Source: Pseudomonadota bacterium
GTDB lineage: Bacteria > Pseudomonadota > Alphaproteobacteria > Caulobacterales > Parvularculaceae
Reading direction: 5' to 3'
Assembly: GCA_039818345.1 (NCBI GenBank)
Contig: JBCBUC010000009.1
Coordinates: forward strand, 46,549 to 110,548
Length of the DNA stretch: 64,000 nucleotides
Numbering within the stretch: the first letter of the stretch is position 1; each line of letters opens with the position of its first letter. A program made the translations under genes and the position numbers. Positions 1 through 64,000 of this stretch are shown piece after piece. The notes under the pieces were generated by a model. It was not told the origin of the DNA, ran no database searches, and saw nothing but the letters and a program-made list of their open reading frames with translations.

Positions 1-1036
1 CCTTCACCTCCTCACCCAAGATCGCCTTCTTGGTCTCGACAAAATTGCCAACCTTCGCGCCTTGCCCCAACACGGTCCCCTCGCGCAGACGGGCAAAGGG
101 GCCAGCTGATGCCGTTTTTTCGAGGGTGGTGCCTTCAAGGTGGCTAAACGCCTTGATCTCTGTCTTTGGCGCGAGCGTCACACCGGGGCCAAAGACGACG
201 TTGGGATGGATTACTGCATCTTGGCCAATGACAGTATCGTGAGAAAAATAGACCGTGTCTGGATCAATGAGCGTCACGCCGCTCAGCATCACCTCGCGGC
301 GGCGCCGAGCCTGAAAAATCGCTTCGGCAGCAGCGAGTTCAGTTCGGTCGTTAACACCTAAGACTTCGTCCTCAGACCCAGTGACCGTCGCCAATGCCTC
401 ACCGCCAGCGGAGGCGAGGCCAATAAGATCGGTGAGATAATACTCACCCTTGGCGTTCTCGTTGGTGATTTTGGGCAAGTAGCTGCGCAGCGCACTGCTC
501 GAGATCGCCATCACGCCAGAATTGCAAAGCGTGATGGTCAGCTCTTCAGGACTGGCGTCCTTGGCTTCGACAATGCGCTCAAGCTTTCCATCAGACCCCA
601 GAACAAGCCGCCCATAGGGCCCGGGCGCGTCTGTTTCAAACCCGAGGACGGCAATAGCCGCGCCCGCATCCACGGCGTCTGTAAGTGCCTTCAGTGTCTC
701 AAGCCGCAGAAGCGGCGTATCGCCGTAAAGGACAATGACCGTTCCCTCAAAACCCTCAAGCACAGGCATGCCCGCGCGGACAGCATCACCTGTGCCCTGC
801 GGCGGGTCTTGCACAGCAACTTCTGCCTGCGGATCAAGGGAGCTGAGCGCTTGCTTCACCTGTTCTCCGCCCGTGCCGATCACCACCCCAAGACGCTCCG
901 TACCCAACGCGCGCGCGGTTCTTAGACAATGACCAAGCATGGCAAGATGCCCGATCTTGTGTAGCACCTTTGGGGTCTCCGACCGCATCCGCGTGCCATG
1001 ACCGGCCGCAAGAACAAGACTGGCGATCGCGGGCAT
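1..1036 (-). CDS. glmU: Bifunctional UDP-GlcNAc pyrophosphorylase/glucosamine-1-P acetyltransferase, N-terminal ~345 aa; runs off the left edge
   Basis: Translated by hand (absent from the ORF track because no stop lies in the window). Starts MPAIASLVLAAGHGTRMRSETPKVLHKIG (LAAGxGTRM motif). The same frame reads AKVGNFVETKKAILGEEVK at the edge (hexapeptide region). Confidence 0.95.
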   Translation of the reverse strand, partial: MPAIASLVLAAGHGTRMRSETPKVLHKIGHLAMLGHCLRTARALGTERLGVVIGTGGEQVKQALSSLDPQAEVAVQDPPQGTGDAVRAGMPVLEGFEGTVIVLYGDTPLLRLETLKALTDAVDAGAAIAVLGFETDAPGPYGRLVLGSDGKLERIVEAKDASPEELTITLCNSGVMAISSSALRSYLPKITNENAKGEYYLTDLIGLASAGGEALATVTGSEDEVLGVNDRTELAAAEAIFQARRRREVMLSGVTLIDPDTVYFSHDTVIGQDAVIHPNVVFGPGVTLAPKTEIKAFSHLEGTTLEKTASAGPFARLREGTVLGQGAKVGNFVETKKAILGEEVK

Positions 1037-1147
1037 AAGTCCTCCTTTACCGGTCAGGTCCAGCGCCTAACCCTTTTATCGCGCCATGGGGCGTCACATG
1101 CTGTGAAAGGATGCTACAGCTGCTGGCAAGTGGAGAAAGGCTATCCC

Positions 1148-1819
1148 ATGGGACGATTATCGGGCGCGGTCTGCATCTTCGACCTTGACGGCACCTTGGT
1201 CGATAGCGCGCCTGACCTCTCCGCTTCGCTCAACATTATGCTCGAACGGGCCGGACTTGCGCCGATGCCGCCAGAGGAAACCCGTTCCCAGGTGGGGCAT
1301 GGCGCGCGGGCGTTGATGGCCTTCGCCTATCGAAGGCAGGACAGAGTGTTTCCCGATGGCGCCGAGGCGGACGGGCTGGTCGATGCTTTTGTCGAAGTCT
1401 ATGCGGCGCGGATCGCGGATCTGTCGAGGCCGTTTCCCGGGGTTGTGGACAGCCTTAAAAGGCTCAGCGCGGAAGGCGCGGCGCTCACGGTCTGCACCAA
1501 CAAAAAAGAGGTCTTGGCCAGACCTCTTCTTCAAGAACTTGATTTATTGAAGTATTTTTCGATGGTCATCGGATCGGACACATTGGAGGAACGCAAACCT
1601 TCGCCGTTTCCTCTGCGTCATATCCTTCGCGAAACATCGTCTGATCGTGGGATCATGATTGGTGATACCACGACCGACAGGAACGCGGCAGAGGCCGCTG
1701 GACTTCCGTCTCTCATCGCGACATTTGGCTATGGCCGCGACGGTGAAGACCTTGCAAGCGCAGCTTGGTTTGATTGTTTCGAGGACCTGCCAGACCTCAT
1801 TCTTCAAACCATTGGTTAG
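1148..1819 (+). CDS. gph: HAD-family phosphoglycolate phosphatase
   Basis: FDLDGTLVDS motif I, CTNK, ERKPSP and MIGDTTTD motifs. Start moved from 998 to ATG 1148 because the longer ORF overlaps the glmU start. Confidence 0.85.
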   Translation: MGRLSGAVCIFDLDGTLVDSAPDLSASLNIMLERAGLAPMPPEETRSQVGHGARALMAFAYRRQDRVFPDGAEADGLVDAFVEVYAARIADLSRPFPGVVDSLKRLSAEGAALTVCTNKKEVLARPLLQELDLLKYFSMVIGSDTLEERKPSPFPLRHILRETSSDRGIMIGDTTTDRNAAEAAGLPSLIATFGYGRDGEDLASAAWFDCFEDLPDLILQTIG

Positions 1820-1832
1820 CCGGCGCCGTCTT

Positions 1833-2027
1833 TTAAATGTGAAACTCGTCCCGGCGCGGCATGCCGTTCACCATGTCGCTTCGAACGTCAAAACGTGACG
1901 AACGCATGGTCGAGACGAAACCTTCTTGAACGAGTTTGACGTCGACGTCGTAGCCTTGCTTCTTCCAATATTCCCGGATGAGCGATTGTAGCCGCGAAGC
2001 GCCTTCGTTGGTGCAGTAGTCAGACAT
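1833..2027 (-). CDS. Small hypothetical protein (64 aa)
   Basis: Fills the gap after gph, ATG start, protein-like sequence (YW, FDVRSDMVNGMP). No function recognised. Confidence 0.7.
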   Translation of the reverse strand: MSDYCTNEGASRLQSLIREYWKKQGYDVDVKLVQEGFVSTMRSSRFDVRSDMVNGMPRRDEFHI

Positions 2028-2301
2028 GGCTCAAGCCTCCCTATCAGACAATGAGGGTCATATCCGCTCAAAAGTAAGGTTGTCTACATAAAGATGAAAA
2101 AACTGTTGCTGATTTCGCGCGTAAATAACCATTATTTTCTTTGTGCACTGCAGTATAAACTCGAATGGGATAACATAACACCCTGTTTAATGGTATGTAC
2201 TCCAATCTTCATTAGGCTGGGCTCTTTGTCCTTGACAAACGGCCTATCGGCTTGCCGCTCAAGACTTGACGGCTGATCGCAATAATGGCCACGCGGGGGA
2301 G

Positions 2302-3621
2302 ATGAACGAAAAGCCCCCGATCACGTCTCGCGGCTCCATCTTCCGCTTCGGAAGCGCGACCCTTCGCGGCGGCGTCGCGCGCTTTTCCTTTTCCTGCGAC
2401 CGGTATGGATCGTTTGAAGAAACGGTGGATTTCGGCATCGATGGCGCAGTACCGCAAGGCCTCTTGACGCTGTTGCATGTCGCATTGGGCGTCAGCACCT
2501 ATAAAGCGGCGGCTGCACAGGAGATCGTGCTTCCGCCCTTAACCCCTGCGGGCCGGTCCATGGCGGAGGCGCTTTATACCCATGGCCTTGCGGAATTTTT
2601 CGTGCGGAGCGGCCTGCCCTATCCCGCCGAAACCTTTTTTCGCGGTGACGTTATCGAGGCAGAGGAAGGGGACCTTCGCTGGGACGGCACACCGCTCGTT
2701 GCCTTTGGCGGGGGCAAAGACAGCTATGTGGCGGGTCAAATTGTTAAGCGGGCCCTTGGACAGGCGCCCCGATTTTCATCCGTTGTTCTGTCGGACGCTG
2801 TCGCCAACACCCTTGCCGCCACCGCGCCCTCCGATCTTCTCTTTATCAAGCGATCCTTGGACCCACGGCTCTTCCGTCTCGAAGGCGCCTTTTCAGGTCA
2901 TGTCCCCATCACCGCAATGAATATCCTGGTGATGACGATTGCGAGCCATCTCAGAGGCCTTGGACCCGTGATCTTCGCCAATGAGCGGTCCGCCGACGAG
3001 CCGACGATGTCGGTCGATGGCATTCCGGCCAATCATCAATACTCAAAATCATCTGCCTTTGAAGAGTGTCTTCGGGCGGCTGTCGCAGAAGCCGCACCCG
3101 GGGCGCCCGCCAGTTTTTCGATTTTACGTCCCTATTCGGAGCTTTGGATTGGCCGCGTTTTTTCAACAGTCACCGATGCCTTCCCTCGCTTTACCAGTTG
3201 CAATAAAAATTTTCGCCTGGCGGGTGACGCGAGCCAGCGGTGGTGCGGTAGCTGCGCGAAATGCGCCTTCACTTCGTTGATCCTCGCACCTTACATCACC
3301 AAGAACGAGGGCAAAGAAATCTTTGGGCGGACCATGCTCAACCTCGATAGTCTACAGCCCCTCTATCGGGAACTTTTAGGCCTGGCTGATCACAAGCCCT
3401 GGGACTGTGTTGGCACGATCGACGAGTGCCAAGCAGCGCTTTACCTTGCATCCCGCTCTGATGCGTGGCGGGAAACCAAAGCTATCGAAACACTGATGCC
3501 CGAGCTTCTCCTGCGGAAAACAGAAGAGCAGCTGCAAAACCAGGTCGACGCAGCCTTAAAACCCCTCGCGCGCGGCACTGTGCCGTCCTTATTTTATGAG
3601 GCGGCGAGGTCAGTGGCATGA
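2302..3621 (+). CDS. murL: UDP-MurNAc-L-Ala-L-Glu epimerase (MurL family)
   Basis: Motifs FGGGKDS, GHVPIT, ANERSA, NHQYSKS, FTSCNKNFR, WCGSCAKC and KPWDCVG. Coupled to a murD paralogue (ATGA overlap). ATG 2302 follows a GGGGGAG SD. Confidence 0.85.
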   Translation: MNEKPPITSRGSIFRFGSATLRGGVARFSFSCDRYGSFEETVDFGIDGAVPQGLLTLLHVALGVSTYKAAAAQEIVLPPLTPAGRSMAEALYTHGLAEFFVRSGLPYPAETFFRGDVIEAEEGDLRWDGTPLVAFGGGKDSYVAGQIVKRALGQAPRFSSVVLSDAVANTLAATAPSDLLFIKRSLDPRLFRLEGAFSGHVPITAMNILVMTIASHLRGLGPVIFANERSADEPTMSVDGIPANHQYSKSSAFEECLRAAVAEAAPGAPASFSILRPYSELWIGRVFSTVTDAFPRFTSCNKNFRLAGDASQRWCGSCAKCAFTSLILAPYITKNEGKEIFGRTMLNLDSLQPLYRELLGLADHKPWDCVGTIDECQAALYLASRSDAWRETKAIETLMPELLLRKTEEQLQNQVDAALKPLARGTVPSLFYEAARSVA

Positions 3622-4886
3622 CCACGATCCTCCTCCATGGCGCGGGAAAGGAGGCAGCGGCCGCCGCAGCCCATTTCGCAGGGCAAGGCATCACGCCGCT
3701 TCTTTATGTGGATGGTAAGGGTGATATCATCGGCACCAAGAGTGTGACGCTTGAAGAGGCGCTCAATGCCCTGACCGGCGCGCTTTACCTACGATCGCCT
3801 GGCGTCAAACCCGATAACCCTCTTGCCGCAGAGGCGGGTCAGAGGGCTGAGCTCGCGACCACCCCCACCGGATACTGGCTTCAAGAACACGCTCCGGCCG
3901 GCACCATCACCGTAACGGGCACGAAGGGAAAGAGCACAACCACGGCCCTCTTGACCGCGCTTCTCCAAGCGGCAGGAATTGAAAGCAACGCCTACGGAAA
4001 TATTGGTTCTCCACCGCTCAACACAACACCCGTCACCGAAAGCCATCCTGTCGTGGAGGTCTCCTCCTACATGATGCATGATTTGCCGGAAACGGATCAC
4101 CTTCATGTTGTCACATCGCTGTTTAAAGAGCACACCGATTGGCACGGGAGCGAAGAGGCATACCGCTCCGCCAAGTTACGGCCTTTTCGGCGAGACCGAC
4201 CTGCAAGGGGCGTGGCACCACGCGCGGTGATCGAACAAGAAGCCCTTCCGCCCTCGGTTTTTTCTGCCGAAGACCGTGTACGCGACGACGGACATGGTTT
4301 TCTGATCGGCAGCACAAAGATCGATACGGGATCACGGACCCTTGGCTTCCACGAGGGGCCGCTGCGCGCCGCGTTGCGCTTGAGCCTTGCTGCAGCATCA
4401 GAGATCGTTTCAGCCCAGGACCTCGTTGATGCGACCAGGCAAACGGTTTCCGCCTGGCGCGGATTACCGTCTCGCCAATATATTCTGCCAACGTCGGATG
4501 ACCGCGTTTGGGTTGACGATGCCCTGGCGACGATCCCAGAGGCAACGATCGCAGCGCTCGACCGATTTTGTGACCGTTCTGTACGCCTAATCGTGGGCGG
4601 CGCGGATCGAGGTCAGGATTTCAGGGGCTTACTGGAAGCGCTCGAGGCGCGCAACGATCACTATGCGTTCGCTTTTGGGCCTATCTCGCCAAAGCTCCAA
4701 TCACTGAAGGTCGCGCATATGACCAGTTTTGAAGCGGCCATCAAGGAAGCAGCAGCATGTTGCCCCGCGGATGGGGTCATTTTGTTTTCGCCGAGTGCTC
4801 CGTCATCGGCGCCGTTTCACAATTTTGAAGAACGCTCTTCTCTGTTCGCCTCTGCTTCTCGTTCAGCACACACCCCTTCGTCGTGA
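3618..4886 (+). CDS. murD2: UDP-MurNAc-L-Ala:L-Glu ligase (MurD2-type Mur ligase)
   Basis: VTGTKGKSTT P-loop, GNIG, VEVSSY, EHTDWH, GGADRG. Canonical NDSKATN is replaced by DDALATIP and SPACAS by SPSAPS. Adjacent to murL. Confidence 0.8.
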   Translation: MTTILLHGAGKEAAAAAAHFAGQGITPLLYVDGKGDIIGTKSVTLEEALNALTGALYLRSPGVKPDNPLAAEAGQRAELATTPTGYWLQEHAPAGTITVTGTKGKSTTTALLTALLQAAGIESNAYGNIGSPPLNTTPVTESHPVVEVSSYMMHDLPETDHLHVVTSLFKEHTDWHGSEEAYRSAKLRPFRRDRPARGVAPRAVIEQEALPPSVFSAEDRVRDDGHGFLIGSTKIDTGSRTLGFHEGPLRAALRLSLAAASEIVSAQDLVDATRQTVSAWRGLPSRQYILPTSDDRVWVDDALATIPEATIAALDRFCDRSVRLIVGGADRGQDFRGLLEALEARNDHYAFAFGPISPKLQSLKVAHMTSFEAAIKEAAACCPADGVILFSPSAPSSAPFHNFEERSSLFASASRSAHTPSS

Positions 4887-5881
4887 TCGAGTGGCCGCAA
4901 ACGTGGTCGGCGACGGATTAGATCCAATGGTGACCACGCCATCCATTTCATCAAAGATCCAACAGACACTTTGCGGGCTTTTTGGAGAGAACGCCGATCA
5001 AAAGTGAACCGCGGGAGCCCACCATAGCCGTCAACCATAGCCCGCCAATACGCCTTCACGGTCCCGTTAAGCACAGAACGAACAAACATCACGCCGTTGA
5101 ACAGGAGATGGAAGGGCAACATCATCCAATAGACTGCACTCGGAAAATTCTTATACGCTAACCAAATACGGTTTCGGTGACCATGATAGACAGTAAAGTC
5201 GCTACTCCTTCCCGTGACGCCCGACCCCTCATGAAGGACAATCGCATCGCGCAATTGGATCGAGTGCCCGCCCGCCAAACGCAAGCGAAACCCCAAATCG
5301 ACGTCCTCGCCATAACAAAAAAAGCGCTCATCGAATCCACCAAGAATTTGAAATATAGACCTCTTATAGAGTGCAGCCGCAGCGCATGGCGCAAAACACT
5401 CCCCACTCGGAAGCACTTTGTCCGTTGGCCAACCAAATCCGCCACGATACGCGATCCCCAAGAGATGCATCACATCTCCCATGCCATCAAGGCGCGTTTC
5501 ATCGATCGCATCGATCTGCAGCGAGCCAAAAGCATCGGTCTGCGGATTTTCCCCAGTCGCGATTATTAATCGCTCAAGCCAGTCAGGATAAGCATAAGCG
5601 TCGGGGTTCAGGAAAGCGACCCAGGGGCTTTGTGTTTGCGCGACGGCAAGGTTGTTCGCCGCAGCAAAGCCAAGATTACTACCAGCATCGATCAGTTCAA
5701 CACCAAGCCCGACCTTTTGCGCGTAGGTCGCGATTGTCTGCCGCACGTTCTCCTCGATGGAGCCGTTTTCGACGACAAGCACGTTAAAATCATTATACGT
5801 CTGTTTTGATAATGCCTCAAGACAACGCGCCAAGCGATCGCCTGCATGATAATGGACGATGACAACGCAGACATTCGGCAT
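4817..5881 (-). CDS. Glycosyltransferase family 2
   Basis: VVIVHY, NLGFAAANN, FLNPDA (DxD-like), FDERFFCYGEDVDLG. Start moved to ATG 5881. Confidence 0.9.
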   Translation of the reverse strand: MPNVCVVIVHYHAGDRLARCLEALSKQTYNDFNVLVVENGSIEENVRQTIATYAQKVGLGVELIDAGSNLGFAAANNLAVAQTQSPWVAFLNPDAYAYPDWLERLIIATGENPQTDAFGSLQIDAIDETRLDGMGDVMHLLGIAYRGGFGWPTDKVLPSGECFAPCAAAALYKRSIFQILGGFDERFFCYGEDVDLGFRLRLAGGHSIQLRDAIVLHEGSGVTGRSSDFTVYHGHRNRIWLAYKNFPSAVYWMMLPFHLLFNGVMFVRSVLNGTVKAYWRAMVDGYGGLPRFTFDRRSLQKARKVSVGSLMKWMAWSPLDLIRRRPRLRPLDHDEGVCAEREAEANREERSSKL

Positions 5882-5947
5882 AATGCTTTTGGACTTTCGC
5901 TGGTGCGGATTGATACCCAGCCCAATCATTACCGCGAAATCGATCCA

Positions 5948-7255
5948 CTATGGAAGGCGGTCGCGAAGAGAATAATAAGCCATGCCAAGCGCCAGCAGCG
6001 GAAGCCGGAGGGCAGCGCCCCCTGGAAAGGCCGTTGTGGGAACCCTTTCCATCAAAGAGAAACGTTCGGCCGAACCTGCGATCGCGTCGGCCCCCAGGGA
6101 ACCTGCGAGGGTCGCTAGCGCAACACCATGACCAGAATACCCGCCCATGGTCAGAATACGGTGAGATAACCACTCAAAATGCGGCATACGGTTCATCGTG
6201 ACACCCACGACCCCGCCCCAGCCATAATCGACCCGCACCTTTTCCATCTGCGGGTAAATGCGCAGCATGGCCGCGCGCACATAAGACTTGACGTCTTGCG
6301 GAAAACGGTAGCGATAACTCTCTCGCCCTCCCCACAGCATACGCTTGTCCGAAGACAGACGGTAGTAGTTGATCACAAAGTTGGAATCAGCGATCGCGGC
6401 ATTATTACTGATCAGTGATTGCGCGAGATCATCATCGAGCGGTTCAGTAGCGATTACAAAGTTATTGATCGGCATGACACGATCAGCAGTGTGCTTGTTT
6501 AATCCACCAACATAACCGTTTGCTGCGAGCACGACGTGGTCAGCCGTAACCTGCCCACCATCTGTCTTCACAACGACCTTGTTGGATTCTTGGATATCGA
6601 GGGCTTGCGATTGTTCAAAGAATGTAACCCCGTGGTCGCGACAGGCTTTGGCAAGCCCAACAGCGTAACGAAGCGGGTGGAGATGCCCTGCCCCGACGTC
6701 AAGCGTTCCATTAAAATAGGCGTCAGTGGCTAAAATCTCGCGAAGCTCGTCTTCGGGCACGAAAGATATATGCTCATAGCCGTATTCGGATCGTAGAAAG
6801 TCGACATATTGCTCTGTCTCATGACCAAAGCGGCGTCGATGATTGACCTCCATAACACCCGATTGATAATCGCAGTCGATCGAATACTGATCGATCATTT
6901 TTGCAACCAGTTGTTTCGCCTCCTGACCTAAAAACCAGAGCTTGCGCGCATCTTCCGGCCCCACCATATCAGCAAGTGATTGCTGATCAACACGCTGGCC
7001 CGATCCCACCTGGCCGCCATTGCGCCCCGACGCACCCCAACCAATCCGGTGAGCATCGAGAATAGCCACATTGTATCCGCGTTGCGCAAGATGAAGCGCC
7101 GTGGAGAGTCCGCAAAACCCGGCGCCGATGATGCAAACATCCGCCTTATGTTCCCCCTTCAGCACGGGAAATGGTGGTAGTGGATCGGCGCTAGCTAGGT
7201 AATAGGAGTTTGGATACTCGCCTTTTTTTTCGTTTGCATAAAGTACATTGATCAT
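5948..7255 (-). CDS. FAD-dependent oxidoreductase, PuuB/gamma-glutamyl-amine oxidase-like (copy 1)
   Basis: NSYY N-terminus, IIGAGFCGL, GWGASGRNGG, YYRLS, GYSGHGVA. In an operon with a GS-like ligase and a GATase. Confidence 0.85.
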   Translation of the reverse strand: MINVLYANEKKGEYPNSYYLASADPLPPFPVLKGEHKADVCIIGAGFCGLSTALHLAQRGYNVAILDAHRIGWGASGRNGGQVGSGQRVDQQSLADMVGPEDARKLWFLGQEAKQLVAKMIDQYSIDCDYQSGVMEVNHRRRFGHETEQYVDFLRSEYGYEHISFVPEDELREILATDAYFNGTLDVGAGHLHPLRYAVGLAKACRDHGVTFFEQSQALDIQESNKVVVKTDGGQVTADHVVLAANGYVGGLNKHTADRVMPINNFVIATEPLDDDLAQSLISNNAAIADSNFVINYYRLSSDKRMLWGGRESYRYRFPQDVKSYVRAAMLRIYPQMEKVRVDYGWGGVVGVTMNRMPHFEWLSHRILTMGGYSGHGVALATLAGSLGADAIAGSAERFSLMERVPTTAFPGGAALRLPLLALGMAYYSLRDRLP

Positions 7256-7271
7256 CGGCGCCTTCTCCGGT

Positions 7272-7991
7272 TCAGTCGCTGATGAACTCGAAGATCATCT
7301 CTTGGATCAGGTCAGCATTGATCTTTGTCTTCAAAGACGCAAGCGCCTGATCGGCCTGTTCGTCGGTCAGAACAATGCCCCGCCGCGCCTCTGCCAATTC
7401 CTCTGTGTACGCCTTGGTGAACTCTGGATGCGCCTGAAACGTCAGCACACGATCTCCGTATCGCAAGCCAGCGATCGGGCAAAAATCAGATGACGCGATC
7501 GTTTCAGCTTGGGCTGGCGCTCTTATCACTTGGTCTTGGTGCCACGCATAAAGAGCGATGTCTTGCGTCTGTCCATTTGCTCCTTGCAACGTATAGTGCA
7601 TCGCGCCAGCGCCAAAGCCTTTGTCGCTTTTTTCGACCTCGCCGCCGAGGGCCTGGGCAATGATCTGATGGCCAAAACAGACGCCGACCATCTTTTTGCC
7701 GCTGTCATAGATCTGACGGATCAACTCCTCAAGCGGAGCGATCCAAGCATGATCTTCATAGACACCAAATTTTGATCCTGTGACAACGAAGACATCATAT
7801 TCCGTGATATCGTCGGGAAACTCTCCGTCTAGGATCGCAAATGTATCGGCGTCATCAGGCGCGCGACCCATGAGAGCCTTGCACATATCGTCATAATCGC
7901 CGTGCCGCTCCTCCGAACCCGGCACAGACCGCCCCGTTTGAAGGACAGCCATCCGTTGAGACGAGGTGCCATTCATCTTCACAAGTTCCAT
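7272..7991 (-). CDS. Class I glutamine amidotransferase-like hydrolase (probable gamma-glutamyl-amide hydrolase)
   Basis: Catalytic triad GVCFGHQ ... FQAHPEF, TGS motif. ATG overlaps the upstream stop (TGATG). Confidence 0.85.
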   Translation of the reverse strand: MELVKMNGTSSQRMAVLQTGRSVPGSEERHGDYDDMCKALMGRAPDDADTFAILDGEFPDDITEYDVFVVTGSKFGVYEDHAWIAPLEELIRQIYDSGKKMVGVCFGHQIIAQALGGEVEKSDKGFGAGAMHYTLQGANGQTQDIALYAWHQDQVIRAPAQAETIASSDFCPIAGLRYGDRVLTFQAHPEFTKAYTEELAEARRGIVLTDEQADQALASLKTKINADLIQEMIFEFISD

Positions 7992-9346
7992 CAAACCGTC
8001 CCCAGATAAGCTTCGTACTCTGTCAGCGGCACCATCTCAGCAAACGTATCATATTCCTGTCGTTTGCAGGCAGCGTAGACGTCATGCAGCAATGGATTGA
8101 AAACGTCCCGCATCCCATTTGACGTCGCAAACGCTTGGATGGCTCCCAACCAGGTGGTCGGCAATGTTGGTAGACCACTCGCATAGGCGTTGCCTTGCAG
8201 GGGGGCTTGCGGTTCGATTTTTTGTTCAACCCCGTCGATAAGAGCGCCCATGATTGCTGCCAGGACGAGGTAAGGGTTTGCATCCGCGCCCGCCACTCGA
8301 TGCTCAAGACGGCGGGCCTTATGATCACTGCTTGGTATACGGATCGATGCCGTTCGATTGTCATACCCCCACGATACCGTGGTCGGCGCGTGCGTTCCTT
8401 CACGCAGACGCCGATAAGAATTCGCGTGGGGAGCAAAGACGAGCATCGATGCCGGCAAAGCCTTCAATATGCCGCCGACGGCATGGCGTAAGGTATCAGA
8501 ACCATCTTCCGCGCCATTATCGAACAGATTGGCGCCAACACTATCGAGGACACTGATATGGGTATGCAGTCCGTTTCCGCACTGATCACCAAAAGGCTTC
8601 GCCATGAAGGTTGCGCCAACACCGTGCTGGCGAGCCACGTCCTTGACGATGTACTTTAAGCGTTGAGCGTCATCGGCGGCGCGCAACGCGTCGGGGCGAT
8701 GATCAAGATTGATTTCGAACTGACCACATCCACCTTCTGAAACAATGGCGCCTACCGGAATATCTGCCTTTTGACATACCGTATAGATATCGTCGAGAAT
8801 TTGATCGCTGTCTTTCAACTCATCGATCGAATACATCGCGTTAACCGATGACGACCGAAAAAGACCCGGGGCCTGCGTATGATCGCCGCCAGAAAGGTTA
8901 TAGAAGCAAAACTCCATTTCCATGGCGCAGACGGCGGTCCACCCACGATCGCTGTATCGTTTGCACACGGAAGCGAGCGCATGACGAGGGTCGGCTTCGT
9001 AAGGCGCGCCATCCGCGCGGTGCATCCACAGGGGCATGAGCTCTGATCGAGCCCGTTCATGATGCAAAACCGGCGCCTGTTCAGAAATTGGCAGCAACAC
9101 ACCATCAACATCGCCGGTTTCCAGGATCTGTCCGCTACCGATCACGTCCCTGCCCCAAATATCAAGAAAAAGGGTAGCGAGCGGAAGTTTCATCTTCCCC
9201 CTTTTGAGCGCCTCGATTTCGGATGGAGGCAGTCTTTTGCCGCGGTAGACACCGTTCAGGTCACAGACCACCGCATAGAGGCTGGGAGTGCGTCCCTGCC
9301 TAGCCGTATATTCTAGACTGTCCTTATCGGCTTCCGTTTCTTGCAT
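7991..9346 (-). CDS. Glutamine synthetase-like gamma-glutamyl-amine ligase (PuuA/PauA-like), copy 1
   Basis: DLNGVYRGK, EMEF, EGGCGQFEIN, FMAKPF, GNGLHTH, WGYDNRT, EHRVAGADANPY. Confidence 0.9.
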   Translation of the reverse strand: MQETEADKDSLEYTARQGRTPSLYAVVCDLNGVYRGKRLPPSEIEALKRGKMKLPLATLFLDIWGRDVIGSGQILETGDVDGVLLPISEQAPVLHHERARSELMPLWMHRADGAPYEADPRHALASVCKRYSDRGWTAVCAMEMEFCFYNLSGGDHTQAPGLFRSSSVNAMYSIDELKDSDQILDDIYTVCQKADIPVGAIVSEGGCGQFEINLDHRPDALRAADDAQRLKYIVKDVARQHGVGATFMAKPFGDQCGNGLHTHISVLDSVGANLFDNGAEDGSDTLRHAVGGILKALPASMLVFAPHANSYRRLREGTHAPTTVSWGYDNRTASIRIPSSDHKARRLEHRVAGADANPYLVLAAIMGALIDGVEQKIEPQAPLQGNAYASGLPTLPTTWLGAIQAFATSNGMRDVFNPLLHDVYAACKRQEYDTFAEMVPLTEYEAYLGTV

Positions 9347-9378
9347 AACGCTCCATCAATCGAGGACACAGCAGACGA

Positions 9379-10869
9379 CTATGACAGCTGCAGCCAAATC
9401 GTCTTGAGCTCTGTGTACTTATCAAGCGCGTGAAGCGAACGATCGCGGCCGAACCCAGACTGCTTGAAGCCGCCGAACGGCGTGGTGATGTCGCTACCGT
9501 CCCAGCAGTTGATCCAAACATTTCCTGCACGGAGCTTGCGGCCAGCATAATGGGCGGTGTTGATGTCCCGGGTCCAAATCCCAGCCGCGAGGCCATAAAT
9601 CGAGTCATTAGCGATCTTGATGGCTTCATCGAAATCGTCAAATGCGATCGCTGAGATGACTGGACCGAAAATTTCTTCCCGGGCGATCGTCATGTCATTG
9701 GTCACACCGTCGAACAGAGTCGGCGCCACGTAAAAACCACCGGAATTGGTCAACGCCTGTTCACCACCGCTCACAAGCTGGGCACCCTCGGACTTACCCT
9801 TTTCGATGTAGCCGAGGACACGACTCATTTGCGATGCGTCAACAAGGGAGCCAAACTCCGTCTCAGGATCAAGAGGATCACCTGGCTCGAGGGTCCGCGC
9901 GATGGATGACACTTTGGCCAAGAATTCGTCTTTGATCTCACGTTGCACAAGCAGCCGGGAGCTGGCCGTGCACACTTGACCCTGGTCATAGAAGACGCCC
10001 CAAGCAGCAGCCTCAGCCGCCGCATCGAGATCTGGGCAGTCGGCCATGACGATCTGAGGGCTCTTACCGCCGCACTCCAATCCCACGCGTTTCATATTGG
10101 ATTGGGCCGCATACTCCATAATCAGTTTGCCAACAGCGGTCGAACCTGTGAACGCGATGGCGTCGACATCCATATGTTTGGCGAGCGGCGCACCGGCATC
10201 AATACCATTGCCGGTCACAACGTTGAAAACACCGTCCGGTATCCCTGCCGCTGCGGCTAACTCAGCGACCCGCAGGAGGGAGAGGCTCGTTTGCTCGGCA
10301 GGCTTCACAACGATGCTGTTACCCGCGGCCAGAGCAGGCGCAAACTTCCAAGAAGCCATCAACAGAGGAAAGTTCCAAGGAATAATCGCACCGACAACAC
10401 CGACCGGTTCTCGAACAATCATCGACACGGCATTCGACGGGGACGGACCAAGCTCGTCGTTGATCTTGTTGATCGCCTCGGCATAGTAGCGGACTGTTTC
10501 AACCGTTAACGGAATATCCGCACTTAAAGTGTTCTTGATCGGCTTACCGAGGTCCAAGGTCTCCAGCAGCGCCAATTCCTCGGCGTGAGACGCCAAAAGA
10601 TCGGCAAACCGAAGAAGCACTTGCCGGCGCTCATTTGGGCTTTGGCCCTGCCAAACCCCGCTTTCAAAAGAAGCGCGCGCTGCGGCAACGGCGTTGTCGA
10701 CATCGTCAACAGATCCTGCCGCGATCTGGGTCAACGTTGAGCCATCAATGGGCGAGATGGCGTCCATCGTTTTGCCGGATTGCGCGGGGACGAAGCGACC
10801 ATTGATGAACGACTCGCTACGGAGAGACACTTTTGCAAGCGCACCTTCGATGCTGGGGGATGCTGTCAT
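9379..10869 (-). CDS. Aldehyde dehydrogenase, PuuC/PauC-like
   Basis: IIPWNFP, KPAEQT, FTGSTAVG, LECGGKSP, GQVCTA, EEIFGP, FGGFKQSG. Start taken at ATG 10869. Confidence 0.9.
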   Translation of the reverse strand: MTASPSIEGALAKVSLRSESFINGRFVPAQSGKTMDAISPIDGSTLTQIAAGSVDDVDNAVAAARASFESGVWQGQSPNERRQVLLRFADLLASHAEELALLETLDLGKPIKNTLSADIPLTVETVRYYAEAINKINDELGPSPSNAVSMIVREPVGVVGAIIPWNFPLLMASWKFAPALAAGNSIVVKPAEQTSLSLLRVAELAAAAGIPDGVFNVVTGNGIDAGAPLAKHMDVDAIAFTGSTAVGKLIMEYAAQSNMKRVGLECGGKSPQIVMADCPDLDAAAEAAAWGVFYDQGQVCTASSRLLVQREIKDEFLAKVSSIARTLEPGDPLDPETEFGSLVDASQMSRVLGYIEKGKSEGAQLVSGGEQALTNSGGFYVAPTLFDGVTNDMTIAREEIFGPVISAIAFDDFDEAIKIANDSIYGLAAGIWTRDINTAHYAGRKLRAGNVWINCWDGSDITTPFGGFKQSGFGRDRSLHALDKYTELKTIWLQLS

Positions 10870-10986
10870 GATCTCGAACTCTCTTGAATGACCGGGGTCC
10901 GCATCGCTCATGGCAGCCCCTACGATACGCAAAGAACTAGGACGATTTATCGATGAGACACTGCTTTTTCAAGAATGATCGGCAAA

Positions 10987-10996
10987 TGTGATCACA
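10987..10996. promoter_or_regulatory. Palindromic operator candidate TGTGATCACA upstream of the ALDH-GS-GATase-oxidase operon
   Basis: Seen as aaaTGTGATCACAaat. One of 7 intergenic copies of YGTGATCACR. Confidence 0.6.
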
Positions 10997-11091
10997 AATA
11001 ACAGCACGTGGATTCGCGTTTGGAAGGTCGGAAGCACCCGTTCCACAAGGCTCAATAGCGACGATTTAGCGCCGGAGAAGAGATCATCAAT

Positions 11092-11101
11092 CGTGATCAC
11101 A
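11092..11101. promoter_or_regulatory. Operator candidate CGTGATCACA between gntR and the ALDH gene
   Basis: Seen as caatCGTGATCACAag. Confidence 0.55.
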
Positions 11102-11126
11102 AGCGCCCAACCGCGATGCGGTGGAG

Positions 11127-11864
11127 CTAGCCTTCAGCGGTAAAATCCGAGGCTGCGATGTTGTCCATCCCATGCAAAATGTCTTGCCGCACCGCCTCTC
11201 GCAGCGCGTCGGGATCATGCTCTTCGATCGCTTGAACGATTTCTTTGTGGTGATCGTCGGTGAGACACGATGTGCCCAGACGGCCAATCACGACCCGCAT
11301 GAACGGCCCGACCCGCATCCAAAGGCTTTCCACCAGATCAAGCAACACCGTTGCTTCGGACGCCCGGTAGAGAGCGAAATGAAATTCGCTGTTATATTGA
11401 GAGTATTGGTTTGCATCACCTCGGCGGATTGCAGCGTCGAGCGAGGCGTCAATCTTCTCGAGCTCTCGCAGCAGCTTCTTCCGATCCCGCGGCTGTCCAT
11501 CGAGCCTGATCAAGGCGCGCTCGGCAAGCGTTGGCTCAAGCCAAAGCCGCGCCGCCTTGATCTCGTCGAGTTTGTCTTCGGTCATGCGCGCGATCGAGAC
11601 GCGCCTTGTTCCTGTGAATTCCAGAGCTCCCCGAGCGGCGAGGCGGCGTATGGCCTCCCTCGCCGGCATCGCGCTGACATCAAACTCAGCCGCGATGCCC
11701 CGCACCGACAACACGCGGCCGGGGCTGAGCCGTCCTGAAATCAGGGCTTCGCGCAGCCGCTCATACACCTGCTCATGCATCGCGACGTTGCCGTCCGACG
11801 CAGGTTCGTTGTCTCCACCCTCCTTAGAGGGCTTGCGATCGTAGATTTTCTCCAGAGCAGCCAT
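11127..11864 (-). CDS. GntR family (FadR/FCD) transcriptional regulator
   Basis: wHTH (VYERLREALISGRLSPG...VSAMPAREA) plus FCD domain (NSEFHFALY, HHKEIVQAI). Confidence 0.92.
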   Translation of the reverse strand: MAALEKIYDRKPSKEGGDNEPASDGNVAMHEQVYERLREALISGRLSPGRVLSVRGIAAEFDVSAMPAREAIRRLAARGALEFTGTRRVSIARMTEDKLDEIKAARLWLEPTLAERALIRLDGQPRDRKKLLRELEKIDASLDAAIRRGDANQYSQYNSEFHFALYRASEATVLLDLVESLWMRVGPFMRVVIGRLGTSCLTDDHHKEIVQAIEEHDPDALREAVRQDILHGMDNIAASDFTAEG

Positions 11865-12005
11865 TATTTTTTCCAAGGATGTGATTGGCTTAGCTGTAAT
11901 GCCCGTGCTTACACTGTGGGTATCTGGGGTGCCATCACAAATTCGACAACGGTGACCAAGTCATGCATGCTCCTCTTTGCAAAGCGGGCCATAAGCAAGT
12001 AGGGT

Positions 12006-12046
12006 TGTGATCACGTTTTTGACATTGCTTCATCCCAAGCAATATC
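12006..12046 (+). promoter_or_regulatory. Operator TGTGATCACG (12006-12015) next to a sigma70-type promoter: TTGACA (12019-12024), -10-like GCAATATC (12039-12046)
   Basis: Read directly from sequence upstream of the GS-spuC operon. Promoter assignment is by consensus match only. Confidence 0.55.
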
Positions 12047-12124
12047 GAGCCGTTAATCTAAGGTGTTCGGCACGCCGGTTCCTAATTGGTCCCGCCGAAT
12101 GCAAACCGGGCGCAAGTCATTAAG

Positions 12125-13474
12125 ATGAACACGGAAGAACTCAATAGCTGGCTGACGGCCAACCGGATCGGAGAGGTGTCCTGCCTTGTGCCCGACCTTA
12201 ACGGTTCGGCGCGCGGGAAATCGATGACGCCGACGCTGTTCTTGGACGCGCACAAGAACCAAAGCCTCCGCATTCCCGAAGCAACGTATGCGATCAATGC
12301 GCATGGTGAGTTCACCACCAACGATTTTATTGACGAGTCGGAAAAGGACCTCTCCATGATCGGGGACCTTTCGACGCTTCATTTGATACCCTGGGCGAAA
12401 GAAAACACCGCCTGCGTGATCTGCGACGGGTGTTCTGTGGATGGAAGTCCATCACCGATTGCACCGCGGCAAGTCCTTAAAAGCATTGTGTCTCGTTATC
12501 ACGAGTTGGGCCTCGAGCCGATCATCGGCCCAGAGGTGGAGTTCTATTTGATCGCCAAGTTCGAGGAAACGATCGCCGAACCTCATCCGCCTAAAGGCGC
12601 CTCTGGATTGGCCGAATTTGGTCAATATGCATACAGTCTTGATGCGATCGATGAATTCGATGACTTTTTCGAAGAACTCTACGATTTCGCCGAAGTTCAA
12701 AATATTGAAATCGATACCATTATTCACGAAGAGGGCCCGTGCCAGTTTGAGATAAATCTCAAACACAGCACGGCCCTCAAAGTCGCCGACCAATTATTTC
12801 TGTTCAAACGATTGGCCCGGCATGCCGCAAAGCGCCATGGATTTTTCGTCACGTTCATGGCCAAACCGTACGCTGAAGAAATGGGTAGCTCTATCCACCT
12901 TCACCAAAGCCTGGTCGACCTTAAAACTGGTAAGAATGTCTTCGCCAATGAAGACGGCAGCGATAGTGAGCTCTTCTCCCACTACATTGGTGGCCTGCAG
13001 CGGTTTACGCCATCGGTGATGCCGCTCATTGCTCCGTACACGAATTCTTATAACCGGTTCGAGGCGTATATGAGTGCGCCAACCAATGTTCATTGGAGCC
13101 GAGACAACAGGACCGTCGGCCTTCGCGTACCTGAAAGCTCGGCTTCCGCTCGCCGTATCGAGAACCGGATCCCTGGCTCAGACGTTAATCCCTACCTCGC
13201 CATCGCCGCTTCGCTTGTCTGCGGATTAATCGGCATCGACGAGAAGATCGAACGAAAGAGCGAATTTATTGGCCAGAGCGCTGAGGATAACCGGCGGACA
13301 CTTCCTAAAACCCTCACAGAGGCAGTCAGCAAATTTCGCGGCTGCGAGGAATTGAGGAAATATCTTGGCGACGCGTTGGTATCGACCTTCGCTGACGTCA
13401 AACAAGACGAATACGAACATAGATCGAGCGTCCTTAGCCCATGGGATGTTCGATATCTGATGGTTAACGCTTAA
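12125..13474 (+). CDS. Glutamine synthetase-like gamma-glutamyl-amine ligase, copy 2
   Basis: DLNGSARGK, GPEVEFY, HEEGPCQFEIN, FMAKPY, GSSIHLH, WSRDNRT, ENRIPGSDVNPY. Confidence 0.9.
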   Translation: MNTEELNSWLTANRIGEVSCLVPDLNGSARGKSMTPTLFLDAHKNQSLRIPEATYAINAHGEFTTNDFIDESEKDLSMIGDLSTLHLIPWAKENTACVICDGCSVDGSPSPIAPRQVLKSIVSRYHELGLEPIIGPEVEFYLIAKFEETIAEPHPPKGASGLAEFGQYAYSLDAIDEFDDFFEELYDFAEVQNIEIDTIIHEEGPCQFEINLKHSTALKVADQLFLFKRLARHAAKRHGFFVTFMAKPYAEEMGSSIHLHQSLVDLKTGKNVFANEDGSDSELFSHYIGGLQRFTPSVMPLIAPYTNSYNRFEAYMSAPTNVHWSRDNRTVGLRVPESSASARRIENRIPGSDVNPYLAIAASLVCGLIGIDEKIERKSEFIGQSAEDNRRTLPKTLTEAVSKFRGCEELRKYLGDALVSTFADVKQDEYEHRSSVLSPWDVRYLMVNA

Positions 13475-13489
13475 GTGTAAGGAACGAAC

Positions 13490-14905
13490 ATGTCGGAGCA
13501 ACTGTCGCCCGGTGGCCCAAGTGTCGCTGACCTTGGAGCCAACAACACGCGCTATATCCAAGATCTTGATAACGCGCACCACCTTCATCCGTTTACGGTT
13601 CACCATGAATTGCGCGACAGCAATCCGCGTGTCATCTCGCACGGTAAGGGCGTTTACCTGTGGGACTCAGACGGCAACAAGATTGTCGATGGCATGGCTG
13701 GTCTCTGGTGTGTTCAAGTCGGATACGGGGTGGAAGAGCTTGCAGAAACAGCCGCCGATGCCATCCGTTCTTTAAGCTATTACAACACCTTCTTCCAAAC
13801 CACGACGCCGCATGCGGCGGAACTGAGCGCACTTGTTGCGAAGAAGACACCAGCTGACCTCAACCAAATTTTCTTTGCCTCATCTGGTTCGGAAGCCAAC
13901 GATTCGGCGATCAAGTTCATCTGGTATTATTGGAACATCAAAGGGCAACCGAAGAAGAAGCATATTATTGCCCGCGACCGCGCCTATCACGGAACAACGG
14001 TGGCGGCCGCTAGCCTCACCGGCCTGCCGTTTATGCATGATATCTTTGATCTGCCACTTCCGCAGATGCATCACGTTGGTCCGACACCGCACTATTTTGC
14101 TTATGGCGAAGCTGGAGAGAGCGAAGACGAGTTCGCCCAACGATGCGCACAGGCCGTCGAAGACAAAATTCTCGAGCTGGGGCCAGAAAACGTGGCCGCC
14201 TTTATCGGCGAGCCAGTGATGGGCGCTGGCGGCTTGATGCTTCCTCCAAAGGGCTATTGGCCGATGGTCGAGGCGATCTGTCGGAAGTATGATGTTCTTC
14301 TTTGGGCTGATGAAGTGATCTGCGGCTTTGGACGGACGGGATCATGGTTCGGCAGCCAGACCTATGGCTTTACACCCGACCTCATCACGATGGCAAAGGG
14401 CATGTCGAGCGGGTATGTGCCAATGTCGGCGGTTGCACTTAACGACGAGATTGCCAACACCTTGGTGGACGCCGATACCGAGATGGCGCACGGCTTCACC
14501 TACTCCGGACACCCCGTTTCAAGTGCTGTATCGATGAGGAACATCGAACTCATCGAGGAATGGGGACTGGTGACCAAAACGGGCGGTGAGACGGGCGATC
14601 ATTTCCAGAAACGCCTATCAGAACTCAATGATCACCCTCTGATTGGTCAAACCCGCGGCATTGGCATGCTGGGTGCGATGGAACTCGTCCGAGATAAAAC
14701 GACAAATGAGCGGTTTGATGACGACGCATCCGCAGGGACCGTTTGCCGGAACAATTGCTTCAAAACTGGCGTGGTGATGCGGGCTGTGGGTGACACCATG
14801 TTCCTCTCGCCGCCGCTGGTGATGAGCCGTGATGAGATTGACGAGATGTTCGGTTTGATCCGGACCAGTCTTGATTTAACGCTGGATGAGCTAAGGACCT
14901 CTTAA
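13490..14905 (+). CDS. spuC: Class III aminotransferase, putrescine:pyruvate aminotransferase (SpuC)-like
   Basis: HHLHPFT, DGMAGLWC, SSGSEAND, AYHGTT, EPVMGAGG, DEVICGFGRTG, MAKG (PLP Lys), HGFTYSGHP. Confidence 0.85.
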   Translation: MSEQLSPGGPSVADLGANNTRYIQDLDNAHHLHPFTVHHELRDSNPRVISHGKGVYLWDSDGNKIVDGMAGLWCVQVGYGVEELAETAADAIRSLSYYNTFFQTTTPHAAELSALVAKKTPADLNQIFFASSGSEANDSAIKFIWYYWNIKGQPKKKHIIARDRAYHGTTVAAASLTGLPFMHDIFDLPLPQMHHVGPTPHYFAYGEAGESEDEFAQRCAQAVEDKILELGPENVAAFIGEPVMGAGGLMLPPKGYWPMVEAICRKYDVLLWADEVICGFGRTGSWFGSQTYGFTPDLITMAKGMSSGYVPMSAVALNDEIANTLVDADTEMAHGFTYSGHPVSSAVSMRNIELIEEWGLVTKTGGETGDHFQKRLSELNDHPLIGQTRGIGMLGAMELVRDKTTNERFDDDASAGTVCRNNCFKTGVVMRAVGDTMFLSPPLVMSRDEIDEMFGLIRTSLDLTLDELRTS

Positions 14906-14974
14906 GCGCGTTTCGCCTTTCAGGTGCGTCGTACTGGACACTTTTATTTATCTATTCGTGTAGGGTTCTTTTCT

Positions 14975-15427
14975 ATGGGGCAAATCGTTCGAGGTCAGCT
15001 TGCGCATCTCGATGAGATCGCCCCTCTTTTTGACGCTTACCGGCAATTTTATGAACAGCCTGCTGATCTAGAGGGAGCGAAAGCCTATCTAAAACAACGG
15101 CTAGCGGATGATGATGCGATTGTCTTTTTAGCCAAGGGGAGCAACGGTAACGTCATCGGCTTCACCCTCCTCTACCCCACGTTTTGTTCGGTCGAAATGC
15201 GCCACGTCTTTGTTCTCTATGACCTCTTCGTCGCCCCGACGGCACGACGACGAGGCGTCGGGGAAAAGCTGCTGAGCACCGCTCAAGAGCACGCAAGAGA
15301 CGCAGGCGCTGCGTGGTTAAAGCTTGAAACCGCGTATACAAATAATAGTGCTCAATCGCTCTACGAAAAACTAGGTTGGGAGCGCGACAACGAGTTTCAC
15401 ACCTATATCTTCTCACTGACCGACTGA
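14975..15427 (+). CDS. GNAT N-acetyltransferase (SSAT-like)
   Basis: LYDLFVAPTARRRGVG acetyl-CoA motif A, N..AQSLYEKLGW. Confidence 0.88.
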   Translation: MGQIVRGQLAHLDEIAPLFDAYRQFYEQPADLEGAKAYLKQRLADDDAIVFLAKGSNGNVIGFTLLYPTFCSVEMRHVFVLYDLFVAPTARRRGVGEKLLSTAQEHARDAGAAWLKLETAYTNNSAQSLYEKLGWERDNEFHTYIFSLTD

Positions 15428-15453
15428 CACGACATCTTTGTAGGAATGGTTTT

Positions 15454-17082
15454 ATGAACGTGGGTTCAAGTAAAGAGTATGATGTTGTGGTGATCGGTGC
15501 AGGCCATAACGGCCTGACCAACGCTGCATTTCTCGCAAAATCAGGACTCGACGTTCTGGTCGTAGAAAAGAATGACCATATCGGCGGCGCGACTGTCAGC
15601 CGAGAACTCTATAGCGGCTGGAAATACTCCAACTGCTCGTACGTGTGCAGCCTTTTTCGCCCCGAGATCTATCAAGCACTCGATCTTGGCCACCATGGCT
15701 TAGAAGTTGTTCCTCTCCAGGGCGGGATTACCTTTAAGCAGGATGGTGACTTTTACGGAAACTATCATCACCACGAGGTGCGCCGCCGCGAGATCGCTCG
15801 TCATTCTCAACGCGATGCCGATGCCGTTATCCGTTTTGATGCAGATCTTATGAAATGGTGTCGCCTGATCCGCGGCTTGTTGATGCGAACGCCGCCTGAT
15901 CCCGGGACGTTCAAACCACGCGATTTCATGGAACTCGCCTTCCTTCTCAAAAAATTCTATGAACTCTCAGAGTCTCAGCTATATGAATTCATACGATTTT
16001 TTACAATGTCGATTGCGGAATACCTAGAAGAGTATTTCGAAAGTGACGTGGTGCTGGCTCATTACTCTGGGGGCAGTATTATTGGAACGGGCCTCGGTGT
16101 TTATTCACCGGGTACGGCCTATGTTCTGCTACACCATGCCATGGGTGACGTCGACGGTAGCGTCGGTTCATGGGGGTTTGCCAAAGGTGGAATGGGATCA
16201 GTGTCCGGAGCTATCGCTTCCGCCTATCAATCCTTTGGTGGTGAGATCCGGACAAGCGCAGAAGTCACATCGATCGATGTGCAATCGGGCGAAGCGCAAG
16301 GTGTTGTGCTTCAATCGGGTGAGGTTATCCGTGCCCGGCAAGTGGTTTCGAACCTCGATGTCAAGCGCACCTATCTTGGCATTATGGATGAAAAGCATCT
16401 GCCTGATGAGGTGATTAAGCGCGCGAAAAACTATAAAATTCGCGGCTCATCGGGGAAACTGAACATCGCGCTCGACGGGATGCCAGAGTTCCCCGCCCTG
16501 CCGAAAGGCTCGCCGCTCACTCTTGGGCATATGCACTTCAGCGATACGCTCGAGCGTCTCGAGCGGGCCTATGATGACTGGAAAGACCAGCGTTGGTCTT
16601 CTGATCCTTACACGGATACTTTGATACCGACGCAATTTGATCCATCAATGGCACCGCCGGGCAAGCATATGATGACAGTCTTTGTGCAGTACTGCCCCGC
16701 CGATATTGAAGGTGGCTGGACCGACGAAAAACGTGATACTTTCGGCCAAACAGTGATTGATCAAATATCCGAATATAGCCCGAACTTTAAAGACCTTATT
16801 CTTCATGCGGAAATTAGAACGCCGCGAGAACTCGAAGCAGAAGTTGGCTTGACAGAGGGCAATATCTTTCAGGGTGAATTAACCTTGGACCAACTCCTCT
16901 TCAATCGCCCCTTCCCCGGCTACGCGCAATATCGTGGGCCGGTACGGAATATGTATATGTGCGGATCAACCACACACCCAGGCGGCGGCGTGATGGGCGC
17001 CCCGGGTGTCAACGCGGCGCGCGAAATTCTCAAGGACCTCAAACGCACCGATACCACCCCGGAGGATTTTGGCGATGACTAA
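15454..17082 (+). CDS. COG1233 (CrtI/PYROXD2-like) FAD oxidoreductase, 'alpha' type, cassette 1
   Basis: IGAGHNG, CSYVCS, EGNIFQGE, CGSTTHPGGGVMGAPG. Confidence 0.88.
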   Translation: MNVGSSKEYDVVVIGAGHNGLTNAAFLAKSGLDVLVVEKNDHIGGATVSRELYSGWKYSNCSYVCSLFRPEIYQALDLGHHGLEVVPLQGGITFKQDGDFYGNYHHHEVRRREIARHSQRDADAVIRFDADLMKWCRLIRGLLMRTPPDPGTFKPRDFMELAFLLKKFYELSESQLYEFIRFFTMSIAEYLEEYFESDVVLAHYSGGSIIGTGLGVYSPGTAYVLLHHAMGDVDGSVGSWGFAKGGMGSVSGAIASAYQSFGGEIRTSAEVTSIDVQSGEAQGVVLQSGEVIRARQVVSNLDVKRTYLGIMDEKHLPDEVIKRAKNYKIRGSSGKLNIALDGMPEFPALPKGSPLTLGHMHFSDTLERLERAYDDWKDQRWSSDPYTDTLIPTQFDPSMAPPGKHMMTVFVQYCPADIEGGWTDEKRDTFGQTVIDQISEYSPNFKDLILHAEIRTPRELEAEVGLTEGNIFQGELTLDQLLFNRPFPGYAQYRGPVRNMYMCGSTTHPGGGVMGAPGVNAAREILKDLKRTDTTPEDFGDD

Positions 17083-18628
17083 TCCGTCCTCTGTCTGTAT
17101 CATTGGCGGCGGCCATAACGGATTGATCTGCGCGATCATGCTTGCGAAAGCCGGTTTGCGCGTCACTGTTCTGGAAGCTAGAGCAAGCCTCGGCGGCGCC
17201 ATCGCGCCCCGCGCTTTCGCTCCAGGTTTCCAGGCGCCCGGGCTGGCCCATCACTTTGGTTCTCTCCACCCTAAGATCTTGAAAGACTTGGGCCTACCGC
17301 CAACGGGCGGGACGCCAGTCGACACCATCGCGCTCGATAACACTGGCGATCACCTGACACTTGGCGCAACGCAAGCGTCCGGTAATGGTCTAACGAGTCA
17401 AGACAAAGAGGCGTATACAGCCTTTAAAACTGACTACGCCAAGTTCGCCCAAGCCTTAGAGCCGCTGCTCCTCAACAAACCGCCTCGGCTTAAAGATATG
17501 GGCAGGGACGATCAATGGACGCTCGCGAAACTCGGGTGGTCGCTGCGATTTGGGCTGGGTGTGCCGTCCATGCGCGAGTTCCTTCGCGTCGGCGGTGCCA
17601 ATATATATGACGTACTCAATGAAATATTCGAGAGTGAACAACTCAAAGGCGCGATTGCCGTTGATGCGGTGATGGGGCACCACCTCGCTCCACGCACGCC
17701 GACGAGCGTTCTTCCGTTCTTGCTGCGGCTCTTCGGTGAGAGTCATAGCGAAAGAAGTATCATGACGGGCGAAGGTAGCAACCTTTCAGCGCAACTCGAA
17801 AAACTAGCATTATCGTCAGGCATCGAACTGAGAACAGAAACGAAGGTGGAAACAATCGTCGTCACCGATGGGCGCGCAGCCGGTGTCGTCATTGAGGGAG
17901 GAGAGAGGGTTGATGCCGATCTTGTGGTCTCGAACATCGATGCAAAGTCGACCTTCCTGAGACTGACGGGTCCTGCCAATTTGGACGCAATGTTCACCCA
18001 CCGCATCAGCAAAACACGGACAAATGGCAATGTTGCGAAGCTTCACCTTGGTCTGTCGACGTTACCGACATTCCAGGGTCTTTCTTCCGACCAGTTAAGA
18101 CATAGAATGCTGATCGCTCCTGACATGCGGTTCATCGAGCGCGCCTTCAACCACGCAAAATATGGTGAGTATTCCGAAGATCCCGTTTTGGAGATCACTT
18201 TACCCAGCCTTGGTGATCCGTCCCTTGCACCTCAGGGGAAACACGTGATGTCGATATCGGCGAGCTTTGCCCCCTACCACCTGAAAGAAGGCTGGGAACA
18301 AGGCCGGACAATATTCCGTAAAATCATCATATCAGCCATTGAAAAGTTCGCGCCAGGACTGGAAGCATCAGTAGAAGCAGAGGACTTTCTAAGTCCCGCT
18401 GATATTGAACAAGACTATGGAATTTCCGGCGGGCACTGGCATCACGGTGAAATGACCATCGATCAAGCGTTCATGATGCGCCCCATCCACGGAACCGCGC
18501 AATACAACACGCCGATCGATAATCTCTACTTATGCGGAGCTTCTGCTCACCCAGGAGGCGGCGTCACCGGAATACCAGGATGGAACGCGGCAAAGAGAAT
18601 CCTCTCTCTTCACCAGGAGCGTGGCTGA
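17075..18628 (+). CDS. COG1233 FAD oxidoreductase, 'beta' type, cassette 1
   Basis: IGGGHNG, GGHWHHGE, CGASAHPGGGVTG. Overlaps the alpha gene by 8 bp. Confidence 0.88.
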   Translation: MTNPSSVCIIGGGHNGLICAIMLAKAGLRVTVLEARASLGGAIAPRAFAPGFQAPGLAHHFGSLHPKILKDLGLPPTGGTPVDTIALDNTGDHLTLGATQASGNGLTSQDKEAYTAFKTDYAKFAQALEPLLLNKPPRLKDMGRDDQWTLAKLGWSLRFGLGVPSMREFLRVGGANIYDVLNEIFESEQLKGAIAVDAVMGHHLAPRTPTSVLPFLLRLFGESHSERSIMTGEGSNLSAQLEKLALSSGIELRTETKVETIVVTDGRAAGVVIEGGERVDADLVVSNIDAKSTFLRLTGPANLDAMFTHRISKTRTNGNVAKLHLGLSTLPTFQGLSSDQLRHRMLIAPDMRFIERAFNHAKYGEYSEDPVLEITLPSLGDPSLAPQGKHVMSISASFAPYHLKEGWEQGRTIFRKIIISAIEKFAPGLEASVEAEDFLSPADIEQDYGISGGHWHHGEMTIDQAFMMRPIHGTAQYNTPIDNLYLCGASAHPGGGVTGIPGWNAAKRILSLHQERG

Positions 18629-19824
18629 TGACCCTTCATAACTTCAACAAAGTGCTTGAGCCATCGCCCTTTGACGCCCAACTGCGTGCGCAAATGCAGA
18701 CAGAGAACTGGGCCGGTTGGAATGGATACCTCACACCGCGCATCGCTGATACACTGGCCTCGGAGTATTTCGCCGTTCGAAGCGCATGCTCCGTGCTCGA
18801 TCTCACGCCGATGGAGAAATACCGGATTACAGGACCGGATGCCGGCGCGTTTCTCAACCGATTGGTCACGCGCGATATCGCCAAATTAAAGGTGGGGCGT
18901 GTTGGCTATGCCATCTGGTGCAATGACGAAGGGAAAGTCATTGACGACGGAACAATTTTCCATCTTGGCGACAATGATTATCGTCTGTGTGCACAACACC
19001 ACCAACTAGACTGGCTTTTGATATCAAGCATCGGATTTGATGTCGCAATCGCCAAAGAAACCCACGATATCGCAGCCCTATCTGTCCAGGGCCCCACCTC
19101 TTATTCTGTCCTATCGCAAGCGGGGATCGCAGGATTGGATGATCTCAAACCGTTTGGGATTCGCCACACAACATTGAATGGGTTTGATATCACCGTCTCA
19201 CGAACAGGGTTCACGGGTGATCTTGGATACGAATTGTGGACTGATCCTGAGAATGCGACCAAAATGTGGGACGCGATCTTCGCGGTCAAGGATCGCGGTC
19301 TTTATGACGTACGACTCATCGGTCTCGATGCGCTAGAAATGGTCCGTGTTGAGGCTGGATTTTTGATGCCCGGCTGGGATTTCAATACCGCAGAAACAAC
19401 TGTCCGTGCGGATCATGATCGATCGCCGTTTGAGTTGGGCCTTGACTGGACTGTCACCTTTGACAAACCAAATTTCACCGGCAAACGGGCATTGATGGCC
19501 GAGCGTCAGCGCCCTGCGAAGCGAAAGCTGTTGAAACTGGTGCTCGAAGGAAACAAGCCGCCCGTTGGTTCCTTTATCTTTAAGGGTAAAAAGGGCAGCC
19601 AAACTGGCGCGGTTATGGCGCAGATTTGGTCGCCTGTCCTGAAACGTTGCTTGGCAATTGCGGATATTGATTTTAAATCAGGACAACAACCGCAAAACCT
19701 CTGGGCCGAGATTTACTACCAGAAAGAACTGAAGTGGCATGTGAAATGGGCCAAATGCGATGTCGTCAACGGCCCTTTTTGGAGCAATCCCCGCCGAACG
19801 GCCACGCCGCCAGGTCGTTTCTAA
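18628..19824 (+). CDS. GcvT-like (folate-binding) aminomethyltransferase family protein, cassette 1
   Basis: EYFAVR..DLTPM, GKVIDDGT, SRTGFTGDLGYEL, RVEAG. TGATG coupling to the beta gene. Confidence 0.88.
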   Translation: MTLHNFNKVLEPSPFDAQLRAQMQTENWAGWNGYLTPRIADTLASEYFAVRSACSVLDLTPMEKYRITGPDAGAFLNRLVTRDIAKLKVGRVGYAIWCNDEGKVIDDGTIFHLGDNDYRLCAQHHQLDWLLISSIGFDVAIAKETHDIAALSVQGPTSYSVLSQAGIAGLDDLKPFGIRHTTLNGFDITVSRTGFTGDLGYELWTDPENATKMWDAIFAVKDRGLYDVRLIGLDALEMVRVEAGFLMPGWDFNTAETTVRADHDRSPFELGLDWTVTFDKPNFTGKRALMAERQRPAKRKLLKLVLEGNKPPVGSFIFKGKKGSQTGAVMAQIWSPVLKRCLAIADIDFKSGQQPQNLWAEIYYQKELKWHVKWAKCDVVNGPFWSNPRRTATPPGRF

Positions 19825-19848
19825 ACGATTGATCAGGGTGAAGACTGA

Positions 19849-20643
19849 ATGCCGACAGTTGAAATCTATAGTCGCGACACTGACCCTGAAAAGATATCGC
19901 AAAGCCTTTTGAAGGATGGCGGCGTCATCGTGCGCCAGCAGGTCAACGACGATATGGCTGACGCTGTTCGGCAGGAACTGCGTCCGTCCTTTGAACGAGA
20001 AGGTCGGGACTACGAAAACGACTTCAACGGCTATAAAACGCTACGTCTCAGCGGTGTTCTCGCGCTTTCGCGAAAGTCTGCCGACCTTATCGCCCACCCT
20101 TTTGTGACGGCTGTTGCCGATAACATTCTGAAAAAAAACTGCGAAAACTATCGGATCGGAAGCAGCACGGCGATCGAAATTCTTCCCGGTGAAGAGGATC
20201 AGGTGCTTCATCGCGACGATGATATCTATCCTATACGGATGCCTGGGGTCGAGTTTCAAATTGCGGCGATGTGGGCGCTCGATGACTTCACTGCGGAGAA
20301 CGGTGGGACACGCATTGTCCCAGGAAGCCAAGACCTGCGAAGCACCGATGTGGTAAAGGAAGATGATATCGTTCAAGCCGTCATGCCAAAGGGCTCAGTT
20401 CTCTTTTATCTCGGATCAACCGTTCATGGTGGAGGCGCGAACAAGGCGACGTCCGCTCGCGCTGGTCTTGTGACGACCTATAGTCTGGGTTGGCTACGAC
20501 AAGAAGATAATCAGTATCTCTCCGTTCCTCGGGAGATAGCAGACAGCTACCCAGAACACGTCCGCCGACTGATGGGCTACCAGTCGCATGGTCCACTGGG
20601 TGTGTTCCCTGGCGATCCCGATGACCACTGGCATAAAGCCTAA
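19849..20643 (+). CDS. PhyH-like Fe(II)/2-oxoglutarate dioxygenase
   Basis: LHRDD (HxD), WALDDFTAENGGT, VHGGGAN (distal His), R of ARAG, LGWLRQE. Confidence 0.88.
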   Translation: MPTVEIYSRDTDPEKISQSLLKDGGVIVRQQVNDDMADAVRQELRPSFEREGRDYENDFNGYKTLRLSGVLALSRKSADLIAHPFVTAVADNILKKNCENYRIGSSTAIEILPGEEDQVLHRDDDIYPIRMPGVEFQIAAMWALDDFTAENGGTRIVPGSQDLRSTDVVKEDDIVQAVMPKGSVLFYLGSTVHGGGANKATSARAGLVTTYSLGWLRQEDNQYLSVPREIADSYPEHVRRLMGYQSHGPLGVFPGDPDDHWHKA

Positions 20644-20652
20644 GTGATTGTT

Positions 20653-22560
20653 TTAGAGCATTGAAAGCTCATTGACTGCGCGGTAGGCCGCGTCGATAGC
20701 AGCATCAACATAAGCGGTCGCCTGGCTGTCACTGTTGGCCATCGCGATACGCCCAATCATCGCCCTTCCCTCAATATGAGGTCCCTTTGATGCGCCAAAG
20801 GATGGATCATCTTCGAGCTCATTATATTCGTAGGCGTATCCATGCGGCCATCGGTTGACGGTGATCCCCGCAATATCACGCTCCGCATCAAATCCATAAG
20901 GACCCAGAGCACCAGTTAGCTGTTTGATGATCTCTTGCTCAAAATCGTCAAAGGTCAGCCCATAGAGCTTTTGTCGGCCAATGCGGCTTTGCTCTTTCAT
21001 CGTCAGCCCCAGGCCCGGACTAATCGGTGCATGATGCATCGTCGCGATCATTGGTTCATCTGAGGATGAAGGGTAGAAATAGTCACCCATTGACACGGGA
21101 AAATCGAGCGTGATCGAATGGAAAAAAGAACCTGGGCAGAAGATCCGATAAGTGCCCGCATTTTCAAAGGCGCGCCAGTTCCGTAGCGCTATGTTGGTGT
21201 AAACCAGCGGTGTTTTTTCCGCATACTCAATCGCCTTGCGCTGAGTCTCGGGCATTTGAGGGCAAAGATAGGGCGTGACGCTCGAATAACACGCCATGAC
21301 AACATTTTTTGCTCGAACCCGATGAGCCTCACCCTCTGAGACATAAACAACATCGACACTTCCGTCTTCAGTGTTGCGAACATCCACCGCCGTCGACGAC
21401 AAACGAATACGGACCGCGGCTCCGTCCTGGTCCAGAAGGCCGTAATTCGCCCTCGCGGTCACGACATCTTCCATGGTCGATCCCGGGATGCTGCCTGGGA
21501 TCAGTGATCTGACGAAAAGACGGGCAACACTCGCGTTCCCGTCGGGAAAATGAAAGATATAGGGTTCTTCTTCACCGACCGGCCCATCGGCACCTTCTCC
21601 TAACCCAAGGGCCTGCATCCCAGGCATGCCCAAGCGGTAGCCTTCAAGCGCCGAGAGTGCGTCCCACCCCATCGCCCATATCCCAACAAACTTCCGCCGA
21701 AGGAAGAGTGCTGCTTCCTCCGTGAGGCCCGCATAGGTCTGGACAAAGACCTCGTAGCTGGTTGAACGCATGATCTCGAACTTTTCTTCAAGCGAACGAC
21801 CATCGAGATAGTCCTCAGGGTCAATGACCAGGCGCTCCAGGCTGTTCCGCGACTCTTGGGACAGGGGGAATTGGGCGAGTGAGCTCCTAACTGAATCAAT
21901 ATCGGGCTCCTCACCGAACACCGGATCCAGCTGCGGGACCAAACGATCTTCGCCGTAGCTCTCGGCGTCGAAATAGACATGCTCTAACAGGTCACGATCG
22001 GAGAAGAATGATTGATCATAATACTGATAGAATTTATCTGTATCAATGCCAATTTCACGAATGGTCTTGGCAGCAATGTCAGAATAGCTGCCCGGCGCCT
22101 CGATCGTTTGACTTCCGCCATAACCAATCACCGTTCGTCCATCGATGGTGAACTCGTTACGTTTCGCATGCCCCCCAAAGTCGTCGTGATTATCCAGCAC
22201 CAAAATGCGCGCGTCCTGGCCAAACCGTTCGCGATAGAAGTAGGCAGCCGCGAGACCTGATAAACCGCCGCCCACCACAACGAGATCATAGTCACCGTCG
22301 GTTTGCTCGTCAGGTCGTGCCCATTTGCGTCCTGCCCATGATAATTGGTGGGCGACCTCAAACGAACCGGGATGGCTTCCTCGCATTCCCGTCAATGCCG
22401 GAGGATAAGGCCCGCTCGGTACCGCAGTGGCCGCATCAATGACGTCGACCGGCGCCTCACCACCACATCCAAGAACGCTTAGGGGTGTTGCGCCAACACC
22501 GATAGCGATCGGCAGACCGTTCAAAAAGTCTCGGCGAGAGATCTTGCTTAGCTTTGACAT
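20653..22560 (-). CDS. spdH: Spermidine dehydrogenase SpdH-like, Tat-exported, copy 1 (possible lipoprotein)
   Basis: SRRDFL Tat motif, YPPALTGMRGSHPG, VGGGLSGL, HDDFGGHAKRNEF, YIFHFPDGNAS, RWPHGY. These match the P. aeruginosa SpdH pattern as I recall it. Confidence 0.82.
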   Translation of the reverse strand: MSKLSKISRRDFLNGLPIAIGVGATPLSVLGCGGEAPVDVIDAATAVPSGPYPPALTGMRGSHPGSFEVAHQLSWAGRKWARPDEQTDGDYDLVVVGGGLSGLAAAYFYRERFGQDARILVLDNHDDFGGHAKRNEFTIDGRTVIGYGGSQTIEAPGSYSDIAAKTIREIGIDTDKFYQYYDQSFFSDRDLLEHVYFDAESYGEDRLVPQLDPVFGEEPDIDSVRSSLAQFPLSQESRNSLERLVIDPEDYLDGRSLEEKFEIMRSTSYEVFVQTYAGLTEEAALFLRRKFVGIWAMGWDALSALEGYRLGMPGMQALGLGEGADGPVGEEEPYIFHFPDGNASVARLFVRSLIPGSIPGSTMEDVVTARANYGLLDQDGAAVRIRLSSTAVDVRNTEDGSVDVVYVSEGEAHRVRAKNVVMACYSSVTPYLCPQMPETQRKAIEYAEKTPLVYTNIALRNWRAFENAGTYRIFCPGSFFHSITLDFPVSMGDYFYPSSSDEPMIATMHHAPISPGLGLTMKEQSRIGRQKLYGLTFDDFEQEIIKQLTGALGPYGFDAERDIAGITVNRWPHGYAYEYNELEDDPSFGASKGPHIEGRAMIGRIAMANSDSQATAYVDAAIDAAYRAVNELSML

Positions 22561-22693
22561 TGGACTCCCAATCCCCTTGCGCGGCGGGTCAAAGAAATCC
22601 GACCAACGTCAATGACCCTTGAGCATGCAGATTAAGCTGAGACCGCCAATAACGGAAGCCTCAGCCTGCAATGTGTTGCCCGAATCCGTGGGA

Positions 22694-24193
22694 CTAGGAC
22701 ATGGCCGGGAAGCTGAGCTCCGCACCCGATCGGATACTGGTTGGCCACCGGCCGGTCACCGTCTTCATACGTGTGAAGAAGCGCACACCTTCTGGACCAT
22801 ACATGTGATGATCACCGAACAACGATTTTTTCCATCCACCGAAAGAATAGAACGCCAACGGAACAGGAAGAGGAACGTTCACACCGACCATGCCGATATT
22901 GGCCTCACGGGTGAAGGCCCGCGCCGCATCACCGTCACGGGTGAAGATGCATGTTCCGTTACCATACTCATGACTTTGAACAAGGTTGACGGCCTCATCG
23001 TAGGATTGAGTCCGAACACAGACGAGCACCGGACCAAATATCTCATCTGTATAGACACTCATATCAGGCGTGACACGATCAAGAAGCGTCGGCCCACACC
23101 AAAAACCATCTTCATAACCTTGGCCTGGTTGGTAGGTGCGGCCATCAAGCACGACATCCGCGCCAGCGGCTTCACCTTCACCGATATAGTTTTTCACCTT
23201 GGCGGCATGGGCGGCGGTGATCAGGGGACCCATTTCATTATCGCGGTCCATCCCGTCACCCACTTTGATCGTCTGGGCTTTCTCAGCGATCGCGTTAACA
23301 AGAGCGTCAGCTGTCTGATCGCCCACAGCCACGGCCACGGACAAGGCCATGCAACGCTCGCCCGCTGATCCATAAGCTGCGCCAATCATCGCATCGACGG
23401 CCTGATTAAGATCCGCGTCAGGCATAATAATGGCATGATTTTTCGCGCCGCCAAGCGCCTGAACACGCTTGCCATATTCAGTTCCCTTACGGTGGATATA
23501 TTCCGCCACCGGCGTCGATCCGACAAAGCTGATGGCATCAACATCAGGATGCTCAAGAAGCCGGTCGACAGCGACCTTGTCACCGTGAACAACGTTGAAG
23601 ACGCCATCCGGCAAACCCGCCTCTTTAAAGAGCTCGCCCAAAATGGCGCTGACGGATGGATCCCGCTCACTAGGTTTAAGGATATAGGTGTTCCCGCACG
23701 CGATGGCGATCGGCGCTGTCCAGAGGGGTACCATGGCCGGAAAATTGAACGGGGTGATGGCGGCGACAACACCCACCGGATGGCGGCTGTTAAAGCAATC
23801 GATCCCTGGTCCAACTTGTTGTGAATAGTCGCCCTTCAGAAGTTCAGGAATGCCGCATGCGTACTCCACCACTTCAAACCCGCGCGTCAGTTCGCCCAAA
23901 GCATCGGACCAGACTTTCCCATGCTCCTGCACAATCGCCTGGCAAAGACGCTCGCGATTTTGAGTGAGGAGCTCGCGGAACCGGAACATGATGGCGACTC
24001 GCTTCATGATCGGCGTATCAGCCCAAGCGGTAGAGGCGTCTTTGGCAACCTTCACGGCGGCATCGACATCGTCCGAGGCGGCGAGCCTAACATGGCGCAC
24101 GACTTCGCCCGTCGCGGGGTTAAAGATCGGCGCGGAGTTGTCGCTAGCACCAGAATAGACTTCGCCACCGACAAAGTGTTCAACAGTCTGCAT
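22694..24193 (-). CDS. mmsA: CoA-acylating (methyl)malonate-semialdehyde dehydrogenase (MmsA/BauB)
   Basis: ITPFNFPAMVP, KPSERDP, FVGSTP, LGGAKNH, GERCMA, EIFGP, GNGTCIFT, VNVPLPVP. Confidence 0.92.
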   Translation of the reverse strand: MQTVEHFVGGEVYSGASDNSAPIFNPATGEVVRHVRLAASDDVDAAVKVAKDASTAWADTPIMKRVAIMFRFRELLTQNRERLCQAIVQEHGKVWSDALGELTRGFEVVEYACGIPELLKGDYSQQVGPGIDCFNSRHPVGVVAAITPFNFPAMVPLWTAPIAIACGNTYILKPSERDPSVSAILGELFKEAGLPDGVFNVVHGDKVAVDRLLEHPDVDAISFVGSTPVAEYIHRKGTEYGKRVQALGGAKNHAIIMPDADLNQAVDAMIGAAYGSAGERCMALSVAVAVGDQTADALVNAIAEKAQTIKVGDGMDRDNEMGPLITAAHAAKVKNYIGEGEAAGADVVLDGRTYQPGQGYEDGFWCGPTLLDRVTPDMSVYTDEIFGPVLVCVRTQSYDEAVNLVQSHEYGNGTCIFTRDGDAARAFTREANIGMVGVNVPLPVPLAFYSFGGWKKSLFGDHHMYGPEGVRFFTRMKTVTGRWPTSIRSGAELSFPAMS

Positions 24194-24213
24194 ATCGATG
24201 TTCCTTGTATGAA

Positions 24214-25548
24214 TTAATGAACGGAGCGCAGTGCTTTGCGCACGGTCTCAATCGCCACCTCAACATCATCCTTGGAGAAGGTGAGAATGGGTGAAATCGC
24301 CATGTCATCGCCATTGTTTCGAATATAAACGCCGTTGGCGAACGCTTCCTTGAAGACGGCTGTTGCACGGTCCCCTGGCATCTCTTTCCGTTCAACGGTG
24401 ATGCCAGCAGCGAGTCCCATGTTTCGAATATCGTGCACGAAGGGTTCACCCTTCAAACTGTGCACTGCCTCCTCAAAGAACGGCATAAGCTCTTTGGCAT
24501 TGTCATAGGCGCCTTCCTCACGGAAAACTTCCTGCGTCGCCAAGGCCGCGGCGGCAGCTAGGGGGTGTCCGGAATAGGTATACCCGTGGAAGAACTCAAC
24601 GCCCGCTTTGGTCCCCTCCATAAAGGTGTCGTAGATCTTGTCTTGGATGATCGCGGCGCCAAGCGGCACGGACCCATTGTTGATCCCCTTCGCAATCGTC
24701 ACGATATCAGGCTGGACACCGAACAATGATGCCGCATTGCGATCACCGATCCGGCCAAAAGCCGAAATAACTTCGTCAACGATCAAAAGAATACCATGCT
24801 TTTCCGTGACTTCCCGTAGACGCTTGAGATAGCCTGCAGGCGGAACATAAACGCCGCCAGACCCTGCGAACGGCTCAACGATAACCGCGGCGATCGTCGA
24901 AGGGTCATGCAAGGTGATCATATGCTCGAGCTCTTTCATATAGGGCTCAGGATCAATCTGCGGTTCACCGCGCGTGAAAGCATGGGCACTTTGATCGTAA
25001 GGGAATGACATGTGATCAGTCCCCGGTAGAAGACTACCAAAAAACTTCCGGTTGTTGACCATCCCGCCAACACTGATGCCGCCAAAGCCGACACCGTGAT
25101 AGCCGCGTTCACGTCCGATCAGGCGTGTGCGGCCACCCTCTCCCCGCATCCGGTGATAGGCAATCGCCAGTTTAAGCGCCGTGTCAGCAGCCTCTGAACC
25201 CGAATTGGTGAAGAAGGCGTGATTTAGTTTGTCCGGAAACTGATCAGTGACAACTTTGGCCAACTCGAAAATCTGTGAATGGCCGAAATTGAACGCAGGC
25301 GAATAATCCATCTGTGCAGCCTGCCGTTGAATTGCCTCCACGATTTTGGGGTGGTTATGTCCAAGGTTGACGCACCAAAGACCAGAAAACGCATCCAAGA
25401 TTTTCCGGCCGTCCTCGGTGTAGTAATAATGGCCCTCGGCACGAGCCATTATTCGCGGGTCCGCACGGAACGCTTTGTTGGATGTAAAGGGCATCCAGTA
25501 TGGCTTGATCCAATCGTTATCGTTTTTCTGCGCTGCTTCATTGGTCAT
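24214..25548 (-). CDS. Omega-amino acid (beta-alanine):pyruvate aminotransferase, BauA-like
   Basis: YWMPFT, SGLWC, NSGSE, GYHGVGFGG, EPFAGSGG, DEVISAFGR, IAKG, HGYTYSGHP. Start moved to ATG 25548. Confidence 0.88.
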   Translation of the reverse strand: MTNEAAQKNDNDWIKPYWMPFTSNKAFRADPRIMARAEGHYYYTEDGRKILDAFSGLWCVNLGHNHPKIVEAIQRQAAQMDYSPAFNFGHSQIFELAKVVTDQFPDKLNHAFFTNSGSEAADTALKLAIAYHRMRGEGGRTRLIGRERGYHGVGFGGISVGGMVNNRKFFGSLLPGTDHMSFPYDQSAHAFTRGEPQIDPEPYMKELEHMITLHDPSTIAAVIVEPFAGSGGVYVPPAGYLKRLREVTEKHGILLIVDEVISAFGRIGDRNAASLFGVQPDIVTIAKGINNGSVPLGAAIIQDKIYDTFMEGTKAGVEFFHGYTYSGHPLAAAAALATQEVFREEGAYDNAKELMPFFEEAVHSLKGEPFVHDIRNMGLAAGITVERKEMPGDRATAVFKEAFANGVYIRNNGDDMAISPILTFSKDDVEVAIETVRKALRSVH

Positions 25549-25669
25549 GTTGGAAATTCCGTTGCCGAGGTGGTCGAGGATTACAGTAATAGTATTTTGA
25601 ACGCGCCGTCTGGCAAGCGTTTCACGACATCCGAAACCCCCCGTATTTACTCGCGATCGCAAAAGCATA

Positions 25670-25687
25670 TGTTTAGCTTCTTAAACA
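25670..25687. promoter_or_regulatory. Palindrome TGTTTA-N6-TAAACA in the divergent bauA / XRE-cupin intergenic region
   Basis: Perfect 6-bp inverted repeat just 5' of the GGAGG SD of the regulator. Confidence 0.45.
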
Positions 25688-25700
25688 CGGAGGCGGAGCG

Positions 25701-26246
25701 ATGGACGATTTAGGCGAACGGATCAGGAGTTTGCGCGGTGAAGCAGGGAAAAGTCAGCGCGCTTTAGCGCGCGACGCCGGCGTCTCGAACGGCACGATTT
25801 CGCTTATTGAGAGTGGCCAATCCGATCCCACCGTGGGCCAACTCAAAAAAATCCTTGGCGCCCTCGATGTGTCGATGGTCCAGTTTTTTGAAGGCGGACA
25901 CGAACCAAACGAGCAATATTTTTACTCGGCGGACGACCTCGTAGAGATCGGGTCGGGCAAAATATCCTATAAGCACGTACACGACCCAAGGAAGACACGG
26001 CAACTTCAAATCCTAAGTGAGGTCTATGAACCAGGCGCGGACACGGGGCCTTCCATGCTTCGTCACGATGGCGAAGAAGGCGGCGTGATCATTTCAGGAG
26101 AGTTAGAAGTGCAGGTCCTCGGCAAGAAACGACGTTTAAAAGCAGGTGATGCCTATCAATTCCCGAGCCACCTTCCCCACCGTTTTCGCAACACGGGCAA
26201 GTCCAAGTGCCGTCTTATCTCCGCTTGCACACCGCCGTCCTTTTAA
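25701..26246 (+). CDS. XRE-HTH + cupin regulator (PuuR/PauR-like)
   Basis: LARDAGVSNGTISLIESGQSDP HTH. C-terminal cupin (HDGEEGG, PHRFRN, SACTPPSF). Confidence 0.88.
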   Translation: MDDLGERIRSLRGEAGKSQRALARDAGVSNGTISLIESGQSDPTVGQLKKILGALDVSMVQFFEGGHEPNEQYFYSADDLVEIGSGKISYKHVHDPRKTRQLQILSEVYEPGADTGPSMLRHDGEEGGVIISGELEVQVLGKKRRLKAGDAYQFPSHLPHRFRNTGKSKCRLISACTPPSF

Positions 26247-26272
26247 TCCGTTAGCCGCGAAAGCCCGACCCT

Positions 26273-26602
26273 ATGGCTTATGCCTTTCTCATTGGTGCGA
26301 TTATTTTTGAGGTCGCTGGCACTGCTGCACTCAAACTTTCCGATGGTTTTACCAAGCTTTGGCCATCGTCAATCACCGTTATAGGCTATGGCGCGTCATT
26401 CTATCTCTTGTCCTTGAGTTTACGCACACTGAATGTCGGCTACACCTACGCCATCTGGTCAGCGGTCGGGCTTATTCTACTTGCTCTGATTGGCGCCCTT
26501 TTTATGGACGAGACGGTGGATTTGGCGGGCATATTAGGAATTGGACTGATCGCGGCTGGCGTGATCATCATGAGCGTCTATTCAAAAATGGGCGGCCACT
26601 GA
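26273..26602 (+). CDS. Small multidrug resistance (SMR/EmrE-QacE type) transporter
   Basis: FEVAGTAALKLSDGFTK (Glu14 equivalent), YAIWSAVG, 4 TM, 109 aa. Confidence 0.92.
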   Translation: MAYAFLIGAIIFEVAGTAALKLSDGFTKLWPSSITVIGYGASFYLLSLSLRTLNVGYTYAIWSAVGLILLALIGALFMDETVDLAGILGIGLIAAGVIIMSVYSKMGGH

Positions 26603-26629
26603 AAACCTTAAGGGAGTTGGGGACGAAAC

Positions 26630-28258
26630 ATGGATCACCAATACTACGACGCCATCGTCATCGGCGCTGGTCACAATGGTCTTACCACCGCCAATTACCT
26701 GGCGATGGGTGGCCTCAGCGTTTGTGTGCTCGAACAACGCGACGTGATCGGCGGCGCCGCGGTGAGCGAAGAGTTCCACCCCGGCTTTCGCAACTCGATC
26801 GCTTCCTACGTGGTCAGCCTTTTACGGCCCGAAGTGGTCGACGAGCTGGAGCTCAAAAAATACGGATACGAGCCGATACTGCTTCAAAATTCCTTCTATC
26901 CCGACAGCAAGGGCGACTATCTTCTTCTCACCGATGATGATGACCACAATCGCCGTCAGTACGAAAAATTCTCGTCGACAGACTACCAAGCACTCTCACA
27001 ATACTATGAATTCGTTGAACAAACAGGTGAGATCATCTCCAGCCAATGGCTTAAAGAGCCACCGAAACTATCGGTAAGTGGGCTGAGTGATATGATTTCT
27101 TCGGCTAAACTCGGGCTCGACGTTCTCAAACTCAATGAAGAGTCGCGCCACCGTATGCTGCAATTTTTGATCGGTGCTCCAGTCACCATCATTGATCGTT
27201 GGTTCGAGAGCGAGAAGATCAAAGCCATGGTGGCGGCCTCGTGCACACCGGCCAACTACGCCTCGCTGCATCAACCCGGAGCAGCAATGGCTATGCTCCA
27301 CCACGCCGTCGGCGAGGTCGACGGTGAAAAGGGCGGCTGGGGACTTGTGAAAGGCGGCATGGGGACGATCACCCAAGCCATGGGGAAATCAGCCGAAGCG
27401 AAGGGCGTGGTGATCCGGACTGGCGTTCCGGTCGGTAAGATTATCGTAGAAAACGGTGTTGCCAGCGGTGTTCAACTTGAGAGTGGTGAGACCCTCTTTG
27501 CCAAGACGATCGCTGCGAACACTGACCCCAACCGAACTTTCCTCAAGCTCTTAGGTGAAGAGCATCTACCGACAGGGTTTGCCAAGGATATTGGGGCAAT
27601 CAGACAAGAATCCGCTTCCTTACGGATGAATTTGGCACTGAGCGGCTTGCCCGAATTCGCGTGTATCCCAGGCAAAGAGCTTGGCCCTCACCATAAGGCC
27701 AGCATCATGTTCATCGAAAGCAAGGATCACGTTGAGACCGCCTATAACGCGGCGCGCAGTGGGCGTCCTGCTGACCCACCCTTCATCGATGCACTGATCC
27801 CGAGCACGATTGACGATACGCTCACTGACGAGCCCGGCACACATGTCATGAGCCTTTTGTGCAAGTATATGCCCTATGATCTTGAGGACGGTAAGTCCTG
27901 GGACAACGAGAAAGAACGGGTCACCGAAAACGTTCTCAACTACCTATCGACGATGATCCCTAATCTGCGCGATATTCTGGTGGCGACGCAGTGCCTGACG
28001 CCGCTTGATCTTGAACGGATGTTCGGTATGACGCGCGGAGATATCTGTCACGGCCGGTTAGAGCCTGATCAATTGTTCAGTGCGCGCCCCCATCCCGATG
28101 CTGCACAATATGGCACGCCGGTGAAAAACCTTTATCTCTGCGGGTCTGGTGCCCATCCAGGCGGCGGCGTTACGGGTGCCCCTGGCCGAAACGCGGCCAA
28201 GCGCATTTTGAAAGACTGGAAACGTCTACGGACCAACACGATGGGCCGCGCCAGTTAA
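26630..28258 (+). CDS. COG1233 FAD oxidoreductase, stand-alone, PYROXD2-like
   Basis: YDAIVIGAGHNGL, VIGGAAVSEE, ASYVVSLLRP, GGMGTIT, GSGAHPGGGVTGAPGRNAA. Confidence 0.88.
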   Translation: MDHQYYDAIVIGAGHNGLTTANYLAMGGLSVCVLEQRDVIGGAAVSEEFHPGFRNSIASYVVSLLRPEVVDELELKKYGYEPILLQNSFYPDSKGDYLLLTDDDDHNRRQYEKFSSTDYQALSQYYEFVEQTGEIISSQWLKEPPKLSVSGLSDMISSAKLGLDVLKLNEESRHRMLQFLIGAPVTIIDRWFESEKIKAMVAASCTPANYASLHQPGAAMAMLHHAVGEVDGEKGGWGLVKGGMGTITQAMGKSAEAKGVVIRTGVPVGKIIVENGVASGVQLESGETLFAKTIAANTDPNRTFLKLLGEEHLPTGFAKDIGAIRQESASLRMNLALSGLPEFACIPGKELGPHHKASIMFIESKDHVETAYNAARSGRPADPPFIDALIPSTIDDTLTDEPGTHVMSLLCKYMPYDLEDGKSWDNEKERVTENVLNYLSTMIPNLRDILVATQCLTPLDLERMFGMTRGDICHGRLEPDQLFSARPHPDAAQYGTPVKNLYLCGSGAHPGGGVTGAPGRNAAKRILKDWKRLRTNTMGRAS

Positions 28259-28587
28259 AGGTCTTCCCAGCAGATGAAAACGGCGTCGTCTTTGACTTTG
28301 CTCATCACGGCCTCGTGGATGTTGCTGATCACCGGGCCCGCATCGAGAATATAGGCATAGGCGGCATCGCATTGCGCGCGATCGCTAAAGGTCGAGACGA
28401 AAAAATATTCGTGATCCCGCGCCTCATCGGTGTCCATGGGCGTTCCTGCGCATCGCCGTCCGACAGGACCTGCGGAAGAGAGAAGTGATGCATCGATCAT
28501 ATGCCGGTTGAAGGCATCAATCGCCGCCAAGAAGTCTTGCGTCTCCACACCTTCCACGAGCGAAAAACAACTCAGCATATGGAACAT
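28255..28587 (-). CDS. Hypothetical protein (~110 aa, possible ferredoxin-like/dimeric alpha-beta barrel)
   Basis: ATG 28587 with GGAG SD, directly downstream of the Lrp gene. Fold guess only. Confidence 0.6.
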   Translation of the reverse strand: MFHMLSCFSLVEGVETQDFLAAIDAFNRHMIDASLLSSAGPVGRRCAGTPMDTDEARDHEYFFVSTFSDRAQCDAAYAYILDAGPVISNIHEAVMSKVKDDAVFICWEDL

Positions 28588-28618
28588 TGGGATCTCTCCA
28601 AGGATCGCGCGGTCGATG

Positions 28619-29107
28619 TCAACGGCCCGCAGGCTGGCGAATAGGCACCGCGGTCCGACGACAAATGGTGCGCAGAGCAAAGCTTGATTTTAAACGTTCC
28701 ACGCCCGGAAGGGTGGTGAGAACCTCGCTGTGAATGCGTTCATAGTCTTCAACGCTGGTACACAGAATACGCAAGAGATAGTCGCTGTCGCCGGACATCA
28801 GGGCACATTCCATGATCTCTGGGGTTTCCTGCACCGCCGTTTCAAAAGCTTCCAACGTCTCGCGCGCCTGGTCACGCAACGTGACCTGGACATAGGCGCT
28901 GGTCCGGTAACCCAAGTTCCAAGCACTCAGGATAGCGACGTATCGGTCAATGACGCCGGCTTGCTCGAGCGCCTTCACGCGCTTGTGGCAGGCGGAAAGG
29001 GAAAGCCCCACCGCTTCACCGACCTCTTGATAGGACGATCGCCCGTCCGACTGAAGCCAGGCAAGGATCTTCGCATCGAACTCATCTAAACGATAATTTT
29101 TTTCCAA
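28619..29107 (-). CDS. Lrp/AsnC family regulator (AldR-like, divergent from ald)
   Basis: LDEFDAKIL..LQSDGR..VGLSLSACHKRVKALE HTH, GDSDYLL RAM domain. Divergent from ald. Confidence 0.92.
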   Translation of the reverse strand: MEKNYRLDEFDAKILAWLQSDGRSSYQEVGEAVGLSLSACHKRVKALEQAGVIDRYVAILSAWNLGYRTSAYVQVTLRDQARETLEAFETAVQETPEIMECALMSGDSDYLLRILCTSVEDYERIHSEVLTTLPGVERLKSSFALRTICRRTAVPIRQPAGR

Positions 29108-29221
29108 GGATGGTGCCTTTGCGATATTTTCTTTCTTTAGTCTACGCCAACAAGAGAAAGAAGTCTAAGACTTTGAGCAAGAAAAATACTATCGTGTCCG
29201 GAGGATCAATGGAGATGAGCG

Positions 29222-30331
29222 ATGAGAATTGGTGTTCCGAAGGAGATCAAAACGAAAGAGTTTCGCGTTGGTCTCACCCCGGCCAGCGTGGCAGAGATCA
29301 CAGCCCGCGGCCATGAAGTGATCGTGGAAACATCGGCTGGTGACGGCATCGGTATGTCGGATGCGGATTACCGCTTGGCCGGAGCAAAGATCGTCGCGAC
29401 AGCAGAAGACGTCTTTGAGTCGGCCGACATGATTGTGAAGGTGAAAGAACCGCAGCTCAACGAATGCGCGATGTTGCGCGAAGGGCAGACCCTTTTCACT
29501 TATCTCCATCTCGCCGCTGACAAGCCGCAAGCTGAAGCTCTTTGTGCCTCTGGTTGTCTCGCCATTGCCTATGAGACGATCACCGATGACCATGGCGGCT
29601 TGCCCCTTTTGCGCCCAATGAGTGAAGTCGCTGGCCGTATGTCGGTGGGCGTTGGCGGTGCGACACTGCAAAAGCATGCCGGTGGCGGCGGGCTGCTTTT
29701 GGGTGGTGTGCCGGGGGTATCGCCAGCAAAAGTCGTCATTCTTGGCGGCGGTGTCGCGGGGGAAAACGCCTTGCAAATGGCGCTCGGCGCCCGCGCTGAC
29801 GTGACAATTTTTGAGCGCTCGCTGACGCGGATTGCGGAGCTCGACCGGATCTACGGTGATCGCGCACGGGTGGCGTTCTCCACCACAACCGCAGTCCACG
29901 AAGCTGTCCTGAGCGCCGATCTCGTGATTGGCGCGGTCCTCATTCCAGGCGACGCGGCACCTAAATTGATCAGCCGCGAGATGCTCCGTGAGATGAAAGA
30001 CGGCGCGGTAATGGTTGATATCTCGATCGATCAAGGTGGCTGCTTTGAAACCTCCAAAACGACAACCCATGATGATCCAACCTATGAGATTGATGGCGTT
30101 GTTCACTATTGCGTGGCCAACATGCCAGGTGGTGTGCCGAAGACATCAGCCCACGCCCTGAACAATGCGACCTTGCCTTACGTTCTGACGCTGGCGGAGC
30201 ATGGTCCCGAAGCGGCGGTCGCGGCGAACCCCCATCTTGGTCACGGTGTGAACGTCGCACATGGCGCCATCACCCATGAAGCCGTGGCCCGGGCATTGGA
30301 GATGGAATACTCTCCCTACCAACAAGCTTAA
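29222..30331 (+). CDS. ald: Alanine dehydrogenase
   Basis: IGVPKEIK..EFRVGLTP, VKVKEP, FTYLHLA, MSEVAGR, GGGVAG, DQGGCFETS, HYCVANMPG. Confidence 0.96.
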   Translation: MRIGVPKEIKTKEFRVGLTPASVAEITARGHEVIVETSAGDGIGMSDADYRLAGAKIVATAEDVFESADMIVKVKEPQLNECAMLREGQTLFTYLHLAADKPQAEALCASGCLAIAYETITDDHGGLPLLRPMSEVAGRMSVGVGGATLQKHAGGGGLLLGGVPGVSPAKVVILGGGVAGENALQMALGARADVTIFERSLTRIAELDRIYGDRARVAFSTTTAVHEAVLSADLVIGAVLIPGDAAPKLISREMLREMKDGAVMVDISIDQGGCFETSKTTTHDDPTYEIDGVVHYCVANMPGGVPKTSAHALNNATLPYVLTLAEHGPEAAVAANPHLGHGVNVAHGAITHEAVARALEMEYSPYQQA

Positions 30332-30427
30332 ACTGGGATCGTTTTGTTTTCTAACACGTGGTCATCTCTTGATCGGCGACGGAGAGTGAGAAACGCCCAT
30401 TGAAAAGCAAACCGCCCTACCATGCGG

Positions 30428-30575
30428 ACCCGCCCGATCTTTGCCGCGTGGGCGGGTTGACCTATCTAAAGGTATACCAGCGTTTTGGTGTTTGCATTCA
30501 AGCCAATCAACCCAGAACGCACTTGGATCGGATGCCCACAGCCCCTGCCCCCTGCCCGACGTGGGCACCCGATCC
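30428..30575. other. Two GC-rich inverted repeats upstream of GS copy 3, the second enclosing a C-tract loop
   Basis: 8-bp stem 30428-35/30450-57. 15-bp stem with one mismatch, 30525-39/30561-75. Confidence 0.5.
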
Positions 30576-30656
30576 AGGACATTGCGGTCTCTCTTAACAA
30601 CGCAAGCGAGACAGCCAACGATAGCCTGGTGACTTTTTATGACCGCGACGACGGGA

Positions 30657-31988
30657 ATGACGCTGCAGCAAGAGGTGGACGCTTTTCTTGAGCGTCACCC
30701 TGACCTTGCGCAGGTGGAGCTGCTGGCGAGTGACCTCAGTGGGAATTTCTTTTCAAAATGGTTTCGCCGCGACCAGCTCAGCGGCTTCGCAGAAAACGGT
30801 CTCAGCATTCCCCGCGCGATGTATGTCCTGAGCGGGACGAGCGAGTCGATGCCCGAAGCGGTCGGTATGGGAGACGACGATGGCGACCCCGATATGCCCG
30901 TCGATATCGCGCCAGGGACACTATCGGTGGTCAATTGGGGCGAACGGCGAAGGGCCCAGGGTCTGCTTCATAGCCGCGCGACCGATATGGTGATCGATCC
31001 GCGCCGTGTCCTCGCGTCGGTCGTTGATCGGTACAAGGATAAAGGTCTTTATCCAGTTGTCGCCTTCGAGCTTGAATACACCTATTTTGAAAACGACACC
31101 CAAGACGGCCTGAAAACCATCATCAATCCGCATACCGGTGTAGACGACACCGCGACCATGATGGGCTCATCGCGCCTTGAAGCGTTTGAGACGATCTTGA
31201 ATGATACAGTTGCCGCCTGCGACGTCCAAGGCATTGAGACAAGTACGGTCAGCGCGGAGTACGGCGCGGGGCAGTTCGAGATCAACTTCCCCCATTACGA
31301 TGACCCTGTGCGTGCGGCGGATCATGCTCAGCTGTTTCGCAGGGCCGTCAAGACGATTGCGCGGCAACACGGAAAATGCGCCAGCTTCATCGCAAAGCCC
31401 GACCTGGTACGTGCCGGTAACGGGCAGCACCTGCATGTGAGTGTTTTGAATAACGACGGGCACAATATCTTTAGTGAGCGTGACCGAGCCGCGCCCGCGC
31501 TGATGAACGCCGTCGGCGGCTTGCAACAGGCCGCTAGCGAGGCGATGCTTTTCTGGGCGCCTAACATCAATTCCTATCGCCGTTTCGAACCCTCCAACTG
31601 CGTTCCCACCGGGGCAACTTGGGCGCATGAGCACCGGCATGTGGCATTCCGCATCCCTCTCGCCAAAGGCAATGCGTGGCGCGTTGAGAACCGCATTCCC
31701 GGCGCCGACGCCAATTGCTACTTGACCTTGGCGTCGATGTTGGCCGGCATGCTGCACGGCATCGAGAACGCGATCGACCCAAGCGCAGAAACAGTTGGCG
31801 CACCCGGAATGGACTCAAGCCTCTTGCCCCTCACCATCCGCGATGCGATCGCCGCGACACGGAAGGGCGACATTCTTGGTCAGTATATGGACGAAGGATT
31901 TGTCAAACTGTTCGCCAGCCATCGGGAAGGCGAACTCAATTCATTTGAAGACTTTATCAGTCAACGAGAAATCGACTGGTACGTCTGA
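30657..31988 (+). CDS. Glutamine synthetase-like gamma-glutamyl-amine ligase, copy 3 (most divergent)
   Basis: DLSGNFFSK, AFELEY, EYGAGQFEIN, FIAKP, GNGQHLH, ENRIPGADANCY. Alternative start at 30639. Confidence 0.88.
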   Translation: MTLQQEVDAFLERHPDLAQVELLASDLSGNFFSKWFRRDQLSGFAENGLSIPRAMYVLSGTSESMPEAVGMGDDDGDPDMPVDIAPGTLSVVNWGERRRAQGLLHSRATDMVIDPRRVLASVVDRYKDKGLYPVVAFELEYTYFENDTQDGLKTIINPHTGVDDTATMMGSSRLEAFETILNDTVAACDVQGIETSTVSAEYGAGQFEINFPHYDDPVRAADHAQLFRRAVKTIARQHGKCASFIAKPDLVRAGNGQHLHVSVLNNDGHNIFSERDRAAPALMNAVGGLQQAASEAMLFWAPNINSYRRFEPSNCVPTGATWAHEHRHVAFRIPLAKGNAWRVENRIPGADANCYLTLASMLAGMLHGIENAIDPSAETVGAPGMDSSLLPLTIRDAIAATRKGDILGQYMDEGFVKLFASHREGELNSFEDFISQREIDWYV

Positions 31989-32032
31989 GCGAGCCACCAA
32001 CCACTTCGACGCAAGCAAAATGAGTATTGACG

Positions 32033-33349
32033 ATGCTTGATGAAAACCAACAGGAACACACAAACTCCTACTACGCCGCCAGTCAGCGTGATAAAGAGCC
32101 TTTTCCGTCTTTAGCCGGAACGGAAACCGTCGACGTTTGTATTGTTGGCGGTGGCCTCACCGGAGTATCAGCCGCGGTCGAACTCGCCGAACGTGGGCAG
32201 AAGGTGGCGCTTCTTGAGGCGAACCGAATTGGCTGGGGGGCGTCTGGTCGAAACGGGGGCCAGATCATCGGCGGATGGGGTGGACCGTTATCCTCTGATC
32301 CTGCCCGTGCAGATCGTATGATCGGTAAAGGTGCTGGGCAAAAGATTGTCCGCATGGGTACTGAATGCGTGGATATCATTCGTGATCGCATCGAGAAATA
32401 CCAGATCGAGTGTGACCTTAAATGGGGTTACCTCAATGTCGCGCTGAAAGAACGGGAAATGCGCGGCCTTAAGGAATACTATGACGAGCTAAAGGGCCAG
32501 AATTATCCGCACACCATTAAGATGCTGGATAAGTCCGAGCTGCAGCAATATCTTGGCACCGATCAATATGTCGGCGGCATGGTCGACGAAGGTTGGGGGC
32601 ATTTGCAGGTTCTTGACCTGTGCAAGGCACAGGCCCGCATCGCATCCAACCTTGGCGCGTCGATTTATGAAAAATCACCAGCCTTTTCCATCGATTTCGG
32701 CTCCACCAACACGGTGCACACGGCGGATGGTCAGATCAAAGCCAAGTCGGTGGTTCTCTGCGGCAACGCCTATCTGTCAAAAATAGCGCCAAAGCTGGCA
32801 CCAAAGCTGAACCCGTTCATCTTGCCCGCCAGCAGCTACATCATCGCCACCGAGCCACTCTCCCAGGAAATGGCCCAGTCGGTGATGCCAAAGAACTACG
32901 CAACCTGTGACCAACGAACCGCTCTCGATTATTTCCGTTTGAGTGCTGATAACCGGATGCTGTTCGGCGGCGTTTCGAACTATAACGCGACTGCACCACG
33001 GTCCGTGACAGGAACATTGCGGAAGAAGATGCTCGCCGTCTTCCCGCAGCTCGCTGATGCCAAGATTGACTATCATTGGGGCGGGTTCATGGGGATCGGC
33101 ATCAACAGGATCCCCCAATTGGGCCGCATGGCCGACAGTGTATTCTATATTCAGGCTTACGGCGGACACGGAGTGGCTCCCACCCACATGGCTGGCCGGA
33201 TCGTCGCCGAAGCGATTGCTGACGAGACCGATCGTTTCGACATGATGGCCAAGGTCAACCACATGCCGTTCCCTGGGGTGGGCCTGTTGCGTCAGTATAT
33301 GTATGCAGTCGGAATGTCCTACTACAAATTCCGTGATGCCCTTCCGTGA
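32033..33349 (+). CDS. FAD-dependent oxidoreductase, PuuB-like (copy 2)
   Basis: HTNSYYAAS, VGGGLTG, GWGASGRNGGQ, DYFRLSADNR, YGGHGV. Confidence 0.88.
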   Translation: MLDENQQEHTNSYYAASQRDKEPFPSLAGTETVDVCIVGGGLTGVSAAVELAERGQKVALLEANRIGWGASGRNGGQIIGGWGGPLSSDPARADRMIGKGAGQKIVRMGTECVDIIRDRIEKYQIECDLKWGYLNVALKEREMRGLKEYYDELKGQNYPHTIKMLDKSELQQYLGTDQYVGGMVDEGWGHLQVLDLCKAQARIASNLGASIYEKSPAFSIDFGSTNTVHTADGQIKAKSVVLCGNAYLSKIAPKLAPKLNPFILPASSYIIATEPLSQEMAQSVMPKNYATCDQRTALDYFRLSADNRMLFGGVSNYNATAPRSVTGTLRKKMLAVFPQLADAKIDYHWGGFMGIGINRIPQLGRMADSVFYIQAYGGHGVAPTHMAGRIVAEAIADETDRFDMMAKVNHMPFPGVGLLRQYMYAVGMSYYKFRDALP

Positions 33350-33372
33350 TGGGCATCACTGATCGCGAGCTG

Positions 33373-33409
33373 AACGAAAAGGAGCCCGTCGCGGGCTCCT
33401 TTTTTCGTT
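33373..33409. terminator. Bidirectional rho-independent terminator
   Basis: AACGAAAAGGAGCCC-GTCGC-GGGCTCCTTTTTTCGTT between convergent genes. Confidence 0.9.
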
Positions 33410-33913
33410 TTAGCCTTCTTCGTAATAGGCAACGGTGTCGATAACGATCAGCTCACGGTATTCTTCGGTCATATCCCACGTTCCAACAAATCCCTTTGGA
33501 ACCATGAACATGTCACCTTCGCTATAGGTCACCGAATGGCCAGCATCGTCGGTCAGCACAAGTTCGCCTTTGAGAACAACGACGAACTCGTCATAAGGAA
33601 AGGGTTCGTCAATCGCCAATCGCGCAGGGCCAGCATTCCAGACAGAGACGACGTTCTCTCCCTCAAAAATGATGGTCTCGCTGTTTTTCCCGGTACCGCT
33701 TTCGAGGTAAGAGCCTTCCATATCTGGTAAGGCGTCGAGTTCCATCGCGTTCAAACTGTCCATCGTCCATACATCTGGAGGCGGAAAGCCAGAGAGCGTT
33801 GCCGCCTGTGCTGCGGGAACGCCATGAGAAACCAAAGACAGTCCGCCGGCAGCAATTGCTCCGGCTGCGAAAGACATTGAAACCAACGCGAGGTTCGATA
33901 ATCGAAGGGGCAT
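33410..33913 (-). CDS. DUF861/EutQ-like cupin with N-terminal signal peptide
   Basis: Hydrophobic N-terminus ending AQA. Cupin core VWNAGP..DEFVVVLKG..VPKGFVGTW. Confidence 0.8.
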   Translation of the reverse strand: MPLRLSNLALVSMSFAAGAIAAGGLSLVSHGVPAAQAATLSGFPPPDVWTMDSLNAMELDALPDMEGSYLESGTGKNSETIIFEGENVVSVWNAGPARLAIDEPFPYDEFVVVLKGELVLTDDAGHSVTYSEGDMFMVPKGFVGTWDMTEEYRELIVIDTVAYYEEG

Positions 33914-33937
33914 GTTCACACTCTCCCTGTTCACTGC

Positions 33938-33947
33938 CGTGATCACG
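33938..33947. promoter_or_regulatory. Operator candidate CGTGATCACG upstream of the exported cupin
   Basis: About 25 bp upstream of ATG 33913. Confidence 0.55.
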
Positions 33948-34018
33948 ATTTAGGGTAATGGCCACGATGTTCAATGGAAACGACGCGTTCTGAGCAGTCA
34001 GGATAGAAAAACAATGCA

Positions 34019-34056
34019 CAAAAAGGGCCAGCGCTTCTACTAAGAGCGCTGGCCTT
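34019..34056 (-). terminator. Rho-independent terminator of the TBDR gene
   Basis: Stem GGCCAGCGCT/AGCGCTGGCC, followed by a T-run on the minus strand. Confidence 0.8.
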
Positions 34057-34112
34057 ATTCATCAGTACCAATGAGCGATGTGGCTGGTGTCGCCGCCAGC
34101 CCCCACCGAGGC

Positions 34113-36575
34113 TTAGAACGCCTTATAAAGGCTCAACCGAATTTCGCGTGGACGAACCGTGAAGACTCGATCGTCTGCGAAACGTGGCCAGATGTAGGTG
34201 ATCGCGCGCTCATCCCAAACGTTGTTGACCGCCAACGAGATCTCCCAATCGTCAGACCTGACACCAAAACTCAGGTCACCGATCTGATAGTCAGGTTGGG
34301 TCGCCGGAATTGCTGAACCAGAGCCGAAGAGCGCAAGGGAGGCAGCCGTACCGTTCACGGACTCTCCGGTGTAAGCGTAATCGAACCGGGTGAAGCCCTC
34401 GAGACCATTCCAAGGCAGGTCCTTGGTGTAAAGAAGACCGGCCGACAGTTTCCAGTTCGGTGTTGCCGGAAGCTCATCGCCTTCGCCGCCAACGACCAGC
34501 GCGCCGCCGCCGATGACGATGTCATCATCAAGCGTCGCATCGATATAGGTTGCAGCCAATGATAGCTCGAGCTCGCTGGTTGGTTTGAAGGCAAACTGCC
34601 CCTCGATACCATCAATCGACGCGTTACCAGCGTTCACAATCGCTGCACCTGCCGCGGGTGCCGGGAAGATCGCTTGGATCTGGAAATCGTTCCAGTTCAT
34701 CATAAACGCGGTGATGTTGGCGATGGCGCGACCGTCAAACCACTGCGATTTAAAGCCAATCTCATAGTTCTTCAGCTTATCAGAACTAAACTCGTTCGGC
34801 CGGATGGCCTGCGCCGCCTGGGTTTGCGCACCACCATTGGCACCGCCGATCCGTACGCCTTCCGAGTACGTAAAGTACGCAAGGAAATCATCCGTGGGCT
34901 CCCAGGTGATGTTCGCTCGACCCGCAAAGTCTTGCGTGGTCTCTGACCCGTCATCGTTGCCGCCCGGCGCCGTGCCCACAAACGTGTCGTTCTCACGAAC
35001 CCTGAAGTCCGTGGTGAACCAACGGCCACCACCTGAAATGTTGATGGTATCGGTAACGTCGATGCCAACCTCGCCGAAGAAGGCGACCGATTCGAGGTCA
35101 CCGCGGTAACCCCAATACTCGTTACCCGGACGACCGTTGTAGGTGAACCCTTCGCGGAAGCCTTGGTCGAACCACACGTCAGTGGGCTCAACGCCATAAT
35201 AGGCGAAGATCTCGCCGTTCGGTCCACCAAACTCAGCGAAGTCATCAACCCGGCTGATATAGTCCCAATCGTTGTTGGTGTTCTCATAGAACGCACCAAC
35301 GAGCCAGCTGAACCGGCTGTCGCTGTCTTCACTCGATGTGAGACGAACTTCTTGCACGAAAGAATTCACGCGCTGATCAAGCTCAATCACGCCGGTCGGG
35401 TTGGGGCCAAAGTCGTTATAATTGACAAAGCAGATGTAGAGATACGCACAGGTCGCATATTCGGGGAACTCAGCGACGCCCGTGTAATACTCTGCAATCG
35501 CCAGACCATTATCACGATAGTTGGTCATGTAAGCGGTGGAGTCGATATCGTAATCGATCGTCCGATTGTGCCAGCCGCCAGCGATTGTCAGGTCAGCAAA
35601 ACCGAGGTCACCCTGTACGGTGATCGACGTGTTGTACCATTCATCATCACGACGCTCGTCTTTGAACTTGATCGTGTTCAGATCACCGAAATCAGGATTG
35701 AAGTCGAACAGATTGTCGAGGCTTGAGTTTTGGTAGATGACCCCAACGTCGATCGTCCAGTCATCATTTGGCTGATAACGGACCGTCGCGCGGCCGCCCT
35801 CGCCGCTGTAATCGTTGATGTCGTCTTCGACCTGATCGGCGTTATCGCGCGTGCCATTGTTCGGTGAATAAGCTGACGTCGTACCGAGGACGTTATCAAT
35901 GTAACCACCCTCATACTCGTAAAAGCCAACGAGTCGGATGGCGAGCTTGTTCTCAATGATCGGGATATTGACCGCACCACTGATGTCGTAGCTCTCTTCG
36001 CCGTCCTTGGTCGTCGCTGCGCCAACATTCACCCAGCCCGAAAAACCGCTGGTGTCAGGCTTTGCGGTCACAATTTTCAAGGTACCGGACTGTGAGCCAG
36101 CGCCATAAATCGTGGGTTGCGGACCGGAAAGCGCCTCGATGCGTTCGATATCGATCAAACGCACATCAGGGTTCTGGCCATCGCGCGTGATGGGGATTTC
36201 GTCGAGATAGAGGATCGACGAACTGATCGTGTCAAAACCAGTCGGTTGGGCCAGTGCACCACGGAAGGCAATCGTCGTCGCGCCTGGAGATGATGTACCG
36301 AACGAAACGCTCGTCAGTTCCTTGGCGTAGTCTTGGAAGTCCCGAAGGCCCTTCTCGCGAATATCATCGCCGTCAAACGCCTGAACCGCGAGTGGGACAT
36401 CTTGGAGGCTCTGCGCTCTCTTACGAGCGGAGACGATCATCACATCGAGCGCTGTGCCGTCGTCATCCTCAGCAGCCACGGCCTGCGCCACAGCGCCCGT
36501 CGGCACCACCACGATCGACGACATCGCAAGCAGGGAAACACCCAATGCCCATGCGGATTTCGAACGAGTTTCCAT
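34113..36575 (-). CDS. TonB-dependent outer-membrane receptor
   Basis: Signal peptide (AVA-QA), TonB-box-like DVMIVSARKR, plug motif DIERIEALSGPQPTIYGAGSQSG, C-terminal Phe (LYKAF). GGAGG SD before ATG 36575. Confidence 0.95.
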   Translation of the reverse strand: METRSKSAWALGVSLLAMSSIVVVPTGAVAQAVAAEDDDGTALDVMIVSARKRAQSLQDVPLAVQAFDGDDIREKGLRDFQDYAKELTSVSFGTSSPGATTIAFRGALAQPTGFDTISSSILYLDEIPITRDGQNPDVRLIDIERIEALSGPQPTIYGAGSQSGTLKIVTAKPDTSGFSGWVNVGAATTKDGEESYDISGAVNIPIIENKLAIRLVGFYEYEGGYIDNVLGTTSAYSPNNGTRDNADQVEDDINDYSGEGGRATVRYQPNDDWTIDVGVIYQNSSLDNLFDFNPDFGDLNTIKFKDERRDDEWYNTSITVQGDLGFADLTIAGGWHNRTIDYDIDSTAYMTNYRDNGLAIAEYYTGVAEFPEYATCAYLYICFVNYNDFGPNPTGVIELDQRVNSFVQEVRLTSSEDSDSRFSWLVGAFYENTNNDWDYISRVDDFAEFGGPNGEIFAYYGVEPTDVWFDQGFREGFTYNGRPGNEYWGYRGDLESVAFFGEVGIDVTDTINISGGGRWFTTDFRVRENDTFVGTAPGGNDDGSETTQDFAGRANITWEPTDDFLAYFTYSEGVRIGGANGGAQTQAAQAIRPNEFSSDKLKNYEIGFKSQWFDGRAIANITAFMMNWNDFQIQAIFPAPAAGAAIVNAGNASIDGIEGQFAFKPTSELELSLAATYIDATLDDDIVIGGGALVVGGEGDELPATPNWKLSAGLLYTKDLPWNGLEGFTRFDYAYTGESVNGTAASLALFGSGSAIPATQPDYQIGDLSFGVRSDDWEISLAVNNVWDERAITYIWPRFADDRVFTVRPREIRLSLYKAF

Positions 36576-36647
36576 CACTGCCTCCATGCGAGTCGTTACG
36601 ACCCGGTCACGCCCCTAATCGGCTTTTGTGAACCACAAAGAGTTAAA

Positions 36648-36657
36648 CGTGATCACA
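36648..36657. promoter_or_regulatory. Operator candidate CGTGATCACA in the divergent TBDR / hydroxylase intergenic region
   Basis: Seen as aaaCGTGATCACAatt. A spacer variant TTGTG-AAC-CACAA lies at 36626-36638. Confidence 0.6.
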
Positions 36658-36862
36658 ATTCAGTGGTGTTGGATAGAGTGTTCACGGGCATGTGTACCCA
36701 ATCGATGACCAAATGTGGCAATTTCACAACAACGATAATCCAGGATCGGCCAAAGAAAACGGCTTGAGGGCCGCTTCTGGTCAGTCATGGCTTGGCGATT
36801 GACATGATCGGTCAAGGCGGCACAGACTCCTCAGAGGCAGTTGAAAACGTAGCGGATTTGGC

Positions 36863-37426
36863 ATGGATATCGGCGTTCCGATCAAGGACCTAGGAGCGGT
36901 CAACTCGGAGGCTTTGCGGGAAACGATCTTGTCCTTTGAAGACTCCGTCTGGCGCGAAGAACAGCTTCGTCAAAAAAAATTCGACGAGGTCCATCAAGAC
37001 ACTGAATCGGTGATCATGATCTTTTGTGACCATGACAACTGGCCGAATATCGACCTTATCAAGGGGTCAGGTTGGGACCGGATGGCCGATCATGCACTGC
37101 CGCTGATGCATAGCATTATCGAAGAGCACTACGCCAAGGGCGGGACGATCATTCGAGCGATGGCCGCGAAACTCAAAGCAGGCAGCACCATCACCACCCA
37201 TACCGACCAGCACACGTCGTTTCATCAGGGTCATCGCATCCACGTACCGATCACCACAAACAACAAAGTCCGCTTCATGATCGATGGACGCCCCTACAAA
37301 ATGCACCCGGGGAGCGCCTATGAGATCAACAACCAAAAGCGCCACGGCGTGATTAACAGGGGTGAGGAAGACCGGATCACCTTCATTTTCGACTACGTTC
37401 CGGGCTCCAACGCCGTTACCGCTTAG
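36863..37426 (+). CDS. Aspartyl/asparaginyl beta-hydroxylase-like Fe(II)/2OG oxygenase
   Basis: HTD (HxD), RIHVPITT, EINNQKRHGVIN (distal His), DRITFIFD. Confidence 0.85.
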   Translation: MDIGVPIKDLGAVNSEALRETILSFEDSVWREEQLRQKKFDEVHQDTESVIMIFCDHDNWPNIDLIKGSGWDRMADHALPLMHSIIEEHYAKGGTIIRAMAAKLKAGSTITTHTDQHTSFHQGHRIHVPITTNNKVRFMIDGRPYKMHPGSAYEINNQKRHGVINRGEEDRITFIFDYVPGSNAVTA

Positions 37427-37436
37427 GTTTCTCGCC

Positions 37437-38366
37437 ATGACAGCATTGATCGCAACATCCGTCGTGCGCGGATCCGACCAAGGTGAAAGCCACGGCGGCG
37501 TTTATCTTGTTAATCTCGATAGTGACGACGTCTTGCAGCCCGTTGACTGGGACACCATAGACATTGATTGGCAGGGCCGGGGCTGGGACAGGGGCCTGCG
37601 CGGCATCGCCTTTCATGACGAGCACATCTATATTGCCGCGAGTGACGAGCTTTTCGTTTTCAACCAAGCGTTCGAGATCGTCGCTTCATACAGGAACCAA
37701 TACCTCAAACACTGCCATGAGGTAAGTATTCACGGCCAGCACTTGTTCGTTGTCTCAACGGGTTTTGATTCCGTTTTGGGGTTTAATCTTCATACCAAGA
37801 CCTTTGATTGGGGATTGCACATCAAGTCAGATGGTCTGATTTTCCGTGCAGGACGGTACGATCCAAATGGCGACAAAGGCCCCCTCCTCCTCAACAAACT
37901 GCATCTCAATAATGTCCACTGCGATGAAGGCGGTATGTATATCAGCGGTATACGAACGGGTGCTCTACTGAGATTTAACGGAAAAGCCGTGGGTGTGATG
38001 ACGACCCTACCTGAGGGCATTCATAACGCACGTCCTTTTCGTGACGGTGTGCTGCTCAACGACACACAATCCGATGCCGTCCGATTCGAGGGCCCAGCTG
38101 GCCGCGCTGCGTTCCGTACGCCGCGCTTTGCGCCGCATAAACTGACCCACACCAAGCTTGATGACTCGCGGATCGCGCGGCAAGGATTTGGTCGCGGGCT
38201 TTGCGTCATCAGTGACAACGAAATCGCCGCGGGCTCTTCGCCCTCGACGATTTCGATCTATGATTTGACGACGCAAAAGGCCAAAAAGGCGATCAACTTG
38301 TCACTCGATGTGCGTAATGCCATCCATGGCCTTGCGGTTTGGCCGTTTGCCTGGCCTGATCATTAG
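37437..38366 (+). CDS. Hypothetical beta-propeller protein (TIGR03032/DUF4915-like)
   Basis: Repeated blades GLRGIAF, HCHEVS, LHLNNVH, GIHNARP, GFGRGLC, AIHGLAV. Confidence 0.7.
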   Translation: MTALIATSVVRGSDQGESHGGVYLVNLDSDDVLQPVDWDTIDIDWQGRGWDRGLRGIAFHDEHIYIAASDELFVFNQAFEIVASYRNQYLKHCHEVSIHGQHLFVVSTGFDSVLGFNLHTKTFDWGLHIKSDGLIFRAGRYDPNGDKGPLLLNKLHLNNVHCDEGGMYISGIRTGALLRFNGKAVGVMTTLPEGIHNARPFRDGVLLNDTQSDAVRFEGPAGRAAFRTPRFAPHKLTHTKLDDSRIARQGFGRGLCVISDNEIAAGSSPSTISIYDLTTQKAKKAINLSLDVRNAIHGLAVWPFAWPDH

Positions 38367-40396
38367 ACTGACTGAAGCGATTTGGGCCGCTGCTCATTCG
38401 GCAGGTCGAGCAAAACTGGCTCCAAAAAATCAATCAGTTCTTCAAGCTGCTCTTCGTAATGGCGCCACAGATTGACCGAGCCCTTATAGATCGGTTGACG
38501 CACCTGCTCCGAACTCGCCGTTTTCACCGCCCTTTTGGTTTCGTGATAGCGGAGCATCGAGTCTTCAAAGACCAGACCGCAGTGCTCAGCAATCCGCATG
38601 ACGTTGGCTTCGAGGTTTTCCACCACGTCCTCATACTGAACGGTGAGCACCTTACCCGGCAAAACATCATTCCAATGATCGATCATCCGCACATACTGGG
38701 CGTAGTAGTGCGCGAGATCGTAAAAATCATAGGAAAACACTTGCCCCCTCGCAAAGAGCTGCTTGAACGTCCCCAAACAGCTATCGAGCGGGTGCCTGCG
38801 GGCATCGATCACCTTTGCGTTGGGTAGGATCGTGTGCAAAAATCCGATGCCGGTGAAGTTGTTTGGAAGCTTATCGGTAAAATAGGTCGCACCCGTCCGA
38901 TGCGGCAGCGTGTTCTCTATATATTCTTTGCCAAGATCTTCAATCTGATAGGGCGTGAGCTCATGCATACACTCTGGGTATTTGATGCCGTCGACCCTGT
39001 TAAACCCCGTCTCGGTGGCCAACCTTAGAAGGTAATGAAGTTCCGCAGTCCCCTCCACCTCCGAATGACTGGCGAGGATCTGTTCGAGCAAGGTCGAACC
39101 AGATCGCGGCAAGCCCACAATGAGGATCGGCGAGGCGTCGGAACATCCTTGCCCCGCATGTTTTTCGAAAAAATCCTTGGAGAAAACATCGATGATCCGA
39201 TCGTTCATTTTCTCAAATTCGATCGGATCGTACTGAACCTTCAGGCGTTTTTTCTCGTTGCCACGAGCGTAGTAATCAAACGCCTGAACGTAGTCTTTGC
39301 GGTCCTCATAGGCTTTCCCGAGCGCAAAAGAGAATGAAATCGCCGAGTCTTCGCCAGCGGGTATTTTCGCAACTTCCGCCAGCTGACTTTTCATGTCCTC
39401 CACTTCGTCATCATCAAATCGGAAGGTTTTGAGGTTGGCGAGGCTCCAATAAACTTCACCGAAATCAGGCTTCGAGTCGGCACACCGCTTGTAGGCATCG
39501 ATTGCTTCGTCCTGGCGACCAATCGTCTTCAGCGCATGCCCAAGACAGAGGAGCGAGGGGAAATGCTTTTCGTCAATGGCCAAGGCTTGGTCGAGCCAAT
39601 TGACTGCATCATCAAGCTGTCCCGCATTCATGCTGTTGGCGCCGAGTTTCTCGAGGACGTGTACGGATTTCGGCCTGACCTTCAATGCACGCTTGAAGGC
39701 AGCCTCCGCCTTATCGAATTTTTGTTGATCGTTGAGCGCCGAACCAAGATTAATCCATGCCGCCCAGTAATCAGGCGCCACCTCAACAGCTCGGCGGAAA
39801 AACGCCTCGCCATCGTTGAAGTTTTCCTTCCTGACACAGAGGACACCCATCAGGCGTAGCGCATCGACGTTCTCAGGGTCCCGGCGAAGAATGCCGCGAT
39901 AGATAGCCTCGGCCTTCGCGGTATCGCCTTTGCGGTTGAGCTCCATCGCCTCAACGAGGGCCTGCCGATCAGGATTGTTGTCGAGATATTGCTGGAAGAT
40001 TTCGTCCGCCTCGATGCCGCGCCCCGCAACCGCGAGCAACTCGCCCAAACGTTGGTTCGCGCTGGTCAATGAGGGGTCTCGCTTGACCGCCGCTTGCAGT
40101 GACTTCACCGCCTCATCGGTCTTGCCTTGGCGGATTTGGGCATCGGCCAAATTTTCATAAACAGGTGCAAAATCGGGCATCAATCTCGTCACATGGACGA
40201 AGGCCCGTTCAGCTTCCTCCAACCGGCCAAGTCGAGTGAGTGACACCCCCAACATCCGCAGTAAGTTCGGATCGTTAGGGTGCTCCTTCAACGAACCGCG
40301 CAAAAAAGCTTCCGCCTTATCGGCGGCGTTGGCTTGGATCATCCGCACCGCCATCTCGAAGTCTCGCCGGGCTGTTTCGTTGCGTTGAAGCGACAT
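38363..40396 (-). CDS. TPR-repeat protein with C-terminal PAPS-dependent sulfotransferase domain
   Basis: About 9-10 TPR-like helical pairs, 5'-PSB loop GLPRSGSTL, FTDKLPNN, 3'-PB RHPLDSC, TASSEQVR. Confidence 0.92.
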   Translation of the reverse strand: MSLQRNETARRDFEMAVRMIQANAADKAEAFLRGSLKEHPNDPNLLRMLGVSLTRLGRLEEAERAFVHVTRLMPDFAPVYENLADAQIRQGKTDEAVKSLQAAVKRDPSLTSANQRLGELLAVAGRGIEADEIFQQYLDNNPDRQALVEAMELNRKGDTAKAEAIYRGILRRDPENVDALRLMGVLCVRKENFNDGEAFFRRAVEVAPDYWAAWINLGSALNDQQKFDKAEAAFKRALKVRPKSVHVLEKLGANSMNAGQLDDAVNWLDQALAIDEKHFPSLLCLGHALKTIGRQDEAIDAYKRCADSKPDFGEVYWSLANLKTFRFDDDEVEDMKSQLAEVAKIPAGEDSAISFSFALGKAYEDRKDYVQAFDYYARGNEKKRLKVQYDPIEFEKMNDRIIDVFSKDFFEKHAGQGCSDASPILIVGLPRSGSTLLEQILASHSEVEGTAELHYLLRLATETGFNRVDGIKYPECMHELTPYQIEDLGKEYIENTLPHRTGATYFTDKLPNNFTGIGFLHTILPNAKVIDARRHPLDSCLGTFKQLFARGQVFSYDFYDLAHYYAQYVRMIDHWNDVLPGKVLTVQYEDVVENLEANVMRIAEHCGLVFEDSMLRYHETKRAVKTASSEQVRQPIYKGSVNLWRHYEEQLEELIDFLEPVLLDLPNEQRPKSLQSV

Positions 40397-40517
40397 GGTT
40401 TTGTGTGCACACTTTCGGGCTAAAAGCTGAAAAGATCGCCGAGTTTATGGCGCATCGGCTGTGTTGCAAGGATCATAGCAGATAACACTTATCTCAGTGT
40501 GCACTGCACAGCCCATT

Positions 40518-40719
40518 CGTGATCACACCGTAACCTTGACTGCTCCCTAGTAAGATGCGGCGAAGCTCTATGCATGTCATCAGAACGTTGAATTCGCTCA
40601 TTTCCGATGTATTGAGAAGCGCTCGATCACGCCCTCAATTGCTCGTTTCGTGAATTGGCAGAATGCGATCACGATTGCCGAAAAAGTGGCGTATTCTCTT
40701 GCAATTGTGATCACGATTG
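40518..40719. promoter_or_regulatory. Cluster of operator candidates: CGTGATCACA (40518), TGCGATCACG (40664, one mismatch), CAATTGTGATCACGATTG (40702-40719)
   Basis: In the divergent sulfotransferase / membrane-protein intergenic region. The last site is an 18-bp near-perfect palindrome. Confidence 0.65.
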
Positions 40720-40871
40720 ACCTAGCCTGCTAGCAATCTTGTCGGAGAGACCGAACCAACGAGCAGCGTACGTGTTGGTGATCATGAGGTCCTCGTTCAC
40801 GGGAAAGCGCATCTGAATTGCAAGTTCGATCTACACCAACCAAGCCGACCGAACTGTCCATCGAATCGGTG

Positions 40872-41708
40872 ATGGCGTTTCTTCAAAGAAATGGCTTCTT
40901 GATATTCAAATGGACCGTGTACTCCTTGTTGCTGGTCAACGTGGTGTATTATGCGCATGAGGATTGGACCGTCGCTCAACACACGCTGACCGAAGGGGCT
41001 TCAATACTCAAGATTTTATCTGCCTACGCAGCATCGCTCGATGTTTTCGCCTGGATGATGCTGATTTTCATCTATGAGGTGGAGACCTATTGGCTGGAAG
41101 ACGACTTCGACAACTCGATCGTGCTTGGCGCAATGACGATAGGGAAATTGTTGTTTGCTGCGCTCATCATCCAGACAATTTATTCGTACTCCGTGCTGGT
41201 TCTCCAGATACCAGGAACCTCTGTGATTGAAGGCGTCACCGACCTTTGCGCGCTTACAGGACAGGATCTCTCCTTCGTTCGCAACTTAAAGTATACGGAG
41301 ATCACACCGGAAACATGTGGCGCGATTGCTTATTCTGGTGATCTCTACCTCTTTTCCCAATACCCAATCGTCACTGATCTGCCTGGGTTCCGCGAGAATT
41401 CCTTCTTAGAAGTGTTCGACCTTGTCGAAGCGGTGACGTGGTTGATTATTCTCGCGCTCACCGAGCTAAGTGTCCGTCTTCAAACGAAGGGCCATTACAA
41501 AGGCGCCGTGGTGATGTGGGACTTCCGGCTGCGGGTCGTGGGCTATCTCATCTTGTTGCTCGTGAGCGTTTATTGGGGCGTCAAAGGCCATTTCGTTTAT
41601 GTCTGGGATGAGCTGCTTTGGATCACCAGTTTTATTGCACTTGAAAACAACCTGAACGAATGGCGCCAAGAGCTACGGGAGGCTGACGAGACCGCAGCGG
41701 CGGACTAG
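40872..41708 (+). CDS. Hypothetical multi-pass membrane protein
   Basis: About 6 hydrophobic segments and a large loop with two Cys. No family recognised. Start uncertain (40818 or 40872). Confidence 0.8.
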   Translation: MAFLQRNGFLIFKWTVYSLLLVNVVYYAHEDWTVAQHTLTEGASILKILSAYAASLDVFAWMMLIFIYEVETYWLEDDFDNSIVLGAMTIGKLLFAALIIQTIYSYSVLVLQIPGTSVIEGVTDLCALTGQDLSFVRNLKYTEITPETCGAIAYSGDLYLFSQYPIVTDLPGFRENSFLEVFDLVEAVTWLIILALTELSVRLQTKGHYKGAVVMWDFRLRVVGYLILLLVSVYWGVKGHFVYVWDELLWITSFIALENNLNEWRQELREADETAAAD

Positions 41709-41787
41709 GGTCCTCGGGTTCTAGTTCTGCCTCGGTCGGTGTCAGAGCAAGACGATAGATATCTTTTCTCTCTCCGTTTTCGTCAGC

Positions 41788-43539
41788 ATGTTTATCTTCT
41801 TTGCGGTCGGCAATTTTGCTGGCCGTACGGTGAAGAATGCAGACGATTATTTCGTTGCTGGGCGCCGGGCACCGACGATATTGATCCTTGGTACCTTGGT
41901 TGCGAGCGTATTCAGCTCGACGATCTTCCTTGGCGAGGCGGGCTTTACCTATGACGGCCAAATGGGGCCGTATATGCTCTTTCCGGGGATCACGACCGCC
42001 GGGTACATCTACGGCGCGCTTCTGTTTGGGCGATATCTGAGACGCAGCCGCGCGCCAACGGTGGCGGAGTTTTTTGGCCAACGCTTTAACAGCCGGCGGG
42101 TGCAGCAGCTTTCTGGGGCGATCATCATCGGTGCATTGAGCATTTATTTGCTTGTGGTGACACAAGGCGGCGCCCTTCTGCTCTCCGACCTGACCGGCCT
42201 TTCCTACACGCAAAGCCTGGTTACCGCCTGGCTCGCCTACACGTTTTTTACGATCTATTCGGGTTCGAAAGGGGTGATCCTTACCGACACGCTGATGTTT
42301 CTCCTGTTCGCGGTGGCGACAGTGGCATTCTCCGTGGTCATCATTGGCGATTTAGGCGGTGTTTCGACAGCGATCGAGCAGATGGCGCAGATCGAGACGA
42401 AGCCTGATATCGCGTCATGGCACGGTATCGTCGGTGTTGGGACTGAATGGGCAACCCCGATCGATTACCTGATCTGGGCCATCACAATCGATATGGCCTG
42501 GAGCGTGGTCTACGCGGTGAGCCCCTGGCAGTCGAGCCGCCACCTTATGGCTCGCAATGAACATGTCGTGATCCGTGCGTCGATTTACACCGCCCTCGCC
42601 GTGATTCTCTTGCAAGCGCTGATTTACGGTGTGGGCGGCTTGATTAACCTCTACAATCCGAACATCACCCCATCAGAGACGGCCATGATCTGGGCGGCAA
42701 AAAATCTTGTTCCGGATTACCTCGGAGCGATCTTACTCGCAGGAATCATGGCCGCAGCCCTTTCCTCAGCATCAACCTTTCTCTCGCTCGTCGGATTCAG
42801 CGCGAGCAACGACATTCTTGCCCGAAAACGACCATTGAACATCCGGACAACGCGTATCTTGATGCTGATTGTTGGTGCTGTGGCGCTGATCACCAGCTTT
42901 TTCTTCCCGCCCAATATTTTCTGGCTGATGCTGTTCGTTGGCACGGTGTTCACGTCGTCATGGGGACCTGTTGCGTTCATGAGCGTGTGGAGCAAACGGA
43001 TTACCGCGGACGCTGCATTTTGGGGCATGGCCACCGGATTTCTCTTCAACGTCGTTCCGTCCGGTCTCGAATATGTCGGCATCATCGATTTGCCTCACTA
43101 TTTCAGTGCAACGATTATCGGTGTGGCAGCTAGCCTCATTACCATCGTGTTGATCTCACGTGCTGGTGAAGTGACAGTCGAGGAAACTGCGTTCAGGCTT
43201 CGCCTTCATGAAACACCGAGCGAAGATCGCGACGCGACCAAGGCGCGAACAACAATGATCGCGGCCTTTGCTTTGGTCGCCTACGGTCTGACAATGCCAT
43301 TCCTAACACTGCGATTTTACGTTATGCCCTATCAACGCGGTGCCGGAGAGCTTGCGGCCGATGGCGGGATCAATTGGCAAACAGGCGAAGCTCTTTTGGC
43401 GCTCACGTCACCGCTCATCTATGTTCCACTCGGCCTTTACGGCGCATACTTGATTTGGCGAGGCTACCACCCCCGCGCGGCGAAACCGCACGATCAGAAC
43501 CCTGGGTTCAGTGAGGAGCTCTCTGGTGAAAAGACGTAA
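41788..43539 (+). CDS. Sodium:solute symporter (SSS) family transporter
   Basis: DDYFVAGRRAP, GIMAAALSSAST, ~13-14 TM. The true N-terminus may extend to 41755. Confidence 0.92.
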   Translation: MFIFFAVGNFAGRTVKNADDYFVAGRRAPTILILGTLVASVFSSTIFLGEAGFTYDGQMGPYMLFPGITTAGYIYGALLFGRYLRRSRAPTVAEFFGQRFNSRRVQQLSGAIIIGALSIYLLVVTQGGALLLSDLTGLSYTQSLVTAWLAYTFFTIYSGSKGVILTDTLMFLLFAVATVAFSVVIIGDLGGVSTAIEQMAQIETKPDIASWHGIVGVGTEWATPIDYLIWAITIDMAWSVVYAVSPWQSSRHLMARNEHVVIRASIYTALAVILLQALIYGVGGLINLYNPNITPSETAMIWAAKNLVPDYLGAILLAGIMAAALSSASTFLSLVGFSASNDILARKRPLNIRTTRILMLIVGAVALITSFFFPPNIFWLMLFVGTVFTSSWGPVAFMSVWSKRITADAAFWGMATGFLFNVVPSGLEYVGIIDLPHYFSATIIGVAASLITIVLISRAGEVTVEETAFRLRLHETPSEDRDATKARTTMIAAFALVAYGLTMPFLTLRFYVMPYQRGAGELAADGGINWQTGEALLALTSPLIYVPLGLYGAYLIWRGYHPRAAKPHDQNPGFSEELSGEKT

Positions 43540-45448
43540 CACTGATCATTATCTTGGGATGGACCGTGCGATCACGCGCCGGGACTTTGTCCATGGGGCA
43601 AGCCTTCTAGCTAGCGGTACAATGGCGGCCAGCGCTTTCGGTGGAAGCCTGGCGCGCGACGGTGGGCCGGCCACCTATCCTCCGGCCATGACAGGCCTGC
43701 GCGGTAATCATGTTGGGTCTTTTGAAGTCGCCCACCAACTGGGCCGCGAAGGTCGCACCGATTGGAGGACCCCGACCAAACCCAGCGAAGACTATGATCT
43801 TGTGGTTGTCGGCGGCGGCCTCAGCGGGTTGTCTGCCGCCTATTTTTTCCTCCAGGACAATCCATCAGCAAGCATCCTTATTCTCGATAATCATGATGAT
43901 TTCGGCGGCCACGCGAAACGCAACGAGTTTCAGATCGGTGATCGCACTTTGATCGGGTACGGCGGAAGTCAAACTCTGCAAGAACCTTCCGGGTACAGCG
44001 GCATCGTCAAAAAGCTTTTGCGGGATCTCAGCGTTGATGTGGATCGGTTTGAAACCGCCTATGATCAAGACTTCTATAAGCGCAACGGACTAAGGGGTGG
44101 CCTGTTCTTCGGCGAGGAAAGTTGGGGCGAGAACCGAACGATACCATTCGATATCGGTTACTTCACTGACTATATTCCGGTGGCCCCGTCAGACATGACC
44201 GCCGATGAAGCAGTTAAGCTGATCCCTGTTTCAGATGAAGGGCGCACGGAGTTGCTCCGTCTTCTAAACCTCAAAGAGAACCTGCTGACGAGTGTTCGAG
44301 GCGAAGACGAACTTTGGGAATTTCTCTCAAACATCAGCTACCGTGACCTGCTGACGAAGCATTTTGGCATCGGTCATCCCGACGTGCTCCGTGTTTTCCA
44401 AGACCTCACCGGGGACGCTGGTGCCGGAATAGATTCTGTGACGGCCGCGACCGCGCTTTATTACACCGGCCTTCCTGGGTGGGAAGCTGCAGGTCTTCCC
44501 CAGGCCGAGGCGACAGAACCTTATATTCATCACTTCCCGGATGGAAATGCATCCGTCGCACGACTTTTGGTGCGGGCCATGATCCCGGGTGTTGCACCCG
44601 ACGGAACGATGGACGAACTCGTGACCACACGGTTTGACTATAGCAAACTTGATGTGGCGGACTCTGCTGTCCGTCTACGGCTTGAAAGCACCGTGGTTCA
44701 TGTGGAGCATGACGGAGATCCCGCGACATCAGAGCGCACGCTCGTCAAATACATGAAAGACGGTCAAGGCTTTCTCATCAGTGCAACGAATTGCGTTCTC
44801 GCCTGTAACCATTCAATCGTCCCCTATTTGTGCCCCAGCCTTCCCAAGTCTCAACGCGAAGCTCTGTCATTCCAGGAAAAAACACCTATCCTCTACACGA
44901 GCGTCGCCCTAAGCAATTGGCGAGCATGGAAAGAGCTCGGGATCGGCGCCGTTGTTGCTCCGAGCAGTTACTATGTGCACGCATTGCTCGATTTTCCTGT
45001 CAGCATGGGAGACTATTCATTCTCTGCGAATCCGGACGAACCGATTATCGTCCATATGGAACGTTTTCCGCATTTGTATGATCAAGACCTATCGGTACGC
45101 GAACAACACCGCCTTGGCCGCTATCAATTGTTGGGCACACCGTACGAGACGATCGAACGCAACACCAGGGCTCAACTCGCTGGCATGCTCGGAGAAGCAG
45201 GATTTGATCCTGCTAAGGATATTCAAGGGATCACTGTCAATCGCTGGGCACACGGATATGCCTATTATTACTCCCCGCTGTTTGATGAGATGTATGACGA
45301 TTGGGACGATGCACGGTACCCGCACATTCAGGCGCGGCAACCTTTTGGTCGCATAGCCTTTGCGAATGCTGATTCCGCCGCTAACGCGATGTTCGAATCA
45401 GCTGTCGAAGAAGCCCACCGAGCCGTCTCCGAACTCAAGTCTCGATAG
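43526..45448 (+). CDS. spdH: Spermidine dehydrogenase SpdH-like, Tat-exported, copy 2
   Basis: TRRDFV Tat motif, YPPAMTGLRGNHVG, HDDFGGHAKRNEF, YIHHFPDGNAS, RWAHGY. GTG 43526 with GAGGAG SD. Confidence 0.8.
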   Translation: MKRRNTDHYLGMDRAITRRDFVHGASLLASGTMAASAFGGSLARDGGPATYPPAMTGLRGNHVGSFEVAHQLGREGRTDWRTPTKPSEDYDLVVVGGGLSGLSAAYFFLQDNPSASILILDNHDDFGGHAKRNEFQIGDRTLIGYGGSQTLQEPSGYSGIVKKLLRDLSVDVDRFETAYDQDFYKRNGLRGGLFFGEESWGENRTIPFDIGYFTDYIPVAPSDMTADEAVKLIPVSDEGRTELLRLLNLKENLLTSVRGEDELWEFLSNISYRDLLTKHFGIGHPDVLRVFQDLTGDAGAGIDSVTAATALYYTGLPGWEAAGLPQAEATEPYIHHFPDGNASVARLLVRAMIPGVAPDGTMDELVTTRFDYSKLDVADSAVRLRLESTVVHVEHDGDPATSERTLVKYMKDGQGFLISATNCVLACNHSIVPYLCPSLPKSQREALSFQEKTPILYTSVALSNWRAWKELGIGAVVAPSSYYVHALLDFPVSMGDYSFSANPDEPIIVHMERFPHLYDQDLSVREQHRLGRYQLLGTPYETIERNTRAQLAGMLGEAGFDPAKDIQGITVNRWAHGYAYYYSPLFDEMYDDWDDARYPHIQARQPFGRIAFANADSAANAMFESAVEEAHRAVSELKSR

Positions 45449-45576
45449 AACCCACGAGCTATTGATCAGCGGGAATAAACTGTACAAGGGTTATGACAGA
45501 AACGTGTGCTGTTAGGCCAACCTCGAAACGGTCAGCGATATCGTCTACTTTATTCAGGAAACGCCCTATTCATCTT

Positions 45577-45921
45577 TTAGCTGACGATAAAGTAGACTTT
45601 CCGAACCTTCTCGACGACCTCCGCTGTCCCCTTCCAACCCTTAGGGAAAATCCAGCTATCGCCCGCTTTGATCTCGGTAACCTCGCCCGATTGCGACGTC
45701 AGAACCCAATGCCCTTCAAGGAGATGGCAAAATTCCATAATCTCTAGATCGAGCTCGAGCTTACCCGGCTCGCACTCCCACGTGCCAGCCGTGTAATTGC
45801 GTTCCAAAAAGAAGCTTTTGTCTGTCTGCAGGGGAAGCTGCCCGATCGGCGTGCCAAACGAAGGGGCTTTTTCGAGGCCGGTGAGTGTCGCACATTGATG
45901 TTGAACGCTGATCTCTGGCAC
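45577..45921 (-). CDS. DUF861/EutQ-like cupin (no signal peptide)
   Basis: GTWECEPG, EFCHLLEG, FPKGWKGT, RKVY. AGGAGG SD. Confidence 0.88.
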   Translation of the reverse strand: MPEISVQHQCATLTGLEKAPSFGTPIGQLPLQTDKSFFLERNYTAGTWECEPGKLELDLEIMEFCHLLEGHWVLTSQSGEVTEIKAGDSWIFPKGWKGTAEVVEKVRKVYFIVS

Positions 45922-45945
45922 GCCCTACCTCCTGTTCGGTGTTGA

Positions 45946-47157
45946 CTAGTTCTGAATCCAGACTGGCGGAGGCGGCGTTGCTTTTGCGCGTTTTGGCGCC
46001 CAAAAAACATCTTCCGTCACCCTACATTTGACCACTTTCCACAGTGGGCGGATCTCTTTCATGTAAGAGATCTCCGCATAGATATCGCGTTTCAAATATG
46101 ACGGTTTCACCATCGCCAATGCGATATTGGCCTTTACCACCGGCGACCACATCGCTGAGGTCACGTAACCAATCTCTTTAGTGCATCTTTTGTCGGCATA
46201 AAGAGTTGAACCCTCAGCTGGTTTGTTACCTTCGATATCAAGTTTTGTGAGGATGTATTCTGGTCCCTTCTTTTTTTCCTCAAGAAGAGCGGCCCGCCCG
46301 TTGAAATGGGGTTTTTTGAAATCAACTAGCCACCCTAAGTTAAGGTCAAAGGGCGTTTGATCATGCCGAAAGTGCACAGTTTTCAATGCTTCAGCAAACT
46401 CAACATACGGAAGAATAAATCCTGCCTCGAGGCGCGCCATGGCAGTAGCTGCCTCGCCGTAAGGTTGGATACCATAATCCTCACCAGCAGCGTAAAGAGC
46501 ATCCCACAGTTGAAGCCCGAGATGAGCAGGGACCCAAAGTTCATAACCAAGATCGCCGGTAAAACCCGTCCGTGACACCATCAAGGTGTCACCTTCGAAG
46601 GGATAGTGCTTCACGCCAAAGGGCTTGAGCATTTCAACGCCCTCAAGACCCATCCGCTGCAAAACCTCACAGGTCGCCGGACCTTGAAACGATAACGCAC
46701 CGATATCATCCGTCTGATCGGTAATCGTAACGTTCTCAAAGCCAAGGCAAGCTTGTCGAAGCCACGCGATGCTAGGGCTACCACAACTTAAGAAAAATTT
46801 ATCGTCGTCGAGTTTGAAAATCGTTCCATCGTCGATCAAACGACCTTCGTCTGTACACCAGCACACATAGGTGACCCGGTTCTTTTTCAACTTCGAGACA
46901 TCGCGCGTGACCATGCGGTTGAGCATCGCCTCGGCGTCTGGCCCTTCGACAAGGTATTTCTGCATCGGTGTAATATCATACGTTCCGCATAGGTTGCGAA
47001 TGCAGAAATACTCGAACTCTGTATCGTAATAGTGGTCGGCGAACTTATAGCCGTTCCAGCTCTCCCACGACTCTCTGATGTTGAGCACTGCTTGGCGAGG
47101 ATAAAAGGGCGATAGTTTCAGCCGCTCGCCCGCAAATGGATCTGGTGTGTCCGTCAT
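45946..47157 (-). CDS. GcvT-like aminomethyltransferase family protein, cassette 2
   Basis: WNGY, EYFCIR..DITPM, GRLIDDGT, SRTGFTGDLGYEL, RLEAG. Confidence 0.88.
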   Translation of the reverse strand: MTDTPDPFAGERLKLSPFYPRQAVLNIRESWESWNGYKFADHYYDTEFEYFCIRNLCGTYDITPMQKYLVEGPDAEAMLNRMVTRDVSKLKKNRVTYVCWCTDEGRLIDDGTIFKLDDDKFFLSCGSPSIAWLRQACLGFENVTITDQTDDIGALSFQGPATCEVLQRMGLEGVEMLKPFGVKHYPFEGDTLMVSRTGFTGDLGYELWVPAHLGLQLWDALYAAGEDYGIQPYGEAATAMARLEAGFILPYVEFAEALKTVHFRHDQTPFDLNLGWLVDFKKPHFNGRAALLEEKKKGPEYILTKLDIEGNKPAEGSTLYADKRCTKEIGYVTSAMWSPVVKANIALAMVKPSYLKRDIYAEISYMKEIRPLWKVVKCRVTEDVFWAPKRAKATPPPPVWIQN

Positions 47158-47175
47158 CGTCTTTGCTCTCAGCGC

Positions 47176-48795
47176 TTAGTCGTCGTAACAATCGTCTTCT
47201 GGGACAGTGTTACCCAGCTTCAGATCACGGAGGATTTCGCGTGCAGCGTTCGCTCCACAGGCGGAGGAAACGCCGCCGCCTGGGTGTGTCGATGATCCGC
47301 ACATATACATTTTATCGACTGGCATGCGGTACTGCGCATAACCCGGGAATGGCCTGTTGAAGAGGAGTTGGTCAATGGTCAGCTCGCCTTGGAAGATATT
47401 GCCTTCGGTAAGACCGATCTCATTTTCAATTTCGTGCGGTGTCCGCACTTCCATATGCACAATCAAGTCTTTGAAACCAGGGCTATAACGCTCAATCTTG
47501 TCGATCACCGTTTGGCCAAAAGCGTCACGCTTTTCAGGTGTCCACGGCCCATCGGCAAGCTCTGGTGGGCAATACTGAATAAAATTGGACATCCAGTGTT
47601 TTCCTGGCGGCGCCACTGTTGGATCCCAAGCAGACGGAATGACAGACTCAATGAACGGATCATCTGACCACGTCCCTCGTTTCCACGCGTCATACGCCTT
47701 CTCAAGCGTCCGAAGTGAACCCACAAAGCCCTGTCCCCCGCGGTTGATATAGCGATTATCAGGGACGTTGTTGAACTTGGGCAGCCCCGACAGGGCAATG
47801 TTCACCTTGCCTGACGAACCACGAATTTTGAAATTCTGCGCCTTTTTTAGGATCCCAGGAGGTAGGTCCTTCGGATCCATGATCTTGGTGAAGGTTCGTT
47901 TTGCATCGAGATTAGAGACGACAATTTTGCCATCAATCTCATCACCATTCTCGAGCACAACTCCGTTCGCCACGCCGTCCTTCACACGGATCTGGGAAAC
48001 ACCGGCATTCGTCCGTATCTCACCGCCATGCTCCATCAGCGCGCCGGCAAGCGCTTTCGAAATAGAGCCCATGCCTCCGCGAGCAAGGCCCCACGCACCA
48101 ATATTGCCGTCCACGTCTCCCATCACATGGTGGAGAAGAATATAGGCCGAACCCGGTGAATCGATTCCTAGGGCCGTCCCAATAATGCCAGGTGTCGCCA
48201 TGACAGCTGCGATGAAATCGTTCTCGAAGTAATCGTCGAGAAACTCCGCGGCACTCATGGTGAAGAACCGAATATACTCGTAGATCTCAGTCTCGCCTAG
48301 CTCGCCAAAGGTCTTGGCGAGGAATATCAGCTCATTGATGTCACGAATACGGAATTTTGTCGGGTCAGGCGGCGTCCGAAGCAGTGTCTTCCGTATCAAC
48401 GTCGAATACCGATCAAGGTCCGCTAGCAAGCGGAACATCGCATCAGCGTCATGCGGAGAGTGACGACGCAGCTCGTTATAGGCAGGACCTTCGGCGGTGT
48501 AAGAGGTCAGTGTTTCGCCGTTATCGCCAAACGCCACGGTACCGAGATAAGGCACCAACATCAGCCCGTGCTTGGTCAAGTCAAGATCGCGATGGATGAC
48601 CTGGCGCATCATGCTGCATACGTATGAACAGCTCGAATAGAGGAATCCATCTTCGAGTTCGCGCGAGACCGCGGCGCCGCCAATATACTCGTTCTTTTCG
48701 ACGACAACGACGTCGAGCCCGGCCTTTGCTAGGTAAGCTGCGTTGGTCAAGCCATTGTGACCTGCACCGATAATAATCGCGTCATACGTCTTCAT
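47176..48795 (-). CDS. COG1233 FAD oxidoreductase, 'alpha' type, cassette 2
   Basis: IGAGHNG, CSYVCS, EGNIFQGE, CGSSTHPGGGV. Confidence 0.88.
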   Translation of the reverse strand: MKTYDAIIIGAGHNGLTNAAYLAKAGLDVVVVEKNEYIGGAAVSRELEDGFLYSSCSYVCSMMRQVIHRDLDLTKHGLMLVPYLGTVAFGDNGETLTSYTAEGPAYNELRRHSPHDADAMFRLLADLDRYSTLIRKTLLRTPPDPTKFRIRDINELIFLAKTFGELGETEIYEYIRFFTMSAAEFLDDYFENDFIAAVMATPGIIGTALGIDSPGSAYILLHHVMGDVDGNIGAWGLARGGMGSISKALAGALMEHGGEIRTNAGVSQIRVKDGVANGVVLENGDEIDGKIVVSNLDAKRTFTKIMDPKDLPPGILKKAQNFKIRGSSGKVNIALSGLPKFNNVPDNRYINRGGQGFVGSLRTLEKAYDAWKRGTWSDDPFIESVIPSAWDPTVAPPGKHWMSNFIQYCPPELADGPWTPEKRDAFGQTVIDKIERYSPGFKDLIVHMEVRTPHEIENEIGLTEGNIFQGELTIDQLLFNRPFPGYAQYRMPVDKMYMCGSSTHPGGGVSSACGANAAREILRDLKLGNTVPEDDCYDD

Positions 48796-50336
48796 TTTAA
48801 AATCCGCCGCGCAGCGTTGTGACCAGCAGCGCCCATGATGCCGCCTCCTGGGTGACTGCCGGCACCGCAGAGATAAAGTCCGGGAATTGGCGTTGCATAT
48901 TGTGCGGCACCATGGGTGGGCCGCATCATCATCATCTGCTCAAGCGCGAGCTCGACATGATGCCAATGCCCTCCGGTTGCCCCGTATTGCTGCTCAATAT
49001 CGAGGGGCGTGAGAAGCTCTGAACCTTTGATCAAGGCGCCAAGACCAGGAATGTGCCGCTCTAGTGTTGCTAACACACGATCCTTGAAGGCATTGCGCGC
49101 TTCATCCGACCACCCTGTTTTTTCATCGTACGGCGCATACATAACGTGGGCGGACAGAACATGCTGACCCTGGGGAGCAACAGATGGATCGTGCAGGCTT
49201 GGGAAGGCAATTTCCATCACCGGGCTTTCCGAGGCCTCACCGTATTTCGCTTCATCGTAAGCAAATTCGATCGCATCCATATCAGGTGCAATGATCATCC
49301 GACCCTCAAGGGAATCGACGCCAGGAATCGTCGGCAGCTCGCTTAGAGCCGCGTGAAACTTCGCAACATATCCCTTCGAACGGAGACGACTGATCCGGTT
49401 GGCAAATTGGATCTCCAAATTGCCGGCACCGACGAGATCCAAGAAGGTGGTCTTAGGATCAGCGGAAGAAACAACAAGCGGCGCTGATATCGTCTCACCA
49501 CCAACAAGTTCGACCCCGACGGCAGCGAGCCCCTGCTCACTACCTTCGATCGTGACGTTTTTCACCGGCGCGTCAGTTTTGATGGTGACGCCTGCAGCCT
49601 TTGCGCAAGCGGCAAGGGCGTCAACAAGGGCAGAAACCCCGCCCTTAGGCGTCACATAATCGCCCCCACTTTCACCATTCATCCGTAGCAAGAGCGGCAA
49701 GACCGCGTTGTTGGGCGAACGCGGGGCCATTTTCGAACCAATCAGTCCGTCCCAGCACAACAGGGCTTGCAGCCGAGGGTCTTCGAAGCACTCACTCACA
49801 AGGTCACGCATCGGAAGCGTCAGGACACGAACCAGTTCGCTCATGTCCTCACCGCCCAAGCCGCGCATTTTCATGAAGGCTTGCGCGTAGACACCGGAAT
49901 CTCGAAGACCGGCAAGGCCAATGCGCGGGAGTGTCTTCTCCCAGATCACGGAGATTGCTTTACCGTAGCGCAAAAGCTTTTGCCGATATTCCGCATAAGC
50001 GTCGGTATCAGATCCTCCGACACCCCACACCTGGTCACCATGCAACGAAATAGGCGCCGCATCTTCCGCTAGGCCGATCGTTGGGCATGAAGGGTTAAAA
50101 GACAATCCGTACTGCTGAAGGTTCAAAGCGCCCGCCACCACGGACGAAAAATGGGTCACACTGTGCACCGGCGCTGCGCGAAAACCGTCGCTGAATTCCC
50201 GCGATGATGCTAATCCGCCGACAGACGGAGAAGCCTCGACAACAAGAACTCGTCGGCCAGCTTTTGCTAGGAGAGACGCGCAGACAAGGCCATTATGGCC
50301 AGCTCCAATTACGATCGCATCGTATTGCGTCATCAA
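48792..50336 (-). CDS. COG1233 FAD oxidoreductase, 'beta' type, cassette 2
   Basis: IGAGHNG, GGHWHHVE, CGAGSHPGGGIMG. ATGA overlap with the alpha gene. Confidence 0.88.
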   Translation of the reverse strand: MMTQYDAIVIGAGHNGLVCASLLAKAGRRVLVVEASPSVGGLASSREFSDGFRAAPVHSVTHFSSVVAGALNLQQYGLSFNPSCPTIGLAEDAAPISLHGDQVWGVGGSDTDAYAEYRQKLLRYGKAISVIWEKTLPRIGLAGLRDSGVYAQAFMKMRGLGGEDMSELVRVLTLPMRDLVSECFEDPRLQALLCWDGLIGSKMAPRSPNNAVLPLLLRMNGESGGDYVTPKGGVSALVDALAACAKAAGVTIKTDAPVKNVTIEGSEQGLAAVGVELVGGETISAPLVVSSADPKTTFLDLVGAGNLEIQFANRISRLRSKGYVAKFHAALSELPTIPGVDSLEGRMIIAPDMDAIEFAYDEAKYGEASESPVMEIAFPSLHDPSVAPQGQHVLSAHVMYAPYDEKTGWSDEARNAFKDRVLATLERHIPGLGALIKGSELLTPLDIEQQYGATGGHWHHVELALEQMMMMRPTHGAAQYATPIPGLYLCGAGSHPGGGIMGAAGHNAARRILK

Positions 50337-50382
50337 GCGTTCCCACTAAGTCTTACACGGCCGTTGTCGTAAAACGTAGTGC

Positions 50383-51222
50383 TTATGGGCTTGAAGCCAA
50401 GGCGTCGTCCTCGCGGGTCCGAACGGAGCGGAGGGAATTGAGGGCCGTCTGGCGGTAGACGGACGGAGTCACGCCCGTCTGTCTTTTGAACGCATTATAG
50501 AACCCCGAAATCGTATTGAAACCCGACTCGATCGCAACTTTGACGATCGAGAAGTCCGCATCCGCCTCTTCCATCCTCGCGATAACGTGATTGACGCGAT
50601 GTTTGTTGACGAACTCGTAGAACGTGCAACCGATCACGTGATTGATCACATAAGAGATCTGGTTGCGGGTGTAACCCATCGCCTTTGATACTGCCGCCAG
50701 GTTGAGACGCGGATCGAGAAACGGCCGCTCCCCCTCAAAGTACTGGCTTAAGGTGGTCGAGATCGTCTGCAGATCGAGTTCGCTTAGCCCGAGTTTTGAC
50801 AGCTGCTCGTCTTGGCTGTCCGTTGCGACGGCGTCGGCAGGATCTGAAGTGACACCGCGGTAGTCGTAGAACTCGTGCACACTGACGATTTTATCGTGCT
50901 CAAAAACGATGAGCTCAACACCGCCGATTTCAATCGGCTCAACACTCTCCCTGGTCTGAAGATTTTGGCGCCAGTGGAGCAAGACCGATCCATCTTTTGG
51001 GTAGATGACGTCGTGAAACTCAAGACTGCTGCCCTCTTCCCGGGCAAACGTCTCCGCTAAAAAGCGCTCAAGCTCGCAATACTTGATAATCGAGCCCGAT
51101 GTCATGTCGTGGTACAGGACATCGTCAGCGAAAAGGCCCATCAGATTAGTGATGTCAGCCTTTTCCCAAAGCGCCAGGAATTTGGCGACTAAAGCCTTGG
51201 TATCGTTCGGGCTTTGCTCCAC
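50383..51222 (-). CDS. AraC-family regulator with N-terminal SnoaL/NTF2-like domain
   Basis: N-terminal LFADDVLYHD...GVELIVFEHDKIVSVHEFYD. C-terminal FLDPRLNL..SYVIN..FYEFVN..SGFNTISGFYNAFK HTH. GTG 51222 assumed. Confidence 0.85.
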   Translation of the reverse strand: MEQSPNDTKALVAKFLALWEKADITNLMGLFADDVLYHDMTSGSIIKYCELERFLAETFAREEGSSLEFHDVIYPKDGSVLLHWRQNLQTRESVEPIEIGGVELIVFEHDKIVSVHEFYDYRGVTSDPADAVATDSQDEQLSKLGLSELDLQTISTTLSQYFEGERPFLDPRLNLAAVSKAMGYTRNQISYVINHVIGCTFYEFVNKHRVNHVIARMEEADADFSIVKVAIESGFNTISGFYNAFKRQTGVTPSVYRQTALNSLRSVRTREDDALASSP

Positions 51223-51271
51223 GGACCTCTCGAATCGTGCACTGCGGTAAGAGCATATCAAGCCTCACGTT

Positions 51272-52138
51272 TTATGCATCCGTTTCATCCACTCTTCGCC
51301 GGATGTCGAGCAATCGTGAAAATTGTTCGACGATCAGTGGTGCCTCGTCGAGGGCCGTGATCACCGTCAAAACATAAGCAATAGCGGCAAAAACATCGCC
51401 GACCTGCGCGCCGAGCTCCGCCGTCACCCGCAAAATTACCAGCATCACAGCCACAAAAATAAAGAGATCCGCCACGGCCCAGGCGCCCGCCTGGACATCG
51501 GAAAGCATAATCCTCCAACGGGCTAAGGCCCTGAAATGCTTGAAAACACGCGCGGGACGCCCGCTTTCAATCGCACTCACTTCCCGCTCATGGCGGTCGT
51601 TCAAGCGCCGACTGAGCGCAAGGGAGCGTCGACCGTAAAGAAAATAGACAACGAAAACAGGGATCAATGCCAACGCCATCGCGGCACCTGCGATGGTATC
51701 GTACAAAAACAGCATGGCGACCCCGCCAATCAGGCTGATCAACGCTGTGACGAAGGCTGGCACCTCAAACTCAAAAAAATCAACGGCTTCGCGCGTCATC
51801 ACCGAACGGGCAGCGACCTCTCCGGTCGTCACGCCGGCCTCGCGCTGCCGCACAATCATGCGTCCCGCCACATCGCCATACATTTTCGCAAAAAGGCGGG
51901 TGTCAAAAACCTGGCGCGCGGTCGCCGTCACCAATTGAAAGAACCAAATCCCCGCAAAGGGCAGCAAGCTCACGATCCCATCGCCAGCGATCAAACCGTT
52001 GATCGCAAGGCCGATCGTGAACGGATAGAGAAGCTCGAAAACATTTTCGAGCAACATCACGGTGTAGGTCGCACTGACTTGCAGGCGGTATGGCTTCACC
52101 GCCCCAAAAAAAGTCTGTGGTTCGTCTCTTCCATCCAT
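51272..52138 (-). CDS. Stand-alone ABC-type six-TM domain protein (no ATPase domain)
   Basis: LYPFTIGLAINGL, RQVFDTRLF, VDFFEFEVP, LNDRHEREV. No Walker motifs. Confidence 0.7.
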   Translation of the reverse strand: MDGRDEPQTFFGAVKPYRLQVSATYTVMLLENVFELLYPFTIGLAINGLIAGDGIVSLLPFAGIWFFQLVTATARQVFDTRLFAKMYGDVAGRMIVRQREAGVTTGEVAARSVMTREAVDFFEFEVPAFVTALISLIGGVAMLFLYDTIAGAAMALALIPVFVVYFLYGRRSLALSRRLNDRHEREVSAIESGRPARVFKHFRALARWRIMLSDVQAGAWAVADLFIFVAVMLVILRVTAELGAQVGDVFAAIAYVLTVITALDEAPLIVEQFSRLLDIRRRVDETDA

Positions 52139-52215
52139 CTGATCGCCCCGAATATCCGTGCCAGGATCGACGTTACGCCCCTCTAGGGCGTGGCTCGCAA
52201 AAAGGCGAGACCCCC

Positions 52216-53424
52216 TTAGGACGCGTCAGCGAGGGCGGGGATAATCTGGCGGAGCCGCAGATACATATAGCCGTAGATCGACATCGCCGTCAGCGATGCG
52301 ACCGCTGACATCAAAAAGACCGAGCCATAGCCAAGGCCAAACCCCAAGATTGAGGCGGCAATGTTCGGCCCGAGGATCTGACCAAACCCGACCGCTGCAG
52401 GCATCAGCGCCGCATAGCGGCCAGACTTATCAACGTTCGCCACGGTCGCGGACTGATAAACATCGATGAAGATCCAAAGGAAGTTGAACATAAAGAGGCT
52501 GATAACAATATTGATGTTGTTGATGCCGAAAGCCAGCATACCGACGATCACCGCGTGACTGACCAGCGTGATCAAGAGCGGCCTCGCTAATCCATAGCGA
52601 TTGCTGATCACGGTCGCGACCAAACAGCCGACAATGCTCAAGAAGGATGCCCAGACCAGAACGCGTCCGACCCAGTCAGGGTCAGTTACCGGAGACGCCA
52701 AACTGGCAAGTTCGATATAGGTCCAATACGCCCCAATATTGACATACGTGGCCGCGATCGCGGCGAGGCACAGCCAAGGCACATAGGCGGGAACGACAAC
52801 ACTGGTGCTCGATCGTTGGCCGGTGTGATCCACCTCTTCGACCTCGACATCCAAACCCGTCGTCGATGCCCTTGCAGGAAGCCAAGACAGGAACGGAAGG
52901 GCTGCGAGATTAAACGCAACGAACACGAAGTATATACCGTTTATCGACAACTGCGGCAGGACCTGGAGCTCAAAGGCCTGGGAAAACGCAAAGATAAACA
53001 GCATAATATTGTACGCGCGTGCTGGTCGGGACGTTGCCCCGAGCGACGCGACCGCGATCGCGGTGTAGATACCGCTCCCAAACCCTGCGATCAGCCTTAA
53101 GAAGAGAACTGCTCCGTATTCGACAAAGATCATACAAAGGCCGTTGGCAGCCACTGTTGTTGCAATCGCGCCCGCGACCAGCCATCGCCGGTTGAGCCGC
53201 CGAATGAGTAGCGATGCGAAAACAGCGCCCACGGAGAGACCACCGAGATCCGCGCCAGCAACGCGCCCTACTTGCATTTCTGTAAAACCTAGTTGCGTGA
53301 CCCAAGCAGTACTGATCACCGGAATTCCAACGAGCACCCCGTAACCGACAATCGCAAGGTAAAGGGAAATTGAGACCGCACGCCGATCATCAAACTCTGT
53401 CTTGCGATGCGCGATTGAAGCCAT
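52216..53424 (-). CDS. MFS transporter
   Basis: About 12 TM, motif-A-like IRRLNRRW, RLIAGFGSG. Start uncertain (53424, 53448 or 53502). Confidence 0.88.
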   Translation of the reverse strand: MASIAHRKTEFDDRRAVSISLYLAIVGYGVLVGIPVISTAWVTQLGFTEMQVGRVAGADLGGLSVGAVFASLLIRRLNRRWLVAGAIATTVAANGLCMIFVEYGAVLFLRLIAGFGSGIYTAIAVASLGATSRPARAYNIMLFIFAFSQAFELQVLPQLSINGIYFVFVAFNLAALPFLSWLPARASTTGLDVEVEEVDHTGQRSSTSVVVPAYVPWLCLAAIAATYVNIGAYWTYIELASLASPVTDPDWVGRVLVWASFLSIVGCLVATVISNRYGLARPLLITLVSHAVIVGMLAFGINNINIVISLFMFNFLWIFIDVYQSATVANVDKSGRYAALMPAAVGFGQILGPNIAASILGFGLGYGSVFLMSAVASLTAMSIYGYMYLRLRQIIPALADAS

Positions 53425-53668
53425 GTCGCTGGTCACTGAATACTCCATCCGCAAGAACGCCATCGGGCGCGCCCACTCTGCTATAACCGCTCCGTGAGCC
53501 ACCCATCACCATCAAGAGGCTCACCAACGATCATGCCTTCGCCAACCATTGAAAATTACCGCGTCCTGTGATGGAAGAATCGAGAACAATGAAGACTTGC
53601 AATCAACGCACCTTGGGTCAACTCAATCAGTTGAACAAAGCGCCTGCGATATATTGAGGAACAAAACG

Positions 53669-54253
53669 ATGACTTCACTCAAAGGACAGGTTCACTCCGT
53701 CTACGTAGGGGTCGAAGGCGTGCTGGGCAAGGAACGCAAGGCATCGATTGACGTCGAACTCGACGGTATTGTCGGTGATCGCCATCGATCCTTTGAGCGC
53801 GAAGCCTGGGAAAGCGGTGATAAACAGCCAGGCGGCGTTCGCCGCCGGAATGAGCGTCAATGGTCAGCGGTGTCGATTGAAGAACTTTATGAAATATCAA
53901 AAAAACTCGGGACAGTGAAAGATCTCACCGCGGCATCACTGGGGGCTAATCTTTGCATCAGCGGCGTCCCAGAGCTGTCGAGATCGCCCAAAGGCAGCAT
54001 TCTCAAATTTCCGTCGGGTGCTGAGCTGATTGTCGAAGAGTACAATCCGCCTTGCCATGATATGGGCAAGAGCATTGCTGAGGACTACGAAACAACCAGC
54101 GGTGAAGAGCTCGGCTCAACTGCGTTTCCCAAAGCATCTCAGCTCACGCGCGGTGTCGTCGGAATTGTCGACGTGCCCGGTGCGATTGCCGAGGGTGACG
54201 AGGTCTTGGTGGAAGTCTACGCAACGCCAGCTTGGTTGCTCCGAAGCGACTAA
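53669..54253 (+). CDS. MOSC domain protein (YiiM-like)
   Basis: GIVGDRH, LGANL, NPPC (conserved Cys), RGVVG.V...G.I..GD.V. GAGGA SD before ATG 53669. Confidence 0.85.
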   Translation: MTSLKGQVHSVYVGVEGVLGKERKASIDVELDGIVGDRHRSFEREAWESGDKQPGGVRRRNERQWSAVSIEELYEISKKLGTVKDLTAASLGANLCISGVPELSRSPKGSILKFPSGAELIVEEYNPPCHDMGKSIAEDYETTSGEELGSTAFPKASQLTRGVVGIVDVPGAIAEGDEVLVEVYATPAWLLRSD

Positions 54254-54292
54254 AACGAAACCAACTTTTCGTTGGCGCTCAAGTCAACCATT

Positions 54293-54538
54293 CTAGGTCT
54301 TGGTCTGCCACCGTTTGGCCAAGAATGTGTGGGTAAGGAACGTTGCAGCCATTCCCCCTGCAACAACCGCCCCGCTCATGATGTCTCGATGCGGAGTTTG
54401 TGCGTCCCACACCTCGTTCTTACCCAGCCAATACAACGTGTACATTGCCAGGATGCAGGGAGTGAGCGCAATCGCTATCCGCACTAAAGCGAACAGCTTT
54501 GATTTTGCCTCTTGCAGCATCAAACCTGCTCCTTTCAT
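54293..54538 (-). CDS. Small two-TM hypothetical protein
   Basis: Two hydrophobic segments, fills the gap between neighbours. Confidence 0.55.
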   Translation of the reverse strand: MKGAGLMLQEAKSKLFALVRIAIALTPCILAMYTLYWLGKNEVWDAQTPHRDIMSGAVVAGGMAATFLTHTFLAKRWQTKT

Positions 54539-54680
54539 TGGTTTTAAAGTTCCTCAGGTGGTTGAAACGGGACCCGCCACTCGTCGGAACCAAGTCATCA
54601 GCTTAGGTTGTTTGAACCTTCTGACCAATTCCTGGCGGACCCGCAGAACAGCTGACGACGCTGGACGGATTTGATGATGT

Positions 54681-55637
54681 ATGCGACGATCTTTCATCGT
54701 GGATATTAATGTAGCAAAGCTTCTAAAGCACAAGCACCTCAATGGTTGGGGCCTCTTTTGGCTTCTCTCTGTTCCCATATCCCTTAGTGTGATTATTCAC
54801 GGTCTTCAAACGGATCTATCGACCGGCGAGGGCGTATCAGAAATGATCGGGTATTCCGTCCGCTGGGCGGTTCCCTTCATCTATTTGGTGATCGCGGCGT
54901 CCGCTGTTCAAATTCTATTCCCAGGACCGTTTTCTATGTGGTTGCTGCGGAACAGGAAGTATCTTGGTCTTGTTTTTGCTGTGGCAATGGCCTGGCAAGG
55001 TCTTGGAATTTTTGTCGTCTCGACCATTATGCGGGACTATTACTTTTCCGAGATTTATGCGTTTCGCGATGAGCTAGAGGGTACCATCGGCTACGTTTTC
55101 CTCGCCACACTTTCGATCACGTCCTTCAAGATCGGCAGTCGTTTCATCACCTCTGATCAGTGGAAATTGATCCATAAAGCCGGCGTGATCTTTCTTTGGG
55201 CCTATCCTTTCAGCGTTTATTGGTGGAACTTGTTTTATTATCCGTACCTTGATGGATATGCATCTCCGCGCGTGATTGACTATTTCTTTTACGCGGGCGG
55301 GTTCGCTGCCTTCGCGTTACGCCTCGCGGCGTGGGGCAAGATTCGCCTGATGAAAAGCGCAAAGGAGGCCCCTGGCGTTACAGCTTCTCGTTTAGCGCGT
55401 GCGAGCGGCGGTGCGCTGATTGTTCTTGGGTTGGTAAGCGCGGTCACGGGACATCTTTGGTATAACAGTGTGGCGGGCATCCTTGCTGGACCGTCTTGGT
55501 CCGAGGAAACGTCGCTTTGGCTTCCTTTCTGGCCGCTTGAACCCTTCCTTCCTCTGTTGATCATTGGTCTGGGTATCATGCTCGCGACAAGTGTGCAGAC
55601 CGCGGGTCGGTCGACCCCTGAAGCGGTGACAAACTGA
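54681..55637 (+). CDS. MsrQ/ferric-reductase-like membrane protein with degenerate heme ligands
   Basis: WLLRNRKYLGL, LSITSF, WKLIH motifs typical of the MsrQ/YedZ fold. Confidence 0.65.
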   Translation: MRRSFIVDINVAKLLKHKHLNGWGLFWLLSVPISLSVIIHGLQTDLSTGEGVSEMIGYSVRWAVPFIYLVIAASAVQILFPGPFSMWLLRNRKYLGLVFAVAMAWQGLGIFVVSTIMRDYYFSEIYAFRDELEGTIGYVFLATLSITSFKIGSRFITSDQWKLIHKAGVIFLWAYPFSVYWWNLFYYPYLDGYASPRVIDYFFYAGGFAAFALRLAAWGKIRLMKSAKEAPGVTASRLARASGGALIVLGLVSAVTGHLWYNSVAGILAGPSWSEETSLWLPFWPLEPFLPLLIIGLGIMLATSVQTAGRSTPEAVTN

Positions 55638-55639
55638 TC

Positions 55640-55665
55640 AGCGCCCGAAAAGCCTGGGCGCTTTT
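55640..55665. terminator. Probable terminator hairpin between convergent genes
   Basis: AGCGCCC-N9-GGGCGCT followed by TTT. Confidence 0.5.
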
Positions 55666-56506
55666 ACGGGGTCGTCAGCAATCGGTGGTGATGGCGGAGG
55701 TGATCACTGATGAAACTTGCGATGAAATAATATGAGTGGTCATATCCAGGCTGCATACGGAACGTCAGCGGTTGCCCGGCTTTAGCACAGGCTTCTTCAA
55801 ATAATGCCGGTCGCAACTGCTGTTCCAGAAAACTGTCCTTATCGCCTTGGTCGATCAGAATTTCCGCTTCAGACGGCTGTGTTTGGACAAGGTGGGTTGC
55901 ATCGTAATTCAACCACCTTGCGCGATCCTGTCCCAAATAACTGGTGAACGCCTTCTCACCCCACGGAACTTGAGAGGGGGCAACAATGGGGGAAAACGCG
56001 GAAACTGATGCGTAGAGGGATGGGTTTTTGAGGTGCAGCGTGAGAGCGCCATGCCCTCCCATCGAATGGCCCATGATCCCTTGTCGCTGCCCGTCAGCTG
56101 GAAAATTCGCTAGCACAAGATCTTGCAATTCTTCCGTGATGTAGCGGTCCATCGCGTAATGCTTCGCCCACGGCTCTTCCGTCGCAGACAGGTAAAATCC
56201 CGCACCCTGACCAAGATCATAGGCGTCATCATCCGCCACGGCTTCCCCGCGCGGAGAGGTGTCGGGTGCCACCACCATAACACCAAGGTCTGAGGCCGTT
56301 TTTTGCAGCCCCGACTTTTCCATGACATTAGACCAATTACAGGTCAGCCCTGAGAGGTACCAGACCACTGGCACCGCGCCCGATACAGCCTGCGGCGGGG
56401 AGTAAACCGCAAAACGCATAGCACAGCCGCAAACCGCACTGTCGTGATCGTGTACGGATAGCGTGCCGCCAAACGACATCCACGATTGGTGGGTGGTCAG
56501 TGTCAT
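55664..56506 (-). CDS. fghA: S-formylglutathione hydrolase
   Basis: YLSGLTC, PDTSPRG, GQGAGFY, GHSMGGHG nucleophile elbow, GYDHSYYF. Confidence 0.96.
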   Translation of the reverse strand: MTLTTHQSWMSFGGTLSVHDHDSAVCGCAMRFAVYSPPQAVSGAVPVVWYLSGLTCNWSNVMEKSGLQKTASDLGVMVVAPDTSPRGEAVADDDAYDLGQGAGFYLSATEEPWAKHYAMDRYITEELQDLVLANFPADGQRQGIMGHSMGGHGALTLHLKNPSLYASVSAFSPIVAPSQVPWGEKAFTSYLGQDRARWLNYDATHLVQTQPSEAEILIDQGDKDSFLEQQLRPALFEEACAKAGQPLTFRMQPGYDHSYYFIASFISDHLRHHHRLLTTP

Positions 56507-57615
56507 TAATAGATCACCACACTCCGAATGCTCTCACCTCGGTGCATCAAATCAAAAGCATCGTTGATTTTCTCAAGCGGCATGGTGTGGGTAATGAGAC
56601 TGTCGATATTTATCCGGCCATCCATGTACATGTCGACGATATCCGGCACGTCAGTCCGGCCGCGGGCGCCACCAAAAGCAGAGCCGCGCCAGACCCGCCC
56701 TGTCACCAATTGGAATGGACGCGTCGAAATTTCTGCGCCTGCCGGAGCCACACCGATAATAATGCTCTCCCCCCAACCTTTATGGCAGCATTCAAGAGCC
56801 GCGCGCATCACCTCAACATTTCCGATGCACTCAAACGAATAGTCCGCACCGCCATTGGTAAGCTCGACCAGATGCTCCACAAGATCGCCGGAAATTTCCT
56901 TGGGGTTAACAAAGTGGGTCATGCCAAACTGCTTGGCCATCGCCGCCTTTGATGGGTTCATATCGACACCGACAATTTGCTTGGCACCGACCAATTGAAG
57001 GCCTTGGATAACATTGAGACCAATGCCGCCCAGCCCGAACACCACGGCAGTCGAGTTGGGCTCAACCTTTGCTGTGTACATCACAGCGCCAATCCCCGTG
57101 GTCACGCCGCACCCGATATAACAGACCTTGTCAAAGGGAGCGTCTTTACGAATTTTCGCCAGCGCAATTTCGGGGACGACGGTGTAATTGGAAAATGTTG
57201 ATGTCCCCATATAGTGCAAAATCTGCTGCCCTTTATACGAAAACCGAGACGTACCATCCGGCATCAACCCTTGTCCTTGGGTCCCACGAACTTTCTGGCA
57301 AAGGTTTGTTTTTGGATGAAGGCAATAGTCGCACTCACGACACTCTGGTGTGTAAAGAGGAATAACATGATCGCCGACCTCTAGCGACGTCACCTCAGCG
57401 CCAACTTCGACGACAACCCCTGCGCCCTCATGACCCAAAATCGCCGGGAAAGCGCCTTCAGGGTCTTTCCCGGAAAGCGTGAATTCATCCGTATGGCAAA
57501 TGCCAGTCGCTTTGATTTCGACCAAAACCTCGCCCGCCTTGGGGCCCTCTAAGTCAACTTCGACGACTTCAAGTGGTTTGCCTGCTTCAAAGGCTACTGC
57601 GGCACGCGTCTTCAT
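56506..57615 (-). CDS. frmA: S-(hydroxymethyl)glutathione dehydrogenase / class III alcohol dehydrogenase
   Basis: [53 protein letters not shown] coupling to fghA. Confidence 0.96.
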
Positions 57616-58039
57616 CTCATTTCCAAATCTGTTGGTTTGTGACCATCGCGCCATGCTGTTTATCTCTTAGATCACTTAGGTGACTAGCGACCCTGTCAAG
57701 ACAAACCGTAGGCGAACTCTCGCCCGGAACGATAGTGGCAAACGCGGCAAAGATGCAAGGATTGCACTGCAATTGCGAACACGGACAATAACGTGCGAAA
57801 ACAGCACCTCCCCGCAGTACACACGCGGCGCTCACGACCTTTTGAAGTGAGCGAATGAGGCTCATGTCAACGTCGGAGATCATGTTCCCAATGAGCGGCG
57901 GGTCCGCAAGGCATGCCCTTAATGCCTCAAGCTGAGGGGTGATGCGAGGCACCCTGTTTCTTATCGTTGGGCAACGCGCTCGTTTTTATGTTCTTTATAG
58001 GGATGTCCTTCATGATGATACGAACTACACCAAAGGGTG

Positions 58040-58837
58040 TTACTCGGAACTCTGATCGAACATAACGAACCTTTCTCGATCGCGAGCGTAAAGAGCAATG
58101 TTGGCTTCTCTGGCCTTTCGAAGGGCAAAAGCCGTCGGTGCAGAGATGGAAGCAATTGCCCGTACCCCGCATCGAGCCGCCTTCTCCACAATCTCGTACG
58201 AACACCGGCTTGACATCAACAAAAATCCAGACTCGATCTCAACACCCCTGCGTGAGAGAGCCCCCATCAATTTGTCGAGGGCATTGTGCCGCCCGACATC
58301 TTCGCGCGCTAAGGCAATGTTGCCCGACGAGCCTACCCAAGCTGCTGCATGCACGGTTCGCGTTTCTTCGTTGAGTGCCTGGAAACGCGGTAAAGCACGC
58401 AGCGCCCTTAAGAGTGTATGCTGATCTATTAGCAACAGCGTATCCGAGACCCTTGGCAAAACCTCGAAGAAGGTCTCTGCGTTCTCAAGACCGCATAAGC
58501 CACAGCTTGCTCGCCCGGCAAGATTTCTGCGCCGCAGCACCGTATCAAGCCGTTCGATTCGGTCGGACGCTATGTCAATGCGCAGTTCGATGCCGCGGTC
58601 TATGAAATAGATATCGACGCTGATGATTTCAGACAGATCATCAACAACCCGCTCAGTCAGCGAAAAACCGACAGCGAAATCCTCCAGATCAGCAGGGGTC
58701 GTCAGCATCACTGCATAGTTTCGGCCATTGTAAACCAACGCAGCAGGAACTTCCTCGGGAACGCGCCACATCCCGCCATCCAATTTGGCATCCCGCGCTG
58801 TTGGCGGAGGATCCCCAAAATGCCGAAAGACTGGCAC
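58040..58837 (-). CDS. fdhD: Formate dehydrogenase accessory sulfurtransferase FdhD/FdsC
   Basis: VPEEVP, SCGLCG, TVHAAA, REDVGRHNALDK, SSRCSYE. Confidence 0.93.
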   Translation of the reverse strand: MPVFRHFGDPPPTARDAKLDGGMWRVPEEVPAALVYNGRNYAVMLTTPADLEDFAVGFSLTERVVDDLSEIISVDIYFIDRGIELRIDIASDRIERLDTVLRRRNLAGRASCGLCGLENAETFFEVLPRVSDTLLLIDQHTLLRALRALPRFQALNEETRTVHAAAWVGSSGNIALAREDVGRHNALDKLMGALSRRGVEIESGFLLMSSRCSYEIVEKAARCGVRAIASISAPTAFALRKAREANIALYARDRERFVMFDQSSE

Positions 58838-61687
58838 TTACTCTGCCAGCGGGTTGGCGCCCGGCGAAAGAACTTTCCGCATCTCATCGGTCGATAGCTC
58901 ATACCGCTCTTGCCACGGAGATTTATGATTTGCTGGCGTCACCTCGACCGCCGTCACCTTGTATTCAGGGCAGTTTGTGGCCCAATCGGACAACTCCGTT
59001 GTGACCACGTTTGCTCCGGTCTCCGGGTGATGGAAGGTTGTGTAGACAACACCGGGTTGCATCCGCTCAGAGACTTTTGCGCGCAACGAGATTTCTCCCT
59101 TTCGCGACCGAACCGCGACCCAATGGCCATCGCGAATGCCCCGTGTCTCGGCGTCAGCTGGATGAATCTCAAGAAGGTCTTCATCATGCCAGGTATCATT
59201 CGCGGTACGGCGCGTTTGGGCACCAACATTATATTGAGACAAGATACGGCCAGTCGTCAGGATCAGTGGGAACTTCCGATTGGTTTTTTCTTCCGTCGGC
59301 ACATAATCGGTGACCACGAACTGACCTTTGCCGCGAACAAACTCATCAACGTGCATGATCGGTGTGCCGTCCGGTGCATCTTCGTTACATGGCCACTGGA
59401 CTGAGCCTTTTTCGTCGAGAGTCGTGAAGGAAACTCCGCTAAAGGAAGGCGTCAACGCCGCAATTTCATCCATAATGCCCGAGGCGCTTTGGTGTCCCAT
59501 TTCATAACCGAGGGCACGCGCGAGGTCTTGGGTCACTTCCCATTCCTCTTTTCCCGTCTTTGATTTCATCACCGGACGAACACGATTGATGCGGCGTTCT
59601 GCGTTGATGAACGTTCCGTCTTTTTCCAAAAACGATGTACCCGGTAAGAAGACATGCGCAAACCTCGCGGTCTCATTAAGGAAAAGATCCTGGACGACCA
59701 AGATATCGAGGGCCGTGAGCGCTGCTTCGACGTGCTGTGTGTCCGGATCGGACTGCGCCACATCTTCGCCTTGGATATACATCCCGCGATAAGTTCCCGC
59801 ACAGGCCTCGTCGAACATATTGGGAATACGAAGGCCCGGCGCGTTATCCATACGGACCTTCCACGCTTTTTCAAAGGTCGCCCGCGCGGCATCATCGGTT
59901 ACCGGACGATAACCAGACAACTCATGCGGGAAGGATCCCATATCGCAAGATCCTTGCACATTATTCTGCCCGCGCAAGGGGTTCACGCCCACTCCGCGTC
60001 GCCCAATATTCCCCGTCACCATCGCAAGATTGGCCATCCCCATCACCATGGTGGAGCCTTGGCTATGCTCGGTGACGCCCAGACCGTAATAGATCGCGGC
60101 GTTTGGAGCAGTAGCGAACATTCGCGCTGCTTGCCGAATGTCTTGAGCCGGAACACCCATGGTCTCAGCTATTGCCTCAGGGGAATTCTCCTTAGAAACA
60201 ATGAAGTTGAACCATTCTTTGAACGATGAGAGGTCACACCGTTCCTTGACGAAAGCATCATCCATTAAGCCTTCGGTGGCCACGACATGCGCAATCGCGT
60301 TGATCATCGCGACATTGGTTCCTGGCATGAGCGGCAGATGGTACTCTGCCTGAATGTGGGGTGTCCGGACCAGATCGATCTTACGTGGATCAGCAACGAT
60401 CAGCTTTGCCCCTTCGCGCAAGCGCCGCTTCATCTGAGACGCAAAGACGGGATGGGCATCAGTGGGATTAGCCCCGATGACAAAAATGACGTCTGCGTCT
60501 TGGACGCTGTCAAAATCCTGCGTGCCCGCTGACGTTCCATAGGTCTGTTTGAGGCCATACCCCGTGGGCGAATGGCAGACACGGGCACAGGTGTCGACAT
60601 TGTTGTTACCGAACGCTGTCCGCACCAACTTTTGGACAAGCCAAACCTCCTCAGCCGTGCAGCGGGAGGACGTAATGGCACCGACAGATTTAGGACCATA
60701 ATTCGCTTGCGTCGCTTTAAATCGATCCGCTGCAAAGTTGATCGCTTCATCCCAAGAGACCACACGCCATGGATCCGTGATCTTTTCCCGGATCATCGGC
60801 TCCGTGATACGATCTTTATGGGTGGCATAACCGAAGGCGAAGCGTCCTTTCACGCATGAATGTCCATGATTAGCGCCGCCGTCTTTATAGGGAACCATAC
60901 GGACAACTTGATCGCCTTTCAGCTCTGCTTTGAACGAACACCCGACGCCGCAATAGGCGCAAGTCGTCAAAACGGTCCGTTCGGGCACCCCATGTTCGAC
61001 CACTGATTTTTCTTGTAGGGTTGCGGTGGGACAAGCCTGGACACAGGCGCCGCATGACACGCACTCTGAATCAAAGAAATCAGCGCCAGCCACGGCGATT
61101 TTGGAGTCAAACCCTCGGCCGTCAACCGTCAGCGCGAGCGTACCTTGCACTTCGTCACAAGCACGTACGCAACGCGAACACACGATACACTTCGACGGAT
61201 CAAAATCGAAATAGGGATTACTCTGATCTTTCTCTGTATCAAGATGGTTTTCACCATCATAACCATAACGGACATCACGCAGACCAACGACACCGGCCAT
61301 GTCCTGAAGCTCACAATCACCATTGTCCGAGCATGTCAGGCAATCCAATGGATGATCGGAGATATAAAGCTCCATCACCCCGCGCCGAAGTCGGCTTAGA
61401 CGATCAGTCTGCGTACTCACCTTCATCCCCTCACGCACAGGGGTTGTGCAGGACGCGGGTGTCCCTCGTTGACCATCGATTTCCACCAAGCAGAGCCGAC
61501 AGGAGCCATAGCTCTTAAGGGAGTCCGTGGCGCAGAGTTTGGGGACCGAAATACCGAGCGTGGCCGCCGCGCGCATCACACTGGCGCCCTCCTCAACCTC
61601 AACCCGGAAACCGTCGATCTCTAAGGAGACCATCTTGCCTGTCTTGGGTTTCGGCGTACCAAAATCAAATTCCTTCAGGATCGCCAT
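58838..61687 (-). CDS. fdsA: NAD-dependent formate dehydrogenase alpha subunit (Mo/W-bisPGD, Cys ligand)
   Basis: N-terminal Fe-S motifs (LC..GSCRLC, HPLDCLTC, CIVCSRC, CVSCGAC, CAYCGVGC), CARVCH active site, RGQNNVQG. Confidence 0.95.
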   Translation of the reverse strand: MAILKEFDFGTPKPKTGKMVSLEIDGFRVEVEEGASVMRAAATLGISVPKLCATDSLKSYGSCRLCLVEIDGQRGTPASCTTPVREGMKVSTQTDRLSRLRRGVMELYISDHPLDCLTCSDNGDCELQDMAGVVGLRDVRYGYDGENHLDTEKDQSNPYFDFDPSKCIVCSRCVRACDEVQGTLALTVDGRGFDSKIAVAGADFFDSECVSCGACVQACPTATLQEKSVVEHGVPERTVLTTCAYCGVGCSFKAELKGDQVVRMVPYKDGGANHGHSCVKGRFAFGYATHKDRITEPMIREKITDPWRVVSWDEAINFAADRFKATQANYGPKSVGAITSSRCTAEEVWLVQKLVRTAFGNNNVDTCARVCHSPTGYGLKQTYGTSAGTQDFDSVQDADVIFVIGANPTDAHPVFASQMKRRLREGAKLIVADPRKIDLVRTPHIQAEYHLPLMPGTNVAMINAIAHVVATEGLMDDAFVKERCDLSSFKEWFNFIVSKENSPEAIAETMGVPAQDIRQAARMFATAPNAAIYYGLGVTEHSQGSTMVMGMANLAMVTGNIGRRGVGVNPLRGQNNVQGSCDMGSFPHELSGYRPVTDDAARATFEKAWKVRMDNAPGLRIPNMFDEACAGTYRGMYIQGEDVAQSDPDTQHVEAALTALDILVVQDLFLNETARFAHVFLPGTSFLEKDGTFINAERRINRVRPVMKSKTGKEEWEVTQDLARALGYEMGHQSASGIMDEIAALTPSFSGVSFTTLDEKGSVQWPCNEDAPDGTPIMHVDEFVRGKGQFVVTDYVPTEEKTNRKFPLILTTGRILSQYNVGAQTRRTANDTWHDEDLLEIHPADAETRGIRDGHWVAVRSRKGEISLRAKVSERMQPGVVYTTFHHPETGANVVTTELSDWATNCPEYKVTAVEVTPANHKSPWQERYELSTDEMRKVLSPGANPLAE

Positions 61688-61697
61688 GGCACACCTT

Positions 61698-63260
61698 CTA
61701 TTCCGCAGCCAAATTGGTTTGCTTTGTCGGCTTGAAATCTTCGGGGAAGTGTTTGATCGCGCTTTGAACGGGAATCGGGGTCATCCCGCCCATGGCGCAT
61801 AGTGATCCGTCGACCATCACTTCACAGAGATCGTCGAGAACGGCGCGTTGCTGCTCTGGTTCTTCGCCCGAACGCCACCGATCGATCACTTCGACACCGC
61901 GCACCGCACCAATTCGGCAAGGGGTGCACTTCCCACAACTTTCTTCCGCACAGAACTCAAAGGCATATCGTGCCTGATTCATAAGATCGACTGTGTCGTC
62001 AAAGACGACGAGACCCCCATGGCCGACGCCCGCGCCATTGGCCAACATGGTCTCATAATCCATTGGCAGATCAAAGAGCGACGTCGGTAGATAAGCACCC
62101 AAGGGACCGCCGATCTGGACCGTCCGTACAGGGCGACCCGTCCGTGTCCCACAACCGATGTCGTTCACCAACTGATTGAGCGTGACACCGAAACCAGCCT
62201 CGAACAAACCACCATGTTTGATGTTACCGGCGAGTTGGAACGGCATGGTACCGGTTGAGCGCCCCATGCCAAAGTCCCGGTAATAGGTTGAGCCTTTGGC
62301 TAAAATAAGGGGAACGGAGCACAGTGTGATGACATTATGAACGAGCGTTGGTTTTCCATACAAACCCTCGAGCGCAGGGATCGGAGGTTTCGCCCGCACC
62401 TCACCACGCTTCCCCTCGAGGCTGTTGAGAAGGGATGTCTCCTCGCCGCAGATATAGGCACCTGCGCCAACAAAAACTTCGATATCAAAGGGATGACCGG
62501 GCCCTCCTGCATCGGCACCGAGCATGCCTTCGTCATAGGCCCGCCGGATAGCAGTCTTCAGTACATCGTCTGCAATTGGATATTCTGATCGAAGATAAAT
62601 ATAACCGCGCGTCGCACCGGTTGCGATTCCGGCAATGATCATACCCTCAAGAAGAAGGAAAGGGTCACCTTCCATGATCATACGATCAGCAAACGTACCG
62701 CTGTCACCTTCATCGGCGTTGACAACGACGTATTTTTGATCGGCTGCCGCTTCGGAAACGGTCTTCCATTTGATACCAGCGGGAAAGCCCGCGCCGCCTC
62801 GACCACGTAACCCTGAATCGAGAACAGCCTCGCATATTGTCGATGGCCGCATCGTTTGTGCCGCGTGAAGCCCATCGAGACCACCGTGGTTTTGATAGTC
62901 ACGCAAACTGAGCGGGTCGGTGATGCCGCATCGACCAAAGATCAGCCGTGTTTGATTTTTCAGGAAAGGTATCTCTTCGACAGGGCCAACGCACTTATCA
63001 TGGGATCCGTCAGCAACCAGAGCAGTAAGCACATCACCAGCTTCCTGCTCATCGATTGGTCCATAACCAACGCGCGTGCCGTTCCGTTCGACTTCGAGCA
63101 ACGGCTCGAGCCAATGAAGACCGCGCGAGCCGGTTCGGACAATATCGATCTCGACTCCCTGCTCTTCCGCTGTACGCACGAGCGCGACCGCCAATTCATC
63201 AGCACCCAAGCTAATGGCCACTGAATCAAGCGGAAGAAAGAGGCGAAGTCGCTTCGTCAC
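61698..63260 (-). CDS. fdsB: Formate dehydrogenase beta subunit (NuoF-like FMN/NAD)
   Basis: GLRGRGGAGFP, NADEGDSG, GAGAYICGEE, ESCGKCTPCR, SLCAMG. Confidence 0.94.
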   Translation of the reverse strand: MTKRLRLFLPLDSVAISLGADELAVALVRTAEEQGVEIDIVRTGSRGLHWLEPLLEVERNGTRVGYGPIDEQEAGDVLTALVADGSHDKCVGPVEEIPFLKNQTRLIFGRCGITDPLSLRDYQNHGGLDGLHAAQTMRPSTICEAVLDSGLRGRGGAGFPAGIKWKTVSEAAADQKYVVVNADEGDSGTFADRMIMEGDPFLLLEGMIIAGIATGATRGYIYLRSEYPIADDVLKTAIRRAYDEGMLGADAGGPGHPFDIEVFVGAGAYICGEETSLLNSLEGKRGEVRAKPPIPALEGLYGKPTLVHNVITLCSVPLILAKGSTYYRDFGMGRSTGTMPFQLAGNIKHGGLFEAGFGVTLNQLVNDIGCGTRTGRPVRTVQIGGPLGAYLPTSLFDLPMDYETMLANGAGVGHGGLVVFDDTVDLMNQARYAFEFCAEESCGKCTPCRIGAVRGVEVIDRWRSGEEPEQQRAVLDDLCEVMVDGSLCAMGGMTPIPVQSAIKHFPEDFKPTKQTNLAAE

Positions 63261-63727
63261 TCAGCCACCTCAAGTCCCGCGGCGCTGCAGCGAGCCTTAA
63301 TACGTACAGCGTCGGCTCGACCGATCAAACGGCCATCAACCATCGCTGCGGGCGCCACCGAACAGAGGCCCAAGCAATAGACGTCCTCAACCGTCACGCC
63401 CATCGTGGTTGATCCGCCATCGAATGTGTCCTCCAGTTCTTTTCGAACTGTCTGCACACCAGCGGCTTGGCAAGCCTCAGCAGCACACAAACGTACTAAA
63501 ATGCCTTCCACGCGGGTCCGCGAAAAGTCTGCATAGAAACTGATGACACCCCGAACCTCAGCACGGCTCAAGTTAAAGAGGTCGGCAATCAAAAGATCAG
63601 CCTCTTCGGGGACGCATCCAAACTCCTCCTGGATCGCCCGTAACGAAGCAATGACGCCGCCTACAGCGCCAACGTGTTCCGAAATAATCTCCGTTAAACG
63701 GAGGGTTTGGCTCAGGTTTTGCGACAT
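63257..63727 (-). CDS. fdsG: Formate dehydrogenase gamma subunit (NuoE-like 2Fe-2S)
   Basis: LSRAEVRGVISFY, CAAEAC...CLGLC ligands. Start moved to ATG 63727. Confidence 0.9.
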   Translation of the reverse strand: MSQNLSQTLRLTEIISEHVGAVGGVIASLRAIQEEFGCVPEEADLLIADLFNLSRAEVRGVISFYADFSRTRVEGILVRLCAAEACQAAGVQTVRKELEDTFDGGSTTMGVTVEDVYCLGLCSVAPAAMVDGRLIGRADAVRIKARCSAAGLEVAE

Positions 63728-63841
63728 CCCTTCGAGCTCCTGACACGCACCATCAATTGGCAACAAAACTGTCTGCAACGACTTCTCTTTGCCATTTAGA
63801 GTTATACATCGTACTGGACAGCCGAATTAATGGAAAGCTCT

Positions 63842-64000
63842 ATGACCAGCCGATTTATCTTCACAACCCAGTGCCAGGACCAGGTCGGCATCGTTGCGGC
63901 GGTCGCGACCTGCCTACTCGATCACGGCTTCTTTATTGATGAAGCGGCGCAATTTGGCGATGAGTTGACCGGTCGTTTCTTCATGCGCCTGCAAATCCGT
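63842..64000 (+). CDS. purU: Formyltetrahydrofolate deformylase, N-terminal ACT domain; runs off the right edge
   Basis: Translated by hand: MTSRFIFTTQCQDQVGIVAAVATCLLDHGFFIDEAAQFGDELTGRFFMRLQIR, matching the PurU C.D..GIV..V / QF.D..TGRFFMR pattern. Only 53 aa visible. Confidence 0.8.
   Translation, partial: MTSRFIFTTQCQDQVGIVAAVATCLLDHGFFIDEAAQFGDELTGRFFMRLQIR

What the first reader, a model, noticed from the sequence alone, without database searches (positions are those of the whole stretch)
5948..64000. Candidate TonB-dependent utilization locus for large and/or N-methylated polyamines, wired to a C1 sink
SEEN: one contiguous block holds a TBDR, two Tat-exported SpdH-like enzymes, SSS/MFS/SMR transporters, three GS-like ligases, two PuuB-like oxidases, hydrolase, ALDH, SpuC- and BauA-like transaminases, MmsA, Ald, two FAD+GcvT cassettes, then frmAB, FDH and purU. 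KNOWN: gamma-glutamylation (Puu/Pau) degrades putrescine/spermidine. SpdH cleaves spermidine to 1,3-diaminopropane and 4-aminobutanal, and BauAB removes the resulting beta-alanine. Unmodified polyamines produce no C1 units and are normally taken up by Pot ABC systems. GcvT-folate domains and PurU accompany N-demethylation (sarcosine/dimethylglycine). INFERENCE: the substrate is a larger, N-methylated polyamine, for example diatom-type methylated oligo-propylamines or methylated spermidines. It would be imported by the TBDR, cut in the periplasm by SpdH1/2, demethylated by the cassettes, and the methyl carbon oxidised via THF/GSH to formate and CO2. I know of no described pathway of this shape.
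Basis: partly seen in the sequence, partly recalled or inferred. Interest (0 to 1): 0.85.

Follow-up and report, generated by a model that had tools for sequence, protein, structure and literature searches.

The report
Polyamine island with folate-linked demethylase modules
This is a real, horizontally acquired gene island for breaking down polyamine-type nitrogen compounds, and it carries two copies of an untested three-protein unit that most likely strips methyl groups from amines onto folate. The claimed link to diatom long-chain polyamines and to the neighbouring formaldehyde/formate genes is not shown.

Summary
The gene inventory is confirmed almost item by item. purU has only 57 codons inside the window, and the rest lies just beyond its end.

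**New element.** Each "FAD+GcvT cassette" is three translationally coupled genes. Two are paralogous CrtI/amine-oxidase-fold flavoproteins (alpha, beta) and the third is a stand-alone GcvT-like folate protein. The genome holds three such cassettes plus a solo alpha-like gene.

**What comparison with other genomes supports:**
- The trio stayed together in 45 of 45 related loci of at least 18 kb, mostly marine Gammaproteobacteria.
- It recurs next to Pau-type gamma-glutamylation genes, SpdH, PotF/G-like ABC importers, GbcA-like Rieske oxygenases and GFA-domain proteins. It also recurs next to a TonB receptor / TPR-sulfotransferase / AspH-like / propeller module.
- In this genome a palindromic operator (core GTGATCAC) ties the TonB receptor, the SSS-SpdH2 operon and the Pau operon containing cassette 1 into one predicted GntR regulon.

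**What is not supported:**
- A "large" substrate is not implied. Relatives use Pot-type ABC uptake, and this genome has almost no such binding proteins.
- The C1 genes are not wired in. frmA/fghA occur in congeners without the island, no operator precedes them, and none neighbour the cassette in 45 loci. Only the FDH operon is accessory.

The diatom-polyamine idea is plausible but untested. This scan has already found the same three-gene module in at least eight other genomes.

The parts
5948..7255 (-). PuuB/PauB-like DAO-family FAD oxidase 1
   Evidence: NCBIfam DAO-family hits, below equivalog cut-offs. It is 37% identical to DAO2.
7272..7994 (-). Class-I glutamine-amidotransferase-like hydrolase (PauD-type)
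   Evidence: PRK05665 at 188 bits. Pfam GATase.
7991..9346 (-). GS-like gamma-glutamyl-amine ligase 1
   Evidence: The top hit is gamma-glutamylputrescine synthetase at 215 bits, below the cut-off of 650.
9379..10932 (-). PuuC/PauC-like aldehyde dehydrogenase
   Evidence: PuuC model at 613 bits, cut-off 850.
10988..11100 (.). Two operator copies (core GTGATCAC at 10988 and 11093) upstream of the ALDH-GS1-GATase-DAO1 operon
11127..11876 (-). GntR-family regulator, the likely binder of the palindromic operator
   Evidence: A 56%-identical paralogue lies in the second operator-rich cluster on C27.
12007..12014 (.). Operator core between the GntR gene and the GS2 operon
   Evidence: It is conserved at the same position in L099, L016, L017 and L027.
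12086..13474 (+). GS-like ligase 2, first gene of the operon that holds cassette 1
13490..14905 (+). SpuC-type class-III aminotransferase
   Evidence: PRK07480 at 664 bits, above the cut-off of 510.
14924..15427 (+). GNAT acetyltransferase
15454..17082 (+). Cassette 1 alpha: CrtI/amine-oxidase-fold flavoprotein (542 aa)
   Evidence: Pfam Amino_oxidase. There are 8000 or more metagenomic homologues, the best 120 being 75-97% identical. The AF2 model has pLDDT 85.7; the best PDB fold match is 4REP, TM 0.73. The start codon was read.
17075..18628 (+). Cassette 1 beta: paralogous flavoprotein
   Evidence: It is about 30% identical to alpha and keeps an intact GGGHNG motif. Its ATG overlaps the end of alpha by 8 nt.
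18628..19824 (+). Cassette 1 GcvT-like folate protein
   Evidence: Pfam GCV_T at 189 bits. PDB T-protein 2e-43 and Tdm 7e-41. Its ATG shares 1 nt with the beta stop codon.
19849..20643 (+). PhyH-family Fe/2OG dioxygenase
20653..22560 (-). SpdH1, Tat-exported spermidine-dehydrogenase homologue
   Evidence: PDB 7D9F at E=1e-170 over the full length. SRRDFL motif.
22694..24193 (-). MmsA/BauC methylmalonate/malonate-semialdehyde dehydrogenase
   Evidence: TIGR01722 at 688 bits, above the cut-off of 448.
24214..25668 (-). AptA/BauA-type omega-aminotransferase
   Evidence: NF052567 at 635 bits, above the cut-off of 500.
25701..26246 (+). PuuR-like regulator
26273..26602 (+). SMR cation efflux protein
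26630..28258 (+). Solo alpha-like CrtI-fold flavoprotein
   Evidence: It is 36-37% identical to the alphas..
28619..29107 (-). Lrp/AsnC regulator
29222..30331 (+). Alanine dehydrogenase
   Evidence: TIGR00518 at 485 bits, above the cut-off.
30639..31988 (+). GS-like ligase 3
32027..33349 (+). PuuB-like DAO oxidase 2
33410..33946 (-). Cupin_3 protein with a signal-peptide-like N-terminus; an operator core lies at 33939
34113..36587 (-). TonB-dependent receptor
   Evidence: Plug plus barrel domains. It is the best genome hit of the receptors that sit beside cassettes in L012 and L015.
36649..36656 (.). Operator core in the divergent TBDR/AspH promoter region
36863..37426 (+). AspH-like cupin hydroxylase
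   Evidence: It occurs in 12 of 45 related loci at 53-62% identity.
37437..38366 (+).
   Evidence: No Pfam hit. It is 48-52% identical to the ~310-325 aa gene beside the TBDR in L012 and L015.
38363..40396 (-). TPR-sulfotransferase fusion
   Evidence: Sulfotransfer_3 at 158 bits plus TPR repeats. Paralogues on C17 and C6 each sit beside a TBDR.
40519..40714 (.). Two operator cores (40519, 40707) between the TPR-sulfotransferase gene and the memb-SSS-SpdH2 operon
40818..41708 (+). Conserved membrane protein of unknown family (likely start at 40872)
   Evidence: A paralogue lies beside cassette 3, and homologues lie between the two cassettes in gammaproteobacterial loci.
41788..43539 (+). Sodium:solute symporter
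43559..45448 (+). SpdH2, Tat-exported SpdH homologue
   Evidence: It is 41-43% identical to SpdH1. TRRDFV motif.
45577..45921 (-). Cupin_3 protein ending the cassette 2 operon
45946..47157 (-). Cassette 2 GcvT-like protein
   Evidence: GCV_T at 191 bits plus GCV_T_C. Folate motifs align with Tdm.
47176..48795 (-). Cassette 2 alpha
   Evidence: It is 59% identical to alpha 1.
48792..50336 (-). Cassette 2 beta (gene order is beta-alpha-GcvT; 4-nt overlap with alpha)
   Evidence: It is 41-43% identical to beta 1. Coordinates.
50383..51261 (-). AraC-family regulator
   Evidence: AraC follows cassette 2 in type I loci.
51272..53502 (-). ABC_membrane_3 protein and MFS transporter
53549..54253 (+). 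MOSC-domain protein
   Evidence: It is a conserved neighbour of cassette 2 in type I loci.
54681..55637 (+). Membrane protein of unknown family
   Evidence: Homologues lie beside SpdH or cassette genes in 5 related loci.
55664..57654 (-). fghA and frmA (glutathione-dependent formaldehyde oxidation). Adjacent to the island, but not part of it.
   Evidence: Above cut-offs. frmA was found in 14 of 22 congeners, most of which lack the island.
58040..63778 (-). fdhD-fdsA-fdsB-fdsG, NAD-type formate dehydrogenase (accessory in this genus)
   Evidence: FdsA was found in 0 of 22 congeners.
63830..64000 (+). purU, first 57 codons only
   Evidence: The full gene scores 340 bits on TIGR00655.

Best explanation
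The block from 5948 to about 55600 is a mosaic, horizontally acquired island for using polyamine-type amines as carbon and nitrogen sources.

**Shown by homology**
- Two Tat-exported SpdH enzymes cleave polyamines in the periplasm.
- Three GS-like ligases, two PuuB-like oxidases, a PuuC-like ALDH and a PauD-like hydrolase form a gamma-glutamylation route.
- SpuC-type and AptA/BauA-type transaminases, MmsA and Ald dispose of the aminoaldehyde and beta-alanine products and recycle pyruvate.

**Inferred**
- Each alpha-beta-GcvT cassette is a hetero-oligomeric, tetrahydrofolate-coupled flavoprotein amine dehydrogenase. It oxidises an N-methyl (N-CH3) bond and hands the C1 unit to folate. It works like dimethylglycine/sarcosine dehydrogenases, but is built from CrtI-fold flavoproteins and a separate folate subunit.
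- Its substrates are N-methylated di- or polyamine pieces, free or gamma-glutamylated.
- The TonB-dependent receptor and its TPR-sulfotransferase, AspH-like and unknown-family partners belong to the same GntR-controlled regulon. The receptor probably provides high-affinity outer-membrane uptake, which does not require a large substrate.
- The SSS, the conserved acidic membrane protein and/or the MFS carry substrate across the inner membrane.
- The neighbouring frmA-fghA and purU genes are general C1 housekeeping rather than part of the island. The FDH operon is an accessory addition whose link to the island is only suggestive.
For: - **Gene identities:**
- **Translational coupling:** alpha, beta and GcvT overlap by 8 nt and 1 nt in cassette 1. 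In cassette 2, beta and alpha overlap by 4 nt.
- **Trio kept together:** the three genes stay together in 45 of 45 loci of at least 18 kb across two proteobacterial classes.
- **Recurrent neighbours:** GS-like in 19 of 45 loci, DAO in 16 of 45, class-III transaminases in 22-25 of 45 and SpdH in 7 of 45. PotF-like binding protein, PotG/PotA ATPase and permeases occur in 17-23 loci. GbcA-like Rieske oxygenases occur in about half the mapped loci, and GFA-domain proteins in about 10 loci.
- **Third cassette:** the copy in the same genome is flanked by a GbcA-like Rieske oxygenase, a class-III transaminase and a BetI-type TetR.
- **Folate motifs:** GcvT2 keeps the family motifs (GxxxDDG, RTGYTG-LGYE, R-L/I-EAG) in alignment with TMAO demethylase.
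- **Operator:** yGTGATCACr has 37 sites in 3.36 Mb. Seven are in promoter regions of this island (ALDH operon, GntR/GS2, cupin, TBDR/AspH, TPR/memb-SSS-SpdH2). Six are in a second SpdH/GS/DAO/TBDR cluster with a GntR paralogue. The motif is conserved beside GntR in four related alphaproteobacterial islands.
- **TBDR module:** TBDR plus TPR-sulfotransferase, with the unknown-family gene and/or AspH, lies next to cassettes in about 10 gammaproteobacterial loci. The window's TBDR and TPR proteins are the best genome hits of those.
- **Accessory status:** alpha was found in 2 of 22 congeners and 5 of 201 genomes of the order (including this genome). SpdH was found in 1 of 22 congeners.
Against: - No biochemical or expression data exist.
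- No N-methylated polyamine is identified by any computation here.
- Type I loci in gammaproteobacteria carry both cassettes with the TBDR module but without Pau genes within 10 kb. The cassettes' substrate therefore need not be a polyamine.
- Cassette 2 has no GntR operator and sits under an AraC-type regulator.
- TBDR plus TPR-sulfotransferase is a generic pair, with three copies in this genome.
- TBDR identity to the gammaproteobacterial counterparts is only 30-37%.
- Alpha's closest solved folds are carotenoid desaturases, so an amine substrate rests on gene context.
Confidence: 0.5

Rival explanations
1. The locus is dedicated to large, N-methylated long-chain polyamines of diatom type. 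They are imported through the TBDR because of their size and cut by SpdH1/2. The cassettes demethylate the pieces, and the methyl carbon is channelled through the adjacent frmAB, FDH and purU genes as a dedicated sink.
For: - Everything cited for the best explanation also applies here.
- The cassette family is abundant in marine bloom- and sediment-associated Gammaproteobacteria such as Porticoccaceae, Halieaceae and Woeseiaceae.
- There are four SpdH paralogues in a 3.4-Mb genome.
- The FDH operon is accessory in the genus. It is adjacent to AraC plus a cassette in one other alphaproteobacterial locus, L019.
Against: - About half of the related loci pair the cassette with PotF/PotG-type ABC import of small polyamines.
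- The genome has only one SBP_bac_8 protein, so use of a TBDR need not reflect substrate size.
- frmA (85% identical) and fghA occur in congeners without the island.
- purU lies beside frmA in island-less congeners G006 and G014.
- No operator precedes the C1 genes.
- 0 of 45 loci have frmA, fghA or an fds-type FDH within 10 kb of the cassette.
- G010, which carries the island, shows no FdsA or FrmA, although it is only 85% complete.
- No literature on bacterial degradation of long-chain polyamines was found.
Confidence: 0.12
2. This is an ordinary polyamine island (putrescine, spermidine, norspermidine, 1,3-diaminopropane). The cassettes serve a different class of methylated amines, such as betaine-, choline- or methylamine-type osmolytes. 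They are co-located only because amine-catabolic genes tend to cluster.
For: - Cassette 3 sits with a GbcA-like Rieske oxygenase and a BetI-type TetR, not with Pau genes.
- Type I loci lack GS/DAO genes within 10 kb.
- Cassette 2 is under AraC, without the GntR operator.
- A few loci carry TMADH/DgcA-like OYE-type enzymes.
Against: - Cassette 1 lies inside the GS2-SpuC-GNAT operon with 26 nt or less between genes, behind the GntR operator. That operon is conserved in four other loci.
- In gammaproteobacteria the cassette is followed directly by GS-like, Rieske, DAO and GATase genes and flanked by PotF/G-like transporters.
Confidence: 0.2
3. The alpha-beta-GcvT unit does not release C1 units. 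The flavoproteins would carry out a desaturation or an amine oxidation of another kind. The GcvT-like protein would serve a structural or non-folate role.
For: - The closest solved folds of alpha are carotenoid desaturases: 4REP at TM 0.73, and CrtI.
- All hits to curated demethylase models are below cut-off.
Against: - The GcvT-like proteins match the folate-binding domain along its whole length at 189-191 bits, with the family's conserved motifs.
- Every characterised member of that family transfers a C1 unit to or from folate (established knowledge of T-protein, DMGDH/SARDH, SoxA, Tdm, DmdA and LigM).
- GbcA-like demethylating oxygenases and GFA-domain proteins recur beside the cassettes.
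Confidence: 0.1

Closest known systems
Puu pathway of E. coli and Pau/Spu pathway of Pseudomonas aeruginosa (gamma-glutamylation of polyamines)
   Same: GS-like ligases, DAO-type gamma-glutamylamine oxidases, an ALDH, an amidotransferase-like hydrolase, a pyruvate-dependent SpuC-type transaminase and a PuuR-like regulator are all present.
   Different: All hits are below the equivalog cut-offs. There is no Pot or PuuP importer. A three-gene flavoprotein/folate module is inserted in the operon. Control is by a GntR-type operator.
SpdH plus BauABCD of P. aeruginosa (spermidine cleavage and beta-alanine disposal)
   Same: SpdH1 gives a full-length match to the solved SpdH (E=1e-170) and has a Tat signal. 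It is co-transcribed with a BauA-type transaminase and MmsA/BauC.
   Different: There are four SpdH paralogues at 41-46% mutual identity. Their substrate range is unknown.
Dimethylglycine/sarcosine dehydrogenases and oxidases, heterotetrameric sarcosine oxidase, N-methylglutamate dehydrogenase, TMAO demethylase
   Same: A GcvT-type folate domain is paired with an oxidising partner, so that the C1 unit of an N-methyl group goes to tetrahydrofolate. This is what the cassette most likely works like.
   Different: Those flavoproteins are DAO-fold and are fused or of SoxB type. Tdm has no flavoprotein. Here there are two CrtI/amine-oxidase-fold paralogues and a separate folate subunit. The cassette is not a member of any of those families.
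GbcAB glycine betaine monooxygenase (Rieske)
   Same: GbcA is the best curated match of the Rieske oxygenase that accompanies cassette 3 and most type II loci. It suggests removal of the first methyl group from a quaternary or tertiary amine.
   Different: The score is 268-275 bits against a cut-off of 670. The substrate is therefore probably not glycine betaine.
Human PYROXD2 (orphan mitochondrial CrtI-like flavoprotein)
   Same: In the literature, the PYROXD2 locus is linked by metabolite genetics to methylated amines (papers listed, for example PMC3169529).
   Different: The relationship was not tested here, because no PYROXD2 sequence was available to the tools. PYROXD2 has no assigned reaction.
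TonB-dependent utilisation loci (CUT loci, PUL-like systems)
   Same: A TBDR is co-regulated and syntenic with catabolic genes and inner-membrane secondary transporters.
   Different: No SusD-like partner or glycan-active enzymes are present. The partners are a TPR-sulfotransferase, an AspH-like hydroxylase and a protein of unknown family. The proposed substrate is a cationic amine.

Membership tests
SpdH spermidine dehydrogenase | Full-length similarity to the characterised or solved enzyme | tested here: met
   SpdH1 against PDB 7D9F: E=1e-170, residues 7-632 of 635. SpdH2 is 41-43% identical to SpdH1.
SpdH spermidine dehydrogenase | Periplasmic location through a Tat signal | tested here: met
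   SRRDFL and TRRDFV motifs at the N-termini. This is motif-level evidence only.
SpdH spermidine dehydrogenase | Cleaves spermidine to 1,3-diaminopropane and 4-aminobutanal | not testable with these tools
   This needs an enzyme assay.
Puu/Pau gamma-glutamylation pathway | A complete set of ligase, oxidase, aldehyde dehydrogenase and hydrolase | tested here: met
   All four classes are present, and the ligase and oxidase are in multiple copies. Every hit is below the NCBIfam equivalog cut-off, so the substrates are not assigned.
GcvT/aminomethyltransferase folate-binding family | GCV_T domain over its full length with conserved folate-site motifs | tested here: met
   PF01571 at 189 and 191 bits. 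Motifs align with Tdm 9q5a.
DMGDH/SARDH/DMGO-type N-demethylases | A DAO-fold flavoprotein domain fused to the GcvT domain in one chain | tested here: not met
   The flavoproteins are separate CrtI/amine-oxidase-fold proteins. The GcvT protein stands alone.
Heterotetrameric sarcosine oxidase / N-methylglutamate dehydrogenase | SoxB-type beta subunit plus SoxA with a GcvT domain plus small gamma and delta subunits | tested here: not met
   No SoxB, SoxD or SoxG genes lie in the cassettes. The soxA and soxB models hit only partially and far below cut-off.
CrtI-type carotenoid desaturases | Scores above the family cut-off, with a carotenoid-gene context | tested here: not met
   TIGR02734 scores 107-137 bits against a cut-off of 238. 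There are no carotenoid genes nearby. The fold is shared.
TonB-dependent receptor | N-terminal Plug domain and a 22-strand barrel domain | tested here: met
   PF07715 and PF00593.
Dedicated C1 sink co-inherited with the island | frmA, fghA, FDH and purU co-conserved and co-regulated with the cassettes | tested here: not met
   - frmA is in 14 of 22 congeners, against alpha in 2 of 22.
- 0 of 45 loci have these genes as neighbours.
- No operator precedes them.
- Partial exception: FdsA is in 0 of 22 congeners, and there is one FDH-cassette adjacency, in L019.

The most novel reading that the evidence does not exclude
The alpha-beta-GcvT module would be a new three-component, folate-coupled N-demethylase. 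Together with SpdH paralogues and a TonB-dependent receptor module, it would form a widespread marine pathway for N-methylated (long-chain) polyamines released from diatom silica. That carbon and nitrogen flux has no known catabolic genes. By homology, the finding would also suggest a reaction for the orphan human flavoprotein PYROXD2.
Probability: 0.13. Interest if true: 0.9.

Novelty: new variant of a known kind. Interest (0 to 1): 0.68.

Why it matters
Polyamines and methylated amines are major labile nitrogen sources in the sea. The flavoprotein/folate module found here is very abundant in marine metagenomes. More than 8000 clusters were recovered, and the best 120 are 75-97% identical to alpha 1. 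Every one carries only a generic name.

If the module is a folate-coupled amine demethylase, it adds a new enzyme architecture to C1 metabolism. It also gives concrete candidate genes for the turnover of methylated polyamines.

This window adds three testable handles:
- a defined operator and GntR regulator linking a TonB receptor to polyamine genes;
- several conserved partner proteins of unknown function;
- a cultivable-type alphaproteobacterial host carrying three cassette copies.

Tried and rejected
1. **Literature.** Searches for the cassette, for PYROXD2 with demethylase, for SpdH with aminomethyltransferase, for TonB with polyamine and for long-chain polyamine degradation found nothing relevant. 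The one TonB/polyamine hit concerned petrobactin biosynthesis.
2. **Simple insertion.** I tested whether the island is a simple insertion between conserved flanks. It is not. In complete congeners, MurD2 and frmA lie roughly 140-700 kb apart. The left junction GT2|DAO1 is shared with G010.
4. **C27 receptor.** I asked whether the second TBDR, on C27, is polyamine-specific. It sits with a P450 and a FadD-type ligase inside the same operator-rich cluster, so its substrate is unclear.
5. **Membrane protein as electron acceptor.** I considered the conserved membrane protein as a haem electron acceptor and rejected it. It has no conserved His pairs, and its conserved residues are acidic plus Trp.
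6. **Siderophore uptake.** I considered a polyamine-siderophore role for the TBDR. No FecR/ECF sigma factor or siderophore-utilisation gene was identified among the annotated neighbours.
7. **PYROXD2 homology.** It could not be tested, because no sequence was available to the tools.

Full report
**Observation**

ORF listing and family scans confirm the inventory.

The minus-strand operon 10932-5948 encodes a PuuC-like ALDH, GS-like ligase 1, a class-I GATase-like hydrolase and a DAO-family oxidase. A GntR gene follows at 11127-11876.

A plus-strand operon then runs GS-like 2, a SpuC-type transaminase (above cut-off), GNAT, alpha1 (15454-17082), beta1 (17075-18628), GcvT-like 1 (18628-19824) and a PhyH dioxygenase.

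A minus-strand operon encodes an AptA/BauA-type transaminase and MmsA (both above cut-off), then SpdH1. The remaining genes, in order, are:
- PuuR-like regulator, SMR, and a solo alpha-like flavoprotein;
- Lrp and Ald;
- GS-like 3 and DAO 2;
- a cupin with a signal-peptide-like N-terminus;
- the TBDR (Plug plus barrel);
- an AspH-like hydroxylase and a gene of unknown family;
- a TPR-sulfotransferase;
- a conserved membrane protein, SSS and SpdH2;
- the beta2-alpha2-GcvT2-cupin operon, and AraC;
- an ABC_membrane_3 protein, MFS and MOSC;
- then fghA-frmA, fdhD-fdsABG, and the start of purU.

SpdH1 matches the solved P. aeruginosa SpdH over its full length at E=1e-170. Both SpdH copies carry twin-arginine motifs. 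purU has only 57 codons in the window. The complete gene just beyond scores 340 bits on TIGR00655.

**The cassettes**

Alpha and beta are paralogues of about 30% identity. Both have an intact GxGHNG dinucleotide-binding motif and both hit Pfam Amino_oxidase.

Reading the junctions shows translational coupling. The beta1 ATG overlaps the end of alpha1 by 8 nt, and the GcvT1 ATG shares one base with the beta1 stop codon. In cassette 2, beta2 and alpha2 overlap by 4 nt.

The genome (3.36 Mb, 61 contigs) has a third cassette on contig C34. It is flanked by a GbcA-like Rieske oxygenase (275 bits, cut-off 670), a class-III transaminase, a BetI-type TetR and a paralogue of the conserved membrane protein.

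The GcvT-like proteins match the folate-binding domain end to end at 189-191 bits. In alignment with TMAO demethylase (9q5a) they keep the family's conserved motifs.

An AlphaFold model of alpha1 (pLDDT 85.7, pTM 0.88) is closest to a carotenoid desaturase (4REP, TM 0.73). The next matches are CrtI, and then flavin amine oxidases such as NicA2, MAO and putrescine oxidase at TM 0.5-0.6. There is no close solved relative.

**Distribution**

Alpha has at least 8000 homologous clusters in public data. The best 120 are 75-97% identical, and all carry generic names.

A scan of species-representative genomes gave 577 confirmed loci. The best 80 are mostly marine Gammaproteobacteria: Porticoccaceae, Halieaceae, Woeseiaceae, OM182 and Cellvibrionales. 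A few are Alphaproteobacteria: an Erythrobacter MAG at 84%, Parvularculaceae and Sphingomonadales.

Within the host's own genus, alpha occurs in 2 of 22 other genomes. In the order it occurs in 5 of 201 genomes searched, including this one. SpdH occurs in 1 of 22 congeners. The island is therefore accessory and probably acquired horizontally.

**Neighbourhoods**

I mapped the window's proteins onto the fetched loci and clustered the unlabelled ORFs. Alpha, beta and GcvT are together in 45 of 45 loci of at least 18 kb. Three recurring layouts appear.

- **Type I (alpha 75-81% identical to alpha 1).** The order is TBDR, TPR-sulfotransferase, the unknown-family gene and/or AspH, then [alpha1-beta1-GcvT1]. 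GFA and a homologue of the conserved membrane protein follow. Then come [beta2-alpha2-GcvT2], MOSC and AraC.
- **Type II (alpha 64-69% identical).** The order is TetR, [alpha-beta-GcvT], GS-like, GbcA-like Rieske, DAO and GATase. These loci usually also carry:
  - a PotF-like binding protein (312 bits);
  - a PotG/PotA ATPase (above the TIGR01187 cut-off);
  - two permeases;
  - an acyl-CoA dehydrogenase;
  - an ADP-forming CoA ligase.
- **Alphaproteobacterial loci (L016, L017, L027, and L099 from congener G010).** These repeat the window's GntR / GS2-SpuC-GNAT-cassette-PhyH / SpdH arrangement.

The window is thus a composite of a type I module and Pau-type modules.

**Regulation**

A palindrome with core GTGATCAC recurs in the island's intergenic regions. 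With two mismatches, the 12-mer gives 15 matches against 4.0 expected, and no shuffle reached 15.

Genome-wide, yGTGATCACr has 37 sites. They are distributed as follows:
- Seven lie in promoter regions of this island: two before the ALDH operon, one between GntR and GS2, one before the cupin, one between TBDR and AspH, and two between the TPR-sulfotransferase and the memb-SSS-SpdH2 operon.
- Six lie in a second cluster on C27. That cluster holds a 56%-identical GntR paralogue, an SpdH, GS-like and DAO genes, ALDHs and another TBDR.

The motif is conserved beside GntR in the four related alphaproteobacterial islands and is absent from the gammaproteobacterial loci.

No site precedes cassette 2, frmA, the FDH operon or purU.

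**The TonB receptor**

The receptors and TPR-sulfotransferases beside cassettes in L012 and L015 hit the window's copies best within this genome. The bit scores are 332 and 380 against 288 and 308 for the next paralogue, and 452 and 528 against 375 and 391.

About ten loci have this pair within 10 kb of a cassette. That is roughly tenfold more than expected if three such pairs per genome were placed at random. This is my own rough estimate.

The operator evidence adds to this, so the receptor is probably part of the system. It does not imply a large substrate, for three reasons:
- Type II loci use Pot-type ABC uptake.
- This genome has a single SBP_bac_8 protein.
- TBDR plus TPR-sulfotransferase pairs occur three times in the genome.

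**The C1 genes**

- **frmA and fghA.** frmA, at 74-86% identity, occurs in 14 of 22 congeners, most of which lack the island. fghA was found close to frmA in the four such congeners I examined.
- **purU.** In G006 and G014, purU lies about 1.2 kb from frmA with no island present.
- **Neighbourhood count.** None of frmA, fghA or an fds-type FDH lies within 10 kb of the cassette in 45 loci.
- **FDH.** The FDH operon is the exception. FdsA was found in 0 of 22 congeners. A short alphaproteobacterial contig (L019) has FdsB-FdsA-AraC-cassette.
- **G010.** G010 carries the island but shows neither FdsA nor FrmA. It is only 85% complete.
- **GFA.** GFA-domain proteins beside cassettes in about ten loci are a modest independent hint that formaldehyde is produced.

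**Reading**

The classical parts make a coherent polyamine pathway:
1. SpdH cleaves polyamines in the periplasm.
2. Gamma-glutamylation and transamination process the amine ends.
3. Beta-alanine goes through the AptA-type transaminase and MmsA.
4. Ald recycles alanine to pyruvate.

Unmodified polyamines give no C1 units. Yet the folate subunit, the GbcA-like oxygenases and the GFA proteins all point to C1 release.

The simplest unifying idea is that the cassettes oxidatively demethylate N-methylated di- or polyamine pieces and pass the carbon to tetrahydrofolate. They would work like DMGDH, SARDH or Sox enzymes without belonging to those families.

My rough probabilities are:
- the island is for polyamine-type catabolism: about 0.9;
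- the cassettes release C1 units to folate: about 0.7;
- the substrates are N-methylated polyamine-type compounds: about 0.45;
- the TBDR takes part: about 0.45;
- the substrate is specifically diatom long-chain polyamines: about 0.1-0.15;
- the C1 sink is dedicated and co-regulated: about 0.2.

**Context in this scan**

The same three-gene module has been reported and followed up in at least eight other genomes. One of those reports reads it as a methylated-polyamine operon. These are unchecked AI notes and not independent evidence.

This window adds:
- the TBDR, SpdH and operator linkage;
- the conserved partner proteins;
- a negative result on the C1-sink wiring.

No paper describing the module was found in the library searched.

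Noticed in passing
G000 contig C27, about 10-37 kb (L008 = C27:18000-37999): A second operator-rich cluster has six yGTGATCACr sites. It holds a GntR paralogue, an SpdH paralogue, GS-like and DAO genes, two ALDHs and a class-III transaminase. It also holds a molybdopterin oxidoreductase-like gene and a TBDR co-oriented with a cytochrome P450, divergent from a FadD4-like acyl-CoA ligase. It may handle acylated or otherwise modified polyamines.
   Followed up: partly
window 40818-41708; L007 4599-5426; L012 14431-15339; L015 14832-15689: This is a membrane protein family with no Pfam match. It has invariant Asp/Glu-Trp motifs in its hydrophobic helices and a conserved Cys pair. It accompanies the cassettes in both Alpha- and Gammaproteobacteria, so it is a candidate amine transporter or sensor.
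   Followed up: partly
window 36863-40396: An AspH-like hydroxylase, a ~310-aa protein of unknown family and a TPR-sulfotransferase travel together with the TBDR in several taxa. The same TBDR plus TPR-sulfotransferase pairing occurs twice more in this genome (C17:71.5-75.8 kb and C6:25.1-28.7 kb). Its role is unknown.
   Followed up: partly
window 54681-55637: This is a membrane protein with no family match. Homologues at 42-51% identity lie directly beside SpdH2-like or cassette genes in five gammaproteobacterial loci (L059, L060, L069, L073, L076).
   Followed up: no
window 2266-4886: A 451-aa protein with no Pfam hit is translationally coupled to a divergent MurD-like ligase (TIGR01087, 199 bits, just under the cut-off of 212). 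The MurD-like gene is present in 20 of 22 congeners.
   Followed up: no
L022 7672-9753 (also L023, L026, L069): A 693-aa OYE-type FMN domain fused to a Pyr_redox_2 domain lies beside cassettes in four loci. From memory, this is the architecture of trimethylamine dehydrogenase and DgcA, which would make it another demethylase-type neighbour.
   Followed up: no
L007 18350-19495: A phage-type integrase lies about 5.6 kb downstream of cassette 3 on contig C34. This fits mobility of that cassette.
   Followed up: no

Follow-up and report, generated by a model that had tools for sequence, protein, structure and literature searches.

A palindromic motif as the very probable operator of an AkgR-related GntR/FCD regulator beside gamma-glutamylation and uptake genes

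Palindromic sites and the genes around them

The window analysed here, 64,000 nucleotides of one strand from a Pseudomonadota bacterium (GCA_039818345.1 JBCBUC010000009.1:46549-110548), contains seven exact copies of the palindrome YGTGATCACR, at 10987, 11092, 12006, 33938, 36648, 40518 and 40706. All seven positions listed in an earlier reading made without database searches (hereafter the sequence-only reading) were re-found, and its chance estimate of about 0.25 copies per 64 kb agrees with an expectation of 0.27; none of 100 shuffles reached seven. The one-mismatch copy that it placed at 40664 (TGCGATCACG) is present and carries the identical mismatch in the sister species G010, and its descriptions of the best copy (CAATTGTGATCACGATTG, 40702-40719) and of a TTGACA 3 bp beyond the 12006 copy are accurate as well. 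The 8-bp core GTGATCAC occurs nine times across the window. The two surplus cores, at 51357 and 55700, lie inside genes, as had been noted, and the Y/R flanks that were said to be missing are absent on one or both sides, not always on both. The claim that every copy lies outside coding sequence was upheld by a crude gene call for the seven exact copies and the 40664 copy, with the caveat that the 33938 copy overlaps the GTG of the longest cupin ORF and its placement depends on the choice of start codon. As ATG 33913 precedes a signal peptide, it is the likely cupin start, leaving the site about 25 bp upstream. The sites, given without strand, and the genes that they adjoin are as follows.

5948-10932, minus strand: predicted target operon 1, encoding ALDH, GS-like, class-I GATase (PuuD-like) and DAO oxidase proteins (Pfam, NCBIfam), with O1 and O2 upstream
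10987-10996: candidate operator O1, TGTGATCACA, with the top PWM score, 55-76 bp upstream of the ALDH-GS-like-GATase-DAO operon
11092-11101: candidate operator O2, 26 bp past the GntR stop codon and 105 bp from O1
11127-11876, minus strand: GntR/FCD regulator, starting at TTG 11876 or ATG 11864, the putative operator-binding protein
12006-12015: candidate operator O3, in the divergent GntR/GS-like_b promoter region
12086-20643, plus strand: predicted target operon 2 (Pfam), encoding GS-like_b, a class-III aminotransferase, GNAT, two amine-oxidase-like proteins, a GcvT-domain protein and PhyH, with O3 71 bp upstream
33410-33913, minus strand: exported Cupin_3 gene, with O4 upstream
33938-33947: candidate operator O4, 166 bp past the stop codon of the TonB-dependent receptor (TBDR) gene; 16.9 bits, the lowest score among exact sites
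34113-36587, minus strand: predicted target, TBDR (Pfam Plug and barrel), with O5 61 bp upstream
36648-36657: candidate operator O5, between the TBDR (minus) and AspH-like hydroxylase (plus) genes; 23.9 bits
36863-38366, plus strand: AspH-like hydroxylase and a 334-aa uncharacterised protein, with O5 206 bp from the ATG; a doubtful member
38363-40396, minus strand: predicted target, TPR-sulfotransferase (Pfam), with O6 122 bp upstream
40518-40527: candidate operator O6, a conserved island with diverged flanks in G010
40664-40673: weak candidate operator O7, one mismatch; 15.1 bits, 42 bp from O8
40706-40715: candidate operator O8, centre of the 18-bp near-palindrome; 24.6 bits
40818-45448, plus strand: predicted target operon (Pfam), encoding an uncharacterised membrane protein, a sodium:solute symporter (SSS) and an SpdH-like flavoprotein, with O8 103 bp upstream

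The GS-like protein of operon 1 is of the gamma-glutamyl-amine ligase type, and the gene set of this operon resembles a complete Puu-type gamma-glutamylation route. In intergenic alignments of the window's genome (G000) with G010, the sites compared, O1-O3 and O5-O8, weak O7 included, stand out as conserved islands. O1 belongs to a conserved block that reaches a promoter-like pair, TTGAAA...GATAAATC, at 10972-10944; O2 is retained between diverged flanks, and the O1-O2 spacing of 105 bp is kept. A further block runs from O3 through TTGACA (12019-12024) to GCAATATC (12039-12046). The O5 block TAAACGTGATCACAATTC is kept as well, the O7 core GCGATCAC is unchanged, and the O6-O8 spacing of 188 bp is the same in both species; the membrane protein-SSS-SpdH layout and its site have an orthologous counterpart in G010. 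The sequence-only reading had suggested that all of these transport and modification genes share one regulon with the gamma-glutamylation genes. Conserved sites at the TBDR, TPR-sulfotransferase and membrane protein-SSS-SpdH genes support this, and the hydroxylase/propeller operon is a weak entry, its conserved TTGACA (near 36799) lying roughly 140 bp from the nearest site, O5. Genes between 20653 and 33349 carry no sites and include PuuR-like and Lrp regulators of their own.

Distribution in the genome and among relatives

Genome-wide, YGTGATCACR occurs 37 times: 21 copies lie dispersed within coding sequence and the other 16 between genes, although intergenic DNA makes up only 11.4% of the genome (P about 1e-6). 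Thirteen of the 16 fall within 1.4% of the genome, in two islands, the window and contig C27, so the motif is not equally common in intergenic DNA throughout the genome, the outcome that the sequence-only reading had named as fatal to its proposal. A PWM scan gave the same picture, with 13 of its 14 best matches intergenic. The C27 island holds six further sites, and its sites are indistinguishable from those of the window in core and flanks, sharing an extended form of roughly 16 bp, aAT-YGTGATCACR-ATt. Outside both islands, a conserved site lies at the gene C8:72611-73585. No high-scoring sites were found in G000 beyond the two islands, C8 and C11, and none at TCA-cycle promoters. One strong site, C27:20023, sits between convergent gene ends; together with O2, which lies behind the GntR gene, it indicates that some sites have no obvious promoter, a point against the operator reading.

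This distribution also bears on whether the motif is regulatory at all. Its core includes GATC and TGATCA, and the motif might in principle be a GATC-methylation feature, a restriction/modification target or the remnant of a repeat element. Such origins are exceedingly improbable: flanks are unrelated past about 3 bp, GATC and TGATCA occur as often as expected (O/E 1.02 and 0.90), a Dam-type (D12-class, PF02086) methylase was not found in this 99%-complete genome, and the 10-mers are over-represented in these intergenic regions only, not genome-wide.

Among relatives, motif presence follows the GntR clade. Only one of 22 genus mates, G010, has an orthologue of the window GntR; the AT-flanked motif occurs ten times in G000, four times in G010 and zero to two times in each of 39 other relatives, which lack the gene. 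At a greater distance, 23 loci with a GntR homologue were compared in Erythrobacter, Parvularculaceae, Caulobacteraceae and Sphingomonadales; ten of them have an exact copy no more than a few hundred bp from that gene (P about 2e-17), and four more have one-mismatch versions. The motif is also found at three of seven class-level GntR homologues and adjoins homologous GntR genes in Rhodobacteraceae, and symmetric variants (TGAGATCTCA, TGCGATCGCA and TTTGATCAAA) lie beside more distant homologues, giving a clade-wide form TGnGATCnCA. The neighbouring genes recur too. In other genomes, GS-like, aminotransferase and DAO genes are arranged divergently to GntR homologues, again with sites; TBDR genes have upstream sites in L015-L017, L020, L022 and L024; and in the three distant genomes L015-L017 the same target gene types, TPR-sulfotransferase genes among them, adjoin a GntR homologue with sites.

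GntR is the sole regulator common to the site-bearing distant loci. Other binders can nevertheless be imagined within the window, which encodes a PuuR-like HTH-cupin protein at 25701-26246 (NCBIfam PuuR 1.5e-41, below cut-off) and an Lrp protein at 28619-29107, and the TGTGA/TCACA half-sites look like those of CRP. We consider any of these three very unlikely to be the cognate factor. No sites occur in 12016-33937, the stretch holding the PuuR-like and Lrp genes, the related site-bearing loci contain no PuuR-like gene, CRP requires a 6-bp spacer whereas the half-sites here abut (N0), and the motif tracks GntR instead.

The regulator and its relation to AkgR

The window GntR combines an N-terminal wHTH (PF00392, E = 9.1e-17, residues 35-88) with a C-terminal FCD domain (PF07729, E = 3.9e-21). 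It had no match to an NCBIfam equivalog, and its closest solved structure is McbR (4P9F, 2e-17). Each of the two site-rich islands encodes one GntR/FCD paralogue; the second, C27:32116-32865 (GntR domain 1.1e-16), is 56% identical to the first, and the recognition helix VSAMPAREA(I/M)RRL is common to both.

A precedent for the motif is AkgR (RSP_0981) of Rhodobacter (Cereibacter) sphaeroides, a GntR-family activator whose in vivo motif, by ChIP-seq and MEME, is GTGATCAC (Imam et al. 2015, PMC4323418). The window sites have this 8-bp core and the same Y/R flanks. As a proxy for AkgR orthologues we used the L054-type GntR, which was chosen by co-occurrence and linkage and not from the RSP_0981 sequence. 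Paired GTGATCAC sites occur in 65 of 81 Rhodobacteraceae genomes; the L054-type protein co-occurs with them (64 of 70 versus 1 of 11 genomes), and in at least 11 genomes its gene is 10-16 kb away. Proteins of this group are about 40% identical to the window GntR and belong to the same clade, with a similar helix (VSMTPAREAVRRL versus VSAMPAREAIRRL); the window GntR occupies a separate subclade and is therefore a paralogue. The systems differ in architecture and targets. Functional AkgR sites are inverted pairs, GTGATCAC-N13-GTGATCAC, upstream of sucCDAB and sdh, both of which are activated (PMC4323418), whereas the window genome has single palindromes 42-263 bp apart, with amine catabolism and uptake genes rather than the TCA cycle as predicted targets. 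Intergenic GTGATCAC pairs at N8-N19, with at most one mismatch per half, were not found in G000.

From AkgR homology and motif/regulator co-occurrence we infer physical binding, and YGTGATCACR is very probably the operator of the neighbouring GntR/FCD regulator, an AkgR relative. The sequence-only reading had assigned the sites to the GntR at 11127-11864 and framed them as FadR-type. Comparison supports a local GntR/FCD operator; the sole assignment to the window copy does not follow, since the C27 paralogue has the same helix and six more sites. The window sites might even be bound chiefly by the C27 paralogue or by heterodimers, with the window GntR in a different or redundant role, as the paralogues' identical recognition-helix residues and the likeness of sites in both islands would allow. 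We judge this improbable, given that the window's own gene is flanked by three sites and that G010, whose 85%-complete assembly yielded the window-type orthologue but no further homologue, keeps all tested window-type sites.

Like FadR/VanR-type FCD regulators (PdhR, LldR, DgoR and McbR; Suvorova et al. 2015, PMC4494728), the window GntR is a wHTH-FCD protein encoded divergently from or beside its presumed targets, with an A/T-flanked palindrome and double sites in divergent regions, and like them it is probably autoregulated. In the window operator, however, 4 nt separate GT from AC, which is atypical of the FadR subfamily form TKGT-N(2-3)-ACMA, where spacings of 3 or 2 nt are usual, 4 nt being typical of HutC (PMC4494728). 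The letters conserved across the window clade are TG-GATC-CA, not GT/AC, and the clade's helix has A/Q-M where most family members have R-T. AkgR, and not generic FadR, is the closest precedent.

In E. coli, the Puu gamma-glutamylation pathway is repressed by PuuR, an HTH_3-cupin protein. The pathway is of the same kind as that at the window (gamma-glutamyl-amine ligase, oxidase, aldehyde dehydrogenase and hydrolase), but PuuR belongs to an unrelated protein family and its operator is unrelated and non-palindromic. No palindrome was found near the window's PuuR-like gene (25701-26246), and E. coli-type PuuR control does not account for these gamma-glutamyl-amine genes.

Sign of regulation and wider reading

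We propose that dimers of the AkgR-related GntR/FCD clade would recognise the roughly 16-bp operator with its YGTGATCACR core, joining two accessory islands into a single effector-responsive regulon. Its scope would cover GS-like ligases, oxidases, aminotransferases, aldehyde dehydrogenases, TBDRs, the cupin, the TPR-sulfotransferase, the membrane protein-symporter-SpdH operon, the regulator's own gene and at least one gene beyond the islands (C8:72611-73585). As such, it is a well-supported yet ordinary local regulon. The apo-regulator may occupy sites that coincide with or adjoin the -35 region and thereby repress, until an amine or pathway intermediate bound by the FCD domain releases it. 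By a narrow preference we take the regulator to be a repressor.

The two promoters with the strongest backing from conservation have the operator ahead of the -35 box, centred near -44 and -55, and not over -10/+1. This placement and the fact that AkgR is an activator count against repression. The same pair of protein and operator could instead work by activation or in both directions, as AkgR does when it switches on sucCDAB and sdh from GTGATCAC sites (PMC4323418), the effector-loaded protein recruiting RNA polymerase from upstream of the -35. This we regard as plausible, if the less favoured sign: the two conserved promoters have operators about one helical turn apart, and about 10 of 40 sites are followed by a TTGAC-type box after 0-14 bp, but that 0-14 bp range shows no constant phase. 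Moreover, O4 is about 25 bp from a start codon, several regions have two or three sites spaced 42-263 bp, typical of cooperative repression, and among the FCD regulators that control catabolic operons, repressors predominate (PMC4494728).

The shared operator might, speculatively, mark one route for a complex polyamine-like substrate, controlled by two paralogues, with the clade's core insulated by site architecture. The route would run from TonB-dependent uptake through periplasmic cupin, hydroxylase and sulfotransferase steps to gamma-glutamylation. Two AkgR-related paralogues on identical operators could integrate two signals or heterodimerise, and AkgR-clade factors would retain a common DNA core, with single sites versus N13 pairs as the sole insulation between them. 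If this is true, polyamine-type cations would be a new class of substrate for TonB-dependent receptors. The link to amine metabolism narrows the substrate search for the TBDRs and the TPR-sulfotransferase. The proposed regulon also provides a regulator and operator whose role in gamma-glutamyl-amine catabolism can be tested in Alphaproteobacteria of marine and fresh waters. With its symmetric covariation, TGnGATCnCA also provides a compact case for how GntR paralogues share or partition one motif. In the comparative search of 2015, puuC and class-III aminotransferase genes had candidate 'AkgR' sites in some species (PMC4323418); our data suggest that some of these sites, upstream of puuC and aminotransferase genes, belong to same-core paralogues.

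Palindrome copies in the window and the source genome

Seven exact copies of YGTGATCACR lie in the window, at 10987 (O1), 11092 (O2), 12006 (O3), 33938 (O4), 36648 (O5), 40518 (O6) and 40706 (O8); 0.27 are expected, and none of 100 shuffles reached seven. All seven are intergenic by a crude ORF-based gene call with codon usage. The other details recorded by the sequence-only reading were reproduced: a one-mismatch copy at 40664 (O7), an 18-bp near-palindrome around 40706, a TTGACA 3 bp beyond the 12006 copy, and nine occurrences of the bare core GTGATCAC, of which the extra two (51357 and 55700) fall inside genes and have one or both Y/R flanks missing. The longest cupin ORF starts at a GTG overlapped by the 33938 copy; translation probably begins at the ATG at 33913, which precedes a signal peptide.

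In the source assembly (3.36 Mb, 56.9% G+C, 99%-complete), where the window is C9:46549-110548, the 10-mer occurs 37 times, overall about as a Markov model predicts. Coding DNA holds 21 scattered copies, and the intergenic 11.4% of the genome holds 16 (P about 1e-6). Two stretches make up 1.4% of the genome, yet contain 13 of the 16 intergenic copies. The extended consensus in this genome is aAT-YGTGATCACR-ATt. Similarly, 13 of the 14 best matches in a position weight matrix (PWM) scan were intergenic, 11 of them in the two islands. This ranking and clustering led us to reject the proposition that the motif is equally common in intergenic DNA genome-wide. The PWM sites outside the islands were C8:73616, 31 bp before the gene for a 324-aa protein without a Pfam match and conserved in G010 (the sole genus mate with an orthologue of the window GntR), and C11:29880, 27 bp before a third TonB-dependent receptor (TBDR) gene that is divergent from an HU-like gene.

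The second site-bearing stretch (C27:13443-31160) lay outside the view of the sequence-only reading. It belongs to a second accessory amine-catabolism island (C27:9476-34820; loci L001 and L002) with six exact operator copies and a paralogous GntR/FCD regulator, 56% identical to the window GntR and with the same recognition helix. The island encodes an aldehyde dehydrogenase, a class-III aminotransferase, an acetylpolyamine-amidohydrolase-like (HDAC-like) deacetylase, a TBDR, a Cupin_3 protein, a DAO oxidase, an SpdH-like protein, a molybdopterin oxidoreductase, a P450 and an AMP-binding enzyme. One site there, C27:20023, overlaps the stop codon of an MFS gene between convergent genes, with no obvious promoter. 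A whole-genome search found no regulator homologues beyond the window and C27 copies.

Two non-regulatory readings of the palindrome were rejected. A repeat element was ruled out by comparison of the sequences flanking the sites, and a restriction-modification avoidance or Dam methylation feature by GATC and TGATCA frequencies, which are as expected; no Dam-class enzyme was found in the 99%-complete assembly. GAATC is strongly under-represented (O/E 0.52) with GATC at expectation, which fits a CcrM-type (GANTC) rather than a Dam-type methylation background.

Co-occurrence of motif and regulator

Among 40 relatives, an orthologue of the window GntR occurs in one of 22 genus mates (G010, 88% identity), with few elsewhere in the order; this rarity suggests that the window island is accessory. 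Counts of the AT-flanked motif are ten in the source genome, four in G010 and 0–2 (mean 0.28) among the other 39 relatives. Gene layout and site positions in G010 match those of the source genome, and pairwise alignments of four intergenic regions showed the sites as conserved islands or within conserved promoter-like blocks. Even the weak GCGATCAC site (O7) is retained, mismatch included, and the 105-bp and 188-bp inter-site spacings are identical although the DNA between has diverged. A G010 site at C73:1814 was set aside as a chance copy, lying in coding-like sequence and not conserved in the source genome.

We fetched 23 loci from other species through the protein (Erythrobacter, Parvularculaceae, Phenylobacterium and other Caulobacteraceae, Sphingomonadales and others). 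In ten, the exact 10-mer lies near the GntR homologue, at most a few hundred bp away (P about 2e-17), and four more have one-mismatch versions there. Other sites in these loci precede TBDR genes; sites also lie 3' of the TPR-sulfotransferase gene, just before the TBDR, membrane-protein and aminotransferase genes. Seven further homologues came from a 400-genome sample of the class, five with the motif or a near match to it at the gene. Homologues without the exact motif carry symmetric variants (TGAGATCTCA, TGCGATCGCA, TGTGATCGCA and TTTGATCAAA) in the same positions, giving TGnGATCnCA as the predicted clade-wide operator. The motif was absent at distant homologues (Chloroflexi, family f4; 24–37% identity). 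In the divergent GntR/GS-like region of one distant homologue (L050; G258:C104, about 5083-5106), a longer palindrome, AGTGATCGG-AA-CCGATCACT, replaces the motif, an indication that half-sites in that lineage are arranged differently.

The presence of the motif thus follows the regulator across genomes, supporting, with amendments, the proposal that the palindrome is the operator of the local GntR; from homology and co-occurrence, we infer that a GntR dimer binds the sites. Binding by a PuuR-like, Lrp or CRP-like protein was dismissed. The PuuR-like HTH_3-cupin regulator (25701-26246) and the Lrp/AsnC regulator beside alanine dehydrogenase (28619-29107) are both inside the island, in a stretch (20653-33349) with no sites, and the related loci share no regulator but GntR; against a CRP-like protein, the half-sites abut with no spacer. 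Site sequence does not separate the window GntR from its C27 paralogue. In the 85%-complete G010 assembly, window-type sites are kept and only the window-type regulator was found, which argues that the window GntR alone suffices.

Proposed regulon membership and sign of regulation

Candidate regulon members in the window, with assigned operator copies
5948-10932, Puu-like operon: O1 and O2; well supported
11127-11876 (minus strand), GntR gene, with divergent GS-like_b operon, 12086-20643: O3; well supported
TBDR gene: O5; well supported
TPR-sulfotransferase gene: O6; well supported
Membrane protein-symporter-SpdH operon: O7 and O8; well supported
Exported cupin gene: O4; plausible
Hydroxylase/propeller pair: conserved TTGACA about 140 bp from O5; weak

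The regulon had been proposed to join the polyamine genes to the TBDR, the exported cupin, the hydroxylase/propeller pair and the sulfotransferase module. Membership of the TBDR, the TPR-sulfotransferase and the membrane protein-SSS-SpdH operon is well supported, that of the cupin is plausible and that of the hydroxylase/propeller pair is weak. The window scan found no palindrome from 12016 to 33937; separate regulation of part of the 'polyamine core' is therefore probable, and 20653-33349 falls outside the regulon by the present analysis. Directly 5' of the AspH-like hydroxylase gene, about 60 bp (36799-36862) with TTGACA at the start are about 95% identical between the source genome and G010, far above the surrounding intergenic DNA, and may form a separate promoter or leader element independent of the palindrome.

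A scan of three intergenic regions of this alphaproteobacterial host with the E. coli consensus promoter gave no matches. Putative promoters were instead read from elements that the source genome and G010 have in common, namely TTGAC boxes and -10-like octamers of alphaproteobacterial type: for GS-like_b, TTGACA-N14-GCAATATC, and for the ALDH operon, TTGAAA-N15-GATAAATC. The inter-site distances of 105 bp (10987/11092), 42, 146 and 188 bp (40518/40664/40706) and 263 bp (C27:13443/13706) are near whole helical turns, a spacing that may reflect cooperative binding or looping.

We lean towards repression, in which the GntR/FCD dimer would repress from its operators and an effector would relieve that repression. 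Repression is the family norm among catabolic FCD regulators. Activation or dual control is less likely but has points in its favour: in both putative promoters the operator is 5' of the -35 box (centres near -44 and -55), TTGAC boxes follow about a quarter of all sites, and AkgR, a GntR-family regulator of Rhodobacter sphaeroides, behaves as an activator. However, the gap from operator to TTGAC varies from 0 to 14 bp, so strict activator geometry was rejected. Repression is favoured because of this variable gap, the closeness of O4 to a start codon (about 25 bp), and several regions that each hold more than one site, spaced at nearly whole helical turns (42, 105, 188 and 263 bp).

Relation to AkgR

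AkgR (RSP_0981) activates sucCDAB and sdh; ChIP-seq gave GTGATCAC as its motif, which is paired as GTGATCAC-N13-GTGATCAC in the functional sites (PMC4323418). No such paired sites were found in intergenic DNA of the source genome. In Rhodobacteraceae, paired sites stand before sucC. Of 81 Rhodobacteraceae genomes sampled, 70 have an orthologue of one GntR type (L054) that is 40% identical to the window GntR; 64 of these 70 carry paired sites, versus one of the 11 without the orthologue. In at least 11 genomes, the L054-type gene and paired sites share a contig at a distance of 10–16 kb; in G447 the gene adjoins the lpd-suc cluster. On this co-occurrence and linkage, we take the L054 type as the probable AkgR orthologue group. 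Another candidate, the FCD GntR at L061:1424-2080 near the suc cluster of G296, was rejected for its 29% identity to the window GntR, its canonical VSRTP helix, a weaker paired-site association (62/72 versus 3/9) and a lack of linkage to pairs in other genomes.

In a tree, the L054 and window groups form separate, well-supported subclades of one proteobacterial clade, pointing to the window regulator as an AkgR-related paralogue that would share the DNA core with AkgR and have different targets. A local regulon of an AkgR-related GntR/FCD protein is supported, with amendments. Its points of interest are the membership of the TBDR and sulfotransferase, the two paralogues with one operator, and the atypical operator geometry: GT-AC spacing is usually 2–3 nt in the FadR subfamily but 4 nt in the window operator, as is habitual in HutC (PMC4494728). 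Literature searches with TGTGATCACA returned unrelated matches only, and those on polyamine, GntR and TonB regulons no description of the present regulon.

The legend of Fig. S5 in the AkgR study names puuC and a class-III aminotransferase among candidate AkgR-site genes in some alphaproteobacteria (PMC4323418). In two Rhodobacteraceae loci (L052 and L056), a paralogous GntR gene lies directly before such an aminotransferase gene, with a GTGATCAC-type site present; the sites named in that legend may thus be those of the paralogue and not of AkgR.

Follow-up and report, generated by a model that had tools for sequence, protein, structure and literature searches.

To our knowledge, folate-coupled oxidative N-demethylation is known only from enzymes of the DAO fold (DMGDH, SARDH and the sarcosine oxidases) and from the TMAO demethylase Tdm. 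In DMGDH/DMGO, SARDH and 4-methylaminobutyrate oxidase, the N-methyl group is oxidised by the flavin of a DAO-type FAD domain (PF01266), and the one-carbon (C1) unit is taken onto tetrahydrofolate (THF) by a GcvT-fold domain fused to it in the same chain. The heterotetrameric sarcosine oxidase SoxABDG and N-methylglutamate dehydrogenase are multi-subunit enzymes, with a GcvT-like THF site (in SoxA) beside the N-methyl-oxidising flavoprotein. In Tdm (PDB 9Q59/9Q5A; PMC13619132), formaldehyde is made without a flavin in a Zn-containing N-terminal domain and channelled, within a single fused chain, to a domain that binds THF (Kd about 149 nM) and forms methylene-THF from it. Two systems that lack a described folate partner also bear on what follows. 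CtmAB, the limonene dehydrogenase of Castellaniella defragrans, needs two COG1233 flavoproteins, paralogues of about 550 aa with 27% identity, which together oxidise an allylic C-methyl group of the terpene (PMC4109377); their partners are a ferredoxin and its reductase. PYROXD2 is an orphan mitochondrial flavoprotein of animals, and the human locus governs the levels of trimethylamine (TMA), dimethylamine (DMA) and N-methylpipecolate; with P < 1e-307 for an NMR signal resembling trimethylamine, it belongs to the strongest metabolite QTLs known (PMC4564198).

We analysed a window of 64,000 nucleotides (the whole stretch of DNA considered here, from a bacterium of the Parvularculaceae) that carries two copies of a three-gene cassette encoding two FAD flavoproteins, alpha and beta, and a stand-alone GcvT-fold protein, T. 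Trio 1 lies on the forward strand and comprises alpha1 (15454-17082, 542 aa), which is PYROXD2/CrtI-like and the slower-evolving subunit, its faster-evolving paralogue beta1 (17075-18628, 517 aa), and T1 (18628-19824, 398 aa), which is predicted to bind folate. Trio 2 lies on the reverse strand and comprises beta2 (48792-50336, 514 aa from a TTG start, with an ATG one codon further in), alpha2 (47176-48795, 539 aa) and T2 (45946-47157, 403 aa; PF01571 and PF08669), a GcvT-fold protein with a C-terminal barrel that is likewise predicted to bind folate. The gene order truly differs between the two, being alpha-beta-T in trio 1 and beta-alpha-T in trio 2. Alpha1 and beta1 overlap by 8 bp (ATGACTAA, read from the sequence) and beta1 and T1 by 1 nt (TGATG); beta2 and alpha2 overlap by 4 bp (ATGA), and an 18-bp gap separates alpha2 from T2. 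An earlier note on this DNA had reported the alpha/beta overlaps in both copies, the coupling of beta to T in the first, the difference in order, and the motifs WNGY, DDGT and SRTGFTGDLGYEL common to the T proteins, and all of these are borne out, the motifs being found in T1 and T2. It had also called the trio duplicated; the two trios stand as it placed them, but the cassette is in fact triplicated, with a third trio on contig C34 of the same genome whose junctions are ATGA and GTGA overlaps.

Between trios 1 and 2, pairwise BLASTP gives 59% identity for alpha, 43% for beta and 43% for T, and 31-33% between alpha and beta (31% for alpha1 against beta1). In Pfam, the four flavoproteins match Amino_oxidase/NAD_binding_8, and T1 and T2 match GCV_T (PF01571; E about 1e-56 to 9e-56).

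Of 80 related loci in marine Alpha- and Gammaproteobacteria, nearly all retain the alpha-beta-T unit, and a trio that recurs so widely in the same order is no chance arrangement. Alpha1 orthologues are 69-97% identical across the 80 loci, and those of alpha2 74-85% across 19. The 8-bp alpha1/beta1 overlap is present in 39 of the 41 loci where it could be measured, and beta1 and T1 overlap by 4 or 1 bp in 24/37; the earlier note had staked its reading on co-occurrence in other genomes, and the trio does co-occur, translationally coupled, across many of them. In SAR92/Porticoccaceae, the two trios stand in tandem. The family as a whole is large, with approximately 2000 clusters (50% identity) matching alpha1 at E <= 1e-30. 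Neither an alpha-T nor a beta-T fusion was found among the 150 best family representatives, and every locus encodes T separately; two long proteins occur among those 150, one a fusion of a GFA (see below) to a flavoprotein (P0160; one sequence, one contig) and the other bearing a C-terminal extension of no assigned domain. Our literature search found no paper describing the module, which the earlier note had named as a candidate for an undescribed system. That note had not mentioned the third trio, the tandem trios of SAR92, the association with GFA genes or the CtmAB precedent.

The two flavoproteins belong by full-length match to PF01593, the match to DAO being confined to the dinucleotide fold in their first ~40 residues. 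An AF2 model of alpha1 (pLDDT 88) finds its best PDB folds in 4REP and 4DGK and then in flavin amine oxidases, the structural neighbours of alpha including putrescine oxidase, MAO, NicA2 and carotenoid desaturases; the predicted fold of alpha is thus CrtI-like / flavin amine oxidase. By sequence, alpha is also a full-length relative of animal PYROXD2, whose genetic tie to methylated amines, raised in the earlier note, is documented in the literature (PMC4564198). The oyster protein (P0296) is 35-38% identical to alpha1-3 over ~545 residues (35% for alpha1; E 1e-114 to 1e-122) and 30-34% identical to beta (E 1e-68 to 1e-83), the identity of animal PYROXD2 to beta being 28-34% overall. The nearest paralogue to the animal protein is Pyx3 (26630-28258, +), a stand-alone third subtype that is 37% identical to alpha1 and 39% identical to oyster, mayfly and choanoflagellate PYROXD2. 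Animal PYROXD2 shares the SYVxSLLRP and HPGGG blocks; unlike the trio, it is encoded by one gene, for which neither a beta nor a T partner is known.

Alpha, beta and Pyx3 keep every flavin motif without variation (GxGHNG, E38 and HPGGG in beta1), and beta has in addition an invariant H-W-H-H block of its own, the alpha equivalent of which is N-I-F-Q. We therefore rejected, as a default, the idea that beta is a degenerate pseudo-enzyme; it is a second flavoprotein that conserves a motif peculiar to itself, and so no dead subunit. A role in carotenoid synthesis was likewise rejected: alpha and beta score 107-137 bits against CrtI TIGR02734 (cut-off 238) and 219-262 bits against CrtO (cut-off 1000), alpha1 falls under the cut-off of all CrtI/CrtO/CrtD models, and no crt genes occur within the window or among the related loci.

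T retains the signature residues of the GcvT/Tdm folate domain and is distinct from the housekeeping GcvT of this genome. The DD, SRTGxTGDLGYE and RxEAG residues are invariant among 69 members of the T family, and the folate signature of the GcvT fold found in DMGDH, SARDH and DMGO is present. The best sub-cut-off NCBIfam match of T1 is to the Tdm C-terminal domain, followed by GcvT; T matches NF053776 at 229-261 bits, and its best sequence match is the THF domain of Tdm (148 bits). T2 aligns with that domain in 9Q5A (E 3e-42), and T carries equivalents of Tdm R480, F672 (Trp in T) and K782. It covers only positions 388-763 of the 763-position Tdm model (cut-off 1100 bits), and the Zn-binding catalytic N-terminal domain is absent from it. 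Matches are also found to the THF domains of 1PJ5 and 4PAA (E 1e-22 to 1e-24) and to SoxA 1VRQ/2GAG, the soxA model giving 137-157 bits against a cut-off of 1164. Against the GcvT equivalog TIGR00528 (cut-off 235.85), T1 and T2 score 143-146 bits and T3 is also under the cut-off; with a canonical gcvT (505 bits) adjoining gcvH and gcvPA on a separate contig, C13, we rejected T1 and T2 as housekeeping GcvT. The six GCV_T matches in the genome are all short stand-alone proteins, and DAO-fused GcvT enzymes like DMGDH, SoxA or Tdm are lacking there.

Set against the described systems, the trio differs from DMGDH, SARDH and DMGO in building its flavoproteins on the CrtI/PYROXD2-like fold (PF01593), in having two of them, paralogous to each other, and in keeping the THF protein as a separate polypeptide. 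It lacks the DAO subunit SoxB and the small subunits SoxD and SoxG of SoxABDG, none of the three being found among the neighbours in the window or the 80 loci, and T corresponds only to the GcvT part of SoxA. Judged by gene arrangement, it resembles CtmAB in its conserved pair of paralogous COG1233 genes; CtmAB may by analogy serve as a precedent for two such subunits jointly oxidising a methyl group. The partner here is a folate protein, and ferredoxin partners of the CtmEF type are absent from the trio neighbourhood, as is any conserved adjoining gene for an electron acceptor (ETF, ferredoxin or cytochrome).

The surrounding genes encode two spermidine dehydrogenase (SpdH) homologues and Puu-like enzymes, a route for the breakdown of beta-alanine, enzymes that oxidise formaldehyde and formate, and PurU. 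The operon that ends in trio 1 also encodes a PuuA-like ligase and an aminotransferase; a GNAT acetyltransferase (14924-15427, +; Pfam, NCBIfam) lies directly 5' of alpha1, as in 7 alphaproteobacterial loci, and a PhyH-family Fe/2OG oxygenase (19849-20643, +; PF05721) directly 3' of T1, as in the closest relatives (L003-L005). Divergent from this operon is a GntR/FCD regulator (11127-11876, -; Pfam), and their common promoter holds the palindrome GTGATCAC at 12007, which recurs at six further promoter sites. GTGATCAC is a candidate operator common to the promoters of trio 1, the TonB-dependent receptor (TBDR), the sulfotransferase and SSS-SpdH2 and confined to them; none precedes trio 2. Beyond the oxygenase follow SpdH1 (20653-22560, -), which has a twin-arginine leader (RRDFL motif) and matches P. 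aeruginosa SpdH 7D9F/7D9I over its full length (residues 7-632, E 8e-170), and, in the same orientation, a malonate/methylmalonate-semialdehyde dehydrogenase and an AptA-type omega-aminotransferase of the beta-alanine route (22694-25668, -; TIGR01722 688 bits and NF052567 635 bits, both above cut-off). SpdH2 (43511-45448, +), 43% identical to SpdH1 over its full length, converges on trio 2, which is followed after T2 by a Cupin_3 protein (45577-45921, -; PF05899; copies 69-75% identical adjoin trios in 12 loci) and flanked on its other side by an AraC-type regulator with a SnoaL-like domain (50383-51261, -). A membrane protein with no Pfam match (40818-41708, +) is 32% identical to cluster c2, present in 27 loci, and a homologue directly precedes beta2 in 15/22. 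An MFS transporter (52216-53502, -; PF07690) has homologues immediately 5' of alpha1 in Woeseiaceae and other groups, such neighbours being 46-69% identical in about 25 loci.

Genes for handling C1 units accompany the trios. A gene for the glutathione-dependent formaldehyde-activating enzyme (GFA, PF04828) is present in 21 loci, in most cases as the gene shortly after T1, and in SAR92/Porticoccaceae often directly 3' of T. The window itself encodes glutathione-dependent formaldehyde oxidation by fghA and frmA (55664-57654, -; TIGR02821 416 bits and TIGR02818 632 bits, above cut-off), fdhD with the alpha, beta and gamma subunits of an NAD-linked formate dehydrogenase (58040-63778, -; TIGR00129, TIGR01591 at 903 bits, NuoF-like, PRK05988), and the 5' part of purU, formyl-THF deformylase (63830-64000, +), which extends beyond the window edge (L086:179-1045; 418 bits against a cut-off of 223). 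On plasmid pAO1, the gene for 4-methylaminobutyrate oxidase also has purU in its cluster, together with folD.

From gene content, conservation, coupling, motif retention and context we infer the complex, its reaction and its acceptor. Our best reading is that alpha-beta-T is a split analogue of dimethylglycine dehydrogenase on the CrtI/PYROXD2 fold, as the earlier note had proposed, and every computational test able to refute that proposal came out in its favour. We consider it rather likely that the alpha-beta flavoprotein oxidises an N-methyl group and that T captures the carbon as methylene-THF. Each trio would form one enzyme, an alpha-beta heterodimer with T as its THF-binding subunit, in which alpha would oxidise the N-methyl C-H of a cytoplasmic amine to an iminium or carbinolamine, the C1 unit passing to THF on T to give 5,10-methylene-THF and the demethylated amine; beta may provide a second active site or an electron relay. 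Escaped formaldehyde would be handled by GFA, FrmA and FghA, and the carbon would proceed to formate and CO2 via FolD-type steps, PurU and formate dehydrogenase.

The three trios probably take different methylated amines or catalyse successive demethylation steps. N-methylated aminopropyl or polyamine-derived fragments are our leading guess for trios 1 and 2, because SpdH, Puu-like enzymes, the beta-alanine route and a TBDR with the same operator are present; for trio 3, the adjacent GbcA-like Rieske oxygenase and BetI-type repressor suggest a betaine-type compound. A more specific version, to which we give a low probability, makes trios 1 and 2 the N-demethylases of a pathway dedicated to N-methylated long-chain polyamines, as in diatom silica: the polycation would enter by the TBDR, and the Tat-exported SpdH enzymes would cleave it in the periplasm to N-methyl-aminopropyl units, which SSS/MFS transporters and the membrane protein at 40818-41708 would import for demethylation by alpha-beta-T, the methyl carbon going to folate and the skeleton via beta-alanine to acetyl-CoA. 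The polyamine link is contextual and not obligatory, since SpdH lies within 8 kb of a trio in only about 13/80 loci. This, the neighbours of trio 3 and the association of PYROXD2 with TMA, DMA and N-methylpipecolate would all suit trios that demethylate small free methylated amines or betaines (dimethylamine, N-methyl amino acids, betaine breakdown products) by the same mechanism with nothing polyamine-specific, the island then being a general amine-catabolism region. We hold this to be unlikely, given the candidate operator that trio 1 has in common with the TBDR, sulfotransferase and SSS-SpdH2 promoters, the ligase and aminotransferase in its operon, and the TBDR, TPR-sulfotransferase and c12 genes that accompany trios in SAR92 also.

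Two other explanations separate T from the flavoproteins. The GcvT-family enzymes DmdA (DMSP demethylase), LigM and DesA demethylate without any flavoprotein, so T could act alone as a methyltransferase of the DmdA/LigM type, transferring an S-, O- or N-bound methyl group directly to THF to give 5-methyl-THF, with alpha-beta catalysing its own redox reaction of that substrate either earlier or later. T1 and T2 do match the DmdA, LigM and DesA models weakly (DmdA: 105.6 and 146.7 bits, cut-off 410), but the Tdm C-terminal domain and GcvT reach 201-240 bits against 105-147 for DmdA and 53-72 for LigM/DesA; strict translational coupling to two flavoproteins better suits one enzyme, and the GFA/formaldehyde association an oxidative, formaldehyde-level C1 unit, and we regard this explanation as improbable. 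It is also possible to read alpha-beta as an oxidase of polyamines or secondary amines, or as a C-C desaturase like CrtI, yielding longer aldehydes or unsaturated products with T non-catalytic or unrelated, which the polyamine-catabolism context and structural neighbours such as putrescine oxidase, MAO, NicA2 and the carotenoid desaturases would fit. Such a reading is very improbable in our estimation: every trio includes a conserved, coupled folate C1-acceptor protein whose catalytic signature is intact, genes for C1 and formaldehyde metabolism lie near the trios, and carotenoid genes are lacking nearby, with CrtI-family scores far under cut-off.

If the split-enzyme reading is true, the trio represents a second, unrelated flavoprotein scaffold for folate-coupled N-demethylation and hence a new enzyme architecture. 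The current labels "phytoene dehydrogenase-like" and "aminomethyltransferase" would be corrected. The carriers are bloom-associated, abundant marine bacteria (SAR92/Porticoccaceae, Halieaceae, Woeseiaceae, Kordiimonadaceae and others), and marine chemistry would gain an added route for the carbon and nitrogen of methylated amines. Human PYROXD2, in turn, would gain a concrete and testable reaction, oxidative N-demethylation.

An ORF scan of the window recovered two sets of three genes, each set in a single orientation, at 15454–19824 (+) and 45946–50336 (−). The four large proteins of the two trios all carry the Amino_oxidase/NAD_binding_8 flavoprotein signature, and both smaller proteins (T1 and T2) carry the GCV_T folate-binding domain (E 1e-56), with an additional C-terminal barrel in T2. 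By BLASTP, alpha1 and alpha2 are 59% identical, beta1 and beta2 43%, and T1 and T2 43%, while alpha and beta share 31–33% whichever pair is compared; copy 1 thus runs alpha-beta-T and copy 2 beta-alpha-T, the gene orders that the earlier note had read from the sequence. Its account of the junctions likewise stands: alpha1 and beta1 overlap by 8 bp, beta1 and T1 are joined as TGATG, and beta2 and alpha2 as ATGA. Between alpha2 and T2 there is an 18-bp gap.

The cassette had been described as duplicated, which is right for trios 1 and 2 but falls short in its count. Across the window's own genome (3.36 Mb, 99% complete) we identified six GCV_T and seven COG1233-type matches, among them a third trio on contig C34 (8311–12742, with ATGA and GTGA overlaps), making this a triplication. 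The three trios are roughly equidistant (alpha 55–59%, beta 36–43%, T 42–46% identity). Trio 3 is flanked (5454–13416 of the same contig) by a divergent class-III aminotransferase and a GbcA-like Rieske oxygenase, with a BetI-type TetR repressor after the trio; this setting is betaine-like, in contrast to the polyamine setting of the window. A fourth, stand-alone flavoprotein, Pyx3 (26630–28258), lies within a PuuR-SMR operon, and a fifth stand-alone GcvT-like protein of 397 aa (contig C39, 7757–8950) has no COG1233 gene beside it and follows an OmpR/EnvZ-type two-component pair. Contig C13 holds a canonical gcvT-gcvH-gcvPA operon (gcvT 505 bits; cut-off 459), which excludes T1–T3 as the T protein of glycine cleavage. 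The GCV_T scan found no long fused protein of the DMGDH/SoxA/Tdm type in this genome.

The alpha family has only one public name, “phytoene dehydrogenase-like protein”. Models for CrtI, CrtO, CrtD and carotenoid isomerase all scored far under their cut-offs on the flavoproteins, and CrtI (E 1e-15) and a CrtD-like desaturase are the only PDB relatives at sequence level. The AlphaFold2 model of alpha1 (pLDDT 88, pTM 0.90) is nearest in fold to 4REP (TM 0.74/0.82) and 4DGK, followed at 15–18% identity by flavin amine oxidases, namely monoamine oxidases, putrescine oxidase, the nicotine oxidoreductase NicA2 and cyclohexylamine oxidase. Among 1.84 billion cluster representatives, the alpha1 family comprises 1974 clusters at E ≤ 1e-30, which include PYROXD2 of oyster, mayfly and choanoflagellate; identity to these animal and choanoflagellate proteins is 39% for Pyx3, 34–38% over the full length for alpha1–3 (E about 1e-97 to 1e-122), and 28–34% for beta. 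In humans, PYROXD2 has been linked genetically to trimethylamine, dimethylamine, N-methylpipecolate and asymmetric dimethylarginine (PMC4564198). The flavin motifs GxGHNG, Glu38 and HPGGG are invariant across alpha, beta and Pyx3, and beta has an invariant H-W-H-H block of its own at the position of N-I-F-Q in alpha. These features mark beta, as judged from its sequence, as a second, distinct flavoprotein rather than a decayed copy.

The T family is publicly named only as “aminomethyltransferase family protein”. The best match of T is the tetrahydrofolate (THF) domain of Tdm, followed by GcvT, SoxA, DMGO/DMGDH and DmdA; in Tdm the homologous domain binds THF, on which it captures channelled formaldehyde as methylene-THF (PMC13619132). 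An Asp-Asp pair, an SRTGxTGDLGYE block and RxEAG are invariant in 69 T-family sequences, and all are shared with the GcvT of the same genome. With respect to Tdm, R480 corresponds to Arg in T, F672 to Trp and K782 to Lys/Arg; the counterpart of F582 falls within a poorly aligned stretch.

Relatives were sought in one genome per species, giving 285 for alpha1, and we examined the best 80 of these 285 loci. They belong to marine Alphaproteobacteria (Erythrobacter, Hellea, Parvularculaceae, Kordiimonadaceae and Emcibacteraceae) and Gammaproteobacteria (SAR92/Porticoccaceae, Halieaceae, Woeseiaceae and OM182). Among these best 80, beta and T come after alpha in every locus where the contig reaches far enough; the trio therefore does co-occur in other genomes, where the earlier note had named failure to do so as grounds for giving up its reading. 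Translational coupling of the trio genes is conserved: the 8-bp alpha1/beta1 overlap is retained in 39 of 41 loci, beta1 and T1 overlap by 4 or 1 nt in 24 of 37 and are never more than 12 bp apart, and the beta2/alpha2 spacing is at most 10 bp. Many SAR92-type genomes carry the tandem layout alpha1 beta1 T1 ... beta2 alpha2 T2. Conservation of alpha is far above that of beta and T, with identities to the window protein of 69–97%, 42–79% and 49–89%, respectively, in the best 80 loci, and 216 invariant columns in an alignment of all three alpha subtypes against 74 in beta. Of 300 evenly sampled Pseudomonadota genomes, 32 have a subfamily member and at least about 8 an adjacent alpha-beta pair, the latter count being a lower bound because four candidates were scored per genome.

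Within the window, trio 1 forms the 3′ part of an operon (PuuA-like ligase, class-III aminotransferase, GNAT, alpha1, beta1, T1, PhyH) from which a GntR regulator (11127–11876) diverges. Convergent on it is a unit of the spermidine dehydrogenase homologue SpdH1 (E 8e-170 to the solved P. aeruginosa enzyme, with a twin-arginine leader), co-oriented with a malonate/methylmalonate-semialdehyde dehydrogenase and an AptA-type omega-aminotransferase (22694–25668); the latter two would supply a complete beta-alanine route from aminopropyl units to acetyl-CoA, and are the predicted consumer of such units. A Cupin_3 gene comes after trio 2; upstream of the trio are an AraC/SnoaL regulator, a membrane protein and an MFS transporter, and facing it is the second homologue, SpdH2, at the end of an operon with a membrane protein of unknown function and an SSS transporter. 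The island also contains three PuuA-like ligases, two PuuB-like DAO oxidases, a PuuD-like amidotransferase, a PuuC-like dehydrogenase, alanine dehydrogenase, a TonB-dependent receptor (TBDR) with an AspH-like oxygenase, an unknown 334-aa protein and a TPR-sulfotransferase, together with frmA, fghA, fdhD, an NAD-linked formate dehydrogenase and purU (start at 63830).

The window contains nine copies of the palindrome GTGATCAC where about one is expected, and seven of the nine are in promoter regions (10988, 11093, 12007, 33939, 36649, 40519 and 40707). Sites lie in the GntR/trio-1 operon promoter, upstream of the PuuC-like operon (two), in the TBDR/AspH promoter, in the sulfotransferase/membrane-SSS-SpdH2 promoter (two) and at the start of a Cupin_3 gene; within the window there is none at trio 2. 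The same 8-mer is intergenic in alphaproteobacterial loci with a GntR homologue, and GTGATCAC is probably the operator of this GntR. Because they share the promoter palindrome, trio 1, the TBDR unit and the SpdH2 unit are predicted to belong to one regulon.

All ORFs of the 80 loci were clustered independently of the window and the commonest clusters annotated. Recurring in the gammaproteobacterial loci are the TBDR, TPR-sulfotransferase and AspH-like protein, a 309-aa protein 52% identical to that at 37431–38348 of the window, SSS, MFS and MOSC proteins, alanine dehydrogenase, PuuA-, PuuB- and PuuC-like enzymes, and SpdH; SpdH lies near a trio in only about 13 of the 80 loci. The TBDR, AspH-like oxygenase, 309–334-aa protein and TPR-sulfotransferase form a sub-module (34113–40396 in the window) that accompanies the trios in L030, L058, L061 and other SAR92-type loci at 34–53% identity. 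A 287-aa membrane protein, homologous to that at 40818–41708, is directly 5′ of beta2 in 15 of 22 loci. A gene for a glutathione-dependent formaldehyde-activating enzyme (GFA, PF04828) is present in 21 of 80 loci, typically directly 3′ of T1. One family representative, P0160 (816 aa), fuses a GFA domain (residues 56–169) to a PYROXD2-like flavoprotein (264–806, 37% identical to alpha1); being a single sequence from one Logan contig, and possibly an artefact of gene calling or assembly, it counts only as a hint of a GFA-flavoprotein link.

Two further arrangements were seen in SAR92-type loci. A DUF3604 protein (654 aa, PF12228 503 bits; L016:13436–15400) and a long Cupin_3 protein lie between both trios in L016, L031, L034, L058, L061 and L072; neither has a counterpart between the window's trios. 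In L024 (at 1198–2499) and in L011, L016, L031, L034 and L039, an extra stand-alone GcvT-like gene upstream of alpha1 adjoins a divergent PF12831 FAD_oxidored protein of 433 aa, and may represent a further flavoprotein/folate pairing with yet another flavoprotein fold.

The simplest model using all the parts, in which we infer both the complex and the reaction, is that the alpha-beta flavoprotein would oxidise an N-methyl group and T would trap the iminium or formaldehyde product on THF, with escaped formaldehyde handled by GFA/FrmA/FghA and the carbon disposed of via PurU and formate dehydrogenase. What beta contributes, which acceptor takes the electrons and which substrates are used are likewise parts that we infer. 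DMGDH, sarcosine oxidase and 4-methylaminobutyrate oxidase perform the chemistry proposed here but with another flavoprotein fold, and Tdm performs the same C1 chemistry but without a flavin. A two-paralogue COG1233 enzyme acting on a methyl group is known genetically in the limonene dehydrogenase CtmAB, whose subunits are 27% identical to each other and both required (PMC4109377).

For trios 1 and 2 the contextual evidence, namely the SpdH enzymes, the beta-alanine route and the Puu-like enzymes, the operator shared with a TonB-dependent receptor, and the enrichment in bloom-associated marine bacteria, suggests N-methylated aminopropyl compounds as candidate substrates, perhaps derived from N-methylated long-chain polyamines; the surroundings of trio 3 point to a betaine-type compound. 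We found no description of an alpha-beta-T module in the literature searched. What the window newly contributes is a genome with three trios, the tandem arrangement in SAR92, the association with GFA, the asymmetry of conservation between alpha and beta, the operator link and the CtmAB precedent.
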